From the sequence record OZ346187.1: a stretch of 64,000 nucleotides of DNA; one strand, written 5' to 3'. The translations under genes were made by a program, and so were the position numbers. Below the pieces are notes generated by a model. It had not been told where the DNA came from. It saw nothing but the letters and a program-made list of their open reading frames with translations, and made no database searches. Positions 1-64,000 of this stretch are shown here, piece after piece; within the stretch, counting starts at the first letter, position 1; each line of letters starts with the position of its first letter. The DNA comes from a phage.

Positions 1-332
1 ATGAAGGCGGCGTTAGTTTCAAAAATGGGAAAAAACCAGAAGCGCTTTTGAAGCGAATTTTCGAAATGTGTACGCGAGAAGGCGATTTGGTATTGGATTC
101 ATTCGGTGGTTCGGGAACTACTGCTGCTGTAGCTCACAAGATGAAAAGACGTTGGATCTCAATCGAGCTAGGTGATCATTGTCATACCCATATTATTCCG
201 CGCTTGGAAAAAGTGATCGATGGTGAAGATCAAGGTGGTATTTCTAAGTCTGTAAACTGGGAAGGTGGTGGTGGCTTCCGCTATTACAAACTTACCCCGA
301 CCTTAATTGCGAAAGATAAGTCTGACCAATAA
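1..332 (+). CDS. DNA methyltransferase, C-terminal fragment (5' end lies outside window)
   Basis: Frame is open from position 3 with no upstream stop; translation contains DSFGGSGTT, a SAM-binding motif I typical of beta-class N6A/N4C methyltransferases; stop at 330-332. Confidence 0.6.
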   Translation, partial: EGGVSFKNGKKPEALLKRIFEMCTREGDLVLDSFGGSGTTAAVAHKMKRRWISIELGDHCHTHIIPRLEKVIDGEDQGGISKSVNWEGGGGFRYYKLTPTLIAKDKSDQ

Positions 333-345
333 AGAGTACAATCAA

Positions 346-651
346 ATGATGAAACGTTATAAACCATACACTTTTGAAATCGATTTCGAACTTGACGATA
401 TGTTCACTGTGGAAGCTCAGGCAGTTGTCCAGTTGCCAGACCCAGAGTGCCGTGATTCTGATGTTGACTATTACGGATTTAGACAAATTACCGATGTGCA
501 TGTTTACCACAACGGTGAAGAGGTGGACTTCCACCAACTGCCAAACGATTTGCGACACTCAATTTACAAACGTGCAGCCCGTGAACTAGAGTCCTATCTG
601 GATGCAGCGACGACAGCAGCTGCATTTGCTGAAGAAGTGGGAGGTTTCTGA
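346..651 (+). CDS. hypothetical protein
   Basis: ORF track 307-651; first ATG after upstream stop at ~346; no recognisable motif. Confidence 0.35.
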   Translation: MMKRYKPYTFEIDFELDDMFTVEAQAVVQLPDPECRDSDVDYYGFRQITDVHVYHNGEEVDFHQLPNDLRHSIYKRAARELESYLDAATTAAAFAEEVGGF

Positions 652-1046
652 TGATTACAGGTGTGAAGGTTATCCAATACCACTTAACCAAATTGGAAGA
701 TGCTGAAAAAGAGCTTGCAGAAGTTCTGAATAGTGGATATACTTTGCTATCATGCGCCTGCTCAGACACCTACGCTGTGTGGACACTTATCCGGAAGGAG
801 GAGCCTGCAGGGATCTTGGTGCCAAACCCTAAGATTATCAGTGAAGTGGATGACTGCTCTCAGGACGGCCTGTCAGAAGGCTGGGAAGTATGGGAAGGTG
901 GTGAAAACCCTGCACCAGGTAAGTGGGTAAAATACAAACTACGTAGCGGTGCACAGCACGCTGGATACTCTGATAACCTGGACTGGAGTCATTCTTCACC
1001 GGAATCATTGGTAAGTGCATATGATATCGTTGCTTTTCAGGAATAA
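651..1046 (+). CDS. hypothetical protein
   Basis: 131-aa ORF; ATG overlaps upstream stop (TGATGA coupling). Confidence 0.4.
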   Translation: MITGVKVIQYHLTKLEDAEKELAEVLNSGYTLLSCACSDTYAVWTLIRKEEPAGILVPNPKIISEVDDCSQDGLSEGWEVWEGGENPAPGKWVKYKLRSGAQHAGYSDNLDWSHSSPESLVSAYDIVAFQE

Positions 1047-1058
1047 GGAGAGAGTGTT

Positions 1059-1541
1059 ATGTCAGATTTTATGTGGAAAGTAGGTTATGCCTCTCCTGAA
1101 ATGTGCGAGGCTTGCTTTGTAAAAATAGGCCGCGAGGATATTGACAAAGTGATCTTTAAGTTTCGTGATGTATCTGTGATCGGCAACCGAGTGCTTAAGC
1201 ACTTAAAGAATCTGAAGCTCACCAAAAAGAAGTTCTTCGGACTTTTCGAAGAGAAAGTTGATGCTTGGACCCATTGCATTCAGGAAGCTAAATCTCACTA
1301 CAGTGCTATCGTTACCCCAGAACGGGTAGCCAAGATGGAAGGATTCATCAACAGCACAGAGTTTGAGTGCCTAAAGGCTGCCCTTAATAGTTATCCAAAG
1401 TGCCTCAAACACCTTGACAAGTATGTAGAAAAGGATGGGGAAATGTACCTAACCCTGGACGCATATTATGAGATGCAAGAAATTTTAAATTTAGATTTGA
1501 CATTGGTATCCACCGAGTATACAATAGGTATCCGGGTTTAA
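1059..1541 (+). CDS. hypothetical protein
   Basis: 160-aa ORF preceded by AAGGAGAGAG RBS; followed by terminator hairpin. Confidence 0.5.
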   Translation: MSDFMWKVGYASPEMCEACFVKIGREDIDKVIFKFRDVSVIGNRVLKHLKNLKLTKKKFFGLFEEKVDAWTHCIQEAKSHYSAIVTPERVAKMEGFINSTEFECLKAALNSYPKCLKHLDKYVEKDGEMYLTLDAYYEMQEILNLDLTLVSTEYTIGIRV

Positions 1542-1546
1542 CACTA

Positions 1547-1575
1547 GGCCCTGCCCGAAAGGGTGGGGCTTTTTG
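1547..1575 (+). terminator. rho-independent terminator
   Basis: GCCCTGCCC-GAAA-GGGTGGGGC hairpin followed by TTTTT; same hairpin recurs at 12926. Confidence 0.6.
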
Positions 1576-1592
1576 CATTAGGAGACAGCAAA

Positions 1593-2357
1593 TTGAAATT
1601 CATCTACAAAGAACACTACCACAAAGGTGTTGTGTGGAGTCTATTTGACGGGTCTGGTGGTGCAGTTATTGACTGGGCAAAAGCTGGGTACCTGTGCCTG
1701 TGCTTTAATGCAGAAGGTGCTGACCACGGCAGTTATGCAGAGGTGATAACCGATCATCCTAACATTCACTATGTGGATTATTGGATTGACCCATGGTTCC
1801 CTCAGGAAACTTTTTGCATGTATCCAGCTCCAGACTTTATTCTTGCATTTCCTCCGTGCACGCATTTAGCGGTATCAGGTGCTGCACATTTTAAGAAAAA
1901 GCTGGCTAAGGATCCTTTGATCCAAATTAATGCTGTAAAGGATGCTCGGGTTGCGGAAGAGTTGGGAGAGATTTACGATTGCCCGTGGCATGTAGAGAAT
2001 CCTGTAGGGGTTATGTCCACACTGTGGCGAAAACCTGATTACCGTTTTCATCCTTCGGATTATGGTGGGTATTTACCGGAGGATGATGTAAACCCCTGGT
2101 TTCCTGAATTTATAGCTCCACGTGATGCCTACCCAAAAATAACTTGCGGCTGGATAGGCAATGGATTTATAATCCCGGCCACAAAACCTGTCCCGCAAAT
2201 AGTTGACGCGGTTAGCGGGTATTCCATGCAACACGCCAAGCTGGGTGGAAAGAGTGCAAGAACGAAGATGATCCGAAGCCTCACGCCACGTGGCTGGGCA
2301 AAAGCCGTATTCTTAGCAAACGAGCCTGTAGTAAGGAGCAGAATTAATGGGAAGTAA
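1593..2357 (+). CDS. putative cytosine-5 DNA methyltransferase-like protein
   Basis: LFDGSGG (motif I-like), FPPCTHLAVSG (PC motif IV-like), WHVENPVG (ENV motif VI); probable TTG start after GGAGA RBS; start uncertain. Confidence 0.4.
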   Translation: MKFIYKEHYHKGVVWSLFDGSGGAVIDWAKAGYLCLCFNAEGADHGSYAEVITDHPNIHYVDYWIDPWFPQETFCMYPAPDFILAFPPCTHLAVSGAAHFKKKLAKDPLIQINAVKDARVAEELGEIYDCPWHVENPVGVMSTLWRKPDYRFHPSDYGGYLPEDDVNPWFPEFIAPRDAYPKITCGWIGNGFIIPATKPVPQIVDAVSGYSMQHAKLGGKSARTKMIRSLTPRGWAKAVFLANEPVVRSRINGK

Positions 2358-4425
2358 ATTTATGGCATCTGCATACAACCGTTTCGGTGAGCCAAACCCG
2401 AAAGCAATTAAGTATAAAAGTGGGGGAAGTGTGAAACGAGACTATCGTGATGAAAAAGAGGTTGAAACTGTAGAGACTGTTTTAGAAAATACTAAAATCG
2501 TCCCTGTCCCACAACAAAATATCGGTCTGATGGCTGCACAATATTTTGGTGTGCGATCAGCATTGTCCCAAGAAGACGGTGTGACAGTCACTGCAACATA
2601 TTTCCCATATTACGACCGATACGGAAATCTGTCCGGTTTCAAAAAGCGTGACTGGACTATTCCTAAAGAACAAAGGGGCCACTTCTCCGTTGTTGGCATA
2701 GTAAAGGCCAACTCCCAGATGTTTGGTCAAAAGCTGTGTGCATCTTCCAACAACCGTAAGCAGATTAACGTTTGTGAGGGAGAAGGTGATGTTATTGCAG
2801 CATGGCAGGCTGCATATCAGATACAAGTAAAAGGGATTCTCACCAACGCTAAAGCCCCGGCAAAGGTGAAGCAGTGGGCTAAAGAGGTCCAGGACGGGAT
2901 CGACGCAGTTATCAACGGTGGTGATCTGGCAGGAAAACCCTGCCTGCCTTTTGTTGGAATTAACTGTGGATGTGCAAACGCAGTAGATACTTTTGCAAAC
3001 AATGAGAAGTTTATCCGTAGCTATGGAACAGTTGTGCTGGCAATGGATAACGATGCAGCTAACGAGGTAGAGAAGCAAAAACACGTCATTAAAGGTGTTG
3101 AGGCCACGCACAATATCGCAGCATTTTTGATGGCTGATAACGTTTACCACGTAGAATACCCTGGTGAAGTAAATGACCCTGACGGGGTAAAAGATATCCG
3201 TGACATGCTGAAGGCTAAAAAGCTGGAAGATATTGTCAACATGTTCCGGCACCCTGTTAAATATGTGCCTGATGCTGTGTCGGATTTAGAAGACTTCTCT
3301 ATCGAGTCTTTGCGGAAAAAGACTTCCAACGGGGTAGATATCAGCGCAGAGTTCCCAAAACTGCAAAAAATGCTAAAAGGCTTGCACAAAGGGACACTCG
3401 TAATGCTTACAGGGCCATCAGGGGGCGGTAAAACAACTGTAGCTAAAAAACTGGAACATTGTATTGCAAGATACCTAATGGACCCGACATGCCCGAAGGC
3501 TGATGACTATGAAGAGGATGATCGTCTATGTATGATCCATCTTGAGGAGGACCCAGAGGAAGCAATTAACTCCTTGTATGCAAACCAGTTAGGGTTTGAT
3601 GTTAAAGAGTTTGTTGAAGATCCTAGCCAGTTTTTAACTGATCAAGAACACGCAGAGATTCACCAATCATGGGCAAAAGCTGGAAAAATCAAAGTGTTCA
3701 AACATTTCGGATCTATTCCGGTGGACGAGTTGATTACCAAGCTTAAGCAAATGGTTTGCCTGTACCATTGCCGTTATATTGTGCTGGATCACCTATCCAT
3801 GGTAATTTCAGGGCTTAATGTTAAGGATGAGCGAAAAGAACTGGACATGGCTATGACTCAGCTGGCTGCGTTTTGTAAGCAGTTTAACGTGTTTATCTTG
3901 GTGATCGCTCACCTCAAACGTACAGAGATTGTGCCTCCTAAGGACAAGGATGGTAACCCGTTACCTTTCTGGTATCCTGTGCGAAAAGAGAATTTGCGAG
4001 GATCGGCGGGGCTTGAACAGTTGAGTTGGGTAGTCATAGGTGTCGAGGCCGAAGAAATGGTGGATCGTTCTCGTGGACGTGTCCGTCTGGTAGGTCTTAA
4101 AAACCGTCCAGCAAAAACTCTAGGTATTGCTGACACTTTGGTTATGGACCCGCACACAGGTAAGTTCCATGATGCCAGTAATTGGTACTGGGACAAAGAA
4201 ATGCAAATGTTTACAGACGGAGAAGGTGGGGAGGTTGTTTGGAGACCTCAGGCTATGTTTGAGGATCAGGAGCATGCAGTTGTAGAAACACCTATGGGCA
4301 AGGTTGTGGCTGATAAGGTTGTAACTCCTACTGTTAAGCCTGTTGACACGCAGGAAGACCTCCAGTACGATGATCCATCCTCTGACCCGGTCCCTGGTTT
4401 TGAGGATGATGAAACGCCTTTTTAA
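2347..4425 (+). CDS. primase-helicase (TOPRIM primase fused to DnaB-like helicase)
   Basis: TOPRIM-like CEGEGD and VLAMDNDAANE; Walker A GPSGGGKTT; Walker B IVLDHLS; 692 aa. Confidence 0.7.
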   Translation: MGSKFMASAYNRFGEPNPKAIKYKSGGSVKRDYRDEKEVETVETVLENTKIVPVPQQNIGLMAAQYFGVRSALSQEDGVTVTATYFPYYDRYGNLSGFKKRDWTIPKEQRGHFSVVGIVKANSQMFGQKLCASSNNRKQINVCEGEGDVIAAWQAAYQIQVKGILTNAKAPAKVKQWAKEVQDGIDAVINGGDLAGKPCLPFVGINCGCANAVDTFANNEKFIRSYGTVVLAMDNDAANEVEKQKHVIKGVEATHNIAAFLMADNVYHVEYPGEVNDPDGVKDIRDMLKAKKLEDIVNMFRHPVKYVPDAVSDLEDFSIESLRKKTSNGVDISAEFPKLQKMLKGLHKGTLVMLTGPSGGGKTTVAKKLEHCIARYLMDPTCPKADDYEEDDRLCMIHLEEDPEEAINSLYANQLGFDVKEFVEDPSQFLTDQEHAEIHQSWAKAGKIKVFKHFGSIPVDELITKLKQMVCLYHCRYIVLDHLSMVISGLNVKDERKELDMAMTQLAAFCKQFNVFILVIAHLKRTEIVPPKDKDGNPLPFWYPVRKENLRGSAGLEQLSWVVIGVEAEEMVDRSRGRVRLVGLKNRPAKTLGIADTLVMDPHTGKFHDASNWYWDKEMQMFTDGEGGEVVWRPQAMFEDQEHAVVETPMGKVVADKVVTPTVKPVDTQEDLQYDDPSSDPVPGFEDDETPF

Positions 4426-4487
4426 TGTTTAACAAAGAGTGGGAGGGGTAGTACAACCGCCTCCCCTTTAAGGAGAACGTTTATACT

Positions 4488-7400
4488 ATGAGTATGTGGA
4501 ATTTTGACTTTGAGGCCTCAGGTCTTCTGGACGAGGAAGATCTTTACTACCATTGTGGCCTGTTTAAAGAGTTGAATAAAAATAATTTTATGTTGTTTTT
4601 GCCTATCAATGATAGATCTCATTACAGTGAAGAGGAGGTTGAAAAAGCAAAACAATTTATGCTGGCAAAGCAAGATATCTATCCTAGCTGCTCTGTCCGT
4701 ATTGCGGATTTCAGCCAGCTTGAATGGTGGTTAACCGGGAACTCCGATTGGTCACCCACATCATTAAGTTGTCACAACTGTTTTAGTTATGACTTTATCT
4801 TGATGGAGAAGCTGTCTGGTATTCATTTTGATATGTTCCGTGATCCCAAGTGTATGGGGACAATCAATAATCATCAGGTGAACCTGTTCGACACTCTGCC
4901 AATGAGTCGTATACTATGGCCCGACAGACCGTTACCTAAAGGATGCCCTGATTCTGTATACAATCCTGTTACAAAACGTATGCAGCAGGTAGGTCCTCAT
5001 GGCCTAATGGCGTGGGGGTACGCTTTAGGAAACCAGAAGGTTAAAATTGATGACTGGAGAAATTTACCTCTGTGGAAGTATGTTGATCGTGTATTCGAGG
5101 ACGTTATCATCCAGGAGCTGCTCTGGAAAGAGCTGGTAGCGGAATCAAAAGGTGTATTCTACGGCAAATCTGACATGCAGAACTTTATGTACGATCCAGC
5201 CAAAGAGAAGCCGAAAGGGTTCAAGAAGATTACCTGGAAGAATGCATTACGCCGAGGCATGCTGCAGCACTTCCTGATGGAGCTGCAGGCCCGTCAGGGT
5301 GTATACTTCGACATAGATGGAGCTATTGCTTTACGTGACCGTTGCGATGCGTGGATGAAAGAAATCGCTGATCGTGTTGAACCACAACTACCTTTAAAAG
5401 AGCTGTCAATGTCTCAGCGGCCCAAGTTCCCTGAAAAGCCGTTTAACCAAGACGGGACAATCTCTAATAATGGTTGGAAATGGTTAAAAGATAAGCTTGG
5501 CTATCCTGTAGACATGAGTGCTTTAGAGTTCAAAGCCCCGCCTAAGCGAGCATTTACCTCTACAGGAGATGTCAGCAAGATGGGGATAAAATGGTGTGAA
5601 GAGATGGGCTGCAAAGACCCCGATAAGATGGCTGATTTCTTGAGAGGCTATATTAAGGGCACCTCCACACCACAACCCTTACCTAAAGAGCTGATGGATC
5701 AGGCAATAAGTGATCTGCAGCAGAAGCGAATGCCTGACTGCAAGATACCTATGAAAATCAGCAATCAGGACGACATCAAGCGATACCTAATCAGTGCTGG
5801 TTGGCTCCCAACAATGTGGAGAACTAAAGATGTAACTAAAGACAGCAAGAAGAAAGCTTTACCTGATGCAGATGTTGATGCACGAGTATATGCATATATG
5901 GACGAGCTTTTGGAGTCAGAGTATTGTGACCTAATTATCAACTTCTGGAACAAAACTGATGCTAAGTTCCAGACAACCGTGCACAAGTTCCGAAGCTTTC
6001 CTAACTCCGAAAGGATTAAAAAGGAAGTATTCGGGAAAATACGTAGAAAAGCCAGGGCACTTATTACTTCTCCGCAACTGAAAGATACGTTTGGACACCT
6101 ATGCCCAAATCTTGAAAAATTGAACGGAGAGATGGCTAAAGATATCGTCTTGTGGTTATCATTGCGAAACCGCAGATCGGTCCTTGATCCAATCAAGGAG
6201 GATAAGGTTGATACTGGTCTTCTTAATCACCCACGTTTGAAGATTGACCATAAGCTTCCTGCTAAAAGCTCTGGATTAACAAACACTTCCAGACAGAAAC
6301 ACAGTATTTGTGCAAACATGCCTAAACCATCTCCTAAAGTGGTTATGGGTAAAGAGATGCGTAGTCTGTGGGGTGTTCCTCCGGGATACTTTGAGATCGG
6401 TATTGACGGGTCCAACTTAGAGCAGCTTATCGGGGCTTGGGGTGCCTTTGAGTTCGACAACGGCCTGTATTATGATGTTGTAAGTAATGGCGATGCACAC
6501 TGTTATTCAGGAGATACACAAATTCTCACGGAGAAAGGGTGGGTGAGGTTTGAAGATCTTGATCCGGGAACACAAGTGTTCCAGTACGATCACAACACCT
6601 CGTCAATGAACCTTGTTACTCCATTAAATTACGTTAAGCGTAGTTATTGTGGGGATATGTATCATTTCCACAACAGTAGTGTGGATTTTATGGTTACAGA
6701 TCAACACAGGATGCTGACTGTGGATCACAGAAGCAATAAATTGTTTGAAGATTTGGCAAAAGACCTGAAAGCAGGTAAAGGGTCTAATTCAGGAAGAAGG
6801 TTTATCCATGCGGCAGAGTTTTATGGGAATACAACCTTATCTCCTGCCCAGGTTAATTTGCTTATTGCTATTCACGATGATGGGCACTTGCATACAAATA
6901 AGGACGGCAGCATCGTGTGCAGGATTCAGGTCGGAAAGGGAAGAAAAGTTGCAACGCTTTTAGATACTTTTTCTGCTCTAAGCCTTAGTTATGTAGAGCA
7001 GAGCGGGAAAACCACAAAAGGGGGCTTACTGGCGAGAAGGTTCCAATTCCACGTTCCGTCCTGGGTATTTGAGTTTTTGGACAACAATAAGGATTTCACC
7101 TATAACCTGATGAACCTTGATAAAGAATCTAAAAACCTGTTTATAGCTTCTTTATCTAACTGGGACGGGTGGGTATCTTCCGAAGGTGGAAAGGTTGCTT
7201 ACTACTCCCAGGCCGAGTGCAGGAAGAAATCTGTAGAGGTGGTGTCTGCGCTGGCTACTCAGTGTGGTTTACGGAATAATACGGTGGCGATTCACAAAAA
7301 AGGTCGTGCCGTGCAGCACAGAATCACAATTGGTAGCAAACAGAGAGCAGGGTTGCTGACACTATCTAAAGAGTCTGTCGAGGTGAGCGGTTCTTTGGTT

Positions 7401-7880
7401 TATTGCGTTACCGTCCCTTCTGGAGCAATCATTGTGAGAAGGAATGGTAAAGTGGCAGTGTGCGGTAACTGTAATAACGCCAAAGCTTACTCTTCTGTAG
7501 CAGGCAAGGAGATTTCCCGTAACGATGGTAAACCTATCACGTATGGGGTTATGTATGGGGCACAAAAAGATAAAGTTGCAGATATGCTGGACATCTCCCC
7601 AGAGTTGGGACAAAGGGTAATCGATGCACTCTGGGATGCCAACCCAGGTCTTAAGGGGCGCAAAGAGGATCTGGAGAAATTCTGGGAAGCAACAGGTAAG
7701 AAGTTTATCTACTCTTTTGATGGTCATGCTATCTGGACCCGATCTAAACACTCTTTACTTAATGCATACCAACAAAATGGCGGTGCATCGTTGTGTGACT
7801 TAGTTGGAATACTCATGCACCACCAGATGGTGAAGCGTGGGTGGTACGATGAAGGTGTTCGTCGTATTATTTATTACCAT
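4488..7880 (+). CDS. DNA polymerase, family A (T7 gp5-like), exon 1, containing an intein
   Basis: N-terminal FDFEASGL...YHCG exonuclease motif; motif A-like IDGSNLEQL; motif B-like RNDGKPITYGVMYGAQ; ORF stop at 7884-7886 is assigned to the intron. Confidence 0.8.
6501..7469 (+). mobile_element. intein with LAGLIDADG-type homing endonuclease, in-frame between polymerase motifs A and B
   Basis: Starts CYSGDTQILTEKG (intein block A); two LAGLIDADG-like motifs (LLIAIHDDGHL, FIASLSNWDGWV); ends ...VAVCGN followed by Cys at 7470; 969 nt, frame preserved. Confidence 0.65.
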
Positions 7881-8132
7881 AAATAACATTGTGGCTTCAT
7901 AGAGTAATCTATGTCGAATAACCTCTTTAACTGCGGGAAGCCTAAACCTTATGGCAAGGTAATCCGCAACGAAGCGCTCAAAAGAGCGAACGCTCAGAGG
8001 CCATTCCGAAAGGAAGTAGACCAGCAAGTGCGGTCGAAATGGGAGGATTCCTGTGGTTGCTTATCATAGGAATATGAGATGGTCCGATCCTACGTGAAAA
8101 CGTATGGCTATGCACGTAATGGTGCGGGGTAG
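7881..8132 (+). mobile_element. ORF-less group I intron in the DNA polymerase gene
   Basis: P-like CTGCGGGAAGCC and Q-like AATCCGCAACG elements; exon ends in U (7880) that can pair with GUGG 11 nt downstream (P1); ACGU-GAAA-ACGU hairpin near 3' end; last nt G (8132); joining 7880 to 8133 keeps frame. Confidence 0.55.
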
Positions 8133-8510
8133 CTTAACGACCTACCTGAACTATTGGATGAGTACCAACTTCAAGTGCCTGACACACCGAAGTATAAGAC
8201 TGTGTACACCTTCGACACAATTGAAGAACTGGAAGCATTTAAGGCAGAGCAGGAAGCCAAACTTCATGTGTTCGACGGTCATAAGTACAAAAAGGCACGC
8301 AAGGATGAGGACGGAAACGAAGTGGTTGACAGAGACGGAAACACGGTGTACGATCCTATCCTGAACGATGACGGAAAGCTTGAACTTATCTGGAGCCCTG
8401 TGGGTGAAATGGTGGTACATTGCTTCTGGCAAGCTTCTAAAATGATGGGAGTCCCGTTCCAGATCACAGGTGAATACTTGTGTGGTCGTAATTGGGGTGA
8501 TTGTCACTAA
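8133..8510 (+). CDS. DNA polymerase, family A, exon 2 (C-terminal)
   Basis: Frame open from 8133; C-terminus ...CGRNWGDCH resembles the Pol I-family terminus (GENWDQAH-like). Confidence 0.55.
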   Translation, partial: LNDLPELLDEYQLQVPDTPKYKTVYTFDTIEELEAFKAEQEAKLHVFDGHKYKKARKDEDGNEVVDRDGNTVYDPILNDDGKLELIWSPVGEMVVHCFWQASKMMGVPFQITGEYLCGRNWGDCH

Positions 8511-8559
8511 TGTAAACTATCAACACATGGAAGTGTTGTTGAGCAAAGAGGAGACTTTT

Positions 8560-8844
8560 ATGGTAGTAGAACCAACAAAAACATTTACATCCATGACTAT
8601 CCCTGTTATTATGCAGGTGGAGTGTGTTCAGGTATCTCAAGTGTGGCCTGGCACCAAAATCCCAACAGGGCCTGATTTCTTTCAGGTTGGGAAAGTGTAC
8701 AATGTCTGGAAGGCACCAGATTGTTACCCTTTCATTAAAGATGACCGTGGGATGCTGTGGTATCTTGGAAATGACTTGACACTGCACCTTGGGAATGCTA
8801 TTATTGCAGTATTCAGACTTAACAAGAAGGAGACCGATCAATGA
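8560..8844 (+). CDS. hypothetical protein
   Basis: ORF track 8470-8844; internal ATG at 8560 follows AGGAGAC RBS and lies after the polymerase stop. Confidence 0.35.
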   Translation: MVVEPTKTFTSMTIPVIMQVECVQVSQVWPGTKIPTGPDFFQVGKVYNVWKAPDCYPFIKDDRGMLWYLGNDLTLHLGNAIIAVFRLNKKETDQ

Positions 8845-9068
8845 CGACTTTGGTTAAAGCCACCTTTGTAGAAGAAAAGATGACAGACATGTCATTCTTT
8901 AAAGAAGGAAAGACCTACGAGGTTTATTCCGATAAAGCTCGTGCAAACAAAATGATTAAAGACGAGGAAGGGGTTGACTGGTATATCTCTCACCTGGCAA
9001 ACGGTGAGTATCATATCTACGGAACCACTTTGCTTGCCAAGTTTGTAGTTGTTGAAGAGGACCTATGA
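8841..9068 (+). CDS. hypothetical protein
   Basis: 75-aa ORF; start overlaps upstream stop. Confidence 0.4.
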   Translation: MTTLVKATFVEEKMTDMSFFKEGKTYEVYSDKARANKMIKDEEGVDWYISHLANGEYHIYGTTLLAKFVVVEEDL

Positions 9069-9259
9069 AAGTAAAGTATCTTGCTGAAGGTATGAATAGG
9101 TATTTTACCCTTGGTGAAGAATATTGGCCCTTTACAAACAACGGCGATGTCTACGTGAAAGATAATTTCGGCACGCCGTGGTTTCTGCACTCTAATGGGC
9201 TGGGATACTCCATTTACTGCGGTGCAGTGAACAACACAACTCTTGCAGAGTTCGTTTAG
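9065..9259 (+). CDS. hypothetical protein
   Basis: 64-aa ORF; start overlaps upstream stop. Confidence 0.35.
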   Translation: MKVKYLAEGMNRYFTLGEEYWPFTNNGDVYVKDNFGTPWFLHSNGLGYSIYCGAVNNTTLAEFV

Positions 9260-9269
9260 AGGAGGTAGG

Positions 9270-9641
9270 ATGTTAGTAAAAGGTACCCACACAGTCAAAC
9301 AACGTATTGAAGTTGAGATTGATGATTGTGAGCTGAAGCATATTTTACGGTCATGCTCCAACGTTTTGCTCCTTAGTATTCTTCAGGAGCGAGCGGAGAA
9401 CGAGTTCTTAAATGCATTGGCAGGCCGTCCCGGTGACTTCTGTGTGCGTAAGCGTGGTGACAACAAGTCGTGGTTGTGGGAGATCGATGCCGACTGGGAT
9501 TACCACAAAAATGAGGGTATAGATGAGCCTATTCGTGAACTGACGGACAAAGAGATTCAGATGTACAATGAAGTTTGTCATTGGGCAACACGCCAACAAA
9601 TTTACCTAGACCCTGTGTGGCTGATTGAAAATAGTCGTTGA
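9270..9641 (+). CDS. hypothetical protein
   Basis: ATG at 9270 preceded by GGAGG RBS; in frame with ORF 9243-9641. Confidence 0.4.
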   Translation: MLVKGTHTVKQRIEVEIDDCELKHILRSCSNVLLLSILQERAENEFLNALAGRPGDFCVRKRGDNKSWLWEIDADWDYHKNEGIDEPIRELTDKEIQMYNEVCHWATRQQIYLDPVWLIENSR

Positions 9642-9666
9642 CAAGAAGTAAGGTTAGATGTAAGAT
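9638..9666 (+). promoter_or_regulatory. sigma70-type promoter
   Basis: TTGACA, 17-bp spacer, TAAGAT. Confidence 0.5.
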
Positions 9667-9717
9667 ACTCCTCACAAACAGAGTATTGATTGTTAAATAA
9701 TTAAGGAGACCTCTAAG

Positions 9718-9945
9718 ATGAAAATCATGTTGAAACCAGAATGCGTTGCAAACGACCGAGCTTTTAAAGATTGCACACTTGGCGCTACTTATGAAGCAGA
9801 GTTTTGTGAGAACCCTTTGGTAAAAGCCCTTTTGGAAGAAGTACTTTATCACAAGAAGAGCTTGATGAGCTGGAAAACTCAGCACAGTGCCTTACCTTTA
9901 AAGATGATGAAGGAGACTCTGTCTGGTGCACTGTTAACGAAGTAG
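9718..9945 (+). CDS. hypothetical protein
   Basis: 75-aa ORF with AAGGAGAC RBS. Confidence 0.4.
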   Translation: MKIMLKPECVANDRAFKDCTLGATYEAEFCENPLVKALLEEVLYHKKSLMSWKTQHSALPLKMMKETLSGALLTK

Positions 9946-9971
9946 TTTTTGTAAAAACTGAACATTAATAC

Positions 9972-10000
9972 TTGACAACAGCGATAGGACCTAATACAAT
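9972..10000 (+). promoter_or_regulatory. sigma70-type promoter overlapped by a palindrome
   Basis: TTGACA, 17-bp spacer, TACAAT; inverted repeat GATAGGACC / GGTCCTATC brackets the -10. Confidence 0.5.
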
Positions 10001-10031
10001 GGTCCTATCAAAACGAAAGGGGACCACAGCA

Positions 10032-10292
10032 ATGACCAAACAATATCAACGAATTAAAGCCAAGGTTAAGCCAGACTATCTAGAGAAGGACTCTGCTTTT
10101 CGGGACTGCACAGCTGACAAAGTTTACACAGGGGCCGTCCTGTTGAACGATAAACTTGAAGTAGATGTGCTGGGTAAAGAGGCCGTTATCGAGGATGACA
10201 ACGGTGACTGTGTTTTCTGCACCACACGAGAGCTAGAAGTCTTAGAATATTTCGGTGAAATCTTCAACTCCTTAGACGACGAGGAAGCGTGA
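10032..10292 (+). CDS. hypothetical protein
   Basis: ORF track 9972-10292; ATG at 10032 follows AAAGGGGA RBS. Confidence 0.35.
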   Translation: MTKQYQRIKAKVKPDYLEKDSAFRDCTADKVYTGAVLLNDKLEVDVLGKEAVIEDDNGDCVFCTTRELEVLEYFGEIFNSLDDEEA

Positions 10293-10681
10293 TGAAAAAT
10301 ATTTGGGATATCGATATCTTTGAAGCCTCTAAGCTTGACGGTGCTGATGGAGTGATTATGGTGTCTGATGGCAAGGCAACACTAACTTCCGGAGATATCA
10401 TCTATGCCTTGGACGAGCTGGCGCTTCTGAAATCTACCGGTAACACTTTGGAGGAGCGTCTTCAAGGATTCGCTTTCAAAGAAGGTACAAATACAGCCAT
10501 GATGTGCACCACACGGACAGTTCAGGTTGGTAACGGTGTCTATATGATTATTGCTGTGTGTCCTAAATTCAGCAACGTCAACAAAGATGATGCTGACGCG
10601 GTCAACGATGTGGTTGTTCTCTTCGTGGGTGACGCTATGGCAGATCTGATGAATGCAGGAGAAGCAGCAAATGAAGACTGA
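10289..10681 (+). CDS. hypothetical protein
   Basis: 130-aa ORF, start overlaps upstream stop. Confidence 0.4.
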   Translation: MMKNIWDIDIFEASKLDGADGVIMVSDGKATLTSGDIIYALDELALLKSTGNTLEERLQGFAFKEGTNTAMMCTTRTVQVGNGVYMIIAVCPKFSNVNKDDADAVNDVVVLFVGDAMADLMNAGEAANED

Positions 10682-10973
10682 AAACATCACCCCAGCAGGG
10701 TTCTTAAAAGTATACCGTGAACTGCTATATACTACAGAGGACAGTGTTCTAGAGTATCCAGAATATCTTTTGCTGTATAAGTATCTGCAGGAGGCTGGTG
10801 AAAATCTGCCAGTTAGTGCAGAAGGTGGTCCAAACTGGATATACAGCGCATGGAGAAAGGTTGACATTCTCCCAGACCCAGGTAAAGATATGGTAGTTTG
10901 GCAGCTTATCAACAACATCGGGATTCCAATCTTTGATGAAGCTGTTAAAATCTATTTTGAACTTGACGATTAA
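10671..10973 (+). CDS. hypothetical protein
   Basis: ORF track 10653-10973; ATG at 10671 after GGAGAAG. Confidence 0.35.
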   Translation: MKTENITPAGFLKVYRELLYTTEDSVLEYPEYLLLYKYLQEAGENLPVSAEGGPNWIYSAWRKVDILPDPGKDMVVWQLINNIGIPIFDEAVKIYFELDD

Positions 10974-10990
10974 TATCAGGAGACCTTAAG

Positions 10991-11236
10991 ATGACTGAAG
11001 CAGTTGCTCGCGCAGGACAGAAAGTACGTTGTGTTGAAGTAGGTTTTGGTGGCAAAGGGTGTCAAAACTTGACTCAAGGCAAGGAATATGCTGTTATCTC
11101 TGGTGGTGGCGACGAAAGTATTGTGTTCGAGGGCCACATCCTGGATGCTGAAAACTTTGAAATCTTTGACGACGATGGGGATCCGATCACCTGCCTGCTG
11201 GACGGGAATTGGGGAACTTTCGAAGTGATTGGCTAA
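10991..11236 (+). CDS. hypothetical protein
   Basis: 81-aa ORF after AGGAGAC RBS. Confidence 0.4.
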   Translation: MTEAVARAGQKVRCVEVGFGGKGCQNLTQGKEYAVISGGGDESIVFEGHILDAENFEIFDDDGDPITCLLDGNWGTFEVIG

Positions 11237-11319
11237 CAAATACCTATTGTAATTTACAGAAGGGGATGCTAAAATAGTGTCTCCTTCTATGTTGTTCAAA
11301 TAAAATCGGAGATTCCATA

Positions 11320-11688
11320 ATGGAACAAATGAACGATCAAGAGTCGGTTGCGATGAACGAGCAAGAACAACCTCAAGAATTTTTCTTAGGGTTAAGTAAA
11401 GATCAAGTGTCTCTTTTGCTAGTGCTTTCTTCTTTCATGGGAAGACTTCAGGAGCTCACACAACAACCGGAGGCTGAACAATTATTTCAGGCTCTGCGTG
11501 AAGAAGAAAAATATCGTCGTTTGGACTATGCCTTAGGTTGGGTAGCTCAACAACGAGATATGCTGATGGCCCTCTCTGGGACCACAAGTTTTGCAATGGG
11601 CCTGTTGGCTCAAGTTCAGGACAAATTAATTCAAGCAGGGTTTGCACACACGGCAAACACTAACGAAGAACAAGGAGACAAAGAATGA
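11320..11688 (+). CDS. hypothetical protein
   Basis: 122-aa ORF after GGAGA RBS. Confidence 0.4.
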   Translation: MEQMNDQESVAMNEQEQPQEFFLGLSKDQVSLLLVLSSFMGRLQELTQQPEAEQLFQALREEEKYRRLDYALGWVAQQRDMLMALSGTTSFAMGLLAQVQDKLIQAGFAHTANTNEEQGDKE

Positions 11689-12911
11689 GCGTTATTCAAC
11701 AATTCGCTAACCCGATGAATCCGCGTGAAACTGTTTTACTGGCTCACGGCATGATTAAACGCGTCAGCATCAAGCCTATCAAAGGTGCTGATCCTACAAC
11801 AGGTATTAAAACCACTGTGTGGCAAGGTAAGAAAATTGAATCCAGCCACACCATCTCTTTACTGATTTCTGAACTGGATTCCTCTGATAACCTACTTCAA
11901 GGTGGTGAAGAAGTTTGGATCAGTATGGGCGATAAGCTGCTTAAACCGGGTCATCAAGACTCTGTCTCTGTTAAAATTGATGACAAGTGGGAAACCGTAA
12001 CGCCAGGATGGATCGTAAATATCCCTTTGAAGGCAAACGAGCATAACGGTAAGACCTACTACAAAGGCTCACTGGCTAAGATGGTTAAGCTGGGTGCAGG
12101 AGAGGCTCCAGCAGCGACTCAGCAGCAAAAACAGCAACAAGGTGCACAATCACAAGGCCAGAAGCAGAAACCTCAGCAGAATGCCAATCAGGACGTTTTA
12201 CGCATCTATGGTGATGTGACTCAGATTGTTGGCAACGTGGTTACTGTAAATGACCACAAGATTGGCGAAGGTGCTATGGTTGTAACTGATGAGCAGCTTA
12301 AAGACCTGGTGGTAGGTGGTCGTGTTGCAGCCATTGTTGACAAAGACACTGGAAACATTATCAGTGGTTTCAAGGCCTATCCTCCTAAGGCAGAGAACGG
12401 CACTCAAGGCTCCGGTGGCAAGCGTAAATCCTCTTACGACCCTATCGGTGTGGAAACGGGGCATAGCATCAATGCGTTGCAGATCATCCTGGATCGCGGG
12501 TTTAAGGTAGACGACCCACTGGGCGTGGCTAAAACACTGCACGTAGTCACCATTGAGCTTAAGAAAGAGTATGCTCAAGCCACCAACCGAACTGAAGATG
12601 AAGTAGGTGCCAGTGTCGGTAATGCGGTGTTGAACGCTTGTCGCCGTATTGACAAGAAAACGAAAGTTGATGATTTTGCAGCGGCAATTACTGCAGAAGC
12701 AAAAGATGTCTTGACTAATCTGGCTGAGCCGTTGTACGATTGGATCAAGAACGGTGCTGGGTCAACTGACCATCAAGAACCTCAGGCTGCCAAACAGGAA
12801 GCAGCTCCACAGCAAAACACTGTAGACGCTCCTCCTGTAAATGATGGGGAAGATGACCCGATGGATCAGAATCCAGCACAGTACGCCTTTGATGATGACA
12901 TCCCTTTTTAA
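11685..12911 (+). CDS. putative single-stranded DNA-binding-like protein with SSB-type acidic C-terminal tail
   Basis: 408 aa; Q-rich low-complexity linker (QQQKQQQGAQSQGQKQKPQQ); terminates ...FDDDIPF, the canonical bacterial SSB tail. Confidence 0.4.
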   Translation: MSVIQQFANPMNPRETVLLAHGMIKRVSIKPIKGADPTTGIKTTVWQGKKIESSHTISLLISELDSSDNLLQGGEEVWISMGDKLLKPGHQDSVSVKIDDKWETVTPGWIVNIPLKANEHNGKTYYKGSLAKMVKLGAGEAPAATQQQKQQQGAQSQGQKQKPQQNANQDVLRIYGDVTQIVGNVVTVNDHKIGEGAMVVTDEQLKDLVVGGRVAAIVDKDTGNIISGFKAYPPKAENGTQGSGGKRKSSYDPIGVETGHSINALQIILDRGFKVDDPLGVAKTLHVVTIELKKEYAQATNRTEDEVGASVGNAVLNACRRIDKKTKVDDFAAAITAEAKDVLTNLAEPLYDWIKNGAGSTDHQEPQAAKQEAAPQQNTVDAPPVNDGEDDPMDQNPAQYAFDDDIPF

Positions 12912-12925
12912 CAATTAGTTAACAT

Positions 12926-12954
12926 AGCCCTGCCCGAAAGGGTGGGGCATTTTT
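12926..12954 (+). terminator. rho-independent terminator
   Basis: Same GCCCTGCCC-GAAA-GGGTGGGGC hairpin as at 1547, followed by T-run. Confidence 0.6.
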
Positions 12955-12973
12955 GTATAAGGAGATCTGAAAA

Positions 12974-13390
12974 ATGACATTAGAAGATATCATTGTTAAA
13001 CCTGAGAACTATGACCAATACAACCTGTCAACTCAATCTGTAGACCTTGGATGCGCCACAGTTAGTGCGTGGCTGGTTAATGGAAAAGAGCTGGACAAGT
13101 GCTTAGAAGCTCACATGTCTGTTAACAAGTTTCTGGATGAAAATACTCACTGGCTTGAGGGTGCTGGAGTATATGCTTCATGGTTGGAGAGCATGGGCTT
13201 TGACTATCAATCTGATGAAGGGTGGTGGAGCTATCTGGCTATCTGTCCAGAAACACTGCAATGCTTCATGAAATACTCTGAAGATCTTGAGTACCGAGCG
13301 GTGGTTGATAGTGCTATTGCCCGTTATAGCCGTAAACCTTTTTCCCATGACATTAAAACTGTGGAAGAATTTGTTGAAGTTTTCTGTTGA
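12974..13390 (+). CDS. hypothetical protein
   Basis: 138-aa ORF after AAGGAGA RBS. Confidence 0.4.
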   Translation: MTLEDIIVKPENYDQYNLSTQSVDLGCATVSAWLVNGKELDKCLEAHMSVNKFLDENTHWLEGAGVYASWLESMGFDYQSDEGWWSYLAICPETLQCFMKYSEDLEYRAVVDSAIARYSRKPFSHDIKTVEEFVEVFC

Positions 13391-13416
13391 CACAGGTTGA
13401 AAGGTGTGCAATTATA
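13387..13416 (+). promoter_or_regulatory. sigma70-type promoter
   Basis: TTGACA, ~17-18 bp spacer, ATTATA. Confidence 0.4.
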
Positions 13417-13486
13417 ACTTCATAAAACGGGAGGACGCGATGAACGAAGAAAACTGGGATGTATAACTAACAGGAGACCACTGCCC

Positions 13487-13684
13487 ATGATTTATCGAAT
13501 CCGTGTAAGAGAAGATGCACCAGGCTGTTACTTTGACTGGCGTGGGTGGTGGTTTCTCCACCCAATGGATGGACTCACAGATAGAATGCTGGATGCTGCC
13601 CTTTATACAGATACCGACATAGAATATAATCTCTATCTGAAGGACGGTATAGATAACGGTCTATTTGAAGCAATTCCTGTGTAA
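13487..13684 (+). CDS. hypothetical protein
   Basis: 65-aa ORF after AGGAGAC RBS. Confidence 0.35.
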   Translation: MIYRIRVREDAPGCYFDWRGWWFLHPMDGLTDRMLDAALYTDTDIEYNLYLKDGIDNGLFEAIPV

Positions 13685-13752
13685 GAGACTGTGATAGCCA
13701 TGTTTTATGATCTTCCTGTAGCACCACCACCTGTTGAACCTGGAGAACTAAG

Positions 13753-14172
13753 ATGATCTATGAAATGCCAAAACTGATTCGTGACGATGCCCAAAACCAC
13801 ACCATTATTATGGGTAAACGCATGAATATCCTTTGCCGTAACGATTTCTGTGGTGTAGAATACGTTGCAGACTACTTCGGTGAGAATGGTAAACACCCTG
13901 TTCAGTTCTTCCTTGACCATGAGGATAACATTATCTGGGAGTTTGAAACTGAAGATATCCGCAACCTCTTCATCTTCCTCGGTGTCAAGGTTAAGGCCAA
14001 TTTCGCGGAAGGTGAGTGCGACGATTGTGGATTTTATGAGGTGACAGACTTCTATCTCCCGAGTGGCAAGAACATTTACTATGAGAGTCACTTCGGAAAC
14101 ACCAACATGCCTCAAAGCTGGGAAGAATTTTTCAGTATCGTAGAAGAGGAGCTGGCATACCGTGATTATTGA
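13753..14172 (+). CDS. hypothetical protein
   Basis: 139-aa ORF. Confidence 0.4.
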   Translation: MIYEMPKLIRDDAQNHTIIMGKRMNILCRNDFCGVEYVADYFGENGKHPVQFFLDHEDNIIWEFETEDIRNLFIFLGVKVKANFAEGECDDCGFYEVTDFYLPSGKNIYYESHFGNTNMPQSWEEFFSIVEEELAYRDY

Positions 14173-14620
14173 TACTGTAAAGGGAGATTTAATCTCCCTT
14201 TTTAAGAGCGGTGCTGGTCACCTAATCCACGGTTGTAACTGCTTCCACACAATGGGTAAGGGCATAGCAAAACAGATTGCCCGTGAGTTTCCTCAAGCAT
14301 TGTCAGCCGACAAAGAGACCAGACACGGTTGCCTAAGTAAACTGGGTGCGTTCTCCCGATGGGAGCACTTATCTCCGAGAGGTATTGTCTACGGAATCAA
14401 TCTGTATACTCAGTTCTACCCAGGGCCTAATGCTGAATATTTCTCAATCCTGAAAGGCTTTGAGCTAGTCAATGAGGTATTCGAGGGATCGACTTTACCA
14501 TTCTACATCCCTAAGATCGGATGCGGCATAGGCGGTTTGAAGTGGGAGCACGTAGAGGACGTTATTAACCTCGCCACTTTTGATATAGATATTATCGTGG
14601 TGGAGTACAAAGAGTGTTGA
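14162..14620 (+). CDS. macro-domain-like (ADP-ribose binding/processing) protein
   Basis: HGCNCFHTMGKGIAKQIAREFP and IPKIGCGIGG resemble the conserved core of one macro-domain subfamily. Confidence 0.45.
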   Translation: MIIDTVKGDLISLFKSGAGHLIHGCNCFHTMGKGIAKQIAREFPQALSADKETRHGCLSKLGAFSRWEHLSPRGIVYGINLYTQFYPGPNAEYFSILKGFELVNEVFEGSTLPFYIPKIGCGIGGLKWEHVEDVINLATFDIDIIVVEYKEC

Positions 14621-14645
14621 CAGCTGACTTTTGAGATGGTATAGT
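14617..14645 (+). promoter_or_regulatory. sigma70-type promoter
   Basis: TTGACA, 17-bp spacer, TATAGT. Confidence 0.5.
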
Positions 14646-14676
14646 CACCACAACGATTGAGAGAGGGAGCACCACT

Positions 14677-14877
14677 ATGGAGACTAAAATCTTAATTCTG
14701 GCTGTGATAGATACGACCGAAGGGGCCGTGTTCGAATCTGCAGGAGGGTATTTCTACCTGCCCTACGGAAAAATAACTTCCGAACCGAGTAAAGATTCAA
14801 TCCTTAAAGTGTTCCCTTGTGCTTTCTGGCTGGAGATTCTGGTAGAAGATTGCAGAGGATTGGGGAGAGAATTATGA
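14677..14877 (+). CDS. hypothetical protein
   Basis: 66-aa ORF after GAGAGGGAG RBS. Confidence 0.35.
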   Translation: METKILILAVIDTTEGAVFESAGGYFYLPYGKITSEPSKDSILKVFPCAFWLEILVEDCRGLGREL

Positions 14878-15068
14878 GAAACAAGAAAGAGCTTTACTCT
14901 GGCGAGTGGATCAACGATCAACAGGTCGGAGAGGTAACCTGCTTCCGGTGTTTTACTCGGTACAATCTTAAAACTGCACCAAAAAGTGTTCCAAAGACTG
15001 ACGGTTATTACATAAAAGAACCTCATTGCCCAAAATGTAAATGCCGATTGTACTGGAGCAATCTATAA
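14874..15068 (+). CDS. small zinc-ribbon protein
   Basis: ORF track 14817-15068; ATG at 14874 after GGGGAGAG; CFRC ... CPKCKC cysteine pairs. Confidence 0.35.
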   Translation: MRNKKELYSGEWINDQQVGEVTCFRCFTRYNLKTAPKSVPKTDGYYIKEPHCPKCKCRLYWSNL

Positions 15069-15072
15069 GAGG

Positions 15073-15100
15073 TTGACATCTGAAAACTGCAGTGTATAGT
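15073..15100 (+). promoter_or_regulatory. sigma70-type promoter
   Basis: TTGACA, 16-bp spacer, TATAGT. Confidence 0.5.
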
Positions 15101-15131
15101 ATACACATAAACTAACAGAGAGCGATGTATT

Positions 15132-15323
15132 ATGGTAATTTTTAACCGGGATGGTATCATAGTTAGACAGCACCCGTTCCTTGAATACTATCAAATTGAG
15201 CAATGGTGCTACGGGGATTGCAGTCACTCCTATGGGCAAAGTTGGGGATATCGTACAGTTTTTGAATCAACAGACCTTGACAAAGTAAGACAGAAAGTTT
15301 TAGAACTTATTAACAACAAGTGA
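15132..15323 (+). CDS. hypothetical protein
   Basis: 63-aa ORF downstream of promoter. Confidence 0.35.
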   Translation: MVIFNRDGIIVRQHPFLEYYQIEQWCYGDCSHSYGQSWGYRTVFESTDLDKVRQKVLELINNK

Positions 15324-15332
15324 GTATGATAT

Positions 15333-15665
15333 ATGGTAACATTAGAAAGACGTAAAGCTATCGCCGCCACACTGGCAGACATCTTTTGGGATTGCAACTT
15401 AAAAGATACCAGAAATTGTGGCGCATCTGTAGATGTATTATTCCCACGGCCCACCATTGTTGCAATGGGAAACCTGTTAAACGTAGTGTACGGAGCATGG
15501 GACAAAGAAGGTGGATTCTATATCTGGCAACCTGACTACAGAGCCTGGAAAGAGGTAAGGGGTGCGGTTGACTTTGGGCCTGCAAGTGCTAAGATGGATG
15601 GCTGGGAAATTTATGTTGGAAACGACATGAAGCTGAAAGGCGAGATTGTTTACTGGTTACCTTAA
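15333..15665 (+). CDS. hypothetical protein
   Basis: 110-aa ORF. Confidence 0.4.
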   Translation: MVTLERRKAIAATLADIFWDCNLKDTRNCGASVDVLFPRPTIVAMGNLLNVVYGAWDKEGGFYIWQPDYRAWKEVRGAVDFGPASAKMDGWEIYVGNDMKLKGEIVYWLP

Positions 15666-15685
15666 GAGAATGCAGGAGATAAAGT

Positions 15686-15931
15686 ATGAACAAAGGGTGG
15701 ACATTTGTAGACGGCGTTGAAAACATGCCTCTAGGAAAGTATATTGTAGCCATGGCAGATGAGAATGGCAAGGTTGATTTCGGAGCTTGCGAGGTTGTTC
15801 TTGCAGGATCTGGTGACTATGCTCACAAAACTGGGATAATTAACGGTCATTTCTACTTTGATTACAACCCTGTTGTGGCGTATATGGCTATGCCAGAGTT
15901 CGAGCTCCCAAAGGAGGGTGCGGATGTTTAA
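15686..15931 (+). CDS. hypothetical protein
   Basis: 81-aa ORF after GCAGGAGA RBS. Confidence 0.4.
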   Translation: MNKGWTFVDGVENMPLGKYIVAMADENGKVDFGACEVVLAGSGDYAHKTGIINGHFYFDYNPVVAYMAMPEFELPKEGADV

Positions 15932-16121
15932 GCTTAAATCTGCATGGAACATCGCTGTGGGGGACGAGATCCGCATCCCAGGTGGAAAGACCATTATGAA
16001 GATATCTCGTATCGAGTACGAAGGTGATCGTGTATTTCATATCTTTGCAGAAGATGGTCGAGAAATTTATATACAGGCAGGCTCTCACATCTATATTCGT
16101 AAGAAAGGGGACGACAAATGA
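15924..16121 (+). CDS. hypothetical protein
   Basis: ORF track 15858-16121; ATG at 15924 after AAGGAGGG. Confidence 0.35.
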   Translation: MFKLKSAWNIAVGDEIRIPGGKTIMKISRIEYEGDRVFHIFAEDGREIYIQAGSHIYIRKKGDDK

Positions 16122-16447
16122 CAGAGATCATCATTTCAACTGCAGGGTATGTGTTCCTGACAATCATTGCACTGACCATTTTGGTGGTGGTATATGGAAT
16201 TGTTATTCTCCCTATTCTTGAGACAATTAGTTTGTGTCGGTGTTGGAGAAAGGCTTACGGTCCACAGCCGTGGAAGGACTGGCCCCACCTGGTGCACATA
16301 GCGTTCTCTTATGCTTATGATCACGCCAGCAGTGCATGCATAACCGGGTATCACGCCCACAACTGGAGCTGGGAAGGGTTGAGGAAATGGAATGTTACAA
16401 AGACCATACCTCTGCGCATGTACAAACCTAAAAACAAAGACAGCTGA
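16118..16447 (+). CDS. small membrane protein
   Basis: N-terminal hydrophobic stretch YVFLTIIALTILVVVYGIVILPIL; last plus-strand gene before the junction. Confidence 0.4.
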   Translation: MTEIIISTAGYVFLTIIALTILVVVYGIVILPILETISLCRCWRKAYGPQPWKDWPHLVHIAFSYAYDHASSACITGYHAHNWSWEGLRKWNVTKTIPLRMYKPKNKDS

Positions 16448-16758
16448 TACTTGAAAATCCCTGGCATATCAAGTGTAAGGAGGATTTCTAAAATGGATTT
16501 CCTCCTTTTGATATTTCACCGGGCCAGATATTTTAAAATTCTTAGAAAATCAGGTCTTTGAAATGAAAAACAGATCGAGTACCGAAAGAGGATGTACAAA
16601 TTTTCTGATAATAATGGACTTATTGTTATAAAAGGTCAGAGGTAAGCTGGGAAAGTTCTGGTAGAAGGGTGAGAGTATGTGCGGAAAAATCTGGAATAGT
16701 GACTTAAAGTACGGTGCGAACGATAAGGAATTGAGCAGCACATCTTATCGTGCCTGTA

Positions 16759-17149
16759 TTTTGTGTGGATGAATGAGAATACCTATCATTGTGAGAACCA
16801 TTATCATTACGGGCAATTTAACAGTACCGATTATGCGCACCACTGGCGATACATACAGGGATTGATAACATGGGTTACTGTTTACGCACATAACAATTGT
16901 ATTTCTTACTATTTGTGTGGGCGTTTAGACGTTGACGGTCAGAAGTCTGCAGGTTAATATCTAATCTATTGGCTGCTAACTATATCCCACACAAATAGTA
17001 AGAAATACAATTGTTATGTGCGTAAACAGTAACCCATGTTATCAATCCCTGTATGCATGCCAGTGGTGCGCATAATGGGTATTATGTTAAATTGCCCGTA
17101 ATGATAATGGTTCTCACAATGATAGGTATTCTCATTCATCCACACAAAA
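16759..17149. repeat. large imperfect inverted repeat (two ~163-bp arms, 16759-16921 and 16986-17149, 64-bp spacer)
   Basis: Right arm is the reverse complement of the left with a few substitutions; mirror ORFs 16763-16957(+) and 17014-17205(-) give the same peptide; spacer holds TTGACG, 17 bp, TAATAT. Confidence 0.85.
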
Positions 17150-17379
17150 TAGATTGCAAATGTTGTGCCACTGTGTGAACGGCCTGGCCTATTAATTTGC
17201 CTCACTGCCTTGATATTTGAGAATTATTATAAGAATGAGAAGTATTCCCATTTCGTCCGCCTGGCAGCACTCCTGTAGGTCCTGCAAGGACTCTAGCTGA
17301 AAGCTAGACCCTTCGGGCCTCCCTGCAGGTCAGGTCAAAATCGTGGTAGAATTGGGCCTGTTCAGATATTTCTGGCTGA

Positions 17380-18590
17380 CTCTTCAGGTCTGTGTGGGAA
17401 AAGCCAACCTCTCCGGCGGGGCATGGGGTCATGACGGGAAAATTGCAGGTCAATTAAAAAATTTACGTGGTGTATGAAGCGCTCTTCAGGTAAGGCAGGT
17501 ATTATGGGATGAAACCCTCTTCAGGCAATGATATTTGTGGGTGTGATATTTGCTGGAAAGCCAGATATGACGGGACTCCCGGCGGGGCAGGGGTAGTACA
17601 GACAGGGAAAATATGGAGGATGTGGTTGGGTAAATTGATCAGGCAGGTAGAGTATGGAATATGTTACAGGTATGTTAAATAGGGAGGCTGAATATCTGTA
17701 GGATTTGTGTGTAAAATCAAAGACTTAAGTGGTGTTGTGGTATTTTCTATAAATAATTCAAGTTTAATAGGTAATATTTGTCTCTATTCGCTTTGTGTGG
17801 TAAACAGATTCAGATGAGATTGGTTTACAAGTGTATACATAATATACAAATTAAAGATACAAGAAACCCCCCTCCCCCTTCGGCTACCATTCACCTTTTC
17901 CTCTGACTGGTACTTAAACACTTATTCAGACTCTTCAGGTTATCACCCATATATCATATGGCAGTGACTGGTGTCCTCCGGCCCCTCTTTCGTCACCCGT
18001 CCGCTTCGCCATGCTAATGCCATAGCCAATGGTTCGGTTGTTCACCCTGTTCACTCAGGTGTATCTCCATACCCCTTCAAACCGAAGAGAACAGAAAACC
18101 CGAATTACTCGGTAAAAGAAAAGAGAAGAACTTAATTTTATCAGGATAGGCAAGAATGTCAAGGCATGACTGCTCACTAAACAAGCAAACAGTCATGTGT
18201 GGAAGGTAAGTGATTGTGGTGGTAGGAAATTTAGTTGAAAGATGTGTTATAGGTGCTTCCAGCACTTTAGCCGGGCAGCTAATTGTGTGTCAGTCCAGCG
18301 GTTCATCCTCTACTTCACTGAAATCAATGTTCATGGTCTCTTCCCAACCATCGATCTCAGCACAAGAGTGGAGTTCTTTAGGGTTTACTCCCAAAGCCTC
18401 AGCAACAGAGTCTATATTTAACACCTCTGGCAGGTATGATTCATCGAATTCAAGGTAAATCAGGCCACGAGTGTTGTCAGCTCCACCAAATATCTCTATC
18501 TTCATGAAATCTCCTCTGGAAATGAGAGTGTGAACAGGGTTTTATACGTTCTAATGCACAGGAATTATACACGTTTGCCTCTTCAGGCCA
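17380..18590. repeat. repeat-rich non-coding junction with recurring CTCTTCAGG 9-mer
   Basis: CTCTTCAGG at ~17380, 17482, 17516, 17931, 18579; related blocks CCGGCGGGGCA(T/G)GGGT at 17412 and 17578 and GGCAGGTA at 17493 and 17643; several short hairpins. Confidence 0.6.
18290..18505 (-). CDS. small acidic protein
   Basis: 71 aa, strongly acidic (D/E-rich); RBS-like AGAGGAGA upstream. Confidence 0.4.
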   Translation of the reverse strand: MKIEIFGGADNTRGLIYLEFDESYLPEVLNIDSVAEALGVNPKELHSCAEIDGWEETMNIDFSEVEDEPLD

Positions 18591-18626
18591 TGCTTTAGCA
18601 TGAGGAACCTGTGTGGGCTCGGTGCT

Positions 18627-18839
18627 TCATAGTCTACCACCTCTGAACTCTTCGTGCTCAGGCATAATAGAGAACCAGATATCTACGATGTCCTCCCACG
18701 TCAGGTCATCAGCCTCAGGATCTGTCTGGGACGAAGATGAAGAGTCCTCAGAATCTAAGTTTTCCTCTTTAACTGGCTCATCCAAGGGACATATGGTCAC
18801 TCCTTCGGATGTCTCTTCAGATGCATGTGTGTTGATCAT
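18627..18839 (-). CDS. small acidic protein
   Basis: 70 aa, very acidic with a poly-Ser stretch. Confidence 0.35.
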   Translation of the reverse strand: MINTHASEETSEGVTICPLDEPVKEENLDSEDSSSSSQTDPEADDLTWEDIVDIWFSIMPEHEEFRGGRL

Positions 18840-19199
18840 GTTCCCCCCGTGAGTATTCCGGCAACAGCCGCTATGGAAGTAATGATCATCAGGATCACCA
18901 CTAAAACTTCAGACAATGTTCTCATTGTGTATTCCATATTCTCCAAACTGTGTGTGGATACTATCACGGGAGCGGTAATGTGTCAACAGCAACGCCGCGA
19001 GGGTTTGGTTAAAATCCGAGCGTATGGTGATTTGGGTCAAAACGGACGTGCGTTCTCGCTACGCTCGAAATATGGAGTTGTTTGTAGGGAGCTCTTAAAC
19101 GCTCTGTAATGAGATTAACTGCCCAAGGTATGCAATCGTGCACCAGATAAAGAAAAGGACGCCACAGAGCGTCCTAGGTGTCTTAAATTTGATATTTTG

Positions 19200-19511
19200 C
19201 TATACCCACGAGGGCTTATCAAGGTTGGAGTAGCTGAAAGGTGTCAAAAGGTGACTGTCAAAATCTCTCAAACTATCCAAATCTTTTTCCTCGTCCTGAC
19301 ACCATCTGTGCCTACATTTGTTGTTGTAGTGCATGGAATGCATAGCGTTCTGCAACTTAACAGGCACAAGTGATTCAGGAGTAGATAGTATTGTTGGGTA
19401 TGCCAGAACCACCTCAAACAGTGGAAACACATCGAAACTAAAGTCTACCTCTGCAGAGGTTGATGGCATGTAGGAGTATTTAGCCGCCTTTGTAGACATA
19501 ATCCACCTCAC
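19200..19511 (-). CDS. hypothetical protein
   Basis: 103-aa ORF. Confidence 0.4.
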   Translation of the reverse strand: MRWIMSTKAAKYSYMPSTSAEVDFSFDVFPLFEVVLAYPTILSTPESLVPVKLQNAMHSMHYNNKCRHRWCQDEEKDLDSLRDFDSHLLTPFSYSNLDKPSWV

Positions 19512-19834
19512 ACAGGTTTGATAATACCTTCACCGAATAGCTCTTCGTATCTAATCTTGTCCGGATCCCACTCTTGGATAATTTCGAAGACAATATCCAA
19601 CCCAGGGATAATCACTTCTCCAGTGTCAAGTTTGGCAAGAACAAAACCAGAAGGCTGAATGGTTTCCCAGTTGCGCCGATTGGAATAGAAGACCTCGAAA
19701 ATATCGCCGACCTTTATCTGTTGATCAAGATGTTCAAGATTCTCTTTCATATAGACGCAGCGGATTTTTCGTGCAGGCCATAGACCACCTGCATCACGTT
19801 CATTTAGCTCTTTTACAGTAATCGGTATACCCAT
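19508..19834 (-). CDS. hypothetical protein
   Basis: 108-aa ORF, overlaps downstream start. Confidence 0.4.
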   Translation of the reverse strand: MGIPITVKELNERDAGGLWPARKIRCVYMKENLEHLDQQIKVGDIFEVFYSNRRNWETIQPSGFVLAKLDTGEVIIPGLDIVFEIIQEWDPDKIRYEELFGEGIIKPV

Positions 19835-19857
19835 CTCAAATCTCCTTCATAGATAGT

Positions 19858-19888
19858 AAAAAGAGGGGCCCAAGCCCCCCTCTTTGTC
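19858..19888 (-). terminator. hairpin terminator (possibly bidirectional)
   Basis: AGAGGGG-CCCAAGC-CCCCTCT hairpin flanked by T/A runs on both strands. Confidence 0.5.
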
Positions 19889-19889
19889 A

Positions 19890-20195
19890 TTATTCTACAG
19901 AGCGTTTGAACAGAATGTCTGCCTCAGACATGTGCTCAACCTCTTCTTCGATTTTAGCGCGACGTTTTTCAGCCTCATAGCGAATATCGAACTCGGTAGC
20001 CACCAGAGATTTGATGAATTTAGGAGAATACAGGTGATCCTGCTTCTCAACGAGAATGATATCCTTAATGGCATCTTTCAGATCTTTAATCTGAAGTTGG
20101 AGTTCTACCAGTTCTTCGATTGTTTTGCGAAGGCGATCACGCTCTGCAGTGTCAGAAGGAAGAGAGGTGAACAGTTCAACTTTAGATTTAGCCAT
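19890..20195 (-). CDS. hypothetical coiled-coil protein
   Basis: 101 aa, charged heptad-like sequence. Confidence 0.4.
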   Translation of the reverse strand: MAKSKVELFTSLPSDTAERDRLRKTIEELVELQLQIKDLKDAIKDIILVEKQDHLYSPKFIKSLVATEFDIRYEAEKRRAKIEEEVEHMSEADILFKRSVE

Positions 20196-20223
20196 AGTAA
20201 GAGTCTCCTTATGTTGTTTTAAA

Positions 20224-20541
20224 TTAACGTTCTACAAAAATACCGTTCAGTTCAATAACCAGGAATTTCTGGTCTTCACTATCGTCTCGTGCCAGCACCT
20301 CACAGACGTATCGGTCATCCCCATCATCATCGCAGTAAAATACAAGACTGAGGACTTTATCATGGTAAACCTTCGCAACTACCGCCTCGTAAGTATTGCC
20401 GATTGTGAATCCAAGATAATCTCCGATGCATTTGACAACAACATGGTCTCCAGCATTTAAGTCAATCTTCGTCATTACTGCGCTCCTTGGGTAATAATAC
20501 TGTATGTAAAACTTTAACCAGAGATGTGAATAACGCCCCAA
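20224..20541 (-). CDS. hypothetical protein
   Basis: 105-aa ORF. Confidence 0.4.
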   Translation of the reverse strand: MGRYSHLWLKFYIQYYYPRSAVMTKIDLNAGDHVVVKCIGDYLGFTIGNTYEAVVAKVYHDKVLSLVFYCDDDGDDRYVCEVLARDDSEDQKFLVIELNGIFVER

Positions 20542-20630
20542 AACACACCGATAGCGCTAAAACAGACAAGGCCATCATTAAAGCTTCAGTAAAATCAGTC
20601 ATTCCTCACCTCTTGTTAGTCACTATACTA

Positions 20631-20894
20631 TCATTTATCCTTGTCGTCAAGAACTTTTTTAAATCTTTCAGGGATATCTCCCGTTCTTAGATAGTTCATG
20701 ACCTCGCAAGGTTCCCACTTGAATTTCTTACAGAGCAGGGCGGCTGAGATTGTTTCATTGCGAAAAGAAAGGATATTAATATCCCACTCTGAGAACCCCA
20801 ACTTCCGAAGGGTAGCTACAGAAATCCTCACCGCAACCCAGCAGCAAAAACATGCAACAAACGCCACTGCTACAACCCACATCAGGATGTTCAT
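20631..20894 (-). CDS. small membrane protein
   Basis: N-terminal hydrophobic segment ILMWVVAVAFVACFCCWVAV. Confidence 0.35.
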   Translation of the reverse strand: MNILMWVVAVAFVACFCCWVAVRISVATLRKLGFSEWDINILSFRNETISAALLCKKFKWEPCEVMNYLRTGDIPERFKKVLDDKDK

Positions 20895-20983
20895 ATAAGC
20901 ACCTTACTGAAATACAAGACACAGTGTTAAGGTTACTGACCAGCAAATAATTAACAGTGCCGTTGCAACCTTGGCAAGATTTA

Positions 20984-21271
20984 TCATAGTGCCTCTAAGA
21001 TTTCATATCCTTCGGGTCGGAATACAAGCCACTCCGTGGCTCCGTTTGGTCGATACGCTTTATACAGAACAACCTGGTCTCGGCACATGCACATGGCTAC
21101 ATAGTTTTCATCCACACCTGCAGCCTGCATTGCATCTTCTTCTCCGGCAACTGCTTTGCTTACAACTTCCTTGGTAGGCAGGTGTGCGATCAGCTCGTCA
21201 CCATCATTAATTCCAAAATGGCTGAGTTCGCCGTTGGTATCTTTAATCTTAATCTTAACCAGATCTTTCAT
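20984..21271 (-). CDS. hypothetical protein (small-protein paralog group)
   Basis: 95 aa; MK-hydrophobic N-terminus and acidic C-terminus as in neighbouring ORFs. Confidence 0.4.
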   Translation of the reverse strand: MKDLVKIKIKDTNGELSHFGINDGDELIAHLPTKEVVSKAVAGEEDAMQAAGVDENYVAMCMCRDQVVLYKAYRPNGATEWLVFRPEGYEILEAL

Positions 21272-21600
21272 TAGTCTTCCCCCAGGTTCAAAGGTCCTAA
21301 GATTTCATATGCCAGATTAGAAGTTACAAGAGGGTCTTCTGCGTCTTTAGTATTATACCACCCGTGAATAACCAGAGTCCCACTTTGTTTCATGTCCAAC
21401 TGGAACTCTTCTGCCGTTTCCTCATCCAGCTCCAAGATTTCCATAAGGTATTTGATGTTAGGGAGGTATGCAGCTGTTACAGTCCCCTCTACCAGACCTT
21501 CAGGCCAACCTACATCTGGATGACAAGTAGGAACCAGATTGGTCAGCTTAATGGTGTACGCTTTTTCTGCACGAGCCTTCAGTAACGGGTCAATCTTCAT
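21271..21600 (-). CDS. hypothetical protein
   Basis: 109-aa ORF. Confidence 0.4.
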   Translation of the reverse strand: MKIDPLLKARAEKAYTIKLTNLVPTCHPDVGWPEGLVEGTVTAAYLPNIKYLMEILELDEETAEEFQLDMKQSGTLVIHGWYNTKDAEDPLVTSNLAYEILGPLNLGED

Positions 21601-21950
21601 TATTCGTCCTCCTCTTCGGTACCTGCTTCCAGTAATAAGTTAAGAATATCTTCTGCACAAGGCTCATAGAACTCTTGGCCTTCATTATCGATGATTTTGT
21701 AGTCATCTCCGCGAATAATCAGAGGATCACTCTCAAAATTATCGAGACCTTTAACAACGACAACACGATCGATTGCCATCATTGTAAGAACTTTATCGAC
21801 ATCTTCCTCTGCTACACCATACTGCAGCAGAATGTCTTTGGTAGGAGGAACAGCATCCACCACAACACCGTTACCAAAACCTTCCGGTAAGTTAGCTAAA
21901 ATATCTTCCGGAACCACACTAACATCAAAACCAGTAATTTCTACTTTCAT
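21600..21950 (-). CDS. hypothetical protein (small-protein paralog group)
   Basis: 116 aa; MKVEITG start, acidic tail. Confidence 0.4.
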   Translation of the reverse strand: MKVEITGFDVSVVPEDILANLPEGFGNGVVVDAVPPTKDILLQYGVAEEDVDKVLTMMAIDRVVVVKGLDNFESDPLIIRGDDYKIIDNEGQEFYEPCAEDILNLLLEAGTEEEDE

Positions 21951-22211
21951 TTACAGCACCTCTTCGTCAACTACTTCATAAAAATGGCCTGGGATTGCAA
22001 TAGCGTTCTCACCTTCACCTACAAACACAGTTCCGTCAAGAATCAACATCATAAGAGTTTCTGGAATATCCTCTTCCTGAACGTTGCCAAAACCTTTAAT
22101 CAGCTCGTAGGTTGGAAGATTTACCTCTAAGATGTCACCATCTTTAGAGCGGAAATCAACACCATCCTGAATCTCTGCCATTTCAAGGTTTTTCAGTTTA
22201 ATCTTCATCAA
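21951..22211 (-). CDS. hypothetical protein (small-protein paralog group)
   Basis: 86 aa; MMKIKLKNL start, acidic tail ...VVDEEVL. Confidence 0.4.
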   Translation of the reverse strand: MMKIKLKNLEMAEIQDGVDFRSKDGDILEVNLPTYELIKGFGNVQEEDIPETLMMLILDGTVFVGEGENAIAIPGHFYEVVDEEVL

Positions 22212-22240
22212 TCAGTCTCCCGTCTTGTTAAGATGAAGGT

Positions 22241-22269
22241 ATTATTTCACACAGGGTTGGCGTTGTCAA
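22241..22269 (-). promoter_or_regulatory. sigma70-type promoter (minus strand)
   Basis: Reverse complement reads TTGACA, 17-bp spacer, AATAAT. Confidence 0.4.
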
Positions 22270-22287
22270 CACCTGTGTGCAAGAAAA

Positions 22288-22683
22288 TTACTGAAACAGT
22301 GCGGATAAATTACCTTCTGGTGGGAACTTATCTGCCAAAAACGGTGTTAGCACAGTAGCCTTCTGAAGATCTGGGGTCCACTCGTTGTTCAGAACATCCC
22401 AGTAGTACGCAATGTTGCTGTGTGGGTGCCGCATTACGAACTTTTTCCCTTCGTAGTCATCTGAAACCTCTACAGAAGAAATAACAACAGAATCTTCAAG
22501 GGTTTCTTCATAGAAAGATCCACCTTCAAATTTCCAACGAGATGCAAGAGCTCCTGCCTTGAACGCTGCAGATAACGGACTGTCTGCAAGAACATACATT
22601 TCTTGCACTCTGTCGCTGCGATCTTTGCTTCTTACGTTGTATACAGTATCTGAGCTATACTCAACACGGTATAGGCTTACCAT
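22288..22683 (-). CDS. hypothetical protein (paralog of 24490-24888)
   Basis: Shared motifs with 24490-24888: HP(H/D)S...(Y/H)YW(D/N)...(E/T)WTP. Confidence 0.45.
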   Translation of the reverse strand: MVSLYRVEYSSDTVYNVRSKDRSDRVQEMYVLADSPLSAAFKAGALASRWKFEGGSFYEETLEDSVVISSVEVSDDYEGKKFVMRHPHSNIAYYWDVLNNEWTPDLQKATVLTPFLADKFPPEGNLSALFQ

Positions 22684-23042
22684 TACCGCACCTCCTCAAT
22701 AACTTCCACATCTGAGCCCACCACAAATGCAAAAGGACAGGTTTCATGAAAGACATCCGGATCGCCGCCAAGCTTGCTAACAATCTCTCCACCACTAATA
22801 AACACAAGCTCACCGATATTCATCAGATTGCTGAAATAGTACCCATAATGATTAAAGAATGCAGCAGGGTCAGGTAGACTAGTAGCCTCAAGCACTACAT
22901 CAGTTGAGGTTACTTTCTTATCATAACCTCTCGCCTTTTGAGATGCAAGATCTGCAGAATCCTCAGGCGACCGGAGATGCACAGGAATTGTTTCACCAAT
23001 AAAGCGTACTTTCATATTATCACCCAACAACCATAGCTTCAA
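22683..23042 (-). CDS. hypothetical protein (small-protein paralog group)
   Basis: Internal MKVRFIGE... to ...SDVEVIEE matches the family; true start may be at 23015. Confidence 0.4.
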   Translation of the reverse strand: MKLWLLGDNMKVRFIGETIPVHLRSPEDSADLASQKARGYDKKVTSTDVVLEATSLPDPAAFFNHYGYYFSNLMNIGELVFISGGEIVSKLGGDPDVFHETCPFAFVVGSDVEVIEEVR

Positions 23043-23283
23043 AAGGGGTCATGAACGAATAAACGGCATCATCATCTGCTTCAGGGAATGCTCCCAAAGA
23101 CTTCATGTCTGAGCCCTTGACAAATACAAGGTTTTGATCAAAAGCTTCTTGAGGATCAATCCGATACATATTTCGTAGAATATCGCCTACCTCCTCATCA
23201 AGAGGTGAGTATGCTGTGCACGTTTTTCCGATCAAGCTTTGAGAATCAGGGTATCCACCTGAAGTTTTAAAATAAACAATCAT
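23020..23283 (-). CDS. hypothetical protein (small-protein paralog group)
   Basis: 87 aa; contains VFVKGSDMKSLGA. Confidence 0.4.
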   Translation of the reverse strand: MIVYFKTSGGYPDSQSLIGKTCTAYSPLDEEVGDILRNMYRIDPQEAFDQNLVFVKGSDMKSLGAFPEADDDAVYSFMTPFEAMVVG

Positions 23284-23374
23284 ATAGTATCACCTCTGGT
23301 AAGAGATTGGGATTCCTTTCCCACAAATAATTACAAACCTTCCTTATCGAGGAAGTATGCTAATCCAAGCAGGA

Positions 23375-23644
23375 TTATTCCTCTACAATCTCATACACAT
23401 CCGGAGTTACAATCAACTCTTCTCCGTTACCCGGTGCAACAAACACCACCATGCCTTCAGGTGTGTGCTTTTTAGCCATCTCGATAACATCTTCTCGCAG
23501 AGCTGGCTCCATCAGATCAAAACCTTCACCCAGGGCATCACGAACCACCTTCATATAGTCAACTGGTTGTGCTTCGACAATCATACCTTCAACCAGTCCA
23601 CAGTTTTTGTCTGCCAGCTCAGTTTTGAATAATTTAATTTTCAT
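23375..23644 (-). CDS. hypothetical protein (small-protein paralog group)
   Basis: 89 aa; MKIKLFK start, ends ...YEIVEE. Confidence 0.4.
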   Translation of the reverse strand: MKIKLFKTELADKNCGLVEGMIVEAQPVDYMKVVRDALGEGFDLMEPALREDVIEMAKKHTPEGMVVFVAPGNGEELIVTPDVYEIVEE

Positions 23645-23781
23645 TTAGAGGTCTCCTCAATTATTTGATATTAATAGCCGTAACCTAACACATTAACTAC
23701 AACTGCGATTGCAAACATAATTTCAAAGCATGCAATCTCTACATTTGGAACTAATTTCTTGATCACACCCATTGTAGCACC

Positions 23782-24099
23782 TCATTCTCTAAAGTCAATC
23801 TTTACTTTGCCTTTCCCCTTACCTTTCTTTCCACCGCATTTAGCCAGTTGACGTGCTGCAACATCTACCATACGGTCAGTTGCCTCGTAAGCATCACTGC
23901 CTTTAGCTTTGGCAATAACTTCTTTTCCAGAATTGTCAAAAATGAACGCCATAACTTCCTGGTGATCATTTTCAACTTTTACACTCACACGTGCATAGTT
24001 GGCAGAGGGATGCAAACGCTCCAGCTTAGACATTTTGTGGGAAATGAAAGACACCATACCTTCAGTGATTTCTACGTTGCCAGTGATTTCAATTTGCAT
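23782..24099 (-). CDS. hpf: ribosome hibernation promoting factor / RaiA-like protein
   Basis: MQIEITGNVEITEG...KLERL...VKVE...DAYEA.D...RQLAK with basic tail follows the bacterial HPF/YfiA pattern (MQLNITGNNVEITEAL...KL...). Confidence 0.6.
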   Translation of the reverse strand: MQIEITGNVEITEGMVSFISHKMSKLERLHPSANYARVSVKVENDHQEVMAFIFDNSGKEVIAKAKGSDAYEATDRMVDVAARQLAKCGGKKGKGKGKVKIDFRE

Positions 24100-24146
24100 A
24101 ACGTGTTCCTTTTAAAGAAGAGGGAACCAAACCCTCTTTGAAAACA

Positions 24147-24175
24147 ATGATACTAAATCTGAAGCGTTGTGTCAA
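24147..24175 (-). promoter_or_regulatory. sigma70-type promoter (minus strand)
   Basis: Reverse complement reads TTGACA, 17-bp spacer, TATCAT; lies upstream of the HPF-like gene. Confidence 0.45.
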
Positions 24176-24181
24176 CAGTTT

Positions 24182-24472
24182 TTACAGATTGTTGTCGATA
24201 GTTTTTAAAATATCCACAGCAAGATCTGCCATTTTTCGAACATACTCTGCAAACTCAACAGGATCCTTGATCAAAGAATTCACAGGGTCGTACCCTAGAG
24301 CGTTCAAAATGGCTGCAGCATCTACAACCTTCTCATCATTTGCGAAGATCTCTCCATCAAACTTGTAGGTCCATTTTGAGTCAATCTTGGCAGGGAATGA
24401 TTGGTCAACGCTTGTTACACCATCCTTTTTAAACGCTCCGGTGTTATCAGTGTCTAGAACTAAATCCATCAT
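24182..24472 (-). CDS. hypothetical protein
   Basis: 96-aa ORF. Confidence 0.4.
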   Translation of the reverse strand: MMDLVLDTDNTGAFKKDGVTSVDQSFPAKIDSKWTYKFDGEIFANDEKVVDAAAILNALGYDPVNSLIKDPVEFAEYVRKMADLAVDILKTIDNNL

Positions 24473-24489
24473 GTTAGTACCTCACCGTT

Positions 24490-24888
24490 TCAGTTTAGCT
24501 TTTCTTCAACAACCCCATAGCTCGGGACAGAGTCAAGAGCTTTCTGGTTTAAAAGTGGTGTAGCAGAATCTGCAAACGGTGTCCAAGTTTTTGTTCTGGC
24601 ATTCCAGTAATGCTTCACTCTGGAATCTGGATGCACTATAACAAAAACTTTTTCACTTGTCAACACATTAATTTCTTCTACACCCTTGCTGATAATTTCT
24701 CCGTCATAGCCACCAGTCTGGTATCCTTCGTACCAGGTTCTTGCATATGCATAGCCAGCCTGCCAGCATGCAGCCTCCTCCGAGGTGGAGACTACGTAGA
24801 AGTCTTTCTCAAATTCTGGGATACGCCCTTGCTTTACGCTCCAAGCTCCGCGAATTTTCATTGTAACTTTGAACAGTTTATTTTTCAC
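24490..24888 (-). CDS. hypothetical protein (paralog of 22288-22683)
   Basis: Shared motifs VIVHPDSRVKHYWNARTKTWTP. Confidence 0.45.
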   Translation of the reverse strand: MKNKLFKVTMKIRGAWSVKQGRIPEFEKDFYVVSTSEEAACWQAGYAYARTWYEGYQTGGYDGEIISKGVEEINVLTSEKVFVIVHPDSRVKHYWNARTKTWTPFADSATPLLNQKALDSVPSYGVVEEKLN

Positions 24889-24900
24889 AACGGTTACCCA

Positions 24901-25155
24901 TCACAGCTCTACAATCTCTGCATCTGACCCTGCCCCAAAGGCATAATAGGATTCTTCCCCGAAATAATATTCCGGTGCACCAGCAGCGATCAGGTCTGAT
25001 CCCAAGATAAACACCACGTTGTGGCCTACATAACTGTGATGTTGCCGCACAGGATCATCCCACGGCAACCCTTCAAAGTATACCGCAGGAACGACCTTTC
25101 CCTTCAGGAAGGATTGTCCCAAGTAGACGTTAGAATCAAGAATTTTAACCTTCAT
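24901..25155 (-). CDS. hypothetical protein (small-protein paralog group)
   Basis: MKVKILDS...GSDLIAAGA...EIVEL. Confidence 0.45.
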   Translation of the reverse strand: MKVKILDSNVYLGQSFLKGKVVPAVYFEGLPWDDPVRQHHSYVGHNVVFILGSDLIAAGAPEYYFGEESYYAFGAGSDAEIVEL

Positions 25156-25372
25156 TCTCGTCCTCCACTATCTCTACATCCTCACCAAGGGCAAAGTTGT
25201 AGGTCCACTGGCTGTCAAAGCAGTCCTGAGATGCACCAGCGGAAATAAGATCTGCACCTTTTATTTTTAAAAGGTCAGGATAATCTTCGTTAGGGATAGC
25301 GGTAAACACTTTCCCCACTAAGGGCTCCTGACCAATATAGAAGCTTGAATCTAAAACTTTAACTTTCATCAA
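25145..25372 (-). CDS. hypothetical protein (small-protein paralog group)
   Basis: MMKVKVLDS...GADLISAGA...EIVEDENEG. Confidence 0.45.
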   Translation of the reverse strand: MMKVKVLDSSFYIGQEPLVGKVFTAIPNEDYPDLLKIKGADLISAGASQDCFDSQWTYNFALGEDVEIVEDENEG

Positions 25373-25656
25373 CGGTCTCCCTCAGGCGGTTGTGGGACGT
25401 AAACACTGTTACGAATATCGTCAGCAGTGTAGTAATAAGTGGTTCCAACCCTATCTCGGGCTGCAATGTACTCTGCTATACCAATAAGTGCCATTGATTT
25501 GGTGGCGTATCTTCCCCACTCGTTAGCTCCCCAGTAGAATTTAGACCAGTAGGGAATAATACCGAACAAATATACCTTTTGACGAACTTCCCAGTAAGTG
25601 CCTTTTCCGACAAGTTTAAACTCTACTTCACTACTGTTAATCTTTTTCATTATCAA
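25369..25656 (-). CDS. hypothetical protein
   Basis: 95-aa ORF. Confidence 0.4.
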   Translation of the reverse strand: MIMKKINSSEVEFKLVGKGTYWEVRQKVYLFGIIPYWSKFYWGANEWGRYATKSMALIGIAEYIAARDRVGTTYYYTADDIRNSVYVPQPPEGDR

Positions 25657-25949
25657 TCTCCCTCTACCGTGGTCGGATTGTCAGTAAGAAATTGAGCATT
25701 GGCTGGAGGCACGCCTGACATTTTCCACACAACCATAAGTTTGTAACCAGGAACTCTATTAAGTGCAGATCGAGTAGAGTTTGTGCACGTATACTTTCGC
25801 TTTCCAAACCCGTTCTCCATCATAATCCAGTACCCAGTATCTTTGTCACCAGGTATCGGTAGACCACCTTCATCAACCCACTGAATGGACCACGGCACGA
25901 TGGCTACAGCTTTATATTTAAACTTTTTAAACCACTCAAAAAGTTTCAT
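25653..25949 (-). CDS. hypothetical protein
   Basis: 98-aa ORF. Confidence 0.4.
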   Translation of the reverse strand: MKLFEWFKKFKYKAVAIVPWSIQWVDEGGLPIPGDKDTGYWIMMENGFGKRKYTCTNSTRSALNRVPGYKLMVVWKMSGVPPANAQFLTDNPTTVEGD

Positions 25950-26044
25950 AATTCAGCCTCGCATAGACATAATCACTATAAACAGGCAAACAATGAATCC
26001 GAATGCCACGCCACCCATAAACGTTAATATTGATGCAATCATAG

Positions 26045-26230
26045 TCAATCAGCCTCGCTTGGCAACTCTTCTACCTTAACATGCCGAAAAGTGTTACCGT
26101 AATGGTTGATCCATGACATCAGCTCGCTTTCTTGCTCTTCCTCTGGGATGAACTCTCGAATGCTGACAAGTTTTAAGAAAACCCAATCACAATCTGCACC
26201 CATTCTACCAGACAGGCAATAGTGCTTCAT
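26045..26230 (-). CDS. hypothetical protein
   Basis: 61-aa ORF. Confidence 0.3.
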   Translation of the reverse strand: MKHYCLSGRMGADCDWVFLKLVSIREFIPEEEQESELMSWINHYGNTFRHVKVEELPSEAD

Positions 26231-26248
26231 AAAACCCCCCCACCTGGT

Positions 26249-26443
26249 TTAGAATATTGCTTCTTCCATTGCACCTGAGAGCAACAAAGAGGTGATCTGG
26301 CTAACATTCATCTCAGACTCTACTTCCTCCCCTTTGAAAGGTTCGCGGCAGAATAGGACTGTTTCAGGACTTTTACTTCGAACAATATAATACAAATCAT
26401 TCAATGTGTTGTAGTAATAAGTGTTAAAACGTAAGTTTTTCAT
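26249..26443 (-). CDS. hypothetical protein
   Basis: 64-aa ORF. Confidence 0.3.
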   Translation of the reverse strand: MKNLRFNTYYYNTLNDLYYIVRSKSPETVLFCREPFKGEEVESEMNVSQITSLLLSGAMEEAIF

Positions 26444-26727
26444 TTTCTAGTCCCCTTCTTAGATTTTTGTGTAGAAACGCTTTCTGCAATACGAGACAAA
26501 CGTTCTTCTGAAGCCTTGCCTATTCCAGGTTTTTTGAGTGGGTTATCTTTATGACCACAATCCAATTGGATATTGGATACCTCTCCAACCTTGTAAGTCA
26601 ATTCTAGCAAAAGGTTGTCGTCCTTGTCAAATGTTCTTACGATAAATTTTTTATCGTTCTCCTGAACTTCGTATCGGGTACCCGCAGTATACAACATGGT
26701 GCCATCCGCATAGGATATCCAGATCAT
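26440..26727 (-). CDS. hypothetical protein
   Basis: 95-aa ORF. Confidence 0.35.
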   Translation of the reverse strand: MIWISYADGTMLYTAGTRYEVQENDKKFIVRTFDKDDNLLLELTYKVGEVSNIQLDCGHKDNPLKKPGIGKASEERLSRIAESVSTQKSKKGTRK

Positions 26728-27071
26728 TGAACCTCCTTCTGCTGCAACAGCATTAACTCTTTGTTGGAGATTTTTACTGCTGTTTTTATTGTTCCATCTT
26801 CACGAAACCACGACCAGAACTCTACAGTGTCCCCACTGTCAAGCAAAGCATACCCGTGGTAGAAGTCTTTGTCCTTAGACAGTTTCTCATCTATGTCTGC
26901 ATCGACACATTCGTGATCCATAGCATTTTGCCTGAATGCATCGGTTATACCAATGCACGCCTTGCTCTCAAGACTGGTATATCCGATATCTTTTAATTCA
27001 GTTTCCCAAGTCCAGTACCCTATAAAAGCTAAAACAGCTACCCACATTAATAACGTTTTAATCTTTGGCAT
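26724..27071 (-). CDS. putative secreted or membrane-anchored protein
   Basis: N-terminal hydrophobic segment LLMWVAVLAFIGYW. Confidence 0.35.
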   Translation of the reverse strand: MPKIKTLLMWVAVLAFIGYWTWETELKDIGYTSLESKACIGITDAFRQNAMDHECVDADIDEKLSKDKDFYHGYALLDSGDTVEFWSWFREDGTIKTAVKISNKELMLLQQKEVQ

Positions 27072-27133
27072 TCTCTCTACCTCTTTCTTAGTTTATTTCA
27101 CTATGGCACATCCTTTGTGCCATATCTCAACCA

Positions 27134-27595
27134 CTACTTAAATAGTAGTCCAAAATAGTGCAAAATTAACAGAAGTTGAACTACACCTAGTGCAACGGCG
27201 AGTATGTTAATCTTAGAATCGAAAAACTTCTTAACTTTTACTCTAAAAGGTTCCTTAATGTCCTTTACGATCCTATTTATAGATGATTTCATATCCCTGA
27301 TTACCATCCTAAACATTAGAGACGGATCTTCCTTCTCTGTAATAGAATCGAAAACATACTCTCTTCGGTCATAAGGACCTCCAGATCTGCGTATTAACCT
27401 CTCCACAGAGACCTCGTACGACACACCTGTAACGTAATCATCTATGATAAGTAGTGACGGGTCTTTATCGTCCAAGGGTATTAAAGTTATCTTTCCAGAT
27501 TTTGTTAAAATTTCTCCTTTTTCAAGCAAGGTGTACCAATGCTCTCTACCAAGATTGTTGAGGCACGTTTTTACATATTTAACAAACATCGTCAC
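27134..27595 (-). CDS. hypothetical protein with C-terminal transmembrane segment
   Basis: Ends ...ILAVALGVVQLLLILHYFGLLFK. Confidence 0.4.
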   Translation of the reverse strand: MTMFVKYVKTCLNNLGREHWYTLLEKGEILTKSGKITLIPLDDKDPSLLIIDDYVTGVSYEVSVERLIRRSGGPYDRREYVFDSITEKEDPSLMFRMVIRDMKSSINRIVKDIKEPFRVKVKKFFDSKINILAVALGVVQLLLILHYFGLLFK

Positions 27596-27795
27596 CCCTC
27601 ATAGCACGTCTGATATAACCACTCTATGAAATCTTGATACCATTCGCCCTCTGAGCGCTCCGTAGGCCAATAATCTTCACCCTCTCGTGCATTAAAATCT
27701 GAGTATTCAACTTTCCACTCCTTTACCAGCTCGTGGAGAAGGTTTTCAGCCTGCTCTAAAGATTTATTTTTTGCCATTGCTGTCTCCTTTTTCAA
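27592..27795 (-). CDS. hypothetical protein
   Basis: 67-aa ORF. Confidence 0.35.
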   Translation of the reverse strand: MKKETAMAKNKSLEQAENLLHELVKEWKVEYSDFNAREGEDYWPTERSEGEWYQDFIEWLYQTCYEG

Positions 27796-27996
27796 GATAG
27801 TTATACATCAGAACTGCACCACCTAAGATGGCTACCAGTAACAATATCCCAGATAGCATCTCAATAAACATGGCTTGAAACACTGGAAGGTCTCCCTAAA
27901 TTAACGCACCATTTTAAATACATGCTCTTTTCCCATAAAGGTGCCTGGCTAAGATCTGCGTAGAACGCAATCTCTTTAAGAACAGTATAGATAGTT

Positions 27997-28314
27997 TTAG
28001 GTGCGGTCTCCATCCCTACTCTCCTTCCTGATATTCTTGTAGTAATCAACTAGGCACATTATTACGATGAAGATAACAACAGGCCAAAAAGGTGCAGCAG
28101 TGATGATGGTGATAAAATCATCAAACTTCACCCTTCGTCTGGACACGATGCATACACCTGTCAAGAATACCGCTGTTATAACGGACATTACCAGGTAACC
28201 TATTAGCACAACATTTATACTCATTGGTCCTCCCCTTTGTAGGTTAAATTGTATACTACAAATGGTCGCTGAGGGTGTCAAGAAAATTATCCCGTTCTTT
28301 CTCAGAGTTTTCAT
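27997..28314 (-). CDS. small membrane protein
   Basis: Two hydrophobic segments. Confidence 0.35.
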   Translation of the reverse strand: MKTLRKNGIIFLTPSATICSIQFNLQRGGPMSINVVLIGYLVMSVITAVFLTGVCIVSRRRVKFDDFITIITAAPFWPVVIFIVIMCLVDYYKNIRKESRDGDRT

Positions 28315-28789
28315 GTGTGTAGCTGAAAAACATATCGAGAATAACCTTATTGATATATTCCAGCTCCTCTGTGTTCAGATGCTTAGCAGGATCTACAATG
28401 ACATCCCAAATATCATACAGACCACACTCATGATACCCATAACGCCACTCAATTGTCAAGCTGAGCGGCAAATCTTTACCGTCACAAACAACCTTCCATC
28501 TACATATGTTGGTATCTGGTCGTACCTGTGCACGGTACACCTGTACAAAATCCAATTTGAATTTGAGGTACTCGTCATACAATTTAAGCACAAAGCTCTC
28601 GATTTGTGGAGACACTTTTGCAGCAAACTGTGCGTATTTGTACTTGCACTGGATGATCTTTCTGCGTTTTGCAGTTAAATTTTTTGCCGCCAGTTGTTCT
28701 TCAGTGTATCTCCACCTACGATCAACAAACGCAACAGGGTCTTTGTCCCCATAGAGGTCTTCCCAGTTAATCAGAAGCATACCTGTCAC
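28256..28789 (-). CDS. hypothetical protein
   Basis: 177-aa ORF. Confidence 0.4.
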   Translation of the reverse strand: MTGMLLINWEDLYGDKDPVAFVDRRWRYTEEQLAAKNLTAKRRKIIQCKYKYAQFAAKVSPQIESFVLKLYDEYLKFKLDFVQVYRAQVRPDTNICRWKVVCDGKDLPLSLTIEWRYGYHECGLYDIWDVIVDPAKHLNTEELEYINKVILDMFFSYTHENSEKERDNFLDTLSDHL

Positions 28790-29019
28790 TCCTCCACAAC
28801 TTCAAGGCCTTTACCGCCTCGCTCTGGCAGATTACTTAAAGATAGGTAATACATATAATCAGGAGAGATCCTGCCAGACTCTGCACCTGCAGCTAGTAAA
28901 TCCTTCCCTTTAACCAGGACAACATTCTCGTTTGCAGATAGCCGTTTTGCTTCCACAATTTTACCAACACAGTCAACCAAGGAAGGGTACCCTAAATCTG
29001 TAAGAAATTTAACTTTCAT
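28786..29019 (-). CDS. hypothetical protein (small-protein paralog group)
   Basis: MKVKFLTD...GKDLLAAGA...LEVVEE. Confidence 0.45.
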   Translation of the reverse strand: MKVKFLTDLGYPSLVDCVGKIVEAKRLSANENVVLVKGKDLLAAGAESGRISPDYMYYLSLSNLPERGGKGLEVVEE

Positions 29020-29056
29020 GCTACCTCCTACCTACCATCCCTGGTAAGATAAATTA

Positions 29057-29455
29057 TTACTGAACAGAGCGCGGTGCTGGGAAGGATAACTCTTCTAAAG
29101 AGAAGATTTCATTTCCTACCACCCAAGTTGCTGGGTCATCTGGATCAACAGGTTGGATAATCATTACCTCATCAGCCTCGCACACACGTTTCCCACCCAT
29201 AGTAGCGTCAGCCACTAACATACGCGGCTCTTCAGAAATGCACAGGTAGCCACCTCGGCCCACTGTTCCTTCCACGGGATCCTGCCCTTTGACCACAATG
29301 AATACCTTCTCTCCTGTGGCGATATTACTTTTCACACTAACAGTTTGACCAACTTTAGATGTACCGATCTTGGTGGCTTCAAACATTAAATCCCGAATTA
29401 CTGTTGCATAGTTGCCGGACACTTTCTTACCTTCTTTAGTAATCTCAATCTTCAT
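29057..29455 (-). CDS. hypothetical protein (extended member of small-protein paralog group)
   Basis: MKIEITK start; internal VFIVVKGQDPVEG resembles the family core. Confidence 0.4.
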   Translation of the reverse strand: MKIEITKEGKKVSGNYATVIRDLMFEATKIGTSKVGQTVSVKSNIATGEKVFIVVKGQDPVEGTVGRGGYLCISEEPRMLVADATMGGKRVCEADEVMIIQPVDPDDPATWVVGNEIFSLEELSFPAPRSVQ

Positions 29456-29727
29456 AATCTAGGCTCCTTAAATGAATCTATGTAATCAATTAAATCCCAA
29501 GCATCGCGATGGGCTGTCAGAGGGTATACTTCTCCGAGAGGGATCATAGCAATAAGTCTATCAAAAACCCAGTCTGGACGCAACATTTTATGGTGATATT
29601 CCCACTCACCTTCCACAGATTTTTTCTGAGTTATCAGGATCTCTGTGTAGTGTTTCTCCTGTCTTGAGTAGATTGAAAATGACTTGTACATAAATGACCC
29701 CCTCTTGTTGAAAACAACAATACACAA
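29452..29727 (-). CDS. hypothetical protein
   Basis: 91-aa ORF. Confidence 0.35.
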   Translation of the reverse strand: MCIVVFNKRGSFMYKSFSIYSRQEKHYTEILITQKKSVEGEWEYHHKMLRPDWVFDRLIAMIPLGEVYPLTAHRDAWDLIDYIDSFKEPRL

Positions 29728-30042
29728 CTACCAGGTTACTGTCAAGTAGGCAACCGTATTATTTTTCTCTGGGGAGATGCCAACAACATCTACCTGCAGA
29801 CCTCCTGCCCTTAAATCTCCAACAATGTGAGGGAAGTAATCTGAGAGATGCGAGGGTAGATTTATCGAAAATCCGCACCCCAGAAAGCCTGCTAACGCTT
29901 TATTTTGTATCTCCCCCACAATCGCATCATAAATGGAGTTAAGCTCGTCAGGGAGCGTTACAGGACGTTTTAGCGCTAACTGGTGTAATTTGTCCTTAGC
30001 ACTCATTTTCATTTCAGGTCTACCTCTGGAGGTGCCAACCAC
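29728..30042 (-). CDS. hypothetical protein
   Basis: 104-aa ORF. Confidence 0.35.
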   Translation of the reverse strand: MVGTSRGRPEMKMSAKDKLHQLALKRPVTLPDELNSIYDAIVGEIQNKALAGFLGCGFSINLPSHLSDYFPHIVGDLRAGGLQVDVVGISPEKNNTVAYLTVTW

Positions 30043-30542
30043 ATAAACGGCGGCAAGTCTAAACGGTTTTTCTTATCCCACACAAAATATGCATATGCTT
30101 GCCCGTCAGTTCTGCCGTTTGATTGAAATGATGGACGCTTAGATATTGTGATCACAGTAGTAGGTGCATTATCAAGCCACCATTCAAATCTGGCTTTGCT
30201 TTCCAGAAAATTAAGACGCAAAAGCATAATAACTACGTCAGCATCTTTCAACGCCTTGTCTACAAACTCACGAGCCAGGCTGTATGGTGGGTTGGTGATA
30301 ATACAGTCAACATGGTTGTATTCTGTATTCAGATAGTCAACACCTTCTTGTATTTCTCCCCATGCAGATCCTAACGGCATACGGGAGTAGAACACACCTG
30401 AGGCACTATTCCTGCAAGGCTCTAAGTAGGTCCAGTCTTCTGGGAACGGAATAAGGTCATACAGCCCTTCTGCACACCACTCCGGTGTCACATACTCATC
30501 GTAGGCGTTACGTTGTTCATCAGGTTTTCGAGCACAAGTCAT
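30009..30542 (-). CDS. phage-type N6-adenine DNA methyltransferase (short form)
   Basis: DCIITNPPY catalytic motif (NPPY); YLEPC..SASG upstream; 177 aa. Confidence 0.5.
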   Translation of the reverse strand: MTCARKPDEQRNAYDEYVTPEWCAEGLYDLIPFPEDWTYLEPCRNSASGVFYSRMPLGSAWGEIQEGVDYLNTEYNHVDCIITNPPYSLAREFVDKALKDADVVIMLLRLNFLESKARFEWWLDNAPTTVITISKRPSFQSNGRTDGQAYAYFVWDKKNRLDLPPFMWLAPPEVDLK

Positions 30543-30593
30543 GCAAATCTCCAGATCATAAAAGCCCTCCGAAGAGGGCTTTAGAATTAATGT

Positions 30594-31643
30594 TTAAGCT
30601 TCTTCGACAATTCCTGCACCCAGGATTTTTTCATTGAGCTCTTTTGCTGTTTTAATAATATTGTCCACCAGACGCTTGCGAGTCTTATCTTTTACCTTAA
30701 CCTCTTCACCGCCGTTTAGGGTTGTCTTCAATTGGGACAAAATGTCTTGAAGTTCAACGACAGAGAATCGCTGCAGATCTTCTGAGGTAATCTCACCTAA
30801 GGCAATCTTAACGGTCTCACCACTTTCCATCTGCAGGTTCAGGAACACAGTGTGAACATCACCTTTCGAACCACCAGCTTTTGCAGATTCAACAGCATGA
30901 ACTAACTCATCTAAAGAGGTACACTGGTGAATCTCCGGGAGACCTGCTTCACCTAACACACCTTCTTCATCACCTTTTGCCAGAAGCTTTTTCGGTTTTT
31001 GTCCGTTCTGGATGCGTTGTATGTTACCTTCATCCAGAATGATAGCTCCAGTTCGAGCTGCCAGCTCCTCTCCGTCCAACCACACTTCACCACCAGCTGT
31101 GATGGATGCGATCTCATCTTCTGTCAGCACCCAACCGTAGTATTTTTCGATCAGGCGTTCGAAACGCTTTTTCCAGTAGCTGACCTGAGTATTCATGTTC
31201 ACACCGTTACCATAAGTGCCACCTTGATAGTAGTGGAACATAAATTCTGTGTCCGGAGCCACAGTACGTTCTTTGCAACCCAGCCATAAGATTGTTCCCG
31301 CAGAGCAGCACATCCCTTCCGCATGTGCAACAACGCTTGCCTGAGACTCGCGGAATGCCTGCAGATAAGCCATCGCAATGTGCACGCAACCACCAGGGCT
31401 GTTAATGATCACTCGAATGCTTTCTTCAGGCTGAGCCATACGGATCGTCTGCAGGCGAGACATATGATCCTGCAGGTCTTCCAAATCGTCGATATAAAGA
31501 ACGTGGTCAACAACAGGTGTTGGGTAGCTGTATGTCTCCATAATACCACCCGGCATACCGAACATTTTATTACTCATAGGTTCGAAACCGTTCTGTTTTT
31601 CTTTCATGCCGTGTACCATGGTGCTGCGAGGTGTTAAATTCAT
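30594..31643 (-). CDS. ClpP-like serine peptidase with C-terminal extension
   Basis: INSPGG and GMCCSAG motifs resemble the ClpP/S14 core; 349 aa. Confidence 0.45.
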   Translation of the reverse strand: MNLTPRSTMVHGMKEKQNGFEPMSNKMFGMPGGIMETYSYPTPVVDHVLYIDDLEDLQDHMSRLQTIRMAQPEESIRVIINSPGGCVHIAMAYLQAFRESQASVVAHAEGMCCSAGTILWLGCKERTVAPDTEFMFHYYQGGTYGNGVNMNTQVSYWKKRFERLIEKYYGWVLTEDEIASITAGGEVWLDGEELAARTGAIILDEGNIQRIQNGQKPKKLLAKGDEEGVLGEAGLPEIHQCTSLDELVHAVESAKAGGSKGDVHTVFLNLQMESGETVKIALGEITSEDLQRFSVVELQDILSQLKTTLNGGEEVKVKDKTRKRLVDNIIKTAKELNEKILGAGIVEEA

Positions 31644-31703
31644 GAGAAATCCTTAATATTGGAAGTTGAAAGCTATTTATTTAAACCTGATTCACATTTA
31701 CCT

Positions 31704-32015
31704 TTATTTAGCAATCACTAGTGAATACTTACGATTGTCAGAAGCATCACAGCTCAATGATTGCCAGTCTACCACATACCACGTATCATTGTCAACAATT
31801 ACTTTATCGCCTGTTCTGTAGCAGGTACTGCTTTCAATAATCCGAGACTCGATAAAGAATCTGTGTCGGCGCTCACGTAGCAACGCTAAGTTGATTATAT
31901 TACCACCGCTGTCCTTGATCCACACATTCTTGGATCCTTTATTTGCCAAAATTGTCTCGCCGTTGTAGACAAACAGGCAGTATATTTTATTCAGTTTCTC
32001 TTGTATTGTAGCCAT
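31704..32015 (-). CDS. hypothetical protein
   Basis: 103-aa ORF. Confidence 0.4.
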   Translation of the reverse strand: MATIQEKLNKIYCLFVYNGETILANKGSKNVWIKDSGGNIINLALLRERRHRFFIESRIIESSTCYRTGDKVIVDNDTWYVVDWQSLSCDASDNRKYSLVIAK

Positions 32016-32116
32016 ACTGTCCTTCTCTCTGTTTTGTCCGATAATAATATCTAAAGCTTACCTATTTGTCAACAACTGTTTTAGATATTTAAGGGTGGAA
32101 TAACCACCCTTCTGTA

Positions 32117-32905
32117 TTACTCGGAAACAGGGGTCCAAATATGGTTTGCACGATCCTCAATAAGATTGAGTGCGATCTGACGACCCAACCCGGAACGAAC
32201 GACATCGTCTGGACTATCAAAGCTGATCATTCCAACCTCAGGATCTGGATGACGAGTAAAGAAATCCGTCACCCATGCAAGGCCAGATTTACCAGGGATG
32301 TCACGTTGGCTATTATCACCCATAATTACAAGGGTGGCCTGATCAGAGATCCTTGTGATAATTGACAACATTTCTTCAGGGTTAGTTTGCTGTGCCTCGT
32401 CAATCAGGACAAAGCATCGCTCATCGAAACTACGACCACGAATGCTTTCAACTTCACAAATCTCGATACGACTGTTCTGACCGTCTCCCAGCATTGCGGC
32501 AAAAGCACCTTTGCCAACACGACGACAAATCGTGTCCATCATGCTTCGAAGATAGGGCCACAGTTTCTGCATTGCATTTCCGGGTTTAAATCCTGAAGTC
32601 TTTCCTGTCTGGACGTAAGGACGTGCAACAATGATCTTATCAATCTCGTTCTTACGCAGAAGATCACCTGCATATGCAGATGCCATAAATGTCTTACCGG
32701 ATCCAAACACACCGTTTACAATAATAATCTTACGTGACCCCAGATAATCAAGATACTTTTGCTGCTTCTTATTCATTGGTCGGAGAGCTGGAGCGGTGTG
32801 CTCTCTTTCGTCAGCAAATTTCTCAGCAGCCTTACGCAGGCGATCAGATTTGCGAGCCTCTCTAGCTTCATCACGCATGCGTTTTGTTTCTTTAGCTCGA
32901 CCCAT
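32117..32905 (-). CDS. phoH: PhoH-like ATPase
   Basis: Walker A GVFGSGKT; overall PhoH-like organisation. Confidence 0.7.
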   Translation of the reverse strand: MGRAKETKRMRDEAREARKSDRLRKAAEKFADEREHTAPALRPMNKKQQKYLDYLGSRKIIIVNGVFGSGKTFMASAYAGDLLRKNEIDKIIVARPYVQTGKTSGFKPGNAMQKLWPYLRSMMDTICRRVGKGAFAAMLGDGQNSRIEICEVESIRGRSFDERCFVLIDEAQQTNPEEMLSIITRISDQATLVIMGDNSQRDIPGKSGLAWVTDFFTRHPDPEVGMISFDSPDDVVRSGLGRQIALNLIEDRANHIWTPVSE

Positions 32906-32943
32906 GTTGGGACTCCTTTCAGATTGAGATGTGCCAAGTACTT

Positions 32944-33294
32944 TTACTGCAACAGTTTTTCAATAGCCGCTTCCATGCTGCTTGCAACAGCCTGAACTCG
33001 GATATTCATCTCTTCTTGGTGGATCAGCTCCTTAAGCTCTTTAATGGTAAATTCTTTAGAGAAACCTTCCACCATAATCTTGTGCAAGGCTTCTTGCGTG
33101 TCTACTTGCAAGAACTTTTCCAGTTTGTTGGCAGAGGCTTCTAAATCAGCCCGAATACGAGGGTCATCTGTGCGATTCAGCATTAGGCGTAAGCCATCAA
33201 GATTAGTAGAAATAGCATCTGCATGTTGAGTAACTAACCGTGGCAAAATGAGGTCTACAAACTTATTAGCCAAATCGATACGTTCTTGTGTCAC
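32944..33294 (-). CDS. hypothetical protein
   Basis: 116-aa ORF. Confidence 0.4.
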   Translation of the reverse strand: MTQERIDLANKFVDLILPRLVTQHADAISTNLDGLRLMLNRTDDPRIRADLEASANKLEKFLQVDTQEALHKIMVEGFSKEFTIKELKELIHQEEMNIRVQAVASSMEAAIEKLLQ

Positions 33295-33434
33295 TGTTGC
33301 ACCCCCTCTTCATCTTCATGATGTTTCTTTTCACGCTTGTGTTTTTTCTTAAGCTCAAGCGCAATCTCTTTTCTTGTACGCCTTCTTCAAGGCTTTTTTA
33401 GCCATTTGGCACCTCCTCTGCTTTCATTACGCTA

Positions 33435-33464
33435 ATTATAACCAACTTAACAAAACTTTGTCAA
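33435..33464 (-). promoter_or_regulatory. sigma70-type promoter (minus strand)
   Basis: Reverse complement reads TTGACA, ~18-bp spacer, TATAAT. Confidence 0.4.
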
Positions 33465-33467
33465 CAA

Positions 33468-33941
33468 TTAGTCAACCTGAACCCAACCACCTGCTGCCTT
33501 TTTAAACATTCTTTGGTTATCACTACCTCTGAAGGGTTTTTTGGTTGGGTTATCTTTTTCGTACTTACCATCCATAATGTAATCGACACTATCTTTAATG
33601 TAATCGGGAACCTCTTCAAACAAATACCCTGTGTACACCCAGATAGTTTTTGTGTTGCCGAAGTGTTCACGGATAGCGCTAATGATCGAGTACATACCCT
33701 CAATATTGTAAGGCGCTAAAGGTTCGCCACCGCATAATGTAACGCCAGTAATGTGTTTCGGCTCTATAGAGTGAAGTATACTCTCAATAGTGTCATTTGT
33801 TAACGGTTCCCCTTTAGCTGGTGACCAAACACTTTTGTTTTGGCAACCGACGCAGTGATGTGGGCAACCAGAACAGAACACCGTTGTCCTAATGCCTGGG
33901 CCGTCAACCATGCTACACTCTATAATATTAACAACATTCAT
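33468..33941 (-). CDS. nrdG: anaerobic ribonucleotide reductase activating protein (radical SAM)
   Basis: Cys cluster CPHHCVGC with preceding CSG; ~157 aa; adjacent to nrdD. Confidence 0.7.
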   Translation of the reverse strand: MNVVNIIECSMVDGPGIRTTVFCSGCPHHCVGCQNKSVWSPAKGEPLTNDTIESILHSIEPKHITGVTLCGGEPLAPYNIEGMYSIISAIREHFGNTKTIWVYTGYLFEEVPDYIKDSVDYIMDGKYEKDNPTKKPFRGSDNQRMFKKAAGGWVQVD

Positions 33942-34174
33942 TCCTTATCCTCTTTTAGGTAAGGATATTCAGGCCCACAATAAGCTCTATCCAAGAAAAC
34001 AGCTTCTTCCCCTCTGGAATCAGTAGATCTATAATACCCATCACCATGGTAACTAACGAACCAGTGGCACCCATCATCGCTTTCTACTGTTGTGGCTCTG
34101 TCCGAATGAAAGATAATTTCGTAATCCTTACCGAATGTAAACCATCTGTTAGCTTTTACACAGACACCTATCAT
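33938..34174 (-). CDS. hypothetical protein
   Basis: 78-aa ORF. Confidence 0.35.
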   Translation of the reverse strand: MIGVCVKANRWFTFGKDYEIIFHSDRATTVESDDGCHWFVSYHGDGYYRSTDSRGEEAVFLDRAYCGPEYPYLKEDKE

Positions 34175-34505
34175 AAGGAACCTCTCTTCTGTGGTGTGCT
34201 TCTATTCAAGATAAACCTATAAAAGTCCATTTGATGAAGCCGTATAACTTTTTATACTTACGCTTCAGTGCTAACAATTTTATCTTGATTTTCTTGATAG
34301 ATTCCCGCATTTCGACCCCTTATGCTTATAAGTACTCCGCATCGCATTCAGGGCAATGCCAAATAAAATCGTCCAGTGCCTTGCACCAACGAAGATTGCA
34401 ACGACAACCACACTTGCAAATTTTATAAATACCTTTAGACATACTGTACCCCCCAGCTCACTGTGTGTCAATAATATGCCACATCCTTGTGGCTTTTGTC
34501 AAGTA

Positions 34506-35768
34506 TCAGCAACTACAACTTCCATAGTGCTTAACTCGCTCGATAACTTCCGCTTGCTTACCTTTATTGTAAGGACGGGAGTTAGGACTGGAAAGGTATC
34601 CAGACACACGTCGAATTACACTGATCGTTCCCTCTTCATGGTTTCCACACTCTGGGCATACAAAGCCTTTAGCTGTTGCACTGAACTCACCAGAGAAACC
34701 ACACTTGAGACATTTATCCACAGGTTGGTTAATACCAAAATACATAATATGTTTATACCCGAAGTCAACAAGAGCCTCTAAAGCATCCAGGTTGTTTTTC
34801 AGGTTAGGTGTCTCTACGTATCCAATGTTGCCACCAGAGGAGATCATAGCAAAACCTTCCTCATACTCCCACTTATCAAAAGGAGAGCTATTTATCCACA
34901 CTGGCTGATGGAAACTGTTGGTGAGATATTCATGCTCGTGCTTTAACACTTCTGGATATTCACGATCCAGACAGGTTGCAGCTTTATAGCATAGACTCTC
35001 AGAAGGAGTGCCGTACAAGCTAAATGCTAGTCTACTTTCCTTCTTGTATCGCTCACAAGCATCTCTCATGTGCTGAAGGATTCCAAGAGCTAAAGCCTTG
35101 TCACCTTCTCTGCCCAAAATCTGACAGGTTTCATACACACCAATATACCCAATACTGATGGAAGCGTACCCGTCATAGAAGAGTTTATCAATACTTTCTT
35201 CGGGATCCAGGCGAGCAAGAGCGCCTTCACACCACATGATGGGGTTCTGCCCTGCCTTTGTTCCTTTTAGACGGTTAACCCTTACAAGGTGAGCCTCGTA
35301 TGCAAGATCCAAGTATTCGTCAAGAACTGCAAAGAAATCAACACATTCCGTCTTAGCTTTTGCCGCAATCATTGGCAGGTTAAGGCTAACAACACCCAAG
35401 TTGAATCTGCCGAGGTATTTCTCCTCACCTGTTTCCAAGTCATTGTATTTGCTAAGAAAACTCCGGCAACCCATACTCGTTACTTTGCCATCTGTCGAGC
35501 CTGTCACTTTACGATTTAGTGGAACAGAAACAAAGTCAGGATAAATCCGCTCTGCAGAGCATTCCAGAGCTAATCGTTTCAAATCATAGTTAGGATCTCC
35601 GGGGTTCATGTTGACACCCTCTTCTAGGAAGAACAGCACTTTAGGGAACACAGGTGTGATACGTTCTTCACCAAGACCCATTTTGTGGACTTTCAAGTAA
35701 TTTTTGGTAATCATTCTACCAAAGACCGAGGTATCCAGTCCTAAACTTAATGTGATGAATGGAGTCTG
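34506..35768 (-). CDS. nrdD: anaerobic ribonucleotide reductase NrdD, exon 2
   Basis: Frame is open upstream of the ATG to 35768; starts QTPFITLSLG...; C-terminal glycyl-radical-like RRVSGYL and Cys pairs. Confidence 0.7.
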   Translation of the reverse strand, partial: QTPFITLSLGLDTSVFGRMITKNYLKVHKMGLGEERITPVFPKVLFFLEEGVNMNPGDPNYDLKRLALECSAERIYPDFVSVPLNRKVTGSTDGKVTSMGCRSFLSKYNDLETGEEKYLGRFNLGVVSLNLPMIAAKAKTECVDFFAVLDEYLDLAYEAHLVRVNRLKGTKAGQNPIMWCEGALARLDPEESIDKLFYDGYASISIGYIGVYETCQILGREGDKALALGILQHMRDACERYKKESRLAFSLYGTPSESLCYKAATCLDREYPEVLKHEHEYLTNSFHQPVWINSSPFDKWEYEEGFAMISSGGNIGYVETPNLKNNLDALEALVDFGYKHIMYFGINQPVDKCLKCGFSGEFSATAKGFVCPECGNHEEGTISVIRRVSGYLSSPNSRPYNKGKQAEVIERVKHYGSCSC

Positions 35769-36565
35769 CTGTCTCCTCCCTGTGTTTCCACAGGGCCAGA
35801 CTATCTATTACTCTACTTCAATAAGATAATAACCCTTTATTGTGAGATGCTTACCTTCGGCATTTCCTTCGATAGCCCTGTGAACGTTACCTACGTTCAA
35901 ATTTAAGGCTTTTGCACAGGCGTAGAGTGAAGGATATTCACCCACCAAGATTTTCCCTTTGTATGCCTGCACTTTCCTATAGCACTTACCTGGACAAAGT
36001 CCTGTTCGGAAAGCATGTCTCTTATTATCTTCCGGCAAAACCCACTCTAGGTTAGACGGATGATCATTCAATGTATTGCCATCTTTATGATTCACTTCCC
36101 AGTTTTCAGGGTCTTCTGGGACATCTGGCAAACAATACAAGGCAACAACCCTTGAGGTTTGGATTCGAATCTTTTTACCTTTGTGGTTGAAAGAGTACAT
36201 ATAACGGCGTTTAACATGCTTATTACCTTTTCCATAACCTCCCCACAATATTGGGTGCAGCATTCCACGTTTTCCGTATACGTTTCCAACTTCATCAATC
36301 ACATAGTTTGATTCTTCACCATTAAGAATGATCTTTTTCATAGAGCCTCTCCATTTCGAAGTTAGTATTTCAACTAACCCCTACACTACTTGGTTCAGAA
36401 ATGTTTGTCAAGCATCTCTGCCTTTCGTTAGTCGTTACAACCGTTCCAACTCCTGTAAGAACTAGTCACGGGATTGGCATAGCTTTCGCCTTAGCGTTCC
36501 CCGTTAGCCGGATTTACCGACCCCTCTTATGAGGTTAGGAGAGTTTTACAACGGCCAGTTTGTTA
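35769..36565 (-). mobile_element. group I intron in nrdD carrying an HNH homing endonuclease gene
   Basis: On minus-strand RNA the exon 1 end AACGGU pairs with GCCGUU 8-13 nt into the intron (P1, U.G at the splice site); Q-like AAUCCGGCU, R-like GUUGUAACGACUAAC, S-like AUAGAUAGUCU overlapping the HEG stop; CCCUGUGG-AAAC-ACAGGG hairpin; intron ends in G; splicing gives ...SVNG|QTPF... in frame. Confidence 0.7.
35808..36341 (-). CDS. HNH homing endonuclease (intron-encoded)
   Basis: NHKDGNTLNDHPSNLEW HNH motif; 177 aa; lies inside the nrdD intron. Confidence 0.7.
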   Translation of the reverse strand: MKKIILNGEESNYVIDEVGNVYGKRGMLHPILWGGYGKGNKHVKRRYMYSFNHKGKKIRIQTSRVVALYCLPDVPEDPENWEVNHKDGNTLNDHPSNLEWVLPEDNKRHAFRTGLCPGKCYRKVQAYKGKILVGEYPSLYACAKALNLNVGNVHRAIEGNAEGKHLTIKGYYLIEVE

Positions 36566-37426
36566 ACCGTTGACAGAAGTTAACGTATTGATTTGATAGA
36601 GCAAAGTCTGCATGCTGTCAAATACGTCTTTATCTGTCATTTGCATTGCAACAGTCTCAGCATCTGGCAACCAATGTTCCTGGCAAAATTTAAGGTTCTT
36701 CTCATAAGTCGCCTCAGCATACTGTGCCAAATAATGGTCAATATGGCTCATAGTCTGACCCCCATATTGAGCACTAGCTACTGCACTAGAGATTTGGCTA
36801 AGGATTGTTGTTGCAACCCCTATTGACTTCGGCTTACTGACATGGGCGTTACCAATGTTGAATCCGTTTTCCAACATATCTGGATAATTTACCAAACAAC
36901 AGTTTGTTAACGGACTGATCAAGTAGTCAAGATCATGCACATGGATGAAGCCTTTATTGTGCTCTTCTGAGACACGGTCTGGCAGGATCTGTGTTGATGC
37001 AAGGTGTTTGCTAAGGATGCCTGCAAGCAGGTCACGATGAGTGTGTACATGATTGGTAGGCTTATTTGCGTTTTCTTTTGTAAATTCATCACAAGTTCGA
37101 TCCAAGAAGCCACTAATATCTGCAAGCAGTTTTCCACCTGCCTCTCTGTTATTATCTCTTGTCTGTCTATACTGGATGTATTCTCTGGCTGCACATTTTA
37201 AACCCATATCCATAAGAGCATCTTCAACAAGGATATGGATATTTTTTACAGAGATCGTGCACTGGTCGGTTGGTAGATTGTTAGCAACAACTTCATTAAC
37301 CGCACAAGCGATCCGGTAAGCTTCTTCTTCAGTATGTCCAGACTCAAGTAAGGCGGACTCTGCCGCCTTGATCACCTTAATTCCGTTATAGACCTCTTCT
37401 CTACCGTCCCGTTTTACAACTTTCAC
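36566..37426 (-). CDS. nrdD: anaerobic ribonucleotide reductase NrdD, exon 1 (ATP-cone, N-terminal)
   Basis: N-terminal ATP-cone-like MKVVKRDGREEVYNGIKV; ends ...SVNG at the proposed 5' splice site; ORF stop 36563-36565 is intronic. Confidence 0.7.
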
Positions 37427-37701
37427 TTTTTCTCTCCAAAACCATTCTTAACAAAAGAGATGAAATCGTCGGCACCGCCTATATGGACACTTTCAAGATT
37501 GCTTTCTAAGAAGATCTGCGGCAACGTTCTGGGGACAATTGGACTACACTTCTCAATAAGCTCTTCTTTTGTGTAGCCCTCGCCAAGTGTCTTATATACA
37601 AAAGGCAGACCTTTGCTGATTGCAAATTCTTTTGCTCTGACACAGTGTGGGCAGTTATCCTTACCGTAAATGATGATGAAAAAAGATTTTTCGCAGCTCA
37701 T
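37423..37701 (-). CDS. glutaredoxin-like protein
   Basis: CPHC active-site motif in IYGKDNCPHCVRAKEF; 92 aa. Confidence 0.65.
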   Translation of the reverse strand: MSCEKSFFIIIYGKDNCPHCVRAKEFAISKGLPFVYKTLGEGYTKEELIEKCSPIVPRTLPQIFLESNLESVHIGGADDFISFVKNGFGEKK

Positions 37702-37704
37702 ATA

Positions 37705-38793
37705 TTAAAACTCCCAAATTTCTTCTTCAGCGTCGTTAACAGTTGTGTTGACGCGGTAGTCAGTGTTCGACATTTCTTGGTTCGCCGTCTGTTGCAATGA
37801 AGGTTTCATCCACACCTGCATAAACGGTAGCGGGTCCTTTGTTGGCGGCACAAAGTCTTTGTCGATGTCGTAGTAATCATAAATCGGTGAGCAGTTATAG
37901 TCAACCCATTCTTTAAGCAACGGTGAGTTAAGACCTATAATCGCTCTTCCTTCGCTGAAAATATAGTCACTCCAACCGTACTCTTTGGTTCGCACTTCAT
38001 CAAGAATCTCTTTTAACTCCCCTTTTATCTCAAGGAAGCTTTTCTCCCATGCGGGATCATTAAGCAGGATATCAATGATGGCAAAATCACCTTTCGAATG
38101 TAGCATTTCGTCAAGCATGATTTTTTGAACAAGCTGCGCCACCTGAACAAAGATACCCTGTTCAGCTACTGCGAAAGTGCATGCAAAACTTGCAATAAAC
38201 TCAATACTTTCCAGAGCTAAAAGTGCAAAAAGCGCTCTAAGAATGCATTTCCGCACAACATCTTCTTCAACACTAGAAGGATCCAGTCGGTATTTTGCAC
38301 CAATAACCTCAAGCTCTTGCATGTATTTGACAATAACGCCGGATCTGCTCAGAACGTTTTGGTTTTCCTGAATCTCTTCTATAATCTCACGGGCATTGGG
38401 GAGGCATTGTCTAACAATCTCTGAGTAAGTTAGTGCGTGAAGAACTTCAATCTCCGACTGTTTCATCAATAGAGTGAAAAGCTCACTATTAGTGATGAAT
38501 GGTGAAAAGAGGCAGATGATCGATCTTGCCGCAACGCTATCAGCCTCCCATTGCCACATCAAGGTCTGAACCATCACATCATAAGTTGACTTTGAGCATG
38601 TTACAAAATCTGAAATAGATTGCGACAAATCCACTTCATCCTCTGCCCAGTCTTGTTCTTTTTGTTTTTTGTACAGTTCGAACAGTTGTGGATATTTTTT
38701 GTTGATAGAGTCGTACATACCCATTTGCTGTCCCAGAAACAGCGGATAGTCACCAGTTTTATGAGCGGTGTTCTCAGCATTAAATACAGCCAT
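37705..38793 (-). CDS. nrdB: ribonucleotide reductase small subunit (class I)
   Basis: Ferritin-like RNR beta pattern; start taken at MAVFNAENT (ATG 38793) after GAGGTAG RBS; ORF track extends to 38853. Confidence 0.75.
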   Translation of the reverse strand: MAVFNAENTAHKTGDYPLFLGQQMGMYDSINKKYPQLFELYKKQKEQDWAEDEVDLSQSISDFVTCSKSTYDVMVQTLMWQWEADSVAARSIICLFSPFITNSELFTLLMKQSEIEVLHALTYSEIVRQCLPNAREIIEEIQENQNVLSRSGVIVKYMQELEVIGAKYRLDPSSVEEDVVRKCILRALFALLALESIEFIASFACTFAVAEQGIFVQVAQLVQKIMLDEMLHSKGDFAIIDILLNDPAWEKSFLEIKGELKEILDEVRTKEYGWSDYIFSEGRAIIGLNSPLLKEWVDYNCSPIYDYYDIDKDFVPPTKDPLPFMQVWMKPSLQQTANQEMSNTDYRVNTTVNDAEEEIWEF

Positions 38794-38805
38794 TATTCTA
38801 CCTCT

Positions 38806-38830
38806 AAAATGGGGCCGAAGCCCCTTTAAA
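38806..38830 (-). terminator. intergenic hairpin between nrdA and nrdB
   Basis: GGGGC-TTCG-GCCCC hairpin followed by ATTTT on the minus strand. Confidence 0.45.
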
Positions 38831-38831
38831 A

Positions 38832-48506: not shown

Positions 48507-49645
48507 CAGATTGCTCCAACATTTCTAAGAACGTTAACAAGTTTTGTCTGGTCATTAAATGTCCGCTTCATATACAAACAGTCAAAAATTATACTCATCC
48601 ATTGACCTACGGAAATTCTACGATCAATACCATTGAAGTCAGTATACTTAACAACACCTTTCGGGAACCACTTCTTGTACTGATCAATAATAGCCACCCA
48701 CATCTCCTTTGGAGTGCTGCACTGAGACAGTAGGTAGAATGCTGAGGCATCCCCGAACTTACCCTTACCGATAAGTCCTTGATACGGCTTGATGTTGTCA
48801 GCAGAGTCACCACACAGCATTTGGTATCCGAAGAACAGCATCCCGTAACCGCCAACCTCTCCATTAGGCTTCATGAAGATGTTCCCCATACCGTTATCGA
48901 TCAGCATAGGGGTTTCCCTTACAAAATCTCCCTTATCGTTTCGCATGGGATCGAACACAAGCCCCGGTAGTGTTCTTTGGTCCTTATCAATAGAGATAAT
49001 AAACTTGTTGAACTTACCTGTTTTTTGGTAGTGGTTCCAACCTTCAAATTGCTGGATAGCTAACCAGTCGTCAGCCTCGATACCGTTGATCACTTGAGCA
49101 TTATACTGCTTTTGGAGATACTGTCTTGCATCTCCAAGCAGCAGTGGTCTAAGAGTATTGTTACGGTTGGCTTTATATCTTTCCGGCATGGGAAGATCTA
49201 GTCTGAAATTACCTGTGCCTCCAAGTACCCCCACGCACCGATCTTCCGGAATACCGAGATAATTAAGGACTGCATTAGCTTTACACTTAATTGTGTGCAA
49301 GCAGTTCTCTACAGGATCAGGGGTTTGGATATCCAAGACATCGAAATCTTCTCGTGTCCACGGAATAAACTCCTTGCCAGCCTTTTTACATGCAGCTTCA
49401 CGGTTGGTATTCTCAGCTTTTAACCAACCACCAACGGTGTTCTTCTGCCGCCCCCAGAACTCTGTTCGTGTTTTAAACATCTTCTTACGTCCGGAGGCTT
49501 TGTGTGTTACCTCAATTGTCCTTTTTTCACAACTTGCTGCAGCTTGATATGCAACCTGATCGAAGTCATAATAAACTATAGCGTCAGGTTCAAGAAGATC
49601 AGCTAGACAATCTATGGACTCAATAAGTGGATATTCTCTACTCAA
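48506..49645 (-). CDS. 5'-3' exonuclease / flap endonuclease
   Basis: YKANR motif and H3TH-like GDSADNIKPYQGLIGKGKFGD. Confidence 0.65.
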   Translation of the reverse strand: MSREYPLIESIDCLADLLEPDAIVYYDFDQVAYQAAASCEKRTIEVTHKASGRKKMFKTRTEFWGRQKNTVGGWLKAENTNREAACKKAGKEFIPWTREDFDVLDIQTPDPVENCLHTIKCKANAVLNYLGIPEDRCVGVLGGTGNFRLDLPMPERYKANRNNTLRPLLLGDARQYLQKQYNAQVINGIEADDWLAIQQFEGWNHYQKTGKFNKFIISIDKDQRTLPGLVFDPMRNDKGDFVRETPMLIDNGMGNIFMKPNGEVGGYGMLFFGYQMLCGDSADNIKPYQGLIGKGKFGDASAFYLLSQCSTPKEMWVAIIDQYKKWFPKGVVKYTDFNGIDRRISVGQWMSIIFDCLYMKRTFNDQTKLVNVLRNVGAI

Positions 49646-49946
49646 AGACCCTCCTGTTAGTTATTCTGCAAGATGGTTGGATGCTGTAATGAAATGCATC
49701 ATCACTCTCTGCAATAAGTGACTCAACATCCCAATACTTTTCAAAAAGGAACGGATTAGACCCCCAGTGGTGGGTTATTTTCATCAATGAGTCTGGTAGC
49801 AGATAGCCACAGATCTTAATTACATCACCAGGTTGAATTGTGTTTTCATAGAGGTTGCTTTCCTTCTTCAGAATAATACCTTTATGATTCTCGTTTGCAT
49901 ACAACTGGACAATATCTTTATCTTCAACAATAAAAATTTTAAGCAT
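49638..49946 (-). CDS. hypothetical protein
   Basis: 102-aa ORF. Confidence 0.4.
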   Translation of the reverse strand: MLKIFIVEDKDIVQLYANENHKGIILKKESNLYENTIQPGDVIKICGYLLPDSLMKITHHWGSNPFLFEKYWDVESLIAESDDAFHYSIQPSCRITNRRVFE

Positions 49947-50005
49947 GTCTAGTTCTCCTAGTTTATAAATATCTGACTGATAATATCAGATTAATAACAC
50001 TTTTG

Positions 50006-50302
50006 TCAAGACTTTTTAGTCTTTCTTGGAGAGCTTTTTGTTGATCTTTTCCTTTTGTGGTAGATTCCAAGTGCAGCGTTTTCTTGGGCGCACGTTTTAA
50101 CAGTTCTCAGAGAAGAACTTTCAGCTTTAGGCAGGTTTAACTCCCACCAACCGAGCCAGTAAAGTTCTGATTCCGACAGCTGCTCAGATTCAGCCTTCCG
50201 ATACAATGATTGCATACCTCTAATGATGTCGTCCAGAGGTGTATCGAATACAAAAGCTGTCTTATCAAATTTCTCTTTTACAGGTTTCTTAGCCATGCTC
50301 AC
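50006..50302 (-). CDS. hypothetical protein
   Basis: 98-aa ORF, basic C-terminus. Confidence 0.4.
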   Translation of the reverse strand: MSMAKKPVKEKFDKTAFVFDTPLDDIIRGMQSLYRKAESEQLSESELYWLGWWELNLPKAESSSLRTVKTCAQENAALGIYHKRKRSTKSSPRKTKKS

Positions 50303-51173
50303 CTCTCACACAATCATCCACTGACTTCATAAACTCTTGCACCCAAAGTGCCCCTATTTGAGGAACTATGGCGTTACCGAAGCCTTTGTGGCGAGACAAT
50401 CCCATTGGGGTGGATAGCCCATCAACCAACAAGGGAATGCCGGGTTCAGGAAGTTTACGCCATTTTCCGTCTCGGCATAGATACTGTCTTGTATGCTCCC
50501 ACACCCGTAATACATCCTCACCTGCTCCCACAGATTCCCAGGACTTAATGACTTCCTGCCAGTTGCTAAGCGTTGTTGCTTGCGCCTTTCCATCGCTTCC
50601 TGAGATCTGCACCCTACCTGAGTTACCGTAGGGGTTAACCACGTTGCTAACTGCCCCGAAGTAAAGTCGTTCGCGGCGGTGCGGGGCGTTGAGGATTGCA
50701 GCATTAAGTATGGAAGCCCCGAAGCTGTAACCAGCGTTTTCCATTTCATTCTGCATATCGTCGAGCCATCCGGATTCAATCGCTTTTGCAACCTGCTCTC
50801 CAAACATGAACTCAGGTTTAAGCTGTTTAACGAGCCGGAGGTATGTTGGTGCAAGATGTCTTGGGTCAAATTTTCCACGTTGCTTACCTGCTTGAGAGAA
50901 AGGTTGGCAGCACGGAGATCCTGTGCATACCGACCAAGTTTCTGGAATGCCAGCAAGTTTCAAGGCCAAAGGCCATCCACCTATACCAGCGAAGAAGTGC
51001 CACTGTGTGAAACCTCTAAGATCTTCTACAGTAACCTCTGTAATAGAACGATCATCCACCTCGCCTTGAGGAAGTAGTCCTAAAGATATTAGATTCTTCA
51101 ACCAAGCAACTGCATCTTTATCATTGTCATTGTAGTATACCACACTTAATTCTCCAAATACTGATGTATCCAA
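50289..51173 (-). CDS. cytosine-5 DNA methyltransferase
   Basis: Motif I FAGIGG, motif IV GSPCCQPFSQAG, motif VI-like FGEQV, motif VIII-like HRRERL, motif X-like GFGNAIV. Confidence 0.7.
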   Translation of the reverse strand: MDTSVFGELSVVYYNDNDKDAVAWLKNLISLGLLPQGEVDDRSITEVTVEDLRGFTQWHFFAGIGGWPLALKLAGIPETWSVCTGSPCCQPFSQAGKQRGKFDPRHLAPTYLRLVKQLKPEFMFGEQVAKAIESGWLDDMQNEMENAGYSFGASILNAAILNAPHRRERLYFGAVSNVVNPYGNSGRVQISGSDGKAQATTLSNWQEVIKSWESVGAGEDVLRVWEHTRQYLCRDGKWRKLPEPGIPLLVDGLSTPMGLSRHKGFGNAIVPQIGALWVQEFMKSVDDCVRGEHG

Positions 51174-51661
51174 GAAAAGTCAGTCTTCCATTCCGGAACC
51201 TTGCTAAGCTCCCGCCACTCTGCAAAGCAGTCTCGATAATAAGCCTCTGCCATGCCCTTGGTGATCTTATTCACCTTAGCCAACTGATTAACTGCCTGAG
51301 CATACTTTCCACGGATATTTGCTAACCCAGGGTGCACCGATGTGTGACAATCCGGGCACAACGCTATCAGTCCGACAAGACGGATCACTCCATCTTCGAA
51401 AGTGTAAAGTTCATGACACTCCACTGGGTGTTTGCTGCCCTTACCGCCGCACACCTCACAAGTGTAGTTGGCTTCTCTGTAGCACTTCTTACGGATCTTA
51501 TCCCACTCACTCTTCTTCACAGCGTTTCGGAGGTTATTATACCAAGCTGTTTCTGGGATCAGTTGCACAATAAGCCTGCGTTCAGACTTCATTAAACGTC
51601 CGTCTTCCACGTGTTCTCCCTCATTCAAAGAAATGGGTGCGAGGGCAGGAACCTGCCTCAC
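51146..51661 (-). CDS. zinc-binding protein, possibly HNH-like nuclease
   Basis: CEVCGG...ECHELY...LCPDCHTSVH cysteine/histidine pattern. Confidence 0.3.
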   Translation of the reverse strand: MRQVPALAPISLNEGEHVEDGRLMKSERRLIVQLIPETAWYNNLRNAVKKSEWDKIRKKCYREANYTCEVCGGKGSKHPVECHELYTFEDGVIRLVGLIALCPDCHTSVHPGLANIRGKYAQAVNQLAKVNKITKGMAEAYYRDCFAEWRELSKVPEWKTDFSWIHQYLEN

Positions 51662-51827
51662 CTTGTTTCACAAGCTCGTAGAGCTCACCTTGGCCTGTCT
51701 CATAAAGGCAAATACGTTTACCATTGTCCCGATATACATCGACAAGATACGCTGTTTCACCTGCAAACACGACACCACAGGCCAGACATGCTGTCATGAA
51801 CAAAATTGCCAACAGAAAATCTTTCAT
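51621..51827 (-). CDS. small putative lipoprotein
   Basis: Signal-like N-terminus with LAC lipobox-like motif (MKDFLLAILFMTACLACG); directly downstream of endolysin. Confidence 0.35.
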   Translation of the reverse strand: MKDFLLAILFMTACLACGVVFAGETAYLVDVYRDNGKRICLYETGQGELYELVKQGEAGSCPRTHFFE

Positions 51828-51890
51828 GGTTAAACCCTCCTAAACATTTTATGAGGTAACAATACCACGTCCGTGTGGTTATGTCAATGA

Positions 51891-52361
51891 TCAATCCAGG
51901 ACAACGCCACCTGCTTTTTTAAACACATCGATCAACTTCTCGATCTTCTGTTCATGCTGACCATATCCAGCACCAGGTAGCGAAGCCCAGCGGGAACGGC
52001 ATTTGTGGATAGCTTCGTGGATACGCCCTTCGTCAATGTCAGCGAGAGCCTTGCACTCACGGATCAGTTGCAACGCAATCTTGTCCTGACTGGCAGGGCC
52101 AAAATCTGGTAATCCTAGCTGCTTCATATAGTGTTTAGCGAACTTCTCCAAAACCTGGTAACGCCCAGCAGCGGAGGAGGTAAGTTTAGCATTTAGCTTA
52201 ACGTAAACACCGGGATGCTTGCTGTAATCGCTGAACAGCTTGCCACCGACTATGACATCGTATCCACGATCCTTGGTAGGTTGTCTACCATTATCTGTGC
52301 CTTCCGAATATGCGATCATATCCAAGAAAGCTTTTCGTTGAACATTTTTATCAAGTTTCAT
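51891..52361 (-). CDS. endolysin, lambda R-type lytic transglycosylase
   Basis: Near-collinear with lambda R: AFLDMIAYSEGTDNGRQPTKDRGYDVIVGG ... RYQVLEKF ... ASLPGAGYGQHE. Confidence 0.85.
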   Translation of the reverse strand: MKLDKNVQRKAFLDMIAYSEGTDNGRQPTKDRGYDVIVGGKLFSDYSKHPGVYVKLNAKLTSSAAGRYQVLEKFAKHYMKQLGLPDFGPASQDKIALQLIRECKALADIDEGRIHEAIHKCRSRWASLPGAGYGQHEQKIEKLIDVFKKAGGVVLD

Positions 52362-52485
52362 TTTTCATACTCTCCAGTTTACTCATAACTAACCCGATCA
52401 ACAACACTGCATAGTGTGGTTATGTAGGTGCCAATTGAAAAACCATCATTCAATTGACTACCGTTGCCTACTAAACCTTCCTACA

Positions 52486-53769
52486 TCATTCCAGCACCTC
52501 CCAAGTGTCTGGGTTAACATTCCGGACGCAGATACCGACAGGGAATTGGTAGTTGTTGTCTTCTGTCCTTGCTTGATATTTGAAGGTGACAAACTTGCCG
52601 ATCATTTCCTGCATTCTGTCATAGCTACGCTCCTCGTGCGTACCTTTCATCTTCATTTTAACAACAACACCTTCCTTGTCAACACAGATAAGAACACCTT
52701 CATCATTCTTATCTTTCTCAACGTCAATAACTTTCACCTCTGCGTCGTTGAACTTTTTCCATTTCAATGCTTCAGATGTTCGCTGACCATACTCATATTT
52801 ACCGCAGAAATTACGCATGATAGTACCTTCATATCCTTCGGACATGAATATACCAACAGATTCTTCGCAATGATCAACTGTGTACGCAAGCTCTGCGTCA
52901 ACAACCTTGATATGATCAAGCATCAGAGTGGTAACGGTATCCTCTGCATCCATAAGATCCTTGCAGCGTCCAGACTCTGTTTCTGGATCCCACCACACCT
53001 TGTCGCTAGGAATATCAAAAATGTGATACTCCAGATCGTAGCTACAGTATCCACCGTAACGCAAATCATCACGAACAGGCTCAACATCGACAGGAATATC
53101 TACCTTGTTGAAGTTTTTGTATGTTGATAAGCCTGCCTTAATTGCTGCATGACGGCGTTTTTTATCTGCCTCATAGTCTTTATCGATCTCGGCCTGAATC
53201 TCTTCCTGTGTGCGCCACCGTTTAGCAAGAGACACTATTTTCTGCAAAGGAAGACCATGAATGTATAGTTCCCCATCAAGTTGTTTAATCCCAGTGGTAG
53301 AATGGAAAGAACGAAGTTGCTCTAAAAGCTTTCCTTGAATAGGGTAGGACTTATTACCACGGGAAATAAATTTAGGCTCACCATTTTGGAAAACAACAAG
53401 CAGACGAAGGCCATCTAACTTACGCAAGATCCAGCAAGGTAATTTAAGTGCCTTGCCACGCTTCAGGTAGTCATGCACCAGCATAGGTAAAAGATCAACA
53501 CCCTGCTCGCAATCTTCCATGTTTTCAACATACCCCAGACGGACTTGTTTTTCCCACTTGCTGATAGCCTCAAGCTCGGCCTGTTGCTCAGCTGTAGTCT
53601 CGTTGGCACGACCTACGTTTTTAGGTGTGCATACCGTCTCTTTGTACTGCAATTTACCGTCAAGCTTGCCAAACTCTACGATAACCTTTTCGCCATCAGT
53701 GAATACTTTCCACTGTTGGTAGCTGCCATCTTTGTTCAGTGCGTACAGTGTTGTTTTGATTTGATGCAT
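52486..53769 (-). CDS. ATP-dependent DNA ligase
   Basis: Nucleotidyltransferase motif I KLDGLR (KxDGxR); 427 aa. Confidence 0.65.
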   Translation of the reverse strand: MHQIKTTLYALNKDGSYQQWKVFTDGEKVIVEFGKLDGKLQYKETVCTPKNVGRANETTAEQQAELEAISKWEKQVRLGYVENMEDCEQGVDLLPMLVHDYLKRGKALKLPCWILRKLDGLRLLVVFQNGEPKFISRGNKSYPIQGKLLEQLRSFHSTTGIKQLDGELYIHGLPLQKIVSLAKRWRTQEEIQAEIDKDYEADKKRRHAAIKAGLSTYKNFNKVDIPVDVEPVRDDLRYGGYCSYDLEYHIFDIPSDKVWWDPETESGRCKDLMDAEDTVTTLMLDHIKVVDAELAYTVDHCEESVGIFMSEGYEGTIMRNFCGKYEYGQRTSEALKWKKFNDAEVKVIDVEKDKNDEGVLICVDKEGVVVKMKMKGTHEERSYDRMQEMIGKFVTFKYQARTEDNNYQFPVGICVRNVNPDTWEVLE

Positions 53770-54038
53770 TACTCGGCCTCTTCCTTAAAAATTTTAAACA
53801 TCTCTTCTTTACTCATTACCAACCAGTCTCCCATAAAGTCAACTAACCAATCTCCCTGGTACAAAACCAAGTTGCCAAACGGCTCAACAAGCTCACACAT
53901 GCGACGAATATCTCTGGTCCGAACAGGTGACGATGTAAACACACCTGTATCAATCCACCGTTGCAGATCAGATACTGATGAAGAGCTTCCATCAAACTGG
54001 TGTGCTTCTACAGGTTTAGCAAGATTAAATAACGGCAT
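53769..54038 (-). CDS. hypothetical protein
   Basis: 89-aa ORF. Confidence 0.4.
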   Translation of the reverse strand: MPLFNLAKPVEAHQFDGSSSSVSDLQRWIDTGVFTSSPVRTRDIRRMCELVEPFGNLVLYQGDWLVDFMGDWLVMSKEEMFKIFKEEAE

Positions 54039-54333
54039 TGCAGTCCTCCTTCTGTAGTAGGTCTTTTATAGGATAAACAAGTAAGTGTGGATCGGAATAA
54101 CGTATAGTCCTATTCTGCCATACTATGAACTTTATTACAACCAAATTTACAATATCTTTATCACCATGTAGCCCAACACACACATTTGTCCATATTTTGT
54201 GGTTGAAGATCTTGCTATCGATGTAGATTTTAGTGTCAAACTTATCTTCCATTCTACCTATAAGTTTGATCAGCTCCTTCATCTGGTCGCCAAACACAGC
54301 ATCTTTTTCAAGATCTCTGGAATGCTTGTACAT
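54025..54333 (-). CDS. hypothetical protein
   Basis: 102-aa ORF. Confidence 0.4.
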   Translation of the reverse strand: MYKHSRDLEKDAVFGDQMKELIKLIGRMEDKFDTKIYIDSKIFNHKIWTNVCVGLHGDKDIVNLVVIKFIVWQNRTIRYSDPHLLVYPIKDLLQKEDCNAVI

Positions 54334-54395
54334 AACTAACTACCTCACTGCATACTTTCCATAATAAGTAAAGCCGGGTAATCCCGGCTATGTTG

Positions 54396-55109
54396 TTAAA
54401 TATACTCTGTTACATCCTTGAAGCTCGAAGGCTTCATAATCTTACCTTTACTGTCAAGGAATATAATAGCTTTATTACCGTTGTAGAACTCCTCTTTAGC
54501 AACGAAACCTTCGTAGCGACCACCAAAACGACGCTCAAGATCTTCAATCTCTAACTCTATGAGCAATTCAGTAGACATATCTGCACTGGCACCGTGAGAA
54601 TATCGTAGATGGTTGATCCGTGCAAACTTGCTGTCATTAGATTTGAGAACCTTCCGCATCATCCCACACACATCGCCGCGAAGCTGGAACAGCAAAGCTG
54701 TTGACAACTCCGCTAAGCGGTAAGCTGACGCTCTTTGCTTGGATGTGTTTTTCGCAGCGATCAGTGTATCATAGAACTCACCGATCTTGAACTTAAGACC
54801 TCGTGGATTATCAAACAGGTTTGACCACTTTTCGTGATTATCATTAACAAGATAAGCGGCATAACTTGTGACAACGTGAAGATCGCAGGCCTCTTTTAGC
54901 AGGTGATCTCCACCATCACCTTTCTCCAGCTCTTCCAAAACCTCATTGAACTCTTCCTCAATGAAGCTAAGCTGTAATTCGAATGGTGTGTATGATTTTT
55001 TCACTTTAGCTGCCACACGGTTCCAGTTTTCCACCCAGTTGGCAGACCAAAGGTAGTTTTCAGGCTGAGACAGTTTTTCCAGGTTGTCGATCAGTTTAGT
55101 ATTCAGCAT
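54396..55109 (-). CDS. putative MazG-like nucleotide pyrophosphohydrolase
   Basis: EEEFNEVLEELEKGDGGDHLLKEACDLHVV resembles the MazG EExxE...E..D metal-binding helix pair. Confidence 0.35.
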   Translation of the reverse strand: MLNTKLIDNLEKLSQPENYLWSANWVENWNRVAAKVKKSYTPFELQLSFIEEEFNEVLEELEKGDGGDHLLKEACDLHVVTSYAAYLVNDNHEKWSNLFDNPRGLKFKIGEFYDTLIAAKNTSKQRASAYRLAELSTALLFQLRGDVCGMMRKVLKSNDSKFARINHLRYSHGASADMSTELLIELEIEDLERRFGGRYEGFVAKEEFYNGNKAIIFLDSKGKIMKPSSFKDVTEYI

Positions 55110-55122
55110 TGAAGGTCTCCTT

Positions 55123-55884
55123 TTAAAGTTCCATAAAGTTTTCTACAGTTTCAATAAATGCTTTATCAGAGAAAGCGTCAACAGCACCGTTAAACCATAC
55201 AGGGATCCCGCGATCCTCATATTGATAAAGGTCGCTACGTGAAATGCCACTTCCATCTGCACTCTGCGAGTCATACTTGTTTACAATCAGCAGTTTTGTG
55301 CCTTTACAAGTAGCAGGAAACAATTCCCAGTTAAAATTAATAACTGTGTTAGAACAACCTACTAGGATCACCATATCATTGCTTGTGAGAGATGTCAACA
55401 GGTCATACATGTCTGTATACTTAGGAGCAACCTCACCGAAGAACACTACATTGGGCTTAACCCAGGTATACTTGCCTGTATCTACCTCCGTGTATCCGAT
55501 ATTTTTAATTACATCATTACCTTCAGCATCTTCGTAGGTGATTTCAGGCAAATACCCGTGGACATGTAAAATATCTTCATGTTTTACACCAGCACGCTCC
55601 AGCAAATCATCTACATTGGTGGTAAGGTTGATCACACGACCAGACCAGCGGGAATACCACTCAGCGATCCGAAGATGTGCAAGGTTAGGATCAACACTGC
55701 CCAGAGCTACACGACGTGCATTGTAAAAGTCATGCACCTTATAGTAATTCTTGGCAAAGGTGTGAATGTTGCACACCTCATCGATGCTGAAATTCTCCCA
55801 CATTGCAGTGCTACCAGATCGGAAAGTGGGAATACCAGATTCAGCGCTCAAACCAGCACCGGAGATAATAATCAGTCGTCGCAT
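55123..55884 (-). CDS. Sir2-like NAD-dependent enzyme lacking the zinc ribbon
   Basis: GAGLSAESGIPTFRSG, TTNVDDLLERAG, HVHGY sirtuin motifs; no CxxC...CxxC zinc module. Confidence 0.7.
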   Translation of the reverse strand: MRRLIIISGAGLSAESGIPTFRSGSTAMWENFSIDEVCNIHTFAKNYYKVHDFYNARRVALGSVDPNLAHLRIAEWYSRWSGRVINLTTNVDDLLERAGVKHEDILHVHGYLPEITYEDAEGNDVIKNIGYTEVDTGKYTWVKPNVVFFGEVAPKYTDMYDLLTSLTSNDMVILVGCSNTVINFNWELFPATCKGTKLLIVNKYDSQSADGSGISRSDLYQYEDRGIPVWFNGAVDAFSDKAFIETVENFMEL

Positions 55885-55892
55885 AAGTGTCC

Positions 55893-56243
55893 TCAGTAGA
55901 TGTTTTGTTTAATCTCTATTCCAAACTTCTTGAATGAGTCAGCAGCAAGCATAAATTTACGAGCTGCCGATGGATTAGAAGTATGCACGAAAATAATCAC
56001 GTTGTCAATAAGTGGTGGCTTTCCGAATACAAGTTTCTCCTCTAGCGCAGAGAAGCAGTCGTACCCTTCAAGCACTTCACCTAGATCATTGTCAAAATAC
56101 CACTCAGATACGCGTCTGTAGAGCTTTCTCTTATCATTAAGAAAATCCATAAACTCAGAAGAATTCTTTAGCCACAGAGCGTCTGGGAGTCCATAATCTG
56201 ACGGATCTCTAAAATCATCAAGCCACACAATCCACTTCTTCAT
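55893..56243 (-). CDS. hypothetical protein
   Basis: 116-aa ORF between Sir2-like and RNA-ligase-like genes. Confidence 0.4.
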   Translation of the reverse strand: MKKWIVWLDDFRDPSDYGLPDALWLKNSSEFMDFLNDKRKLYRRVSEWYFDNDLGEVLEGYDCFSALEEKLVFGKPPLIDNVIIFVHTSNPSAARKFMLAADSFKKFGIEIKQNIY

Positions 56244-57175
56244 TGCATATAGTCCTCGTTGTGGAAATAGTAGTCCAGTATCTCACGACGCTCCTGCTCT
56301 AATAAGCAATTCCACACATCTTCTGTATAGTTGCTACGAATAAATTTTACCATACCGTAAAACTCTTCGTCAACACGTTTAAAGATATCATCATCCCAAA
56401 TCTTCCAAGCTTTACCCCTCATTACTGCCTTCTGTGCCAGATAGTATGGAGACTTGATCTTCAGCTGCAGATCATAAGGGTAGTAAGGCTTACGAATCAT
56501 ATACCCTTCACCTCTTGTTTCTGCAGCTAATTCTTTTGCATAGCTGAACGGAATTTCACGCACAGTGTTAGGACGTTTTGCACCAAGGTATTTGGCAATC
56601 CCATCTAAAGCTGCTTCTGGTAGCATTATTCCAGAATCATTATATCTGCAACCTATCAAATATGCGCCATGGTCTTCTTGAACAATATGCGGATCTGAAG
56701 GGTGACAAATTTCAAACATGAATGTCATGTTTTCATTGCCCATAACCTTCTTGATAAGATCTAAATTACCACATTGCTCTTGGATGGTTTCCTTTGCAAG
56801 GTTACAATATGGAGAATCAAGAGACCCGGTTGTTGAGAACAATAGGTCACCTTTATGAGATGATACCACACCAAGGAATCCGTTCTTTTTCTCTACCGCA
56901 GTCACAAGCTTATTGTCAGGCAGGTTGGTGGAGTTTTCTCCCAAGTTAAACACTTTTGTGAAGGGCCATGCCACAACATTTCCTTCATTACCTACAACAA
57001 TGCCTCGGCACTCCAGTAAACGAGGGGACAAATGCCATAAATTGTTGTAAAATACTTTTCTAGCATATTTATAGATCTTTAACCCGAGATCTGGGTAATA
57101 CCTACTGGTTGCAAGACCTTTGTCAACTAGGTCGTCTGCATTAAAATACTTCATTATATGTTCCTCATTTGTCAT
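56240..57175 (-). CDS. putative RNA ligase (Rnl1-like nucleotidyltransferase)
   Basis: Motif I-like EKKNG, motif IV-like EGYMIR, motif V-like LKIKSP; likely start is the second Met (57154) after a GAGGAA RBS. Confidence 0.45.
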   Translation of the reverse strand: MTNEEHIMKYFNADDLVDKGLATSRYYPDLGLKIYKYARKVFYNNLWHLSPRLLECRGIVVGNEGNVVAWPFTKVFNLGENSTNLPDNKLVTAVEKKNGFLGVVSSHKGDLLFSTTGSLDSPYCNLAKETIQEQCGNLDLIKKVMGNENMTFMFEICHPSDPHIVQEDHGAYLIGCRYNDSGIMLPEAALDGIAKYLGAKRPNTVREIPFSYAKELAAETRGEGYMIRKPYYPYDLQLKIKSPYYLAQKAVMRGKAWKIWDDDIFKRVDEEFYGMVKFIRSNYTEDVWNCLLEQERREILDYYFHNEDYMQ

Positions 57176-57218
57176 TTTGTCAGTCTATCCTGCCACACAA
57201 ATAACTTAGTGTCAACAC

Positions 57219-57247
57219 TTGAAATTAACAAAACAGTTAGGTATACT
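57219..57247 (+). promoter_or_regulatory. sigma70-type promoter
   Basis: TTGAAA, 17-bp spacer, TATACT. Confidence 0.45.
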
Positions 57248-57275
57248 ACCGTTGAAATTAAAACGGAGGGTCGCT

Positions 57276-57686
57276 ATGTCTAAAATGCTATATATCGTGC
57301 GTGGTCTACCAGGGTCTGGCAAATCAACACTGGCAAATGCGCTATCTTTAGAGGGTCTGTATCCACATTTTGAGAACGACATGTTCTGGTATGACGATGA
57401 CGGCAATTACAACTGGGATGCAAGTAAAGTAACACTCGCAGCAAAATGGTGCAAAGATAACGTAGAAGATATGATGCGTATGGGATACGACCGTATCGTG
57501 GTAAGTAATACGTTTACAAAAGAAAAACATGTGCAGGAATATGTTGACATGGCAATCACTCATGGGTATAGTTATACCGTGATCGTGGTTGAAAACCGCC
57601 ACGGCAATAAAAGCATTCATGATGTTCCAGACAAGGTTGTGGATCGTATGGAACGCCAGCTTAAAAACTGCATTAAACTTAAATGA
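57276..57686 (+). CDS. P-loop kinase, polynucleotide-kinase-like
   Basis: Walker A GLPGSGKST; ATG at 57276 after ACGGAGGG; ORF track 57219-57686. Confidence 0.5.
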   Translation: MSKMLYIVRGLPGSGKSTLANALSLEGLYPHFENDMFWYDDDGNYNWDASKVTLAAKWCKDNVEDMMRMGYDRIVVSNTFTKEKHVQEYVDMAITHGYSYTVIVVENRHGNKSIHDVPDKVVDRMERQLKNCIKLK

Positions 57687-57693
57687 GGAATGT

Positions 57694-58248
57694 ATGAAAT
57701 ACTTTGTAACAAGCGACACACACTTTCTCCACCAGCGGGTCATGGAGTTTGATTCATGTCAAAAACACAGATCTCAGTATGATCACAATCTTGACAGTAT
57801 GAATGCGGGAATCATCACCAAGTGGAACTCTGTTGTGTCACCTGCAGACACTGTGTTCCACTTGGGAGATATTGCATGCACTAATGATAAGAATATCAAC
57901 AAATTGCTCCCAGATATTCTAAATATGTTGAACGGACATATTATTCTTGTTCGTGGCAACCATGACACAAGGACGACTGTCAAAATTATGAAAGAGTTCG
58001 GTCATGAGGTTGTAGATTATTACGAGCTTCGCCACAACAAGAATTTGATCTGTATGAGCCATTACCAGTTTGCAAAGTGGAACAGAAAGCCTCACGGATC
58101 AGTCCAACTGTTCGGTCATGCTCACGGAACCACACAACAGTTGTTTGGCAGGCAGCTTGATGTCGGTTGGGATGTGTGGGGGAGACTCTTACCATTAGAA
58201 GAGGCATACCGTATTGCAATGAGTTTTGATATTGACAGCAGGGAGTAA
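57694..58248 (+). CDS. calcineurin-like metallophosphoesterase
   Basis: SDTHF, GDI, GNHD metallophosphatase motifs; ATG at 57694 after GAGGAA; ORF track 57589-58248. Confidence 0.6.
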   Translation: MKYFVTSDTHFLHQRVMEFDSCQKHRSQYDHNLDSMNAGIITKWNSVVSPADTVFHLGDIACTNDKNINKLLPDILNMLNGHIILVRGNHDTRTTVKIMKEFGHEVVDYYELRHNKNLICMSHYQFAKWNRKPHGSVQLFGHAHGTTQQLFGRQLDVGWDVWGRLLPLEEAYRIAMSFDIDSRE

Positions 58249-58295
58249 TCCCTGCTATTTTAAAGAAAATTGCCACACAAGGAGAATCAGGAGAT

Positions 58296-58646
58296 ATGAA
58301 AGATGGGGATAAGCTGCTATATCTTAAAGTCCCCCTTGAAATACTATCTATGTCAAAAGTTTTGAATGACACAACTGGGGAGGTTGTTGTTCTTGACTTG
58401 TATGACAAGATCGTATACTGCTACCTGCACAACTGGTATAAGCTTGGAGGAAATTCACGCTTCACACCAAGCACAAGGAAAATTGCAGCAGATGTTGGGA
58501 TAAAGAAAACAAAAGCAGCAGCGTGCGTTAAAACTTTAGAATGTGCAGGAGTGGTTGAAACATCCACACAAGGGAGAGGTAAAAGATGCACATTTTCCAA
58601 AGTTTTGCCACCAGAAGAAGTTATTCGGATGTCAACAACTGGTTAG
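58296..58646 (+). CDS. hypothetical protein, possibly DNA-binding
   Basis: 116-aa ORF directly upstream of the iteron-like repeats. Confidence 0.35.
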   Translation: MKDGDKLLYLKVPLEILSMSKVLNDTTGEVVVLDLYDKIVYCYLHNWYKLGGNSRFTPSTRKIAADVGIKKTKAAACVKTLECAGVVETSTQGRGKRCTFSKVLPPEEVIRMSTTG

Positions 58647-58717
58647 ACCAGTAAAAACTTAAATATCTGTACTATAAGGATTCGTATGTTTTATGTTCGC
58701 CATGGAACGGATACTAT

Positions 58718-58783
58718 TAACTGTCCGTGATACGGACACATCTGCCCGTAATACGGACACTAACTGTCCGTGATACGGACACA
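58718..58783. repeat. three tandem ~21-bp iteron-like repeats, each an inverted repeat
   Basis: TAACTGTCCGTGATACGGACACA at 58718 and 58761 (identical) and TCTGCCCGTAATACGGACAC between; each is GTCCGT-N3-ACGGAC; followed by an AT-rich segment with GGTACTAAGTAC / CTAAGTACC palindromes (58790-58920). Confidence 0.8.
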
Positions 58784-58920
58784 TAAAGAATATAACTAAA
58801 ATAACTAAATAATAAAAAATAAAAGATCTAGTACTTATGGTACTAAGTACATATACTTAACTTATGTAGAATATACTAGATCCTAAGTACCATGTTTTAA
58901 ATTTATTACTTACTATGGGC

Positions 58921-59170
58921 AGTGTCGGCCCTTCATTGGCACTCGCCTACGAGGGGCGAGATGCCGGGCCTCCTTGGTGCACACAATAACAGAAGTTCAT
59001 ACATGCAGGTCTGTTAACATGTGTGGGAGCGAAGCGATAGCGCAGGCCAAAGGCCGAGCACTGATGTGGGCCACCGACGAAAGCTTGCCAGCGCCGTAAG
59101 GAGTCGGTTGAGAGTCTCCCGCACGAGCTTGGATGAAGTTTATGTGTGGAAACTGACAAGAAGGCCCCTA
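58921..59170 (+). ncRNA. candidate structured non-coding RNA (unclassified)
   Basis: ~250 bp GC-rich block in AT-rich surroundings; several hairpins (CTCGCC-TACGAGG-GGCGAG, GGCC-AAA-GGCC); only a weak overlapping minus-strand ORF. Confidence 0.25.
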
Positions 59171-59285
59171 AATCGCTCCACAGCTATATAAACTATACCA
59201 GGTAATGCAATCGCACCAGTTTGATAGAAAAGCTCGTTACAAAGCGATACAGTGAGTTTTTCTATAACTTGAAGAGGAGGCAGCT

Positions 59286-59864
59286 ATGGGTTCACGCAAA
59301 GATGACCGTGAAAAGATTGCAAAACGTTATCAGAATGAAGAACAGATGGAGAAAACTTTCAAGTGGAAGCCAGGTTTCCAGCGTAATCATTCTAACGCTC
59401 GTGATCGTAAGCATCCGGATAAGTGGTTAACACCGCCAAATGATGGCATGCAGGTTGGGGATGAGAAGGAGCTGTCACCTGGAAAAGATGGCAACTACAT
59501 TCGCACTAAGGAAGCAGGTCCAAAGGATGACAGCTATCTTGTAGATAAGGTTCTTGACGGTGTTGATGTAGGTGTTGACACTGTACGAAACCTTTTTCTT
59601 GGTTGGTATCGCACAGGGTTTTTCGACATCAAGGCTATTCGTCGTGTTTGTGATATTAAAAAGTCTGCCTACGATGATGATTCCCTACATCGCACTCTGA
59701 GACAATACTCAGAGAGGTACGGTCATCCAGTTATCACTCTTGACGATATTAACGAAGTTATGTATCATGTAGAGGTTGTTGCAGGTAGGTTCGGTGATGC
59801 ATATCTCGGTATTCTTTCTGCAAAGGATGAGGTAATGTTAAATAAGATTTACTATGAACGCTGA
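59286..59864 (+). CDS. hypothetical protein
   Basis: 192-aa ORF after AGGAGG RBS. Confidence 0.5.
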   Translation: MGSRKDDREKIAKRYQNEEQMEKTFKWKPGFQRNHSNARDRKHPDKWLTPPNDGMQVGDEKELSPGKDGNYIRTKEAGPKDDSYLVDKVLDGVDVGVDTVRNLFLGWYRTGFFDIKAIRRVCDIKKSAYDDDSLHRTLRQYSERYGHPVITLDDINEVMYHVEVVAGRFGDAYLGILSAKDEVMLNKIYYER

Positions 59865-59874
59865 GGGGCGATTA

Positions 59875-60063
59875 ATGAACAATCCGGTAGCAAAGAACTG
59901 TAATAAATTCAACAAGTCTGCGATTCACACTGACAGGAAAAAGAGTTGGTTTCCTGACATTGACGAGGAGCTTGAGAGTTACTTTGAAGATTTAGTCACC
60001 AATGCAGATGAGGTTGCGATTAAAGAATACGCAGACAGGAGGGATAAGGCCGGAATCTGTTGA
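59875..60063 (+). CDS. hypothetical protein
   Basis: ORF track 59854-60063; ATG at 59875. Confidence 0.35.
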   Translation: MNNPVAKNCNKFNKSAIHTDRKKSWFPDIDEELESYFEDLVTNADEVAIKEYADRRDKAGIC

Positions 60064-60088
60064 CAAAAATAATGTTACCTGATAAGAT
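60060..60088 (+). promoter_or_regulatory. sigma70-type promoter
   Basis: TTGACA, 17-bp spacer, TAAGAT. Confidence 0.5.
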
Positions 60089-60139
60089 CTGCAATATGAT
60101 GTGATACAATTTTAACTTACGAGGTCTACAGGTAATGCT

Positions 60140-60382
60140 ATGTTTAAGGTTAAGCTCGTTTTTCGTTCCATGAATGAGGATTATTTAGAAGATGAAGGTG
60201 AATTTCGTGCACTGGATGATGCAATAGATTTTGCCAACGACTTAGCTTGTATGAATACGGGTTATGGGCTATGCTGTTGGGATGGTGGTGTTCAGATCGG
60301 TGATAGCAAGATCTTCTACTTCTACCCTGAGCCTGATAACAAACAAATTAAGTATGTTTTATTTATTTGTGCTTTACAATGA
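60140..60382 (+). CDS. hypothetical protein
   Basis: 80-aa ORF downstream of promoter. Confidence 0.4.
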   Translation: MFKVKLVFRSMNEDYLEDEGEFRALDDAIDFANDLACMNTGYGLCCWDGGVQIGDSKIFYFYPEPDNKQIKYVLFICALQ

Positions 60383-60669
60383 GGTTGTTTTCGTGTATCA
60401 TGATGAATATCCAATTTAAAGATGAATTTGATGGCTTTATCTCCGGATGCTTTGAAACAGGGTTCGGAGAAGGCTGAGTTCCCCTTAGAGGGCTTGATAG
60501 TGCACCACACTTAAAATGGTAGGGGCAGCCAGCACATGACGATGTGACCCCAGCCAACCTGTAATAAGGTCGAGCCAAAGTGCGGTAATGGGCTCTGGTA
60601 ACCCACTTGTTGGGTCTTGCTGGTCCAGGACGCTGGACAAGTCGCAGGGAATACCACCCTGCGGCGAAC

Positions 60670-60698
60670 TTGACAATCAGTATTTGCTATGATAAAAT
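60670..60698 (+). promoter_or_regulatory. sigma70-type promoter
   Basis: TTGACA, 17-bp spacer, TAAAAT. Confidence 0.5.
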
Positions 60699-60726
60699 CC
60701 ACCTATCACGTGATAATGGAGGAAAC

Positions 60727-61065
60727 ATGGCGGATACAACTAAAAAGCGTCGCCGTAGAGGCAGACCTCTGAAAGAGGAGTCCAACGCCATTCAGCTAGA
60801 GAAGAACATCCTTGATATGAAGGAATCTTTTATAGCGATGGTTCCAGAAGCTCACAAAGTTTTAAGAGAGCTGATGTTGGACCCGAAAACCAAACAAAAT
60901 ATTCGTCAAAGCATTGCAGAGTATGTTCTTGATAAGGCAGACCGAATGCAGGAAGAATATGATGAGATGTTTGGTGAAGAGGAAGAGGTGGTAGTGGAAG
61001 AGGCTGAAAAACCAGCACCTTTTATGCCATTTACTACAGAAATACAGCCTGTTAGCAATAGCTAA
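60727..61065 (+). CDS. AT-hook-containing small acidic protein
   Basis: ATG at 60727 after GGAGGAAAC; N-terminal KKRRRRGRPLK (AT-hook-like RGRP); acidic C-terminus; ORF track 60607-61065. Confidence 0.4.
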   Translation: MADTTKKRRRRGRPLKEESNAIQLEKNILDMKESFIAMVPEAHKVLRELMLDPKTKQNIRQSIAEYVLDKADRMQEEYDEMFGEEEEVVVEEAEKPAPFMPFTTEIQPVSNS

Positions 61066-61074
61066 AATATTTTC

Positions 61075-61103
61075 TTGACAAACTTTGCTTAACAGTGTAA
61101 TAT
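61075..61103 (+). promoter_or_regulatory. sigma70-type promoter upstream of tRNA cluster
   Basis: TTGACA, 17-bp spacer, TAATAT. Confidence 0.5.
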
Positions 61104-61162
61104 TGTAAACATGGTCTCCCACCTTTTCTGGCGGCTAAGGTGTAAAAGAAAGCCACCCAGTG

Positions 61163-61237
61163 CCCTGTTAGCTTAGTGGATAAAGCAGCGGCCTTCTAAG
61201 CCGTTGACACTGGTTCGAGTCCAGTACGGGGTGCCAA
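61163..61237 (+). tRNA. tRNA-Arg (anticodon TCT)
   Basis: Hand-folded cloverleaf: acceptor GCCCTGT/ACGGGGT (with G.U pairs), anticodon loop CTTCTAA, T-loop GGTTCGAGTCC, CCA encoded. Confidence 0.65.
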
Positions 61238-61241
61238 ATTG

Positions 61242-61327
61242 GGGAGTTATCCCGTAGAGGTAGCGGTGTAGACTGTAAATCTATTGTCATTGCGACTCGG
61301 GTGGTTCGACTCCACCACTCCCCACCA
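61242..61327 (+). tRNA. tRNA-Tyr (anticodon GTA), long variable arm
   Basis: Acceptor GGGGAGT/ACTCCCC, anticodon loop CTGTAAA, T-arm GGTGG-TTCGACT-CCACC, CCA encoded. Confidence 0.65.
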
Positions 61328-61441
61328 AATTTATATTTTTAGATGCATAAATAATACAGATAATGGCATTGATATTTATCGTCGTTTATACTAGTCACTA
61401 ACTGCTCGAAAATCAGTGTCATTATCAGTATAATTTATAAA

Positions 61442-61532
61442 GGAGGGTAGGGAGCAATGGTGCTCAAGCGGTCTTGAAAACCGTCCCGTTGAGGATGACT
61501 CGATGATGGTTCGATTCCATTACTCTCCGCCA
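61442..61532 (+). tRNA. tRNA-Ser (anticodon TGA), long variable arm
   Basis: Acceptor GGAGGGT/ACTCTCC, D-stem GAGC/GCTC, anticodon loop CTTGAAA, T-loop GGTTCGATTCC, CCA encoded. Confidence 0.6.
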
Positions 61533-61630
61533 CATTGTTGACCTTGTAATTAAGCGAAAGCCGGAAGCAGAACCGGATTATCAAATGTTACAGTCGTCAT
61601 CGCCGACTAGCAACATGGTCAACATACTGA

Positions 61631-61729
61631 GCTAGGTAAGCCCTTTGGCAAGGGCGAGGATTTTTAATCCTGAAAATAGACGAGGTAGTCGTTGAATACA
61701 TAGGTGGTTCGATTCCATCACCTAGCACC
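61631..61729 (+). tRNA. atypical tRNA-like gene (~99 nt), anticodon ambiguous (most consistent with TTT)
   Basis: Perfect 7-bp acceptor GCTAGGT/ACCTAGC, D-arm GCCC-TTTGGCAA-GGGC, T-arm GGTGG-TTCGATT-CCATC; anticodon stem imperfect with loop TTTTTAA; ~29-nt extra region before the T-arm; 3' end ACC then T (CCA not fully encoded). Confidence 0.35.
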
Positions 61730-61734
61730 TTTTT

Positions 61735-61810
61735 GCTGATGTAGCACAATCGGTAGTGCAATTGATTTGTAATCAATAGGTTGTAGGTTCAAGTCCTGCC
61801 ATCAGCACCA
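61735..61810 (+). tRNA. tRNA-Thr (anticodon TGT)
   Basis: Acceptor GCTGATG/CATCAGC, D-arm GCAC-AATCGGTA-GTGC, anticodon stem ATTGA/TCAAT with loop TTTGTAA, CCA encoded. Confidence 0.7.
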
Positions 61811-61811
61811 A

Positions 61812-61886
61812 GGCCCTGTAGCTGGAAGGTTCAAGCAAGCGACTCATAATCGCCAGACGGTGGTTCAATTCCACCCAGGGCCACCA
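61812..61886 (+). tRNA. tRNA-Met (anticodon CAT; initiator, elongator or Ile-lysidine type not resolved)
   Basis: Acceptor GGCCCTG/CAGGGCC, anticodon loop CTCATAA, T-arm GGTGG-TTCAATT-CCACC, CCA encoded. Confidence 0.65.
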
Positions 61887-61897
61887 AATAGTAAATA

Positions 61898-61974
61898 CTC
61901 CGCGTAGCTCAGCTTGGTAGAGCGCCTGATTTGGGATCAGGAGGTCGAGTGTTCGAATCACTCCGTGGAGACCA
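61898..61974 (+). tRNA. tRNA-Pro (anticodon TGG)
   Basis: Acceptor CTCCGCG/CGTGGAG, D-arm GCTC-AGCTTGGTA-GAGC, anticodon stem CCTGA/TCAGG with loop TTTGGGA, T-arm GAGTG-TTCGAAT-CACTC, CCA encoded. Confidence 0.7.
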
Positions 61975-62020
61975 CTTTCAGTTATACTTTAAACATATAT
62001 AAACAAAAGGAACCTTTAAA

Positions 62021-62290
62021 ATGTATACACTTAAAATTGTAGAGCGTGTAAATCCAACTCATACCGTAGATTTTCGTGACGATTTCAATCCTCTGGCTGT
62101 AAATCTTCGAGAGTCATATCATGAACTCAGCTGCGATGCAGTGGTGGTCTTTTTTGAAGACAACTCTGAAGGGGCGGTAGCTTGTGTTGTTGATAGTGAG
62201 CAGAAGTTTTATATTTACAGAGATGTAGATGCATACTTGATGAATGAAAATGCAGTTACTGTTAGAATCATCCACCGAGTGCCTCGATAA
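62021..62290 (+). CDS. hypothetical protein
   Basis: 89-aa ORF after AAAGGAAC; followed by terminator. Confidence 0.45.
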   Translation: MYTLKIVERVNPTHTVDFRDDFNPLAVNLRESYHELSCDAVVVFFEDNSEGAVACVVDSEQKFYIYRDVDAYLMNENAVTVRIIHRVPR

Positions 62291-62342
62291 GTATTAGTCT
62301 CCTTTTAGTTAGTTTCGATCTATTTAGGTTACTCAATTTTAA

Positions 62343-62377
62343 CCCGCCCCGTTAGCTGTATAGCTGCGGGGTTTTTT
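62343..62377 (+). terminator. rho-independent terminator
   Basis: GC-rich hairpin CCGCCCCG...CGGGG followed by TTTTTT. Confidence 0.55.
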
Positions 62378-62395
62378 CGTTTCTGGAGCCTTAAA

Positions 62396-62794
62396 ATGAT
62401 TTCAGTTTTAACATGGCTGAGCAGGTATAAAGGGATCATAAAAGGTTTAGTTTTTGCAGCTGCGATAGGTACAGCTTATCTTGGGGCCGTGTATTGGTTT
62501 AACTCTAAGCTTAATGATGCCTACCAAGAAGGTGTGTCAGCAACAGAGTTAAAGTGGGAACGGATCCTTGATCAGCAACAAAAGCAGGCCGACAAAATTA
62601 AAATGGGCCACGCAGAGGAGGTTAAAAACCTTGAAAAATCCCTTTCTGATCTGCAGGATAAATTAAATATAGCTGAGAAGGCAGGTAAAGAAAAGCAGAT
62701 TATCTACCTCCAGTCACCTGAAGGCAAGAAGTCAACACTTCCTGATCAGCTTATAGATATTTATAATGAGAGTATCAATCAGGAGGATCAATGA
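62396..62794 (+). CDS. inner-membrane spanin (i-spanin, Rz-like)
   Basis: N-terminal TM segment GLVFAAAIGTAYLGAVYWF followed by charged coiled-coil; followed directly by a lipoprotein gene. Confidence 0.6.
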   Translation: MISVLTWLSRYKGIIKGLVFAAAIGTAYLGAVYWFNSKLNDAYQEGVSATELKWERILDQQQKQADKIKMGHAEEVKNLEKSLSDLQDKLNIAEKAGKEKQIIYLQSPEGKKSTLPDQLIDIYNESINQEDQ

Positions 62795-63078
62795 GAGTTG
62801 CTACACTGTTTATTGTGTGCTTGTTATTATGTGGGTGTGCAACCAGCGTTGAGAGAGAATACAAGATTGACCCTCCTGATGTAGGAAGGTTGATTGTTAA
62901 ACCCCCGGAAGGTGCCATGAAACCACCTGCTAAAGCTATGCCTTTGAAGAAAGGTGCGCCAGATGCAGTGAATTCTGGCATTATGAGGGATAATAATCTG
63001 TCTTGTAGCAATGATAGAGCTAAATTGATCATTTTGCAAGACTATATTAGAACACTTTTTCCAAAGGAGAGAGGTTAA
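62791..63078 (+). CDS. outer-membrane spanin (o-spanin, Rz1-like lipoprotein)
   Basis: Signal peptide with lipobox LLCGC, proline-rich mature region; start overlaps the i-spanin stop. Confidence 0.6.
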   Translation: MRVATLFIVCLLLCGCATSVEREYKIDPPDVGRLIVKPPEGAMKPPAKAMPLKKGAPDAVNSGIMRDNNLSCSNDRAKLIILQDYIRTLFPKERG

Positions 63079-63503
63079 TGTCTAAGATTTACGGACCGTG
63101 TTCTGAAAAGCAGAAGATGATCCTAGAAAACGATGCAGATATTTTGGTAATCGGCGGTGCCGCAGGGTCTGGCAAGTCGTTCCTCTTGCAATTGATGCCA
63201 CTTAAAATTATTGATGACCCCCACAGCTCTGTGGTTATGTTCCGAAGAACAACCCCACAGTTGGAAGGTGAGGGTGGATTATGGCCTAAAGCAGTAGCTA
63301 TTTATAGTGATCTGCCTGAAAACATTAAGCCAAAGTTTAGAGAGAAGGATCATAAGTTCATTTTTCCACGGTTTGATCCGAACACTGGCAAGTGGGATAG
63401 AAGCAAAAAGGGAGCTGTTGTAAAATACTGCCACATGGAGTATGTACAAGATAAGCTTAACCATCAGGGGCTTGAGTACACCATGGTTTGCTTCGATGAG
63501 GGT
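63078..63503 (+). CDS. terL: terminase large subunit, exon 1 (ATPase N-terminus)
   Basis: Walker A GGAAGSGKS, Walker B MVCFDEG; ORF stop 63504-63506 falls immediately after the proposed 5' splice site (exon ends in U). Confidence 0.5.
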
Positions 63504-64000
63504 TAATTTGTAGCTCTCGTAAAACCTCCCTAATTGCGGGGAAATCTTTATTATTGACACCACCAACCTGTCATGGTAACATGACAGAGGCTTCGAAGAG
63601 AGATCGAAGGTATGGTAACAGTGTGTTAATTTAGATAATCCGCAGCGAAGCATCCGAGAGGATGAACGTTCAACGACTAGTCGAAAGACGTAGAATCAAG
63701 CGATTCGAAACGGGAGGGTGAATGTGTAATACTAAGAAATGTATGGATTGCCAAAGAGTTCTACCTATTGATGATTTCTTTTTATCATCTAAGAGCAAGG
63801 ATGGATACTCAGGTACATGCAAGGAATGCTATATGTACTACAGGAAGGGTGGATCTCGTAAAAACAAAAATATGGTTAAGAGAGATGATGCAGCATTGTT
63901 TATTCAAGACTTGCTGAAGAAAGGTGAACTTTTTGAATGCAAATCTTGTCATGAAAGTATGCTCGCTGATAGTTTTTACACAAAACGTGACTATGGTAAA
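63504..64000 (+). mobile_element. group I intron in terL (3' end beyond window)
   Basis: P element AATTGCGGGGAAA (63531), Q element AATCCGCAGC (63640), R element GTTCAACGACTAG (63682), followed by an RBS and ORF. Confidence 0.6.
63722..64000 (+). CDS. intron-encoded zinc-finger protein, probable homing endonuclease (3' partial)
   Basis: ATG after GGGAGGGTGA RBS inside the intron; CxxC ... CxxC and CKSCH cysteine pairs; continues past window end. Confidence 0.4.
   Translation, partial: MCNTKKCMDCQRVLPIDDFFLSSKSKDGYSGTCKECYMYYRKGGSRKNKNMVKRDDAALFIQDLLKKGELFECKSCHESMLADSFYTKRDYGK

Follow-up and report, generated by a model that had tools for sequence, protein, structure and literature searches.

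The DNA analysed here (sequence record OZ346187.1, 64,000 nucleotides, referred to in full as the window) belongs to a Vequintavirus, a well-known rV5-like myovirus of E. coli, and shares 94-99% nucleotide identity with more than 100 public genomes. It quite probably represents part of the replication and nucleotide-metabolism region of this phage with five orphan methyltransferases, which would give protection limited to particular sites and not broad protection. Five stand-alone DNA methyltransferase genes were found in the window, each of which matches a DNA methyltransferase family:

M1, 1..332, plus strand: 3' end of a predicted beta-class N6A enzyme gene (PF01555, phrog_67)
M2, 1593..2357, plus strand: predicted Dcm-like C5 enzyme (phrog_757, DNMT3-like fold)
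M3, 30009..30542, minus strand: predicted NPPY N6A enzyme (176/177 identical to bas51_0176)
M4, 44971..45789, minus strand: predicted gamma-class NPPF enzyme (phrog_5172, M.TaqI-like fold)
M5, 50289..51143/51173, minus strand: predicted HhaI-type C5 enzyme (PF00145, M.HhaI match)

All five open reading frames exist at or very near the positions proposed in an earlier sequence-only reading, and the family match of each is far beyond chance. The coordinates of M1, M2 and M3 stand as proposed, whereas M4 likely spans 44971-45789 and M5 likely 50289-51143, since the BASEL genome annotation and the N-termini of homologues favour the shorter starts. That reading assigned the five genes to different classes. 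They actually comprise two C5 enzymes and three amino-methyltransferases, one of the beta class and two gamma-like. Its view of a heavy investment in DNA modification is borne out by three genus-core genes (M2, M3 and M4, with M1 and M5 accessory, as judged by presence among Vequintavirus records) and by a complete five-gene set in at most 4 of the ~120 Vequintavirus records; "unusual" refers here to the number of methyltransferases within the genus only. All five genes are already annotated in public genomes, in many GenBank records, so that listing them adds little beyond bookkeeping, and experiments on the families of two of them have been published. The m6A at GATC and GTAC and the restriction sensitivity of this phage group have also been published.

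None of the five genes has a restriction-modification partner; all are solitary. A Pfam scan of the eight open reading frames flanking the methyltransferase genes revealed no nuclease domain, and M1 and M5 have each been gained or lost alone between conserved neighbours, with clean presence or absence. No sixth methyltransferase was detected in a regular-expression motif scan of all open reading frames of the window, and NCBIfam profiles gave an equivalog-level assignment for none of the five. The surroundings of all five genes are replication and nucleotide-metabolism modules, and because of this location the five genes are probably co-expressed with the genes of these modules.

The specificity of M3 can be predicted with the help of a close relative. 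M3 has 177 amino acids with NPPY at residues 84-87, matches phrog_799 (8e-67) and is encoded by a core gene adjoining a ClpP-like protease gene. It is present at ≥90% identity in 119 records and at ≥99% in 109 of these. The protein bas51_0176 of WalterGehring (Bas51) is the only methyltransferase of that phage with D69, D79 and T83; it shares with M3 these residues, the length, the NPPY motif and the position next to the ClpP-like protease gene. Apart from one conservative substitution near the C-terminus of M3 (V versus A), the two proteins are the same, and by this near-identity M3 is predicted to be a GATC-specific enzyme. In Bas51, the T83P mutation reduced m6A calls at GATC from 1405 to 35 and abolished triggering of the retrons Asa1 and Squ1, while m6A at GTAC was unaffected (509 versus 511 calls) (PMC12548924). 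In the 64 kb of the window there are 326 GATC and 122 GTAC sites, which scale to ~1426 and ~534 adenines per 140 kb, respectively; the Bas51 counts therefore correspond to near-complete methylation. The earlier reading had expected m6A, m5C or m4C in the phage DNA, and in the relative Bas51 m6A is indeed found at both GATC and GTAC. Although predicted to be Dam-like in function, M3 lies outside the established Dam profiles by threshold, with a score of 19.2 against Pfam Dam (PF05869, cut-off 28.1) and of 16.1 against phage_N6A_met (TIGR01712, cut-off 97). A sequence search of PDB chains with M3 gave no significant match.

For M2, family membership is suggested by fold and catalytic motifs. The protein (254 amino acids, TTG start) is encoded directly upstream of a primase/helicase gene, matches phrog_757 (5e-87) and occurs at ≥90% identity in 117 records. 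A Pfam search with M2 returned no match at E≤0.1, PF00145 included; its 55% identical homologue P0054 scores just above the PF00145 cut-off (24.7 versus 22). The motifs FDGSG, FPPC and ENP are invariant or almost so across 36 homologues, among which P87, P88 and C89 (PPC) as well as E135, N136 and P137 (ENP) do not vary at all. Thus, the catalytic cysteine context that the earlier reading had left to be examined by alignment is present in the protein starting at 1593. No significant match was obtained in a sequence search of PDB chains and a fold search was needed: with the AF2 model (pLDDT 89), DNMT3A/B made up the 49 best of the 50 matches listed (E ~4e-6). Taken together, fold and motifs place M2 in the predicted C5-cytosine DNA methyltransferase superfamily. 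M2 is 54% identical over 235 residues (2e-86) to bas06_0055 of KarlJaspers (Bas06), and the C82/E128/K175/K176 numbering of the latter fits the CCWGG-methylating Dcm of phage K42. This Dcm-like enzyme of K42/KarlJaspers produces 5mC at CCWGG and triggers the retron Ec86/Eco1 (bioRxiv 10.1101/2023.08.16.553469). It has in common with M2 the phrog_757-type family, the catalytic Cys and Glu, the first Lys and a DNMT3-like fold. However, the second DNA-binding Lys (K176) is replaced by Ile in M2, which also carries an N-terminal extension and is encoded by a myovirus instead of a member of the Drexlerviridae. By homology, M2 would place m5C at CCWGG or a site resembling it; with an identity of 54%, the CCWGG specificity need not be common to both enzymes.

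M5, in turn, is predicted to be a C5-cytosine DNA methyltransferase of the PF00145 family (73.3 bits, cut-off 22; 3e-20), with a match to M.HhaI (4e-13). Its length is 284 amino acids from GTG at 51143 or 294 from TTG at 51173. With FAGIGG, SPCCQ, EQV, RRER and GNAIVP it shares motifs I, IV (PC), VI, VIII and X in canonical order with M.HhaI and the classical type II C5 enzymes. The full motif set claimed earlier for this protein thus holds for motifs I, IV, VIII and X, whereas motif VI reads EQV and not ENV. Further differences from M.HhaI are PCCQ as motif IV and a short target-recognition region of ~80 residues; unlike the classical type II enzymes, M5 has no cognate endonuclease. The gene resides on a clean 870-bp cassette (50297-51166), in place of which Bas49 and Bas51 have ~13 bp. 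Only 4 phage records carry M5, and the closest other relatives, in K1G-like siphoviruses, are 47% identical. The adjoining putative homing endonuclease gene also occurs in phages without M5, so that the two genes are not an obligate pair.

It seems likely that the enzymes methylate a small number of short motifs in new phage DNA. As in near-identical relatives, M3 would make G(m6A)TC at practically every site and a second activity that does not depend on M3 would make GT(m6A)C; M5 may add a further m5C motif. The likely benefit is that the phage DNA copies the Dam methylation of the host and probably its Dcm methylation too. An anti-restriction benefit of the five enzymes is likely; the shielding would extend only to nucleases that cut those particular sites when unmethylated, and would thus be site-limited. 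It would come at a cost, as M3 methylation triggers retron abortive-infection systems and a 54% identical homologue of M2 is a second such trigger.

A different, unlikely reading is that the five enzymes act in the phage's own DNA transactions and not in defence. Possible roles include control of mismatch repair, where MutH acts at unmethylated GATC, as well as replication, packaging, gene expression, or a self mark against phage-encoded nucleases and homing endonucleases. The location of all five genes within replication and nucleotide-metabolism modules agrees with such a role, as does the strong purifying selection suggested by the ≥99% identity of M3 in 109 records. Host Dam evidently does not keep the phage GATC sites methylated, since the T83P mutant loses the mark. 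The putative homing endonuclease gene next to M5 might point in the same direction, but it also occurs elsewhere without M5. On a retron-free host, Bas51 without functional M3 plates like wild type (PMC12548924), which speaks against this reading; because of this normal plating, no fitness role of M3 is visible in the laboratory.

The m6A at GTAC in Bas51 DNA is independent of M3 and has no assigned enzyme (PMC12548924). A literature search for phage methylomes with GTAC yielded the Bas51 paper only (PMC12548924). Assigning GT(m6A)C by elimination fails, because Bas51 carries both M1 and M4, and we infer that either of these two makes the mark. M1 is represented in the window by its last 109 codons and the stop (frame 3, 3-332), the last quarter of the gene. 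This fragment of 109 amino acids scores 66.2 bits against PF01555 (gathering cut-off 26.7, 5.4e-18) and matches phrog_67 (5e-28). FGGSGTT (motif I) is its sole motif within the window; the catalytic part lies upstream of the window. At 96-99% identity, the fragment matches the C-terminus of 441-amino-acid proteins encoded by Bas51, isim, CarlMeissner and other phages. In the full-length Bas51 orthologue (441 amino acids, 96% identical, 145 bits against PF01555), DPPF at about residue 73 is followed by FGGSGTT at about residue 364, the order of the beta class. CcrM, YhdJ and type III Mod-like enzymes (PF01555) share this arrangement of DPPF (motif IV) before FGGSG (motif I). M1 nevertheless stays below every NCBIfam equivalog cut-off and, in contrast to type III Mod, is not accompanied by a Res subunit. 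The gene is found in ~81 of the ~120 genus records; MaxTheCat lacks it.

We tentatively propose, with somewhat less than an even chance, that M4 makes GT(m6A)C and that the rare M5 cassette adds an m5C specificity that alters sensitivity to natural E. coli defence. Knowing which enzyme acts at GTAC and which motif M5 recognises would bring a small practical gain for therapy with, and genome engineering of, rV5-like phages. Site frequencies were considered as well. GATC is not depleted in the window, whereas GTAC and CCWGG are under-represented in a Markov model (observed/expected ~0.58). Such depletion is unexpected if methylation fully lifted selection on these sites, which counts against our preferred explanation of site-limited protection by orphan enzymes. 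By base composition alone, CCWGG is not depleted; as the result depends on the model and is too ambiguous, deducing specificity from site avoidance was dropped.

M4 has 272 amino acids (alternative TTG start at 45819), matches phrog_5172 (4e-129), which is listed as "unknown function", and is present at ≥90% identity in 121 records; Phapecoctavirus has 54% identical homologues. D.YYT, EPSAG.G.F and GNPPFG are conserved in its homologues in the order X-I-IV, with GNPPFG invariant. M4 fits no Pfam family, and no DNA-methyltransferase Pfam model reached its threshold with it (Eco57I 15.5 versus 25.3; MTS 13.7 versus 23). As a sequence search of PDB chains gave no significant match, a fold search was needed. 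With the AF2 model (pLDDT 92.5), TrmN was the best single match, followed by M.BseCI, M.TaqI and CamA (E 1e-7 to 1e-6 for these three). In motif order, NPPF and M.TaqI-like predicted fold, M4 agrees with the gamma-class N6A enzymes. It shares the fold of the catalytic domain, NPP(Y/F) and the linear motif order with M.TaqI, M.BseCI and CamA, but is much smaller (272 against 380-580 amino acids) and has a compact C-terminal domain that differs from theirs. A search of the neighbours of bacterial M4 homologues found no conserved restriction partner adjoining them. Small open reading frames downstream of the homologues in two bacterial genomes were considered as partners and rejected; they are related neither to one another nor to the phage open reading frame 44553-45008.

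It is conceivable, and in our view decidedly unlikely, that M4 methylates RNA (tRNA or rRNA) or another substrate, which would leave four DNA methyltransferases in the window. The top fold match TrmN is a tRNA m6A enzyme, the other fold matches include archaeal "putative RNA methyltransferases", Erm and DIMT1, and the label "predicted RNA methylase" is attached to some homologues, while one homologue is above the Pfam RrnaAD threshold. The "unknown function" of PHROG 5172 and the sub-threshold scores of all DNA-methyltransferase Pfam models also fit this possibility. On the other hand, TrmN scores hardly better than M.BseCI, M.TaqI, CamA and a type I M subunit, the motifs D.YYT, EPSAG.G.F and GNPPFG stand in the order typical of gamma-class DNA N6A enzymes, and M4 matches phrog_799, a "DNA methyltransferase" family (2.6e-13). 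The GTAC mark of Bas51, for which an enzyme has to be assigned, likewise argues for DNA as the substrate.

Restriction data of close relatives bear directly on how far the protection by the five enzymes would extend. Orphan phage methyltransferases are a classical anti-restriction device, and the sequence-only reading had accordingly proposed broad anti-restriction protection. CarlMeissner (Bas48) has the same five genes, with an M5 that is 99.9% identical, and is still strongly cut by EcoRI and EcoRV, which contradicts this proposal. Its plating efficiency is 4e-4 to 1e-3 on EcoRI, 0.02-0.09 on EcoCFT_II and 0.09-0.56 on EcoPI, and no plaques are formed on EcoRV (published plating data). Given this strong restriction, any protection can extend only to the few motifs that are methylated. 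How many methyltransferase genes a phage has should therefore not be taken as a predictor of its restriction resistance, and the same enzymes expose the phage to methylation-sensing retrons. Bas50, Bas51 and Bas52, all of which have at least M1 (Bas51 has M1-M4), behave like CarlMeissner on restriction-modification hosts (published plating data), whereas T-even phages plate at ~1 in the same assay; the BASEL authors likewise regard protection as not broad and describe the Vequintavirinae as "exceptionally susceptible" to restriction-modification systems. That the five enzymes jointly give broad protection from host restriction-modification, as their number and at least three distinct motif activities might suggest, is thus very improbable and largely refuted for the six systems tested.

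The sequence-only reading had described five DNA methyltransferase genes of different classes. All five open reading frames are present and have family matches, with small corrections needed at the start codons: judged from the N-termini of homologues and from the BASEL annotations, 45789 is the more likely start of M4 and 51143 that of M5. The genes, numbered in coordinate order, and the two modules of the layout are as follows.

3-332, M1, 3′ fragment of a putative beta-class N6-adenine enzyme gene; PF01555 (5.4e-18), phrog_67
1593-2357, M2, Dcm-like C5 enzyme; phrog_757 'DNA methyltransferase' (5e-87), without a Pfam match
30009-30542, M3, NPPY N6-adenine enzyme; phrog_799 (8e-67)
44971-45819, M4, gamma-class NPPF enzyme; phrog_5172 (4e-129, listed as 'unknown function') and, weakly, phrog_799
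50289-51173, M5, HhaI-type C5 enzyme; PF00145 (3e-20), phrog_363
Plus strand, replication module: helicase, primase/helicase and DNA polymerase genes
Minus strand, long nucleotide-metabolism module: ribonucleotide reductases, thymidylate synthase, exonucleases, endolysin and ligase

A motif scan of all window ORFs of at least 60 codons found no sixth methyltransferase candidate. The observation of five genes is thus correct but ordinary. These genes already carry methyltransferase annotations in many public records. Published experimental support already exists for one gene and for the family of a second. Megablast of positions 1-20000 and 29000-52000 against 50,697 phage records returned about 150 matching records; identity is 90-99% in more than 100 of these, almost all of them from Escherichia rV5-like myoviruses (genus Vequintavirus). 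The gene order of the window is that of the BASEL genomes.

The gene with direct support is M3. Mutants of phage Bas51 (WalterGehring) that escape retrons Asa1 and Squ1 carry D69G, D79G or T83P in an 'N6 adenine methyltransferase' (PMC12548924, Nakamura et al.). Bas51 has three N6A-type genes, and D69, D79 and T83 occur together only in the 177-aa enzyme, to which M3 is identical at 176 of 177 positions. Nanopore 6mA calls in wild-type Bas51 numbered 1405 at GATC, 509 at GTAC and 576 elsewhere; the T83P mutant gave 35, 511 and 349 (PMC12548924). In the window, GATC occurs 326 times and GTAC 122 times, which for a genome of 140 kb predicts about 1426 and about 534 adenines, so that the published Bas51 counts correspond to near-complete methylation of both motifs. 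M3 works like Dam, outside the Pfam Dam and TIGR01712 families, for both of which it scores under threshold. It is core and extremely conserved (at least 99% identical in 109 records). GATC is not depleted in the window (O/E 0.98). Among 4-bp palindromes, GTAC ranks second in depletion (O/E 0.58 under a Markov model, 0.51 from base composition), despite being fully m6A-methylated in the close relative Bas51.

For the GTAC activity, M4 and M1 are the two candidate enzymes. Choosing between them by elimination fails because Bas51 carries both. M4 homologues keep D.YYT, EPSAG.G.F and GNPPFG in gamma-class order. Over the catalytic domain, the structural model (pLDDT 92.5) matches TrmN, M.BseCI, M.TaqI, a type I M subunit and CamA with E values of 1e-8 to 1e-6; no PDB sequence match and no Pfam family above threshold were found. 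M4 belongs to the Vequintavirus core (121 records) and has 54% identical homologues in Phapecoctavirus. No conserved nuclease partner was found beside its bacterial homologues. On a Poseidonibacter ostreae contig (L011 1701-5795), a 42% identical homologue has a type I RM pair (methylase and specificity subunit) and an IS1595 transposase immediately upstream, an arrangement that resembles a defence-island context.

Only the last 109 codons of M1, including motif I (FGGSGTT), lie in the window; the complete gene has 1326 nt in isim, Bas48 (CarlMeissner) and Bas51. The Bas51 orthologue, which matches the fragment at 96% identity, has DPPF ahead of FGGSG, a beta-class order that suggests N6-adenine chemistry. 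The full-length protein scores 145 bits with PF01555 and falls below all NCBIfam equivalog cut-offs. There is no Res-like partner; where records call the gene 'type III Mod', this therefore reflects similarity only. M1 is an accessory gene: it is found at 90% identity or more in about 81 Vequintavirus-type records and is missing from MaxTheCat, where the flanking genes are unchanged.

M2 had been called C5-like, and its alignment with 36 homologues bears this out. It shows FDGSG, FPPC, SG, ENP and a C-terminal RSLTPRG block, with P87, P88 and the catalytic C89 as well as E135, N136 and P137 invariant. The AlphaFold model (pLDDT 89) best matches DNMT3A/B catalytic domains in the PDB (E ~4e-6). 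M2 is a genuine member of the C5-methyltransferase family, and the catalytic cysteine context that the sequence-only reading had named as a check is in place. Preprint work on retron Ec86 traced its trigger to a Dcm gene of 711 bp in phage K42, which is 95% identical to KarlJaspers (Bas06) at the genome level; this enzyme, with catalytic residues C82, E128, K175 and K176, places 5mC at CCWGG on the retron msDNA and triggers Ec86 (bioRxiv 10.1101/2023.08.16.553469). KarlJaspers bas06_0055 is likewise 711 bp, with exactly the same residue numbering. M2 is 54% identical to it (E = 2e-86) but carries Ile in place of K176. By analogy, we infer that M2 itself may recognize CCWGG. M2 is core to the genus (at least 90% identity in 117 records), and its family occurs in about 1500 phage records.

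M5 shows the canonical motifs of C5 enzymes, with an alignment to M.HhaI at 4e-13. It is rare: by megablast only HdK5, pangalan, CarlMeissner and Alma carry it, four records among about 120 of Vequintavirus. Its 870-bp cassette (50297-51166), with a 98-aa ORF on one side and a putative homing endonuclease gene on the other, is present or absent as an exact unit; in the alignment, Bas49 and Bas51 have about 13 bp instead. The next relatives, at most 47% identical, belong to K1G-like siphoviruses; this suggests that M5 was acquired horizontally and recently. Phages with the cassette and phages lacking it both have the endonuclease gene, and the pairing is therefore not obligatory.

The proposal that five methyltransferases provide broad anti-restriction protection is contradicted by BASEL plating data. 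Bas48 has all five genes and is still restricted: raw efficiencies of plating are 4e-4 to 1e-3 on EcoRI, 0.02-0.09 on EcoCFT_II, 0.09-0.56 on EcoPI and about 0.4-1 on two type I systems, with no plaques on EcoRV. T-even phages plate at about 1 in the same tables; Bas50, Bas51 and Bas52 behave similarly to Bas48. Any protection would therefore have to be confined to nucleases with methylated motifs in their recognition sites. The methyltransferases are also liabilities: retrons Asa1 and Squ1 are set off by M3, and Ec86 by the M2 family. M3-null Bas51 plates normally on a retron-free host (PMC12548924), and thus no essential role of M3 is evident. Within the BASEL raw data, EcoCFT_II and EcoPI sensitivity differs by orders of magnitude among the close relatives Bas48-Bas52: on EcoCFT_II, Bas48 and Bas49 both reach about 0.02-0.5 and plaques of Bas50 and Bas52 are nearly absent; on EcoPI, Bas48 and Bas49 reach about 0.1-0.8 and Bas51 forms no plaques. 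The distribution of M1 and M5 among these phages does not account for the pattern.

The anaerobic ribonucleotide reductase gene nrdD (34506-37426, minus strand) consists of two ORFs (34506-35714 and 36563-37426) that are separated by an insert holding a 177-aa ORF (35808-36341). This agrees with the Bas49 and Bas51 annotation, 'joined CDS plus homing endonuclease', and the insert is therefore probably a mobile intron. The DNA polymerase gene (4488-7886, plus strand) is a single unbroken ORF of 1132 codons; the MaxTheCat annotation has a two-piece joined CDS and isim a shorter CDS followed by an HNH endonuclease gene, so the homing-element content of this locus varies among relatives. About 20-25 unannotated GenBank 'Campylobacter phage' records (MG0656xx, host C. 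jejuni) are ~94-95% identical to the window phage and look like mislabelled or contaminant genomes. ARAGORN called seven clustered tRNAs at 61162-61974 (Arg, Tyr, Ser, Thr, Met, Pro). One of these calls (61631-61729) is odd, with 99 nt and a four-base anticodon; a pseudo-tRNA or an intron may account for it.

Follow-up and report, generated by a model that had tools for sequence, protein, structure and literature searches.

The DNA polymerase gene in the window, a 64,000-nucleotide stretch of phage DNA (OZ346187.1), is very probably interrupted by two independent selfish elements, both of which must be removed to give an enzyme of 925 amino acids. The analysis supported a T7-like family A polymerase gene with two insertions: a LAGLIDADG intein, placed between motifs A and B, and a group I intron without an ORF, close to the 3' end of the gene. 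The phage is a Vequintavirus (an rV5-like coliphage), with 94-99% DNA identity to other Vequintavirus genomes. The polymerase ORF, as given in the ORF list of the window, extends from 4488 to 7886 and encodes 1132 residues, and its start agrees with the annotated start of the polymerase CDS of phage MaxTheCat. As the preliminary description had stated, the ORF ends at a TAA (7884-7886), and a Pol I-type C-terminus (...CGRNWGDCH) ends at 8510. Pfam DNA_pol_A scored below threshold on this interrupted ORF. When both elements were removed, motifs A, B and C followed each other in order and chains of T7 DNA polymerase aligned with E = 1.5e-13. Motif A reads GIDGSNLE in the window and GIDASGLE in T7, motif B reads RNDGKPITYGVMYGA and RDNAKTFIYGFLYGA, respectively, and motif C of the reconstituted protein reads YYHDE. 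The T7 alignment also agreed with the earlier identification of the gene as a T7-like family A polymerase and with the placement of the insertion between its motifs A and B. Both proposed elements are real; the observations of the preliminary description were partly confirmed, and its interpretation was supported.

Table 1. Coordinates of the polymerase gene segments and of the two inserted elements in the window.
Feature	Position	Strand	Basis
DNA polymerase exon 1, N-extein (exonuclease, thumb, palm to motif A, ...NGDAH)	4488..6500	+	ORF
Apparent upstream co-conversion tract adjoining the intein	6473..6500	+	Mismatch clustering vs MaxTheCat
Intein, 323 aa (Cys1 ... Gly322-Asn323), with inserted double-motif LAGLIDADG homing endonuclease domain	6501..7469	+	
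Intein block A (CYSGDTQILT; Cys1 nucleophile)	6501..6530	+	C1, T10, G13 invariant in family alignment
Intein block B (MVTDQHRML; T66, H69, M71)	6690..6716	+	T66, H69 invariant in family alignment
First LAGLIDADG motif (LLIAIHDDG; acidic D127; residues 120-128)	6858..6884	+	A126/D127 at least 90% conserved
Second LAGLIDADG motif (FIASLSNWDG; acidic D222; residues 214-223)	7140..7169	+	W221, D222 invariant; G223 at least 90% conserved
Intein blocks F and G (VYCVTVPSGAIIV ... VAVCGN)	7398..7469	+	C302 invariant; G322/N323 at least 90% conserved
Polymerase exon 1, C-extein part (Cys+1, motif B, to ...IIYYH of motif C)	7470..7880	+	
Apparent downstream co-conversion tract adjoining the intein	7470..7526	+	Mismatch clustering vs MaxTheCat
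P1 (exon-intron CCAU/AA with UUGUGG)	7877..7894	+	Rfam alignment; invariant in five homologs
Group I intron without ORF, 276 nt (probably IA-like, candidate P7.1 + P7.2)	7881..8156	+	Rfam RF00028
In-frame TAA inside the intron, truncates the unspliced frame	7884..7886	+	ORF list
P7 pseudoknot strands (7999-8003 with 8080-8084) around P7.1, P7.2, P3 3' strand and P8	7999..8084	+	
P9.2 hairpin (GGGUAG / CUACCU), includes G8132	8127..8147	+	100% paired; 3/6 pairs change on both sides
Polymerase exon 2 (DEYQLQV ... CGRNWGDCH + stop)	8157..8510	+	adjoins 7880 in bov25_3

A covariance-model search bore out the proposed group I intron. The Rfam model RF00028 matched in full (1-253) with 64.7 bits, above the cut-off of 50, and with E = 4e-14 over the whole window; this is not a chance match. 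The intron splits motif C between the His and the Asp-Glu, and its exact ends were shown by comparison with intron-less alleles. In phage bov25_3, the base at window position 7880 is contiguous with that at 8157 at the DNA level, and the junction peptide gave one unbroken 531-nt tblastn match with 99-100% identity in bov25_3, naam and CarlMeissner. The predicted spliced exon junction, ...TTACCAT/GATGAGTAC... (slash at the junction), restores motif C, so that ...IIYYH/DEYQLQV aligns with ...AWVH/DEIQV of T7. The spliced 925-residue product is identical to the GenBank entries QXV82815.1 (curated) and QXV75624.1. Exon 2 comprises 117 codons plus the stop, and it is 100% identical to exon 2 of MaxTheCat.

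The preliminary description had placed the splice junction between 7880 and 8133. The 5' site (7880/7881) stood, while the 3' site was off by 24 nt from the true one (8156/8157). An intron of only 252 nt (7881-8132), with exon 2 from 8133, would give ...IIYYH-LNDLPELL-DEYQ..., and its attraction is that G8132 lies just before the first sense codon of a downstream frame open from 8133. However, 8133 is merely the first codon after an in-frame TAG, and the intron-less alleles (bov25_3 and the tblastn matches) join 7880 to 8157 without extra codons, in agreement with the spliced product QXV82815.1. The 933-residue product was missing from about 15 billion public sequences, whereas the 925-residue product is the one annotated in GenBank. 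In addition, G8132 pairs with C8142 in the covarying P9.2 hairpin, no P10 is possible with CUUAAC, and eight extra residues (LNDLPELL) would stand in catalytic motif C. The 252-nt version is effectively refuted, with almost no probability left to it.

The RNA structure pointed to a complete ribozyme. P1, proposed earlier as a pairing of exon CCAU with intron GUGG, was aligned in just this way by the Rfam model; the 5' splice site follows U7880, which forms a U.G wobble with G7891. The last intron base is G8156, and six of six intron variants end in ...UG/GAUGA. A possible P10, read directly from the sequence, pairs the internal guide CAUU (7887-7890) with GAUG (8157-8160). In five homologous sequences, three of them closely related, 96.9% of the cells of the 71-pair structure were paired and 28 pairs had changed on both sides, compared with 36-39% paired in the slid controls. 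Compensatory changes were found in 12 of the 13 helices, and P1 was invariant. Both P3 and P7 were 100% paired, the latter with one compensatory change from U-A to C-G. P7 and the 3' strand of P3 are separated by two hairpins, at the place where subgroup IA introns have the extra helices P7.1 and P7.2. P7.2 (8019-8035) was 100% paired with two compensatory pairs, and P7.1 (8004-8015) was only 78% paired in the alignment.

This structure bears on the proposal that the intron no longer splices and that two polypeptides, one of residues 1-808 plus the intein and one C-terminal fragment started at the TTG at 8154, assemble non-covalently, in a manner resembling the split NrdA of Aeromonas phage Aeh1. 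The TTG does lie shortly before exon 2, and non-splicing insertions that split phage genes are known from Aeh1 NrdA and from one CB7 intron (PMC7344957), but no Shine-Dalgarno-like sequence precedes this TTG. Several GenBank records give the parts as separate CDSs; these are automatic calls, whereas the curated annotations use a join. A complete ribozyme core under purifying selection for structure, together with its compensatory changes, the invariant P1 with its U.G wobble and the terminal G, argues against a dead intron. The two-polypeptide arrangement would also part the His from the Asp-Glu inside motif C. We regard it as highly improbable and retain a splicing intron.

The intron is already known in close relatives. 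Copies at least 99% identical to the 276-nt element occur in 23 deposited phage records, and those in rV5, LL12, MaxTheCat and YP-6 are 100% identical and lie at the same site (YYH/DE). The intron is annotated as a join in the BASEL phages MaxTheCat and AlexBoehm, and the LL12 polymerase has been described as 'disrupted by predicted intron sequences' (PMC6658697). Larger versions with an HNH endonuclease ORF were found in AlexBoehm (842 nt) and Mangalyan, and variants of 328-329 nt in JEP1 and JLBYU08. Because the window intron lacks an endonuclease gene, its present mobility is uncertain. Splicing of a polymerase intron was demonstrated by RT-PCR in the related phage CB7, a Certrevirus (PMC7344957). 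CB7, of the same subfamily, also has an intein plus an intron in single genes, NrdA and NrdB (PMC7344957), and the genomes of crAss-like phages are rich in inteins and introns (PMC7886860). The view that two self-splicing elements in one gene are unusual was therefore overstated, given the commonness of the intron in Vequintavirus and the CB7 precedent; such a load of selfish elements is familiar in phage replication genes. No paper on the combination of an intein and an intron in a Vequintavirus polymerase was found in the literature.

The intein is rarer than the intron, occurring in 7 of about 120 Vequintavirus records. It follows directly after NGDAH, between motifs A and B. The in-frame insertion of about 323 residues described earlier, which runs from CYSGDTQ to VCGN and is followed by a Cys, proved to be exactly the segment of 969 nt missing from MaxTheCat, rV5 and bov25_3, and this comparison showed its exact boundaries. 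In the flanks, MaxTheCat and rV5 are about 99% identical to the window. Their uninterrupted insertion site reads GGGGACGCACAC/CAAAACAATGCTGAGG, and the junction GDAH/QNNAEAYTK of these phages corresponds to GDAH/(intein)CNNAKAYSS in the window. The polymerase without the intein aligned to the 925-residue ortholog without gaps.

Homologs of the intein (n = 7,698) were embedded in unrelated host proteins; the hosts include other PolA proteins, in which a related intein occupies the same GDxH/ site. All family-invariant residues are intact in the window copy. The junction residues C1, T66, H69, N323 and Cys+1 are all present, and each is either invariant among family members or conserved in at least 90% of them; Asn323 is the terminal residue, and the invariant C302 occupies position 4 of block F. 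Block B aligned with VSPNHRMI of the AceL NrdHF intein (6zgq). The AF2 model was of high quality (pLDDT 93.2, pTM 0.91) and adopted a predicted Hint fold; Foldseek assigned a probability of 1.00 to its matches with intein structures, among them the mini-intein 6zgq. The matches to the TliVMA intein (2e-15), PI-SceI and PI-PfuI had E values from 1e-12 to 2e-15. Curated HMMs applied to the window intein alone scored below threshold (Pfam Hint_2, 23.6 vs 28.4; TIGR01445, 14.4 vs 24.5), and Pfam Intein_splicing matched 10 of 30 family members, with E up to 0.01. Since the window sequence alone missed these thresholds, the intein assignment relies on evidence from profiles, from the family and from the predicted fold. 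The conserved residues, the AF2 model and the Foldseek matches all agreed with the original proposal of a LAGLIDADG intein with two motifs.

The subthreshold scores could instead be attributed to a decayed or non-splicing intein, or to a lineage-specific domain, that is kept in the mature polymerase. The intein also lacks the penultimate His, with Gly322 in its place in block G, and no deposited genome annotates an intein at this polymerase site, none of the 7 intein-bearing records included. However, C1, T66, H69, C302, N323 and Cys+1 are all intact. The penultimate His is a common but not an obligatory feature of inteins; nearly all of 139 family segments end in ...[ST]GN, so that Gly322 is the family norm and Gly-Asn its normal C-terminus. 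The solved relative without both histidines splices within minutes (PMC7891396). Moreover, the block interrupts the fingers between motifs A and B, a place that would hardly accommodate another 323 residues, and close relatives function without them. A retained block is thus highly unlikely, and we interpret the segment as a splicing intein.

Within the intein, two LAGLIDADG helices lie about 100 residues apart, each with an acidic end residue followed by Gly. In the AF2 model, the first motif closes a predicted helix (115-127) that is followed by a strand, and the second closes a helix at 208-222. The endonuclease domain matched I-DmoI and I-SceI in Foldseek (E 1e-5 to 2e-6), and the match to PI-SceI and PI-PfuI spanned the full length. 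Pfam LAGLIDADG_3 matched the equivalent region in 5 of 30 family members; the window intein itself matched no Pfam LAGLIDADG family.

The flanks of the intein suggested how it arrived. Between 5900 and 6500 the window differs from MaxTheCat at 9 positions, 4 of which fall in 6473-6494. Downstream, 22 mismatches fall within 7470-7526, followed by a single one as far as 7999. The 27 nt from 7470 to 7496 are 100% identical to those of intein-bearing phages. Phages with a polymerase 5' end that matches the window at only about 73% identity carry intein copies about 98% identical to that of the window, whose backbone is 99.8% MaxTheCat-like. Judged by these sequence comparisons, the intein entered a MaxTheCat-like backbone laterally, with short co-converted flanks. 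These tracts, about 28 and 57 nt long, apparently bear the mark of double-strand-break repair where the intein was inserted.

An intein that splices but has an inactive endonuclease, and that persists by vertical descent and ordinary recombination rather than homing, is a further rival explanation, and an unlikely one. Decay of the endonuclease is a normal stage of the intein homing cycle. Such decay would fit the small number of intein-bearing Vequintavirus records and the missing Pfam LAGLIDADG match. On the other hand, the catalytic residues D127 and D222 and the conserved K149 are all kept. The near-identity of intein copies across phages with far more diverged flanking polymerase, and the tight co-conversion tracts in a MaxTheCat-like backbone, also favor an active homing endonuclease.

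The splicing class was less clear. The class 3 triplet Trp-Cys-Thr (N3:12, C2:4, C1:5) corresponds to Met71, Cys302 and Cys321 in the window. Cys302, at the branch-point position, is invariant in the family, whereas position C1:5 varies among Ser, Thr and Cys. Met in place of Trp at N3:12 also occurs in the proven class 3 AceL NrdHF intein (PMC7891396). Cys1 is invariant in the family, counter to the class 3 criterion of no nucleophile at position 1, and we did not file the window intein as class 3. The family is large and mostly metagenomic; next to the invariant Cys1 it has a block F Cys that is likewise invariant, it has Met at N3:12, and it lacks the C-terminal histidines. As read from the sequence, the last three features appear to characterize AceL NrdHF, an atypical intein of class 3. 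It is conceivable, though rather unlikely, that the window intein splices via an internal Cys302 branch (class 3) or by a pathway in which class 1 and class 3 chemistry are mixed or redundant. If so, class 3 or mixed splicing would occur in an endonuclease-bearing intein, within an essential gene of an easily grown coliphage.

Based on these observations, a mechanism can be proposed for the removal of both elements. At the RNA level, exogenous G would attack after U7880 in P1, the terminal G8156 would dock, and P10 (GAUG with CAUU) would align exon 2. The 276-nt intron would thereby splice itself out and join ...YYH to DEYQ..., rebuilding catalytic motif C. At the protein level, the 323-residue intein would excise itself and ligate ...NGDAH to CNNAK... 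between motifs A and B, with Cys1, the block B Thr/His, the terminal Asn323 and the Cys+1 nucleophile as candidate catalytic residues. The LAGLIDADG domain would act as a homing endonuclease that cuts intein-less polymerase alleles in mixed infections, and recombinational repair would then copy the intein into the cut allele. We infer that both splicing reactions and endonuclease cleavage actually occur. Splicing is to be expected because phages with the identical intron (rV5, MaxTheCat) or with intein copies of about 98% identity were isolated as viable viruses, and because neither a split motif C nor 323 residues inserted in the fingers would leave the polymerase functional.

Both elements have counterparts in known systems. 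The Vequintavirus polymerase intron (MaxTheCat, AlexBoehm, LL12) is the same element as the window intron, with no difference in the MaxTheCat and LL12 copies. The introns of PhiI/W31 and SPO1 are likewise group I ribozymes that interrupt a family A phage polymerase in its catalytic core, and the window intron probably shares their phage IA-like type with P7.1 and P7.2. In contrast to these, the window intron has no endonuclease ORF, and its splicing is predicted from the sequence.

The intein shares the predicted architecture of PI-SceI, PI-PfuI and the TliVMA/PhoVMA inteins, in which a Hint domain is split by a two-motif LAGLIDADG domain. The matches to PI-SceI, PI-PfuI and TliVMA had TM 0.6-0.7 in Foldseek, with a sequence identity of only 11-13%. 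At 323 residues it is smaller than the PI-SceI, PI-PfuI and VMA inteins (360-540), and an extra DNA-recognition region is therefore probably missing. It further departs from these inteins in lacking the penultimate His and in having Cys instead of Asp at position 4 of block F.

Among solved structures, the AceL NrdHF intein (PDB 6zgq; profile E = 7e-14) is the nearest relative of the splicing domain. It is an experimentally proven, naturally split class 3 intein with branch-point Cys124 that splices within minutes without both histidines (PMC7891396). The two share a PNHRM-type block B with Met at N3:12 and a block F of the form C(V/L)(T/S)VP in which C2:4 is Cys, and neither has the two C-terminal histidines. 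AceL NrdHF is split, lacks an endonuclease and begins with Ala1, whereas the window intein is contiguous and has a LAGLIDADG domain, an invariant Cys1 and Cys at C1:5.

The combination of an intein and a group I intron is also found in the ribonucleotide reductase genes of Bacillus prophage SPbeta. In CB7 NrdA and NrdB, as in the window, an essential DNA-metabolism gene carries both, each at a conserved catalytic site. The host genes differ, being ribonucleotide reductase in CB7 and DNA polymerase in the window.

The region from 4000 to 9000 of the window shared 91-99% identity with many genomes of Vequintavirus, the rV5-like myoviruses of E. coli, with phage MaxTheCat as the nearest backbone at 99.1%. 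Its T7-like family A DNA polymerase gene carries both an intein and a group I intron. The preliminary description had proposed this arrangement, and it was borne out in kind by an Rfam match, by relatives lacking either element, and by the family and fold of the intein. With both insertions removed, the gene encodes a 925-aa polymerase that aligned without gaps to the 925-aa polymerase of phage bov25_3 at 95.7% identity. Alignment with T7 DNA polymerase (E = 1.5e-13) placed the intein where it had been claimed to lie, between motif A (GIDASGLE) and motif B (RDNAKTFIYGFLYGA) of T7, at the position after T7 NGDIH/T (slashes mark insertion points and junctions). In the same alignment the intron fell between the His and Asp of ...VH/DE.

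Features of the polymerase locus and of the tRNA cluster, in window positions
Feature	Position	Details
Primase/helicase gene	2347-4425	upstream of polymerase gene; DnaB_C and AAA_25 domains
5' part of T7-like family A DNA polymerase gene	4488-7886	ORF
Intein	6501-7469	323 aa
Rfam group I intron match	7871-8106	E = 4e-14 (whole window)
P1	7877-7882 with 7889-7894	CCAU/AA with UUGUGG
Group I intron	7881-8156	276 nt; last base G8156
P10 (candidate)	7887-7890 with 8157-8160	CAUU with GAUG
P9.2	8127-8132 with 8142-8147	3'-terminal hairpin
Polymerase exon 2	8157-8510	
tRNA cluster	61162-61971	+ strand; six genes, four strong (60-77 bits)
Marginal tRNA gene	61243-61322	29.9 bits
Marginal tRNA gene	61631-61727	35.5 bits

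The intein boundaries were fixed by comparison with MaxTheCat and rV5, relative to which the window had exactly 969 extra bases. The uninterrupted DNA site in these two phages is GGGGACGCACAC/CAAAACAATGCTGAGGCATA, with the protein context ...YDVVSNGDAH/QNNAEAYTKVAG..., and the corresponding context in the window is ...YDVVSNGDAH/CYSGDTQ...VAVCGN/CNNAKAYSSVAG....

Single-sequence Pfam and NCBIfam scans gave weak, sub-threshold Hint signals, alongside a match to the AceL NrdHF intein, and no LAGLIDADG match. The assignment was therefore built on an alignment of the family, a profile search of the PDB and structure prediction. A word-indexed search of proteins with only the intein as query gave no match; an exhaustive HMMER search retrieved 7,698 proteins (E up to 1e-3), nearly all of which spanned residues 1-323 as an internal block of a larger protein. 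The hosts of the top matches included the ribonucleotide reductase small chain and family A polymerases, and in polymerases P0007, P0009, P0015, P0021 and P0050 an intein 33-40% identical to that of the window occupied the same GDxH/ site. Family members start with C[YF]xxDTE[IV]LT and end with ...RNGK..V[ST]GN/[CST], so the Gly-Asn end of the window's intein is the family norm and not a sign of decay. Across a 30-sequence alignment, C1, T10, G13, T66, H69, K149, W221, D222 and C302 were invariant, and the near-invariant positions included D127, G223, G322 and N323; all of these residues are present in the window's intein. It is an unannotated, and apparently undescribed, allele of a widespread intein family, inserted at a recurrent polymerase site.

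The PDB profile search matched the Hint part alone (6zgq, 2jmz) and left the endonuclease without a match, so that a fold comparison was needed for this domain. An AlphaFold2 model built on the 30-sequence alignment had a pLDDT of 93.2 and a pTM of 0.91. Foldseek comparison of the full length with the PDB retrieved the TliVMA intein (2e-15), PI-SceI, PI-PfuI and PI-TkoII, while the central domain retrieved I-DmoI and I-SceI, and the splicing domain the AceL NrdHF intein. In the model, each of the two long predicted helices closes with a LAGLIDADG-like string, LLIAIHDDG (residues 120-128) or FIASLSNWDG (residues 214-223), as in these enzymes. AceL NrdHF has been proven to belong to class 3; it starts with Ala1, its triplet reads Met-Cys-Thr, and histidines are missing at both C2:13 and C1:6 (PMC7891396). 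The window's intein resembles it in having Met71 and a block F Cys302 within C(V/L)(T/S)VP, and in lacking these histidines. However, it keeps the invariant Cys1, which AceL NrdHF does not. Judged by these residues, the intein pairs an N-terminus of class 1 with a block F like that of class 3, and the nucleophile of either may initiate splicing. Such a mixed signature in a culturable coliphage could provide a convenient model of splicing mechanism, a modest opportunity rather than a surprise.

The intein was found in only seven phage records (Mangalyan, JEP1, NHEP1, 241Ecol014PP, EPFV3-03/2025, YP-6 and VB-EcoM-WM), at 89-98.5% identity to that of the window, and none was identical. It was unannotated in all four records inspected (YP-6, 241Ecol014PP, JEP1 and Mangalyan). 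The 5' end of the window's polymerase gene (4488-5100) was 99.8% identical to intein-less MaxTheCat, versus approximately 73% to intein-bearing YP-6, 241Ecol014PP and JEP1. The intein itself was about 98% identical to these three phages, and the following 27 nt were 100% identical. Mismatches to MaxTheCat were concentrated at 6473-6494 and 7470-7526, and then nearly ceased. This pattern is what would be expected if an endonuclease had initiated gene conversion that carried short flanks along, and the locus would be a clean case, in nature, of an intein acquired recently together with short co-conversion tracts. All seven intein-bearing records also had an intron at the motif C site. An association between the two elements beyond expectation cannot be claimed, since most Vequintavirus records have some form of the intron.

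Within Vequintavirus, the start of the polymerase gene (about 600 nt, 4488-5100) occurs as two very different alleles. One is shared by the window and MaxTheCat; the other, found in rV5, bov25_3, YP-6 and JEP1, is about 73% identical to it. The upstream helicase gene and the remainder of the polymerase gene were 94-100% identical across the phages compared. On these identities, the exonuclease end of the gene is a sharp recombination mosaic.

The Rfam group I intron model scored 64.7 bits against a gathering score of 50, in agreement with the intron type proposed earlier, and was the sole non-tRNA Rfam match in 64 kb. In its P1, U7880.G7891 is the only wobble pair, and thus the 5' splice site is 7880/7881, as the preliminary description had it. 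The 3' site given there was wrong: the intron does not end at G8132 but 24 nt further on, moving the exon boundary to 8156/8157. The Rfam model ends at P9, short of the true 3' end. The joining of ...IIYYH to DEYQLQV, encoded from 8157, would rebuild motif C (HDE) of family A polymerases. By tblastn, the junction peptide gave one unbroken 531-nt match at 99-100% identity in bov25_3, naam and CarlMeissner, and two pieces over 531 + 276 nt in MaxTheCat. At the DNA level, bov25_3 3680/3681 corresponds to window 7880/8157. The corresponding MaxTheCat product after splicing matches GenBank QXV82815.1 at every residue, and also QXV75624.1 (AlexBoehm). The 3' end therefore follows from contiguity in intron-less alleles and identity of the spliced product. 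The rejected 8132/8133 junction would give a 933-aa product, which was absent from approximately 15 billion public sequences, and G8132 forms the closing G-C pair of P9.2. The predicted spliced exon junction is ...TATTACCAT/GATGAGTACC..., and the predicted peptide across it is ...IIYYH-DEYQLQVPDTPK. The start of exon 2 can pair with bases directly 5' of the P1 guide, and this pairing can form a canonical P10. Four synonymous differences from the intron-less allele lie within the first 12 nt of exon 2, one of which (GAC to GAU) creates the P10 pairing.

The intron structure was examined with four diverged same-site homologs, from JEP1 (328 nt), JLBYU08 (329 nt), Avunavirus 19-1-2 (317 nt) and Vibrio phage K470, each scoring 72-91 bits in Rfam. 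The exon peptides of the window did not detect the polymerase exons flanking the K470 intron by tblastn, these being too divergent, so its insertion site was assigned only from the conserved flanks ...UUACCAU/ and /GAUGAG. A P1-P9.2 layout including the P3/P7 pseudoknot gave standard pairs in 96.9% of cells across the five introns, compared with 36-39% when partners were slid by 1-3 columns. Both sides had changed in 28 of 71 pairs, and none of 500 shuffles matched any measure. P9.2 varied across phages as GGUAG/CUACC, GGGAG/CUCC and GCGAG/CUCGC (the two strands of each pairing). Between P7 and the 3' strand of P3 lie two hairpins, P7.1 (weakly supported) and P7.2, which suggest subgroup IA, the type usual in phages. 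No credible ORF was found within the 276 nt. The minimum free energy fold of the intron alone was superseded by this comparative model; it replaced P7 by a false local hairpin and contained a spurious long-range helix (8080-8088 with 8153-8161) that spanned the 3' splice site.

The intron is already known in Vequintavirus phages. It was present at 99% identity or more in 23 deposited records (99.6-100% in those listed), including rV5, LL12, MaxTheCat and YP-6. The same ribozyme carries an HNH endonuclease ORF at the identical site in AlexBoehm (842 nt), Mangalyan and Seunavirus GEC_vB_MG (771 nt). The BASEL authors gave the polymerase CDS as a join of two pieces, and the LL12 announcement described the gene as 'disrupted by predicted intron sequences' (PMC6658697). 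The original rV5 paper reported a 775-aa polymerase and mentioned introns solely in the terminase gene (PMC3606486). In the related Certrevirus CB7, polymerase introns that bear HNH genes have been shown by RT-PCR to splice (PMC7344957); we found no splicing experiment for any Vequintavirus in the literature.

In the rV5 reference, the polymerase is divided into two 'DNA polymerase' CDSs. Two 'hypothetical proteins', rv5_gp222 and rv5_gp221, correspond to window 7911-8069 and 8104-8364 (3413-3571 and 3606-3866 in the rV5 DNA, L002); one lies wholly within the intron, and the other begins in it and runs out of frame into exon 2. These entries and the split CDSs are very likely annotation artefacts of the unrecognised intron.

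About 16 'Campylobacter phage' records (GenBank MG065635-MG065690; host Campylobacter jejuni) were 93-94% identical to the E. coli Vequintavirus region studied here and contained the identical 276-nt intron. They represent either an unexpectedly broad host range or mislabelled or contaminated records. Related copies of the intron, or of its 3' 80 nt, were also seen in polymerase regions of K470 (1191-1500 of its DNA, L009), Pseudomonas SPA01, Pseudaeromonas KLEP7 and Vibrio 1.161.O. These 80 nt, comprising P9-P9.2 and the splice-site region, were 78-85% identical in phages of distant hosts, which suggests wide exchange of the ribozyme's 3' portion or of the exon that flanks it.

Seunavirus and Avunavirus polymerases contain a second intron, absent from the window, in motif B (...ITYG/IMYGAQ), only some 24 codons beyond the intein site. 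In Salmonella phage GEC_vB_MG (L011, 158-799) it is a group I intron (Rfam 63.8 bits) with an HNH ORF; in Escherichia phage 19-1-2 (L010, ~134-867) its presence was deduced from split exons only. Across the subfamily, the active site of the polymerase thus holds a cluster of at least three independent sites of insertion. In 241Ecol014PP, a free-standing 648-nt HNH endonuclease gene, absent from the window, lies at the 3' extremity of the polymerase gene. Its insertion (L004, 4996-5672) corresponds to window ~8498, and the last codons are altered (CGANWGSCH versus CGRNWGDCH).

Many Vequintavirus genomes, including the rV5 reference, have the polymerase annotated as fragments, with spurious 'hypothetical proteins' inside the intron, and the exact boundaries of both elements permit annotation of the true protein. 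Selfish elements densely target one phage polymerase active site here, with the intein after the GDxH turn and the intron in motif C, and sister genera add the further intron in motif B. The combination of an intein and an intron in one gene has been documented in the same subfamily, in CB7 NrdA/NrdB (PMC7344957), and crAss-like phages are known to have genomes rich in both (PMC7886860).

Follow-up and report, generated by a model that had tools for sequence, protein, structure and literature searches.

Identity of the window and the question

The DNA of OZ346187.1 carries a dense set of near-consensus sigma70 motifs, which raises the question of whether the host RNA polymerase reads them as promoters. 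The stretch analysed here (the window, 64 kb) belongs to a Vequintavirus, an rV5-like E. coli myophage, and its nearest phages are MaxTheCat, nomine and HdK5 (97–98% identity). The motifs are enriched, oriented with the genes, placed before start codons and selectively conserved, and no sigma domain was found in two complete relatives; it is therefore very probable that the host polymerase reads them as promoters. We are confident in reading them as promoters of the sigma70 type that belong to a virulent, rV5-like coliphage. The finding is correct but ordinary: for rV5, the type phage, the same promoters had already been predicted and entered as annotations.

Enrichment, spacing and strand bias

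The exact pattern TTGACA-N17-TAnnnT occurred 23 times in the window and 1.04 ± 1.09 times in shuffled sequences, and 0 of 100 shuffles reached 23. Stringent matches were about 20-fold above the shuffle expectation, and all 23 exact copies were co-directional with the local genes. The distance between TTGACA and TAnnnT was 17 nt in 23 cases, 16 nt in 5 and 18 nt in 7, with 0–3 cases at other distances. TTGACA itself was found 62 times in sense and 18 times in antisense orientation (base-composition expectation, 18.2). At a threshold of 12 bits, a sigma70 weight-matrix scan of the window, a type of check suggested in an earlier note on this DNA, placed 41 sites in the orientation of the genes and 5 against it.

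About 45 candidate promoters were found in the 64-kb window. In most, the −35 box matches the consensus perfectly or nearly so, and the spacer is usually 17 nt. The −10 box is TAnnnT, often with a TGn extended −10 element in front, and A-rich bases lie directly 5′ of the −35 box, commonly ending in tG or tC. The −35 box is much more uniform across sites than the −10 box. The earlier note had listed 11 sites as almost perfect matches to TTGACA-17-TAxxxT with exact 17-bp spacers. All 11 exist and seven are exact (9638, 9972, 14617, 24147, 60060, 60670 and 61075), whereas 13387, 15073, 22241 and 41887 deviate slightly, 15073 having a 16-nt spacer. The list was real but incomplete, with 16 further exact sites in the window. 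Three listed sites (22241, 24147 and 41887) belong to the minus strand; for these the coordinate given is that of the −10 end, and the −35 boxes begin at 22269, 24175 and 41915.

Placement relative to genes

At 23 of the 45 sites, the −10 box ends 19–51 nt 5′ of a Shine-Dalgarno sequence (SD) and start codon, a placement with a chance frequency of about 7% (binomial p = 3e-15). About 21 of the 45 lie within coding sequence, with no start codon nearby. A part of these intragenic sites may be non-functional, or their conservation may come partly from coding constraint. The neighbours of the sites are small unknown genes, replication and nucleotide-metabolism genes, and the tRNA cluster, all in the non-structural arms. 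Since the sites precede replication, nucleotide-metabolism and tRNA genes besides the small unknown genes, the promoters may be of both early and middle timing. The earlier note had called them early and very strong; such timing and strength are predictions from the letters.

Predicted promoters on the plus strand

The promoter TTGACA-17-TACAAT (1497..1525, rV5 P231) lies 67 nt from the start (1593) of a methyltransferase-like gene, which a primase/helicase gene follows. An intrinsic terminator-like hairpin with a U-tract (1547..1574, +, rV5 t232) stands directly 3′ of it, and this run into a hairpin counts against the promoter reading. The candidate TTGACA-17-TACGAT (4343..4371) sits within the last part of the primase/helicase gene, and the DNA polymerase start at 4488 follows after 116 nt. 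The pattern scan gave an exact site at 8326 (+). TTGACA-17-TATTAT with TGn (8776..8804, rV5 P224) is 36 nt from the ATG at 8841. TTGACA-17-TAAGAT (9638..9666, rV5 P220) is 51 nt from the ATG at 9718, and the upstream ORF ends with a TGA that falls in its −35 box. An upstream TGA stop also falls in the −35 box of the weaker site TTGACA-17-AATTAT with TGn (13387..13415, 71 nt to the ATG at 13487) and of TTGACA-17-TAAGAT with TGn (60060..60088, rV5 P075). TTGACA-17-TACAAT (9972..10000), absent from the rV5 list, lies 31 nt from an SD and ATG at 10032, a position which implies a start codon later than that annotated in relatives. This part also contains TTGTAA-17-TAAAAT with TGn (11247..11275, 44 nt to the ATG at 11320), TTGACA-17-TATAGT with TGn (14617..14645, 31 nt to the ATG at 14677) and TTGACA-16-TATAGT (15073..15100, rV5 P205, about 31 nt to the ATG at 15132).

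A divergent pair (57187..57247) separates the minus block of genes from the plus block. Its minus half is TTGACA-17-CAGGAT (57215 down to 57187) and its plus half TTGAAA-17-TATACT (57219..57247, rV5 P081). Beyond it lie the intragenic TTGACA-17-TATAGT (57544..57572, P80 in the rV5 record, 121 nt to the ATG at 57694) and TTGACA-18-TATTTT with TGn (58232..58261, rV5 P76), 34 nt from the ATG (58296) of a putative HTH regulator. The top-scoring site was TTGACA-17-TAAAAT with TGn (60670..60698, rV5 P074), 28 nt from the ATG at 60727. The tRNA-cluster promoter TTGACA-17-TAATAT (61075..61103, rV5 PtRNA) is 59 nt from tRNA-Arg (61162), and a promoter-like TTGACA-17-TAACAT with TGn (63554..63582) is 139 nt from the ATG at 63722.

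Predicted promoters on the minus strand

The minus-strand promoters include TTGACA-17-TAGTAT with TGn (18958..18986, rV5 P162), which precedes the last small minus-strand ORFs, TTGACG-17-TATAGT (20622..20650, rV5 P156, 19 nt to the ATG at 20602) and TTGACA-17-AATAAT with TGn (22241..22269, rV5 P150, about 30 nt to the start at 22208–22211). TTGACA-17-TATCAT (24147..24175, rV5 P144) is 47 nt from the ATG at 24099, and this gene is annotated as 'sigma 54 modulation factor' in rV5. TTGACA-17-TAGTAT (28253..28281, variable spacer and fixed hexamers, ATG at 28224) and TTGACA-17-TATTAT (32044..32072, rV5 P121, ATG at 32015) both lie 28 nt from their start codons, and TTGACA-17-TATTGT (29717..29745) lies 25 nt from the ATG at 29691. 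TTGACA-18-TATAAT (33435..33464, rV5 P118) matches the consensus at 12/12 positions. The pattern scan gave further exact sites at 24663, 34471, 36411 and 55398 (−).

TTGACT-17-TATAAT, with a perfect −10 box (41887..41915, rV5 P107, P106 in GenBank), directly follows the thymidylate synthase gene and is 40 nt from the ATG at 41846. It is accompanied by TTGACT-17-TATAAA with TGn (43157..43185, rV5 P105, 28 nt to the ATG at 43128), TTGACA-17-TATTCT with TGn (45091..45119, 82 nt to the ATG at 45008), TTGACA-18-TATTAT with TGn (49980..50009, rV5 P093, 33 nt to the ATG at 49946, with an upstream TGA stop in the −35 box) and TTGACA-17-TATTGT with TGn (51859..51887, rV5 P090, 31 nt to the ATG at 51827).

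The promoter-like TTGACA-16-TAAAAT with TGn (18135..18162, −) is an orphan in an ORF-free region. It has no convincing downstream gene, which counts against the promoter reading, and its hexamers are unbroken in four relatives.

Terminators and transcription units

Fewer than ten convincing terminators were found in the window. On the plus strand, the hairpin of the terminator at 12927..12954 (rV5 t213) is identical in sequence to the one at 1547. Two hairpins with T-runs were recognised by eye and are absent from the computed lists of terminators: 16477..16516 (+), 3′ of the last plus-block gene (16118–16447), and 62343..62379 (+), intergenic and 3′ of the tRNA cluster. The minus strand has a terminator-like hairpin with a T-run at 19149..19175 and terminators at 19858..19882 (rV5 t158, hairpin legible on both strands), 30558..30579 (GCCCTCTTCGGAGGGCTTTTAT, rV5 t122, 3′ of a ClpP-like gene) and 45799..45827 (rV5 t099). 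The earlier note read its sites as a map of transcription units. They do mark entry points, but about 45 promoters and so few terminators do not delimit separate units. Since terminators are few, the promoters would be nested and recurrent points of entry, strengthening long co-directional transcripts rather than delimiting discrete units.

Conservation across relatives

The window sites were compared with those of rV5, D#, MaxTheCat and nomine, across three Vequintavirus species. Variable positions made up 11/540 (2.0%) of the hexamers and 209/2433 (8.6%) of the spacers and 20-nt flanks (Fisher p = 5e-9). This footprint was seen at gene-adjacent sites (1.4% in hexamers vs 9.3%) and at intragenic sites (2.8% vs 7.8%). 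The −35 box was the least variable element between species (3/270 positions). Spacers were heavily substituted between fixed hexamers at 14617, 24175, 28281 and 50009. At 14617, the rV5 and D# copies keep the −10 box and change the −35 box at its last base only; in D#, site 24147..24175 has six spacer substitutions and site 49980..50009 a rewritten spacer, both with unchanged hexamers.

Most sites are orthologous and syntenic in the three species. In the MaxTheCat genome, 24 of the 31 exact sites lie within the non-structural part (62–135 kb). The structural module of the relatives has few such sites, and a −35-less TGGTAAAATA motif occurs there instead. Salmonella phage SSE121, of another genus, has 22 sites (1 in the control), including look-alikes of sites 60060 and 61075, the former probably orthologous.

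Polymerase and proposed mechanism

A domain search, in which the control worked, found no Sigma70_r2 domain in the complete MaxTheCat and rV5 genomes. A search for a T7-type RNA polymerase gave no match, but its control was equally silent, so for the lack of a phage polymerase we rely on annotation and on the rV5 paper. The reliance on host RNA polymerase proposed in the earlier note agrees with our results: the motifs act like sigma70-type promoters, being co-oriented with genes, at a fixed short distance 5′ of ribosome-binding sites and selectively conserved in their hexamers. We propose that initiation falls to the E. coli RNA polymerase holoenzyme in its unmodified form, which would bind the sites once the DNA has been injected, with transcripts beginning about 7 nt past the −10 box. 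The leaders would be short (~20–45 nt), mostly unstructured, and would lead directly into the ribosome-binding site.

The promoter-bearing intergenic units might instead be mainly mobile promoter-plus-stem-loop cassettes, PeSL-like, serving as recombination joints for gene shuffling, with promoter activity secondary. The ~12.8-kb small-gene island is exactly what the window lacks relative to its relatives, and local hairpins occur at a few sites (1497, 9972, 22269 and 24175). However, the leaders that follow the 45 sites show no more structure than 45-mers drawn at random from the sense strand (mean −6.75 vs −6.89 kcal/mol, Mann-Whitney p = 0.71), only 2/45 fall under the 5th percentile of folding energy, and orthology and synteny of most sites do not fit repeated units. 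We consider this explanation improbable.

Even less credible is that the invariant TTGACA is a site for a phage-encoded factor or a modified host polymerase, marking a phage-specific regulated class such as middle promoters. The uniformity of the −35 box within the window and between species fits this, and rV5 encodes, elsewhere in its genome, an Srd-like protein postulated to be an anti-sigma factor (PMC3606486). Yet motif, spacing and extended −10 are the exact E. coli sigma70 consensus, the relatives MaxTheCat and rV5 show no sigma domain, and beyond the canonical elements only a weak A-rich stretch and a T(G/C) directly upstream are strongly conserved.

Functionless chance or compositional matches can practically be dismissed: a loose consensus scan (9/12 matches) only just exceeded the shuffled level in parts of the window (44 vs 39.2; 48 vs 39.7), but the enrichment, strand specificity, placement and selective conservation of the stringent matches already contradict this.

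Comparison with known systems

The promoter-early stem-loop (PeSL) cassettes of T4-type phages, reportedly described by Arbiol et al. in 2010, resemble the window sites in having a host-type early promoter before individual small genes, in parts of the genome that are plastic. They differ in their defining post-promoter stem-loop, which is not general among the window sites. T-even and T5 coliphages have early promoters that the unmodified host sigma70 holoenzyme reads. These promoters share with the window sites near-consensus −35 and −10 boxes, frequent extended −10 TGn, an A-rich upstream stretch, dense arrays 5′ of small early genes and dependence on the host polymerase. In contrast, they have no sequence relationship to the window sites, to our knowledge no AsiA or MotA homologue is known in the rV5 case, and early or middle timing is a prediction for the rV5-type sites. 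For rV5, no homologues of T4 gp33, gp45 or gp55 were reported (PMC3606486).

The closest system is rV5, for which 33 such promoters were predicted (Table S4 of Kropinski et al. 2013, Virol J 10:76, PMC3606486) and annotated in GenBank DQ832317 as 'regulatory: Sigma70-type promoter' features. The elements are orthologous: 8 of the 11 listed sites correspond to P220, P205, P150, P144, P107, P075, P074 and PtRNA, and about 20 of the 45 window sites are identical to or one base off rV5 list entries. In contrast, about 25 window candidates are absent from the rV5 list (e.g., 9972, 14617, 28281, 29745, 45119 and 63554), and the 12.8-kb small-gene island, home to several rV5 promoters (P164–P195B), is missing from the window. 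The promoters of rV5 are likewise predictions, and the literature searched held no experimental support for a Vequintavirus promoter, whether from start-site mapping, time courses, in vitro transcription or reporters. New relative to the rV5 prediction is the support from the footprint across species and from the statistics on placement.

Enrichment of the sigma70-type motif

The pattern TTGACA-N17-TAnnnT occurred 23 times in the window versus 1.04 ± 1.09 occurrences expected from dinucleotide-preserving shuffles, whose maximum was 5. All 23 exact sites were co-oriented with the surrounding genes. The histogram of distances from TTGACA to TAnnnT showed a single sharp peak at 17 nt (n = 23); spacers of 16 and 18 nt occurred 5 and 7 times, and each other length 0–3 times. 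The hexamer TTGACA was found 62 times on the sense strand versus 18 times on the antisense strand; 18.2 copies were predicted from base composition.

The earlier note had listed 11 near-consensus sites, named here by the coordinates given there, and had described them as near-perfect matches with exact 17-bp spacers. All 11 exist in the window, and the description holds for the seven that are exact matches. The other four deviate slightly: the -10 box is AATTAT at 13387 and AATAAT at 22241 (minus strand), the spacer is 16 nt at 15073, and the -35 box is TTGACT at 41887 (minus strand). The sites 22241, 24147, and 41887 lie on the minus strand, and these coordinates are the ends of their -10 boxes (the -35 boxes start at 22269, 24175, and 41915). 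Sixteen of the 23 exact sites were missing from that list, and five of them (1497, 4343, 8326, 8776, and 63554) lie beyond the range of 9638–61103 given for it.

A weight-matrix scan, which the earlier note had proposed for the full genome as a check, was run on the window. The matrix weights approximated E. coli sigma70 frequencies and did not come from a curated file; the spacer was also scored, and the extended -10 element TGn earned a bonus. There were 41 co-oriented versus 5 anti-oriented sites at ≥12 bits, and 14 versus 1 at ≥14 bits. Once the boundaries of the gene blocks were corrected, 45 sites (≥12 bits) were retained, and this set was used in the later tests. A loose consensus scan (9 of 12 positions) was not used for site calling because its counts were near the shuffled expectation.

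The alignment of the 45 sites showed the canonical sigma70 elements and little besides. The -35 hexamer was exactly TTGACA in 34 sites. Across the alignment, T and then G or C stood directly 5′ of this box, with an A-rich stretch 4–9 nt 5′ of it. The -10 box was firm only at TA...T (column counts T 42, A 45, T 27, A 24, A 29, T 44), and the T and G of the extended -10 element were present in about half of the sites.

Genome context and gene layout

Megablast assigned the window to the genus Vequintavirus (rV5-like E. coli myophages), with 97–98% identity to MaxTheCat, nomine, HdK5, and pangalan, and its gene order is that of the type phage rV5. The first ~16.5 kb form a plus-strand block with a helicase, a methyltransferase-like gene, a primase/helicase, a DNA polymerase, and many small ORFs. 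After an ORF-poor stretch (~16.5–19 kb), a long minus-strand block (19–57.2 kb) carries small ORFs, an HPF-like gene, a ClpP-like protease, PhoH, ribonucleotide reductases, thymidylate synthase, an exonuclease, a ligase, a Sir2-like protein, and an RNA ligase. The plus-strand block at 57.2–64 kb runs toward the terminase gene and includes seven tRNA genes.

Several other features were observed. The DNA polymerase gene is interrupted at 7871–8106 by a group I intron (Rfam RF00028, 64.7 bits), and the MaxTheCat annotation gives it as a join. According to ARAGORN, the tRNA cluster includes an atypical 99-nt tRNA-like gene (61631–61729) with a 4-nt anticodon; this gene scored only 35.5 bits against the Rfam tRNA model. 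Three tandem copies of the palindrome TGTCCGTGATACGGACA, spaced 21–22 nt apart, occupy 58718–58784, followed by very AT-rich DNA; the array sits just 3′ of a putative HTH regulator gene (58296–58646) and looks like an operator array or an origin.

About 12.8 kb of small plus-strand ORFs, a variable small-gene island present in MaxTheCat, nomine, and rV5, is missing from the window. At the junction (16553–17151), ~200 nt without a match in the phage collection (megablast, the sole sensitivity used) are followed by a 165-nt inverted copy (16757–16921) of the downstream sequence 16986–17151. The junction was covered by no record of the phage collection; it reflects either natural loss of the island, accompanied by a snap-back duplication, or an error of assembly.

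Placement of the sites relative to genes

The -10 box ended 19–51 nt 5′ of a start codon in 23 of the 45 sites, and a Shine-Dalgarno (SD) sequence preceded the start in most of these cases. For 15073, 33464, and 60060, the start was assigned by reference to the gene list or the sequence. Gene starts occur about once per 470 nt, and a random site would fall in this 33-nt band with a chance of only ~7%; the binomial p for the observed count is 3 × 10−15. At 61075, the -10 box ended 59 nt 5′ of the leading tRNA gene in the cluster. Among the 51 intergenic gaps of at least 40 nt, 23 bore a site; most of the site-less gaps contained a terminator-like hairpin or were artefacts of the simple gene caller in interrupted genes. 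The nrdD region, which is interrupted, and several further genes were wrongly divided by this caller, and distances at ~35.6–37.4 and 46.8–47.5 kb are unreliable.

Five promoters (9638, 13387, 14617, 60060, and 50009 on the minus strand) share the TGA of their -35 TTGACA with the upstream gene, which uses it as its stop codon; genes and promoters are therefore tightly packed. At 9972–10035, an SD sequence (aaagggg) precedes an ATG at 10032, and the start annotated in relatives (9999) overlaps the -10 box. The position of promoter 9972 implies that the gene would start at the ATG at 10032, not at 9999.

Conservation among relatives

The 45 sites were aligned with rV5 (species V5), "Campylobacter phage D#" (FFH2), and MaxTheCat and nomine (both APECc02), and a variable position was counted once if any relative differed. 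The -35 box was variable at 3 of 270 positions (1.1%) and the -10 box at 8 of 270 (3.0%). The corresponding values were 65 of 633 (10.3%) for the spacer, 58 of 900 (6.4%) for the 20 nt upstream, and 86 of 900 (9.6%) for the 20 nt downstream. Across the four relatives, 2.0% of hexamer positions versus 8.6% of spacer and flank positions were variable (odds ratio 0.22, p = 5 × 10−9). This test is conservative: the sites were selected for their match in the window, and any bias from this selection would exaggerate the apparent hexamer change in the relatives.

The 24 sites adjoining gene starts showed 1.4% variable positions in the hexamers versus 9.3% in the spacer and flanks. The other 21 sites, which are intragenic or have no assigned gene start, showed a weaker effect that was still there (2.8% versus 7.8%, p = 0.004). 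The spacers of 14617, 24175, 28281, 33464, and 50009 were heavily substituted, and their hexamers were unchanged save one -35 base at 14617. Salmonella phage SSE121, of another genus (Seunavirus), had 22 exact sites versus 1 in the reversed-pattern control, including clear look-alikes of 61075 and of 60060, the latter probably orthologous.

Terminators and leader hairpins

A strong GC hairpin with a U-tract at 1547–1574 (plus strand, −21 kcal/mol) corresponds to the rV5 terminator t232, and the same hairpin sequence recurs at 12927–12954 (plus strand). Further terminators were placed at 19149–19175, 19858–19882, 30558–30579, and 45799–45827 on the minus strand, and at 16477–16516 and 62343–62379 on the plus strand; the last two hairpins were read by eye and are absent from the terminator-scan lists. 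Since about 8 convincing co-oriented terminators stand against about 45 promoters in the window, transcription would enter long, nested transcripts at the promoters, which do not bound separate units. The earlier note had taken the sites as a map of transcription units. They do mark entry points; discrete units are not delimited, because terminators are few.

In the promoter-early stem-loop (PeSL) cassettes of T4-type phages, a stable stem-loop lies directly 3′ of the promoter. The leaders of the 45 sites had folding energies like those of random sense-strand 45-mers (p = 0.71). Only the leaders of 1497 and 56008 fell below the 5th percentile of folding energy, and many gene-adjoining leaders were unusually open. 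A PeSL-type leader hairpin as a general feature of the sites was ruled out by these background-level energies; the promoter-hairpin architecture is therefore not general in the window. The expected start of promoter 1497 (rV5 P231) lies ~14 nt 5′ of the hairpin and U-tract at 1547–1574, which may act as an attenuator, give rise to a short RNA, or stabilise a 5′ end.

The minus-strand site 18162 (18135–18162) is a near-consensus TTGACA-16-TAAAAT with TGn, which is kept in the four relatives and faces an ORF-free region. Five of the seven CTCTTCAGG copies in the window lie in this region (16950–18600), each on the plus strand, together with many TGTGTGG repeats. The region may hold a non-coding RNA, an origin, or a packaging region, and the orphan promoter may drive a non-coding RNA from it. 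An Rfam search returned only tRNAs and the group I intron, with no known RNA family downstream of 18162, and comparison with the corresponding gap of SSE121 gave only trivial matches.

Polymerase and timing of transcription

The 45 sites combine the features of the sigma70 class, namely the -35 box, the -10 box with near-invariant A2 and T6, a spacer of 17 ± 1 nt, co-orientation with genes, and constraint on the hexamers. T4-type late promoters consist of a -35-less TATAAATA box and depend on gp55. No such class, with a TATAAATA-like box before late genes, was found in the window. The "late" motif of rV5, TGGTAAAATA, showed only weak over-representation there (14 versus 6.5 expected, a count reached in 1 of 100 shuffles).

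The complete records of MaxTheCat and rV5, searched in all six frames, yielded no Sigma70_r2 domain, and the control genomes responded. The search for a T7-type RNA polymerase (PF00940) gave no match, a weak result given that its control was silent too. In rV5, homologues of T4 gp33, gp45, and gp55 were not reported, and one Srd-like protein, encoded elsewhere in the genome, was reported (PMC3606486). The reliance on the host RNA polymerase claimed in the earlier note is thus backed by the match to the sigma70 class, the placement, the hexamer footprint, and the lack of a Sigma70_r2 domain in the relatives. On this sequence evidence, the sites are very likely host-type promoters, and the simplest reading is that the unmodified E. 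coli sigma70 holoenzyme would read them, with initiation expected ~7 nt 3′ of the -10 box.

A literature search for Vequintavirus transcriptomes or start-site maps found nothing relevant. In MaxTheCat, 24 of 31 exact sites were within the non-structural part (62–135 kb), with few in the structural module, and the four exact copies of TGGTAAAATA (8436, 11957, 26112, and 31383) all fell within the structural module, on its coding strand. The earlier note had called the promoters very strong and early; both properties are inferred from the sequence. Judged from genome position, this distribution fits an early or middle role for the TTGACA class. It also allows a two-tier scheme. We speculate, and consider it rather unlikely, that a two-tier programme runs on the host polymerase alone. 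In the non-structural arms, early and middle genes may be transcribed from a -35-dependent class with invariant TTGACA. A phage factor, for which the Srd-like protein of rV5 is a candidate, may then block sigma70 region 4 and shut off this class, and TGGTAAAATA-type promoters, which have an extended -10 element but no -35 box, may take over transcription of the structural genes. No AsiA or MotA homologue is known in rV5. The proposed switch would resemble the temporal switch set by AsiA in T4; unlike T4, it would work without homologues of AsiA, MotA, or gp55.

Relation to the promoters of rV5

The promoters are already known from rV5 predictions. A total of 33 sigma70-type promoters (11 with extended -10 regions) and 20 terminators were described in rV5 (Kropinski et al. 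2013, PMC3606486). Eight of the 11 sites first listed are identical or nearly identical to entries of Table S4 of that paper (P220, P205, P150, P144, P107, P075, P074, and PtRNA), and about 20 of the 45 window sites are also on the rV5 list (Table S4 or GenBank features). The rV5 sites are entered as "Sigma70-type promoter" features in GenBank record DQ832317. In view of these entries, the finding is a correct rediscovery, and it leaves our understanding unchanged because rV5 was already described as relying on host sigma70 promoters across its non-structural regions. New here are about 25 more candidate sites, the statistics on placement, the footprint across species, and the negative result on leader hairpins. 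The catalogue can be used for Vequintavirus annotation (for example, in favour of ATG 10032 over 9999), for planning transcriptome experiments, and as a source of putatively strong, compact promoters for engineering. The matching promoters of the window are orthologous to those of rV5 in both sequence and position.

Follow-up and report, generated by a model that had tools for sequence, protein, structure and literature searches.

An SSB-like protein with a host-type C-terminal tip in the replication module of an rV5-like phage

We describe a 408-residue protein of an rV5-like Escherichia phage that carries the C-terminal tip of E. coli SSB (single-stranded DNA-binding protein) and that is probably the phage's own ssDNA-binding protein, working with a T7-type replisome made up of a family-A DNA polymerase and a gp4-like primase-helicase. 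The core of this result, an SSB-like protein with a host-type tip, is already known from a 2026 preprint that combines prediction and genetics on a 99%-identical orthologue. To this our analysis adds the scope of the protein family, which is unrelated in sequence to known SSB families yet has an SSB-type tip in almost all of its members; negative results from tests of membership in known families; a cognate primase-helicase with the same kind of tip, which suggests T7-like docking of tails; and a conserved peptide that in some relatives follows, and presumably masks, the tip. The family scope, the primase-helicase tip and this peptide were not found in the literature searched.

Phages related to rV5 (Vequintavirinae) are frequently put forward for phage therapy, and most of their replication proteins lack annotation. 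Identifying the gene product as the probable SSB closes a gap in the replisome and explains why this group of phages trips defences based on ssDNA or cDNA, such as DRT10, although that much is already contained in the preprint. The window analyzed here, a stretch of 64,000 nucleotides of phage DNA (sequence record OZ346187.1), shares 92-99% identity with 116 records from rV5-like Escherichia phages (Vequintavirus), and in nearly all of the matches listed among these near-identical records the gene for the SSB-like protein is annotated as 'hypothetical protein'.

Results

The gene and its setting

The initial annotation had singled out a 408-aa open reading frame ending in FDDDIPF, and this ORF is real. 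It starts with ATG, preceded by a Shine-Dalgarno sequence AAGGAGA 6 nt to the 5' side, and the hairpin of an intrinsic terminator, which closes the transcription unit, begins 16 nt 3' of the gene. Calculated by composition, the window, with its 355 stop-to-stop ORFs of 60 codons or more, is expected to contain ~5.6e-6 C-terminal DDDIPF tips by chance; a PF end of any kind occurs in just three of its ORFs, and residues P407 and F408 are invariant in an alignment of 30 family sequences. The translation ends in ...NPAQYAFDDDIPF, the tail-end peptide up to the last residue F408 being PAQYAFDDDIPF; AFDDDIPF stands directly before the stop codon, so that the C-terminus is free (uncapped) in the allele of the window. 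The coordinates of all features are collected in Table 1.

Table 1. Positions in the window of the SSB-like gene, its parts and the neighbouring features discussed in the text
Feature	Position	Strand	Description
T7-gp4-like primase-helicase	2347..4425	+	Pfam DnaB_C/AAA_25; C-terminus ...PGFEDDETPF
Family-A DNA polymerase with intein-like insert	4488..7886	+	annotation of orthologue; weak DNA_pol_A and Hint hits
Upstream 122-aa gene	11320..11688	+	PHROG 7310; stop overlaps start of SSB-like gene (ATGA)
SSB-like protein, complete gene	11685..12911	+	408 aa, ATG start; ORF and translation
Domain 1 (aa 1-139)	11685..12101	+	predicted all-beta, elaborated OB fold; candidate ssDNA-binding domain; pLDDT 80-91
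Linker 1 (aa 140-169)	12102..12191	+	Q/K-rich, predicted disordered; pLDDT <50
Domain 2 (aa 170-235)	12192..12389	+	predicted minimal OB topology, a small barrel of five strands and one short helix; pLDDT 80-84
Domain 3 (aa 250-356)	12432..12752	+	predicted four-helix bundle; pLDDT ~90-95
Acidic tail (aa 357-402)	12753..12890	+	P/Q/A/D/E-rich, predicted disordered; pLDDT <50
C-terminal tip DDDIPF	12891..12908	+	identical to last six residues of E. coli SSB; stop codon follows
Intrinsic terminator	12927..12957	+	hairpin 12927-12948, 9-bp G+C-rich stem, and T-run

The SSB-like gene is the last in a co-oriented block that comprises a helicase, a cytosine methyltransferase, the gp4-like primase-helicase, the family-A DNA polymerase, about ten small ORFs and the 122-aa ORF. 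The ATGA overlap between the last of these and the SSB-like gene suggests translational coupling. As a conserved partner the 122-aa gene is ruled out, since it is not kept upstream of the loci that encode a shorter form of the protein (see below).

No second canonical SSB was detected in the window by tblastn with E. coli SSB, a search of low sensitivity, which matched only the tail of the SSB-like protein. The annotation of JLBYU08, inspected over its first 100 kb (~100 of 137 kb, the last ~37 kb being assumed to hold virion genes), and that of the inspected 25 kb of Bas57 show no other SSB either, and the genome paper on rV5 names a ligase, a polymerase and two helicases in a list from which an SSB is absent. 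The position in the replication module, together with the lack of another recognisable SSB and with the acidic tail ending in xPF, supports reading the protein as an SSB.

Predicted domain architecture

An AlphaFold2 model was built from the 30-sequence alignment, as monomers only, and contains three confident domains with disordered linkers between them, the disordered stretches being aa 140-169, 237-249 and 363-408. The OB fold for which the initial annotation had recommended a search is present in the model, in domain 1. The proposal of a phage SSB with an extra domain holds in so far as the model adds a four-helix bundle and another, small barrel that is OB-like. At the level of sequence, the folded domains match no SSB profile. 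Likewise, a Q-rich low-complexity linker exists, but at aa ~144-168, between domains 1 and 2, and not next to the tail as had been described; the length of this linker differs among close relatives, with indels in P0002 and P0005. The remark that the protein is far longer than a typical SSB is correct (408 aa compared to 178 aa for E. coli SSB).

Domain 3, when modelled alone, reaches a pLDDT of 91 and a pTM of 0.83, and it contains six of the nine invariant internal positions in the 30-sequence alignment, those of its two GxxxG motifs (G255-G259 and G308-G312) and D252 included. In the model, D252 is located where helix 1 begins and Y351 where helix 4 ends, and the two thus lie at the same end of the up-down bundle; 88% of 184 aligned sequences (the query and 183 family members) have Asp at position 252. 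Domain 1 has conserved aromatic residues at five positions (H55, W78, W102, H/Y120 and Y126) and a lysine at K123, a pattern that is consistent with base stacking on ssDNA.

The charge of domain 1, by comparison, is not markedly basic: its 17 K+R are nearly balanced by 15 D+E, which counts against the SSB reading. The near-neutral charge would be easier to understand if the OB-like barrels bound a protein or some other ligand, the protein being a scaffold that does not bind DNA and whose tail bridges the phage polymerase to something else, and such a scaffold would also agree with the lack of a sequence-level link to any nucleic-acid-binding family. We nevertheless regard this as very improbable in view of the structural evidence: the best structural matches are consistently proteins that bind ssDNA, aromatic residues are kept in the OB domain, and SSBs are characterised by just such an OB fold followed by a disordered linker and an acidic tip; moreover, DRT10, in whose activation an orthologue takes part, makes ssDNA/cDNA. 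In the Foldseek comparison against models of viral proteins (BFVD), members of the same family rank first, and weaker matches (E ~0.004-0.06) include DUF2815, 'phage ssDNA-binding domain', 'helix destabilizing protein' and LEF-3.

Membership in sequence families

The protein is a member of PHROG 4477, the orthologous group of Bas52_0087; residues 1-408 match positions 1-393 of the 393 positions in the phrog_4477 profile with E=2.9e-173. When Pfam, NCBIfam and PDB sequences were searched, neither the single protein nor the family profile gave a match to the folded domains. In particular, the SSB family PF00436 had no hit in the protein or in any of 30 relatives, and TIGR00621 scored 11.7 bits, against a cut-off of 53.95, over the tail alone. 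In the profile search of PDB sequences, E. coli SSB was aligned over the last 26 profile positions only (E=0.37). No part of the protein other than the tail (aa 357-402), which weakly resembles the end of the E. coli SSB linker, can be aligned to E. coli SSB or to ssb profiles, and the tail aligns below threshold. This absence of any match of the folded domains to SSB, gp2.5 or other profiles is a second observation that speaks against the SSB reading.

Membership in the family of T7 gp2.5 was ruled out at the profile level and by the lack of a Pfam hit. Comparison by hhalign with an alignment of 121 gp2.5 sequences gave probabilities of 0.1% for domain 1, 6.3% for domain 2 and 0.1% for domain 3. 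These numbers bear on the idea that the protein is not a general SSB but a recombination mediator or annealing protein, which loads on or anneals ssDNA in recombination-dependent replication. The succession of an OB domain and a helical domain recalls RecO, T7 gp2.5 is itself annotated as a ssDNA-binding and annealing protein, and a recombinase or SSAP is absent from the inspected annotated parts of related genomes. The matches to RecO and DdrC, however, are no better than dozens of unrelated ones, RecO binds the SSB tip and does not carry one, and gp2.5 has no profile similarity to the protein studied here, so that we consider a mediator role improbable.

Spread and conservation of the family

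A search of 1.84 billion representative proteins with the family profile (E up to 1e-3) places about 250 clusters at 50% identity in the family, and tblastn finds the gene in 359 phage records. The carriers include Vequintavirinae (rV5, PVP-SE1, phiTE, GAP31 and 4MG), Stephanstirmvirinae (phi92 and phAPEC8-like phages) and others. Two forms of the protein can be distinguished, namely a long form of ~350-420 aa, which consists of domains 1, 2 and 3 and the tail, and a more diverse short form of ~260-310 aa without domain 2. Domain 3 is found in essentially all members (mean column occupancy 0.94).

The C-terminus reads [IVL]PF in 146 of 203 family proteins; in 21 more the same motif stands just before a short extension, and the remainder are mostly fragments. 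Several relatives end in EPPMDFDDDIPF, which is the sequence of the last 12 residues of E. coli SSB. An acidic tail with an xPF end characterises the family as a whole.

A matching tail on the primase-helicase

The acidic C-terminal tail with an aromatic end is found on the SSB-like protein (...FDDDIPF) and is matched on the primase-helicase of the same block (...FEDDETPF), the end of which reads in full ...DDPSSDPVPGFEDDETPF. Among the 120 best homologues of the primase-helicase, 112 have an acidic run followed by a terminal xPF, as in DFDDDTPF, EDLDSDSPF and EDDEPF. In T7, the corresponding ends are ...SNDTDF on gp4 and ...EDGDF on gp2.5; the tail of gp2.5 anchors to a basic patch on the front of the polymerase, and gp4 and gp2.5 share their docking site on the polymerase. 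By analogy, the primase-helicase is a probable partner of the SSB-like protein in tail docking, and the family-A polymerase may be the target at which acidic xPF tails dock. Since the primase-helicase shares the acidic xPF tail, the tail of the SSB-like protein may act first as a docking code inside the phage replisome, in the manner of T7, rather than purely as a mimic of the host.

The orthologue Bas52_0087 and the DRT10 defence

The closest protein for which there is functional knowledge is Bas52_0087 (QXV84166.1) of Escherichia phage (Vequintavirus) RudolfGeigy, which is identical to the protein in the window at 405 of 408 positions and is encoded at the same locus with the same neighbouring genes. 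A preprint of 30 April 2026 predicts Bas52_0087 to be SSB-like, with two OB folds, a four-helix bundle and a C-tip, and shows by genetics that it is required for activation of the reverse-transcriptase defence DRT10 (UG17), a system that makes ssDNA/cDNA (bioRxiv 10.64898/2026.04.29.721553). Two independent Bas52 mutants that escape DRT10 carry D252V or Y351C in this protein; the wild-type protein supplied in trans leads to stronger restriction and the mutant alleles to far less; Bas52_0087 alone is nontoxic, leaves the viability of E. coli unaffected and is not sufficient as a trigger of DRT10; and overproduction of the host exonuclease SbcB weakens the defence (bioRxiv 10.64898/2026.04.29.721553). 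Both escape alleles are missense and not null, as would fit an essential gene, although two mutants only lend weak support to this. Vequintavirinae and Stephanstirmvirinae are both restricted by DRT10 and both encode members of the family. A separate candidate link to retrons was rejected: the retron trigger of Bas51 is a Dam methyltransferase and not the SSB-like gene, and the literature on Retron Eco2 and Retron-Vpa2 contains no link to the gene.

The genetics bear on a further alternative, a form of which the initial annotation had put forward, namely that the protein competes for the partners of SSB. As a decoy or hijacker it would have its main role not in replication but in vying with host SSB for ExoI, RecQ, RecJ, PriA, Pol III chi and Ung; the tip would serve to shut down host repair, to protect the ends of phage DNA or to blunt ssDNA-based defences, and the OB domains would merely localise the protein. 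This explanation draws on the identity of the tip with that of E. coli SSB, which in several relatives extends over the last 12 residues (EPPMDFDDDIPF), and on the connection of the DRT10 phenotype with exonuclease I (SbcB), a known partner of the SSB C-terminus. On the other hand, expression of the orthologue left the viability of E. coli unchanged, although a strong competitor of an essential hub would be expected to impair it; the primase-helicase has a tail of this kind too, so that the motif has a function within the replisome of the phage itself; and the gene lies in the replication block as the only SSB candidate. The competitor proposal gained no support from these results, and we think it unlikely.

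A peptide that caps the tip in some relatives

In some relatives, the IPF tip is followed by a conserved peptide of 15 residues, APVGLQYGKSRIHAL, with the consensus AP[IV]GLQY[GA]xxx[IV][YH]x[LIF]. The extension occurs in a minority of both the SSB-like proteins and the primase-helicases, and it is present in the largest protein-database cluster of the family (P0001, 423 aa, 533 member sequences). The extension shares 29-32 nt with a homing-endonuclease gene in Bas49, Bas54, nieznany and one metagenomic contig, and in phage navn a normal stop codon comes first and the same endonuclease then begins at a start of its own. Among the BASEL vequintaviruses, Bas49 and Bas54 carry the extension and Bas52, Bas56 and Bas57 lack it. 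A further locus (L019) retains no more than a relic of the homing endonuclease; at another (L015), where the extension is on the primase-helicase, an unrelated HNH_3 gene lies 57 nt away; and at two more (L016 and L017) the extension runs straight into the terminator, without an endonuclease gene downstream.

In a codon alignment, the positions A, P, I/V, G, L, Q and Y of the extension show synonymous codon changes without loss of the peptide, so that the extension is selected as a peptide. The synonymous codons and the loci L015, L016 and L017 rule out mere read-through into a homing-endonuclease cassette as a full explanation. Removal of the extension as part of a spliced-out group I intron is ruled out as well, as there is no Rfam match and the insert consists almost entirely of the endonuclease ORF.

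Recognition of the SSB C-terminus requires the free carboxylate of the terminal Phe. For this reason the extension should mask or re-address the tip. Taken together with the tails described above, this allows for a broader picture in which the xPF tip is a docking code of the replisome on both the SSB-like protein and the primase-helicase, which coincides with the SSB code of the host, and in which the extension is a cap that is under selection, spreads horizontally, is often linked to homing endonucleases and switches the tip off or re-addresses it. We offer this picture as speculation and assign it a low probability. If it is true, the cap may provide an escape from host nucleases or defences that read the SSB tip, such as DRT10 with ExoI and SSB-sensing retrons.

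Discussion

We favour the interpretation that the gene encodes an ssDNA-binding protein of the phage. In this model, domain 1 with its elaborated OB fold would bind ssDNA at phage replication forks and in recombination intermediates, and the small OB-like domain 2 would help in binding ssDNA in the long form found in this phage. The four-helix bundle of domain 3, in which the DRT10 escape mutations lie, may provide self-association or contact with a partner. The disordered acidic tail with its DDDIPF-COOH end would act as a handle for the recruitment of proteins and would probably have as its first-order target a basic patch of the phage polymerase, in the way of gp2.5 and gp4 in T7. Since the tip is identical to that of host SSB, host SSB-interacting enzymes such as exonuclease I (SbcB) are probably also engaged; cross-talk with these partners is plausible for the same reason and would fit the genetics of DRT10. 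DRT10, for its part, would sense either the coating of ssDNA by the SSB-like protein or its interference with ExoI.

The existence of many natural alleles with 15 residues after IPF, which are expected to block canonical binding, indicates that a free tip is not indispensable in all lineages. The decoy and the recombination mediator are compatible with the model of a phage SSB, and all three alternatives considered above are less well supported than this model.

Comparison with known systems

Bas52_0087, the source of the functional knowledge, which is genetic and does not come from the protein in the window, has D252, Y351 and FDDDIPF at the same coordinates as the latter and shares with it the predicted two OB folds, four-helix bundle and disordered C-terminus with C-tip. 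The two proteins differ by three conservative or linker-region substitutions (A369T, G388E and A401S).

Plasmid- and prophage-encoded SSB paralogues also end in DDDIPF, and keep the host tip in order to use the host interactome. These paralogues of mobile elements are ordinary PF00436 proteins, whereas the family described here is unrelated to them in sequence. E. coli Ssb itself (PF00436, TIGR00621) has the same plan of an N-terminal OB fold, a disordered low-complexity linker and the acidic tip DDDIPF, but with 178 aa instead of 408 it lacks the second barrel and the four-helix bundle; the OB domain of the phage protein falls outside the SSB profiles, only its tail being alignable to E. coli SSB, below threshold.

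T7 gp2.5 (PF21265 / DUF2815) is comparable in its OB fold (predicted in the protein studied here) and in its acidic tail with a terminal Phe, which according to work from the Richardson laboratory is reportedly essential. The setting is similar as well: the polymerase belongs to family A, and the primase-helicase is of the gp4 type and likewise ends in acidic residues and Phe. The differences are that the tip of gp2.5 is DGDF and not xPF or DDDIPF, that gp2.5 lacks the four-helix bundle, and that the profile comparison is negative. For want of a profile match to bacterial SSB or to gp2.5, the SSB-like protein can be placed in neither of these families; it resembles both of them in fold, in architecture and in its tail.

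Homing-endonuclease genes and a conserved peptide at the SSB-type tip

In two phage subfamilies, homing-endonuclease genes have a hot spot directly 3' of the tip Phe codon of the SSB-like gene; in the window this site is empty. The endonucleases found at the tip have a CxxC...CxxC module in common at the N-terminus, with 54% identity across 44 aa, and the nuclease parts fused to it differ from one to another. Among the Vequintavirus records listed, 21 of 60 (about one third) give megablast alignments that end 4 nt short of the end of the SSB-like gene, a stop that fits insertion at the tip site.

At some loci the IPF or TPF tip is followed directly by a conserved 15-residue peptide, AP[IV]GLQY[GA]xxx[IV][YH]x[LIF], which is present in 21 of the 203 SSB-like proteins and, among 120 primase-helicases, in 2. 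Codons within this extension vary synonymously with the peptide itself kept, and a homing-endonuclease gene is present downstream of it at some loci and absent at others. The peptide may mask the tip.

Features at the tip, in neighbouring genes and in the polymerase gene (L, related loci)
Feature	Locus	Position (nt)	Phage
Endonuclease gene bas49_0090	L007	1655-2278	Bas49
Endonuclease gene	L013	2144-2767	Bas54
Endonuclease gene	L014	2136-2714	navn
Endonuclease gene gp213	L002	3500-3994	nieznany
Empty insertion site	window	12906-12911	
Peptide, SSB-like protein	L007	1635-1683	Bas49
Peptide, SSB-like protein	L002	3484-3528	nieznany
Peptide, SSB-like protein	L013		Bas54
Peptide, SSB-like protein	L016, L017, L018, L019		
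Peptide, primase-helicase	L015	4517-4564	
Primase-helicase C-terminus	window	4399-4425	
Polymerase ORF	window	4488-7886	
Polymerase insert	window	~6500-7497	
122-aa ORF	window	11320-11688	
Q/K-rich linker	window	12102-12191	
152-aa ORF	window	14162-14620	

The SSB-like gene, its neighbours and the replication genes

The gp4-like primase-helicase of the window itself ends in an acidic, SSB-tip-like C-terminus (...FEDDETPF*), and an xPF ending is found in 112 of 120 homologues. The Q/K-rich linker of the SSB-like protein differs in length among near-identical alleles, with deletions of 4 aa and 13 aa in the close relatives P0002 and P0005, a pattern that suggests slippage in a low-complexity coding repeat. 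Sixteen MG0656xx records are titled 'Campylobacter phage', with C. jejuni given as the host; across the SSB-like gene they match E. coli vequintaviruses at 97-98% identity, and these records are probably mislabelled or derived from contaminated preparations.

The SSB-like gene is coupled in translation, through an ATGA overlap, to an acidic 122-aa ORF. This ORF belongs to PHROG 7310, had no match in Pfam or NCBIfam, and is also labelled 'putative SSB' in one GenBank record (JLBYU08); it is not kept upstream of short-form SSB-like genes. A 152-aa ORF that lies downstream of the SSB-like gene, at a distance of four ORFs, matches PHROG 335 ('phosphatase') and appears to be the counterpart of a JLBYU08 gene annotated as a macro-domain protein.

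The family-A polymerase ORF encodes 1132 aa in this phage and includes ~996 nt of in-frame inserted sequence, which the related phage Bas57 is without. The insert starts with CYSGDTQILT..., ends with ...VAVCGN|C and has a weak Hint-domain match; it probably represents an intein that carries an endonuclease within it.
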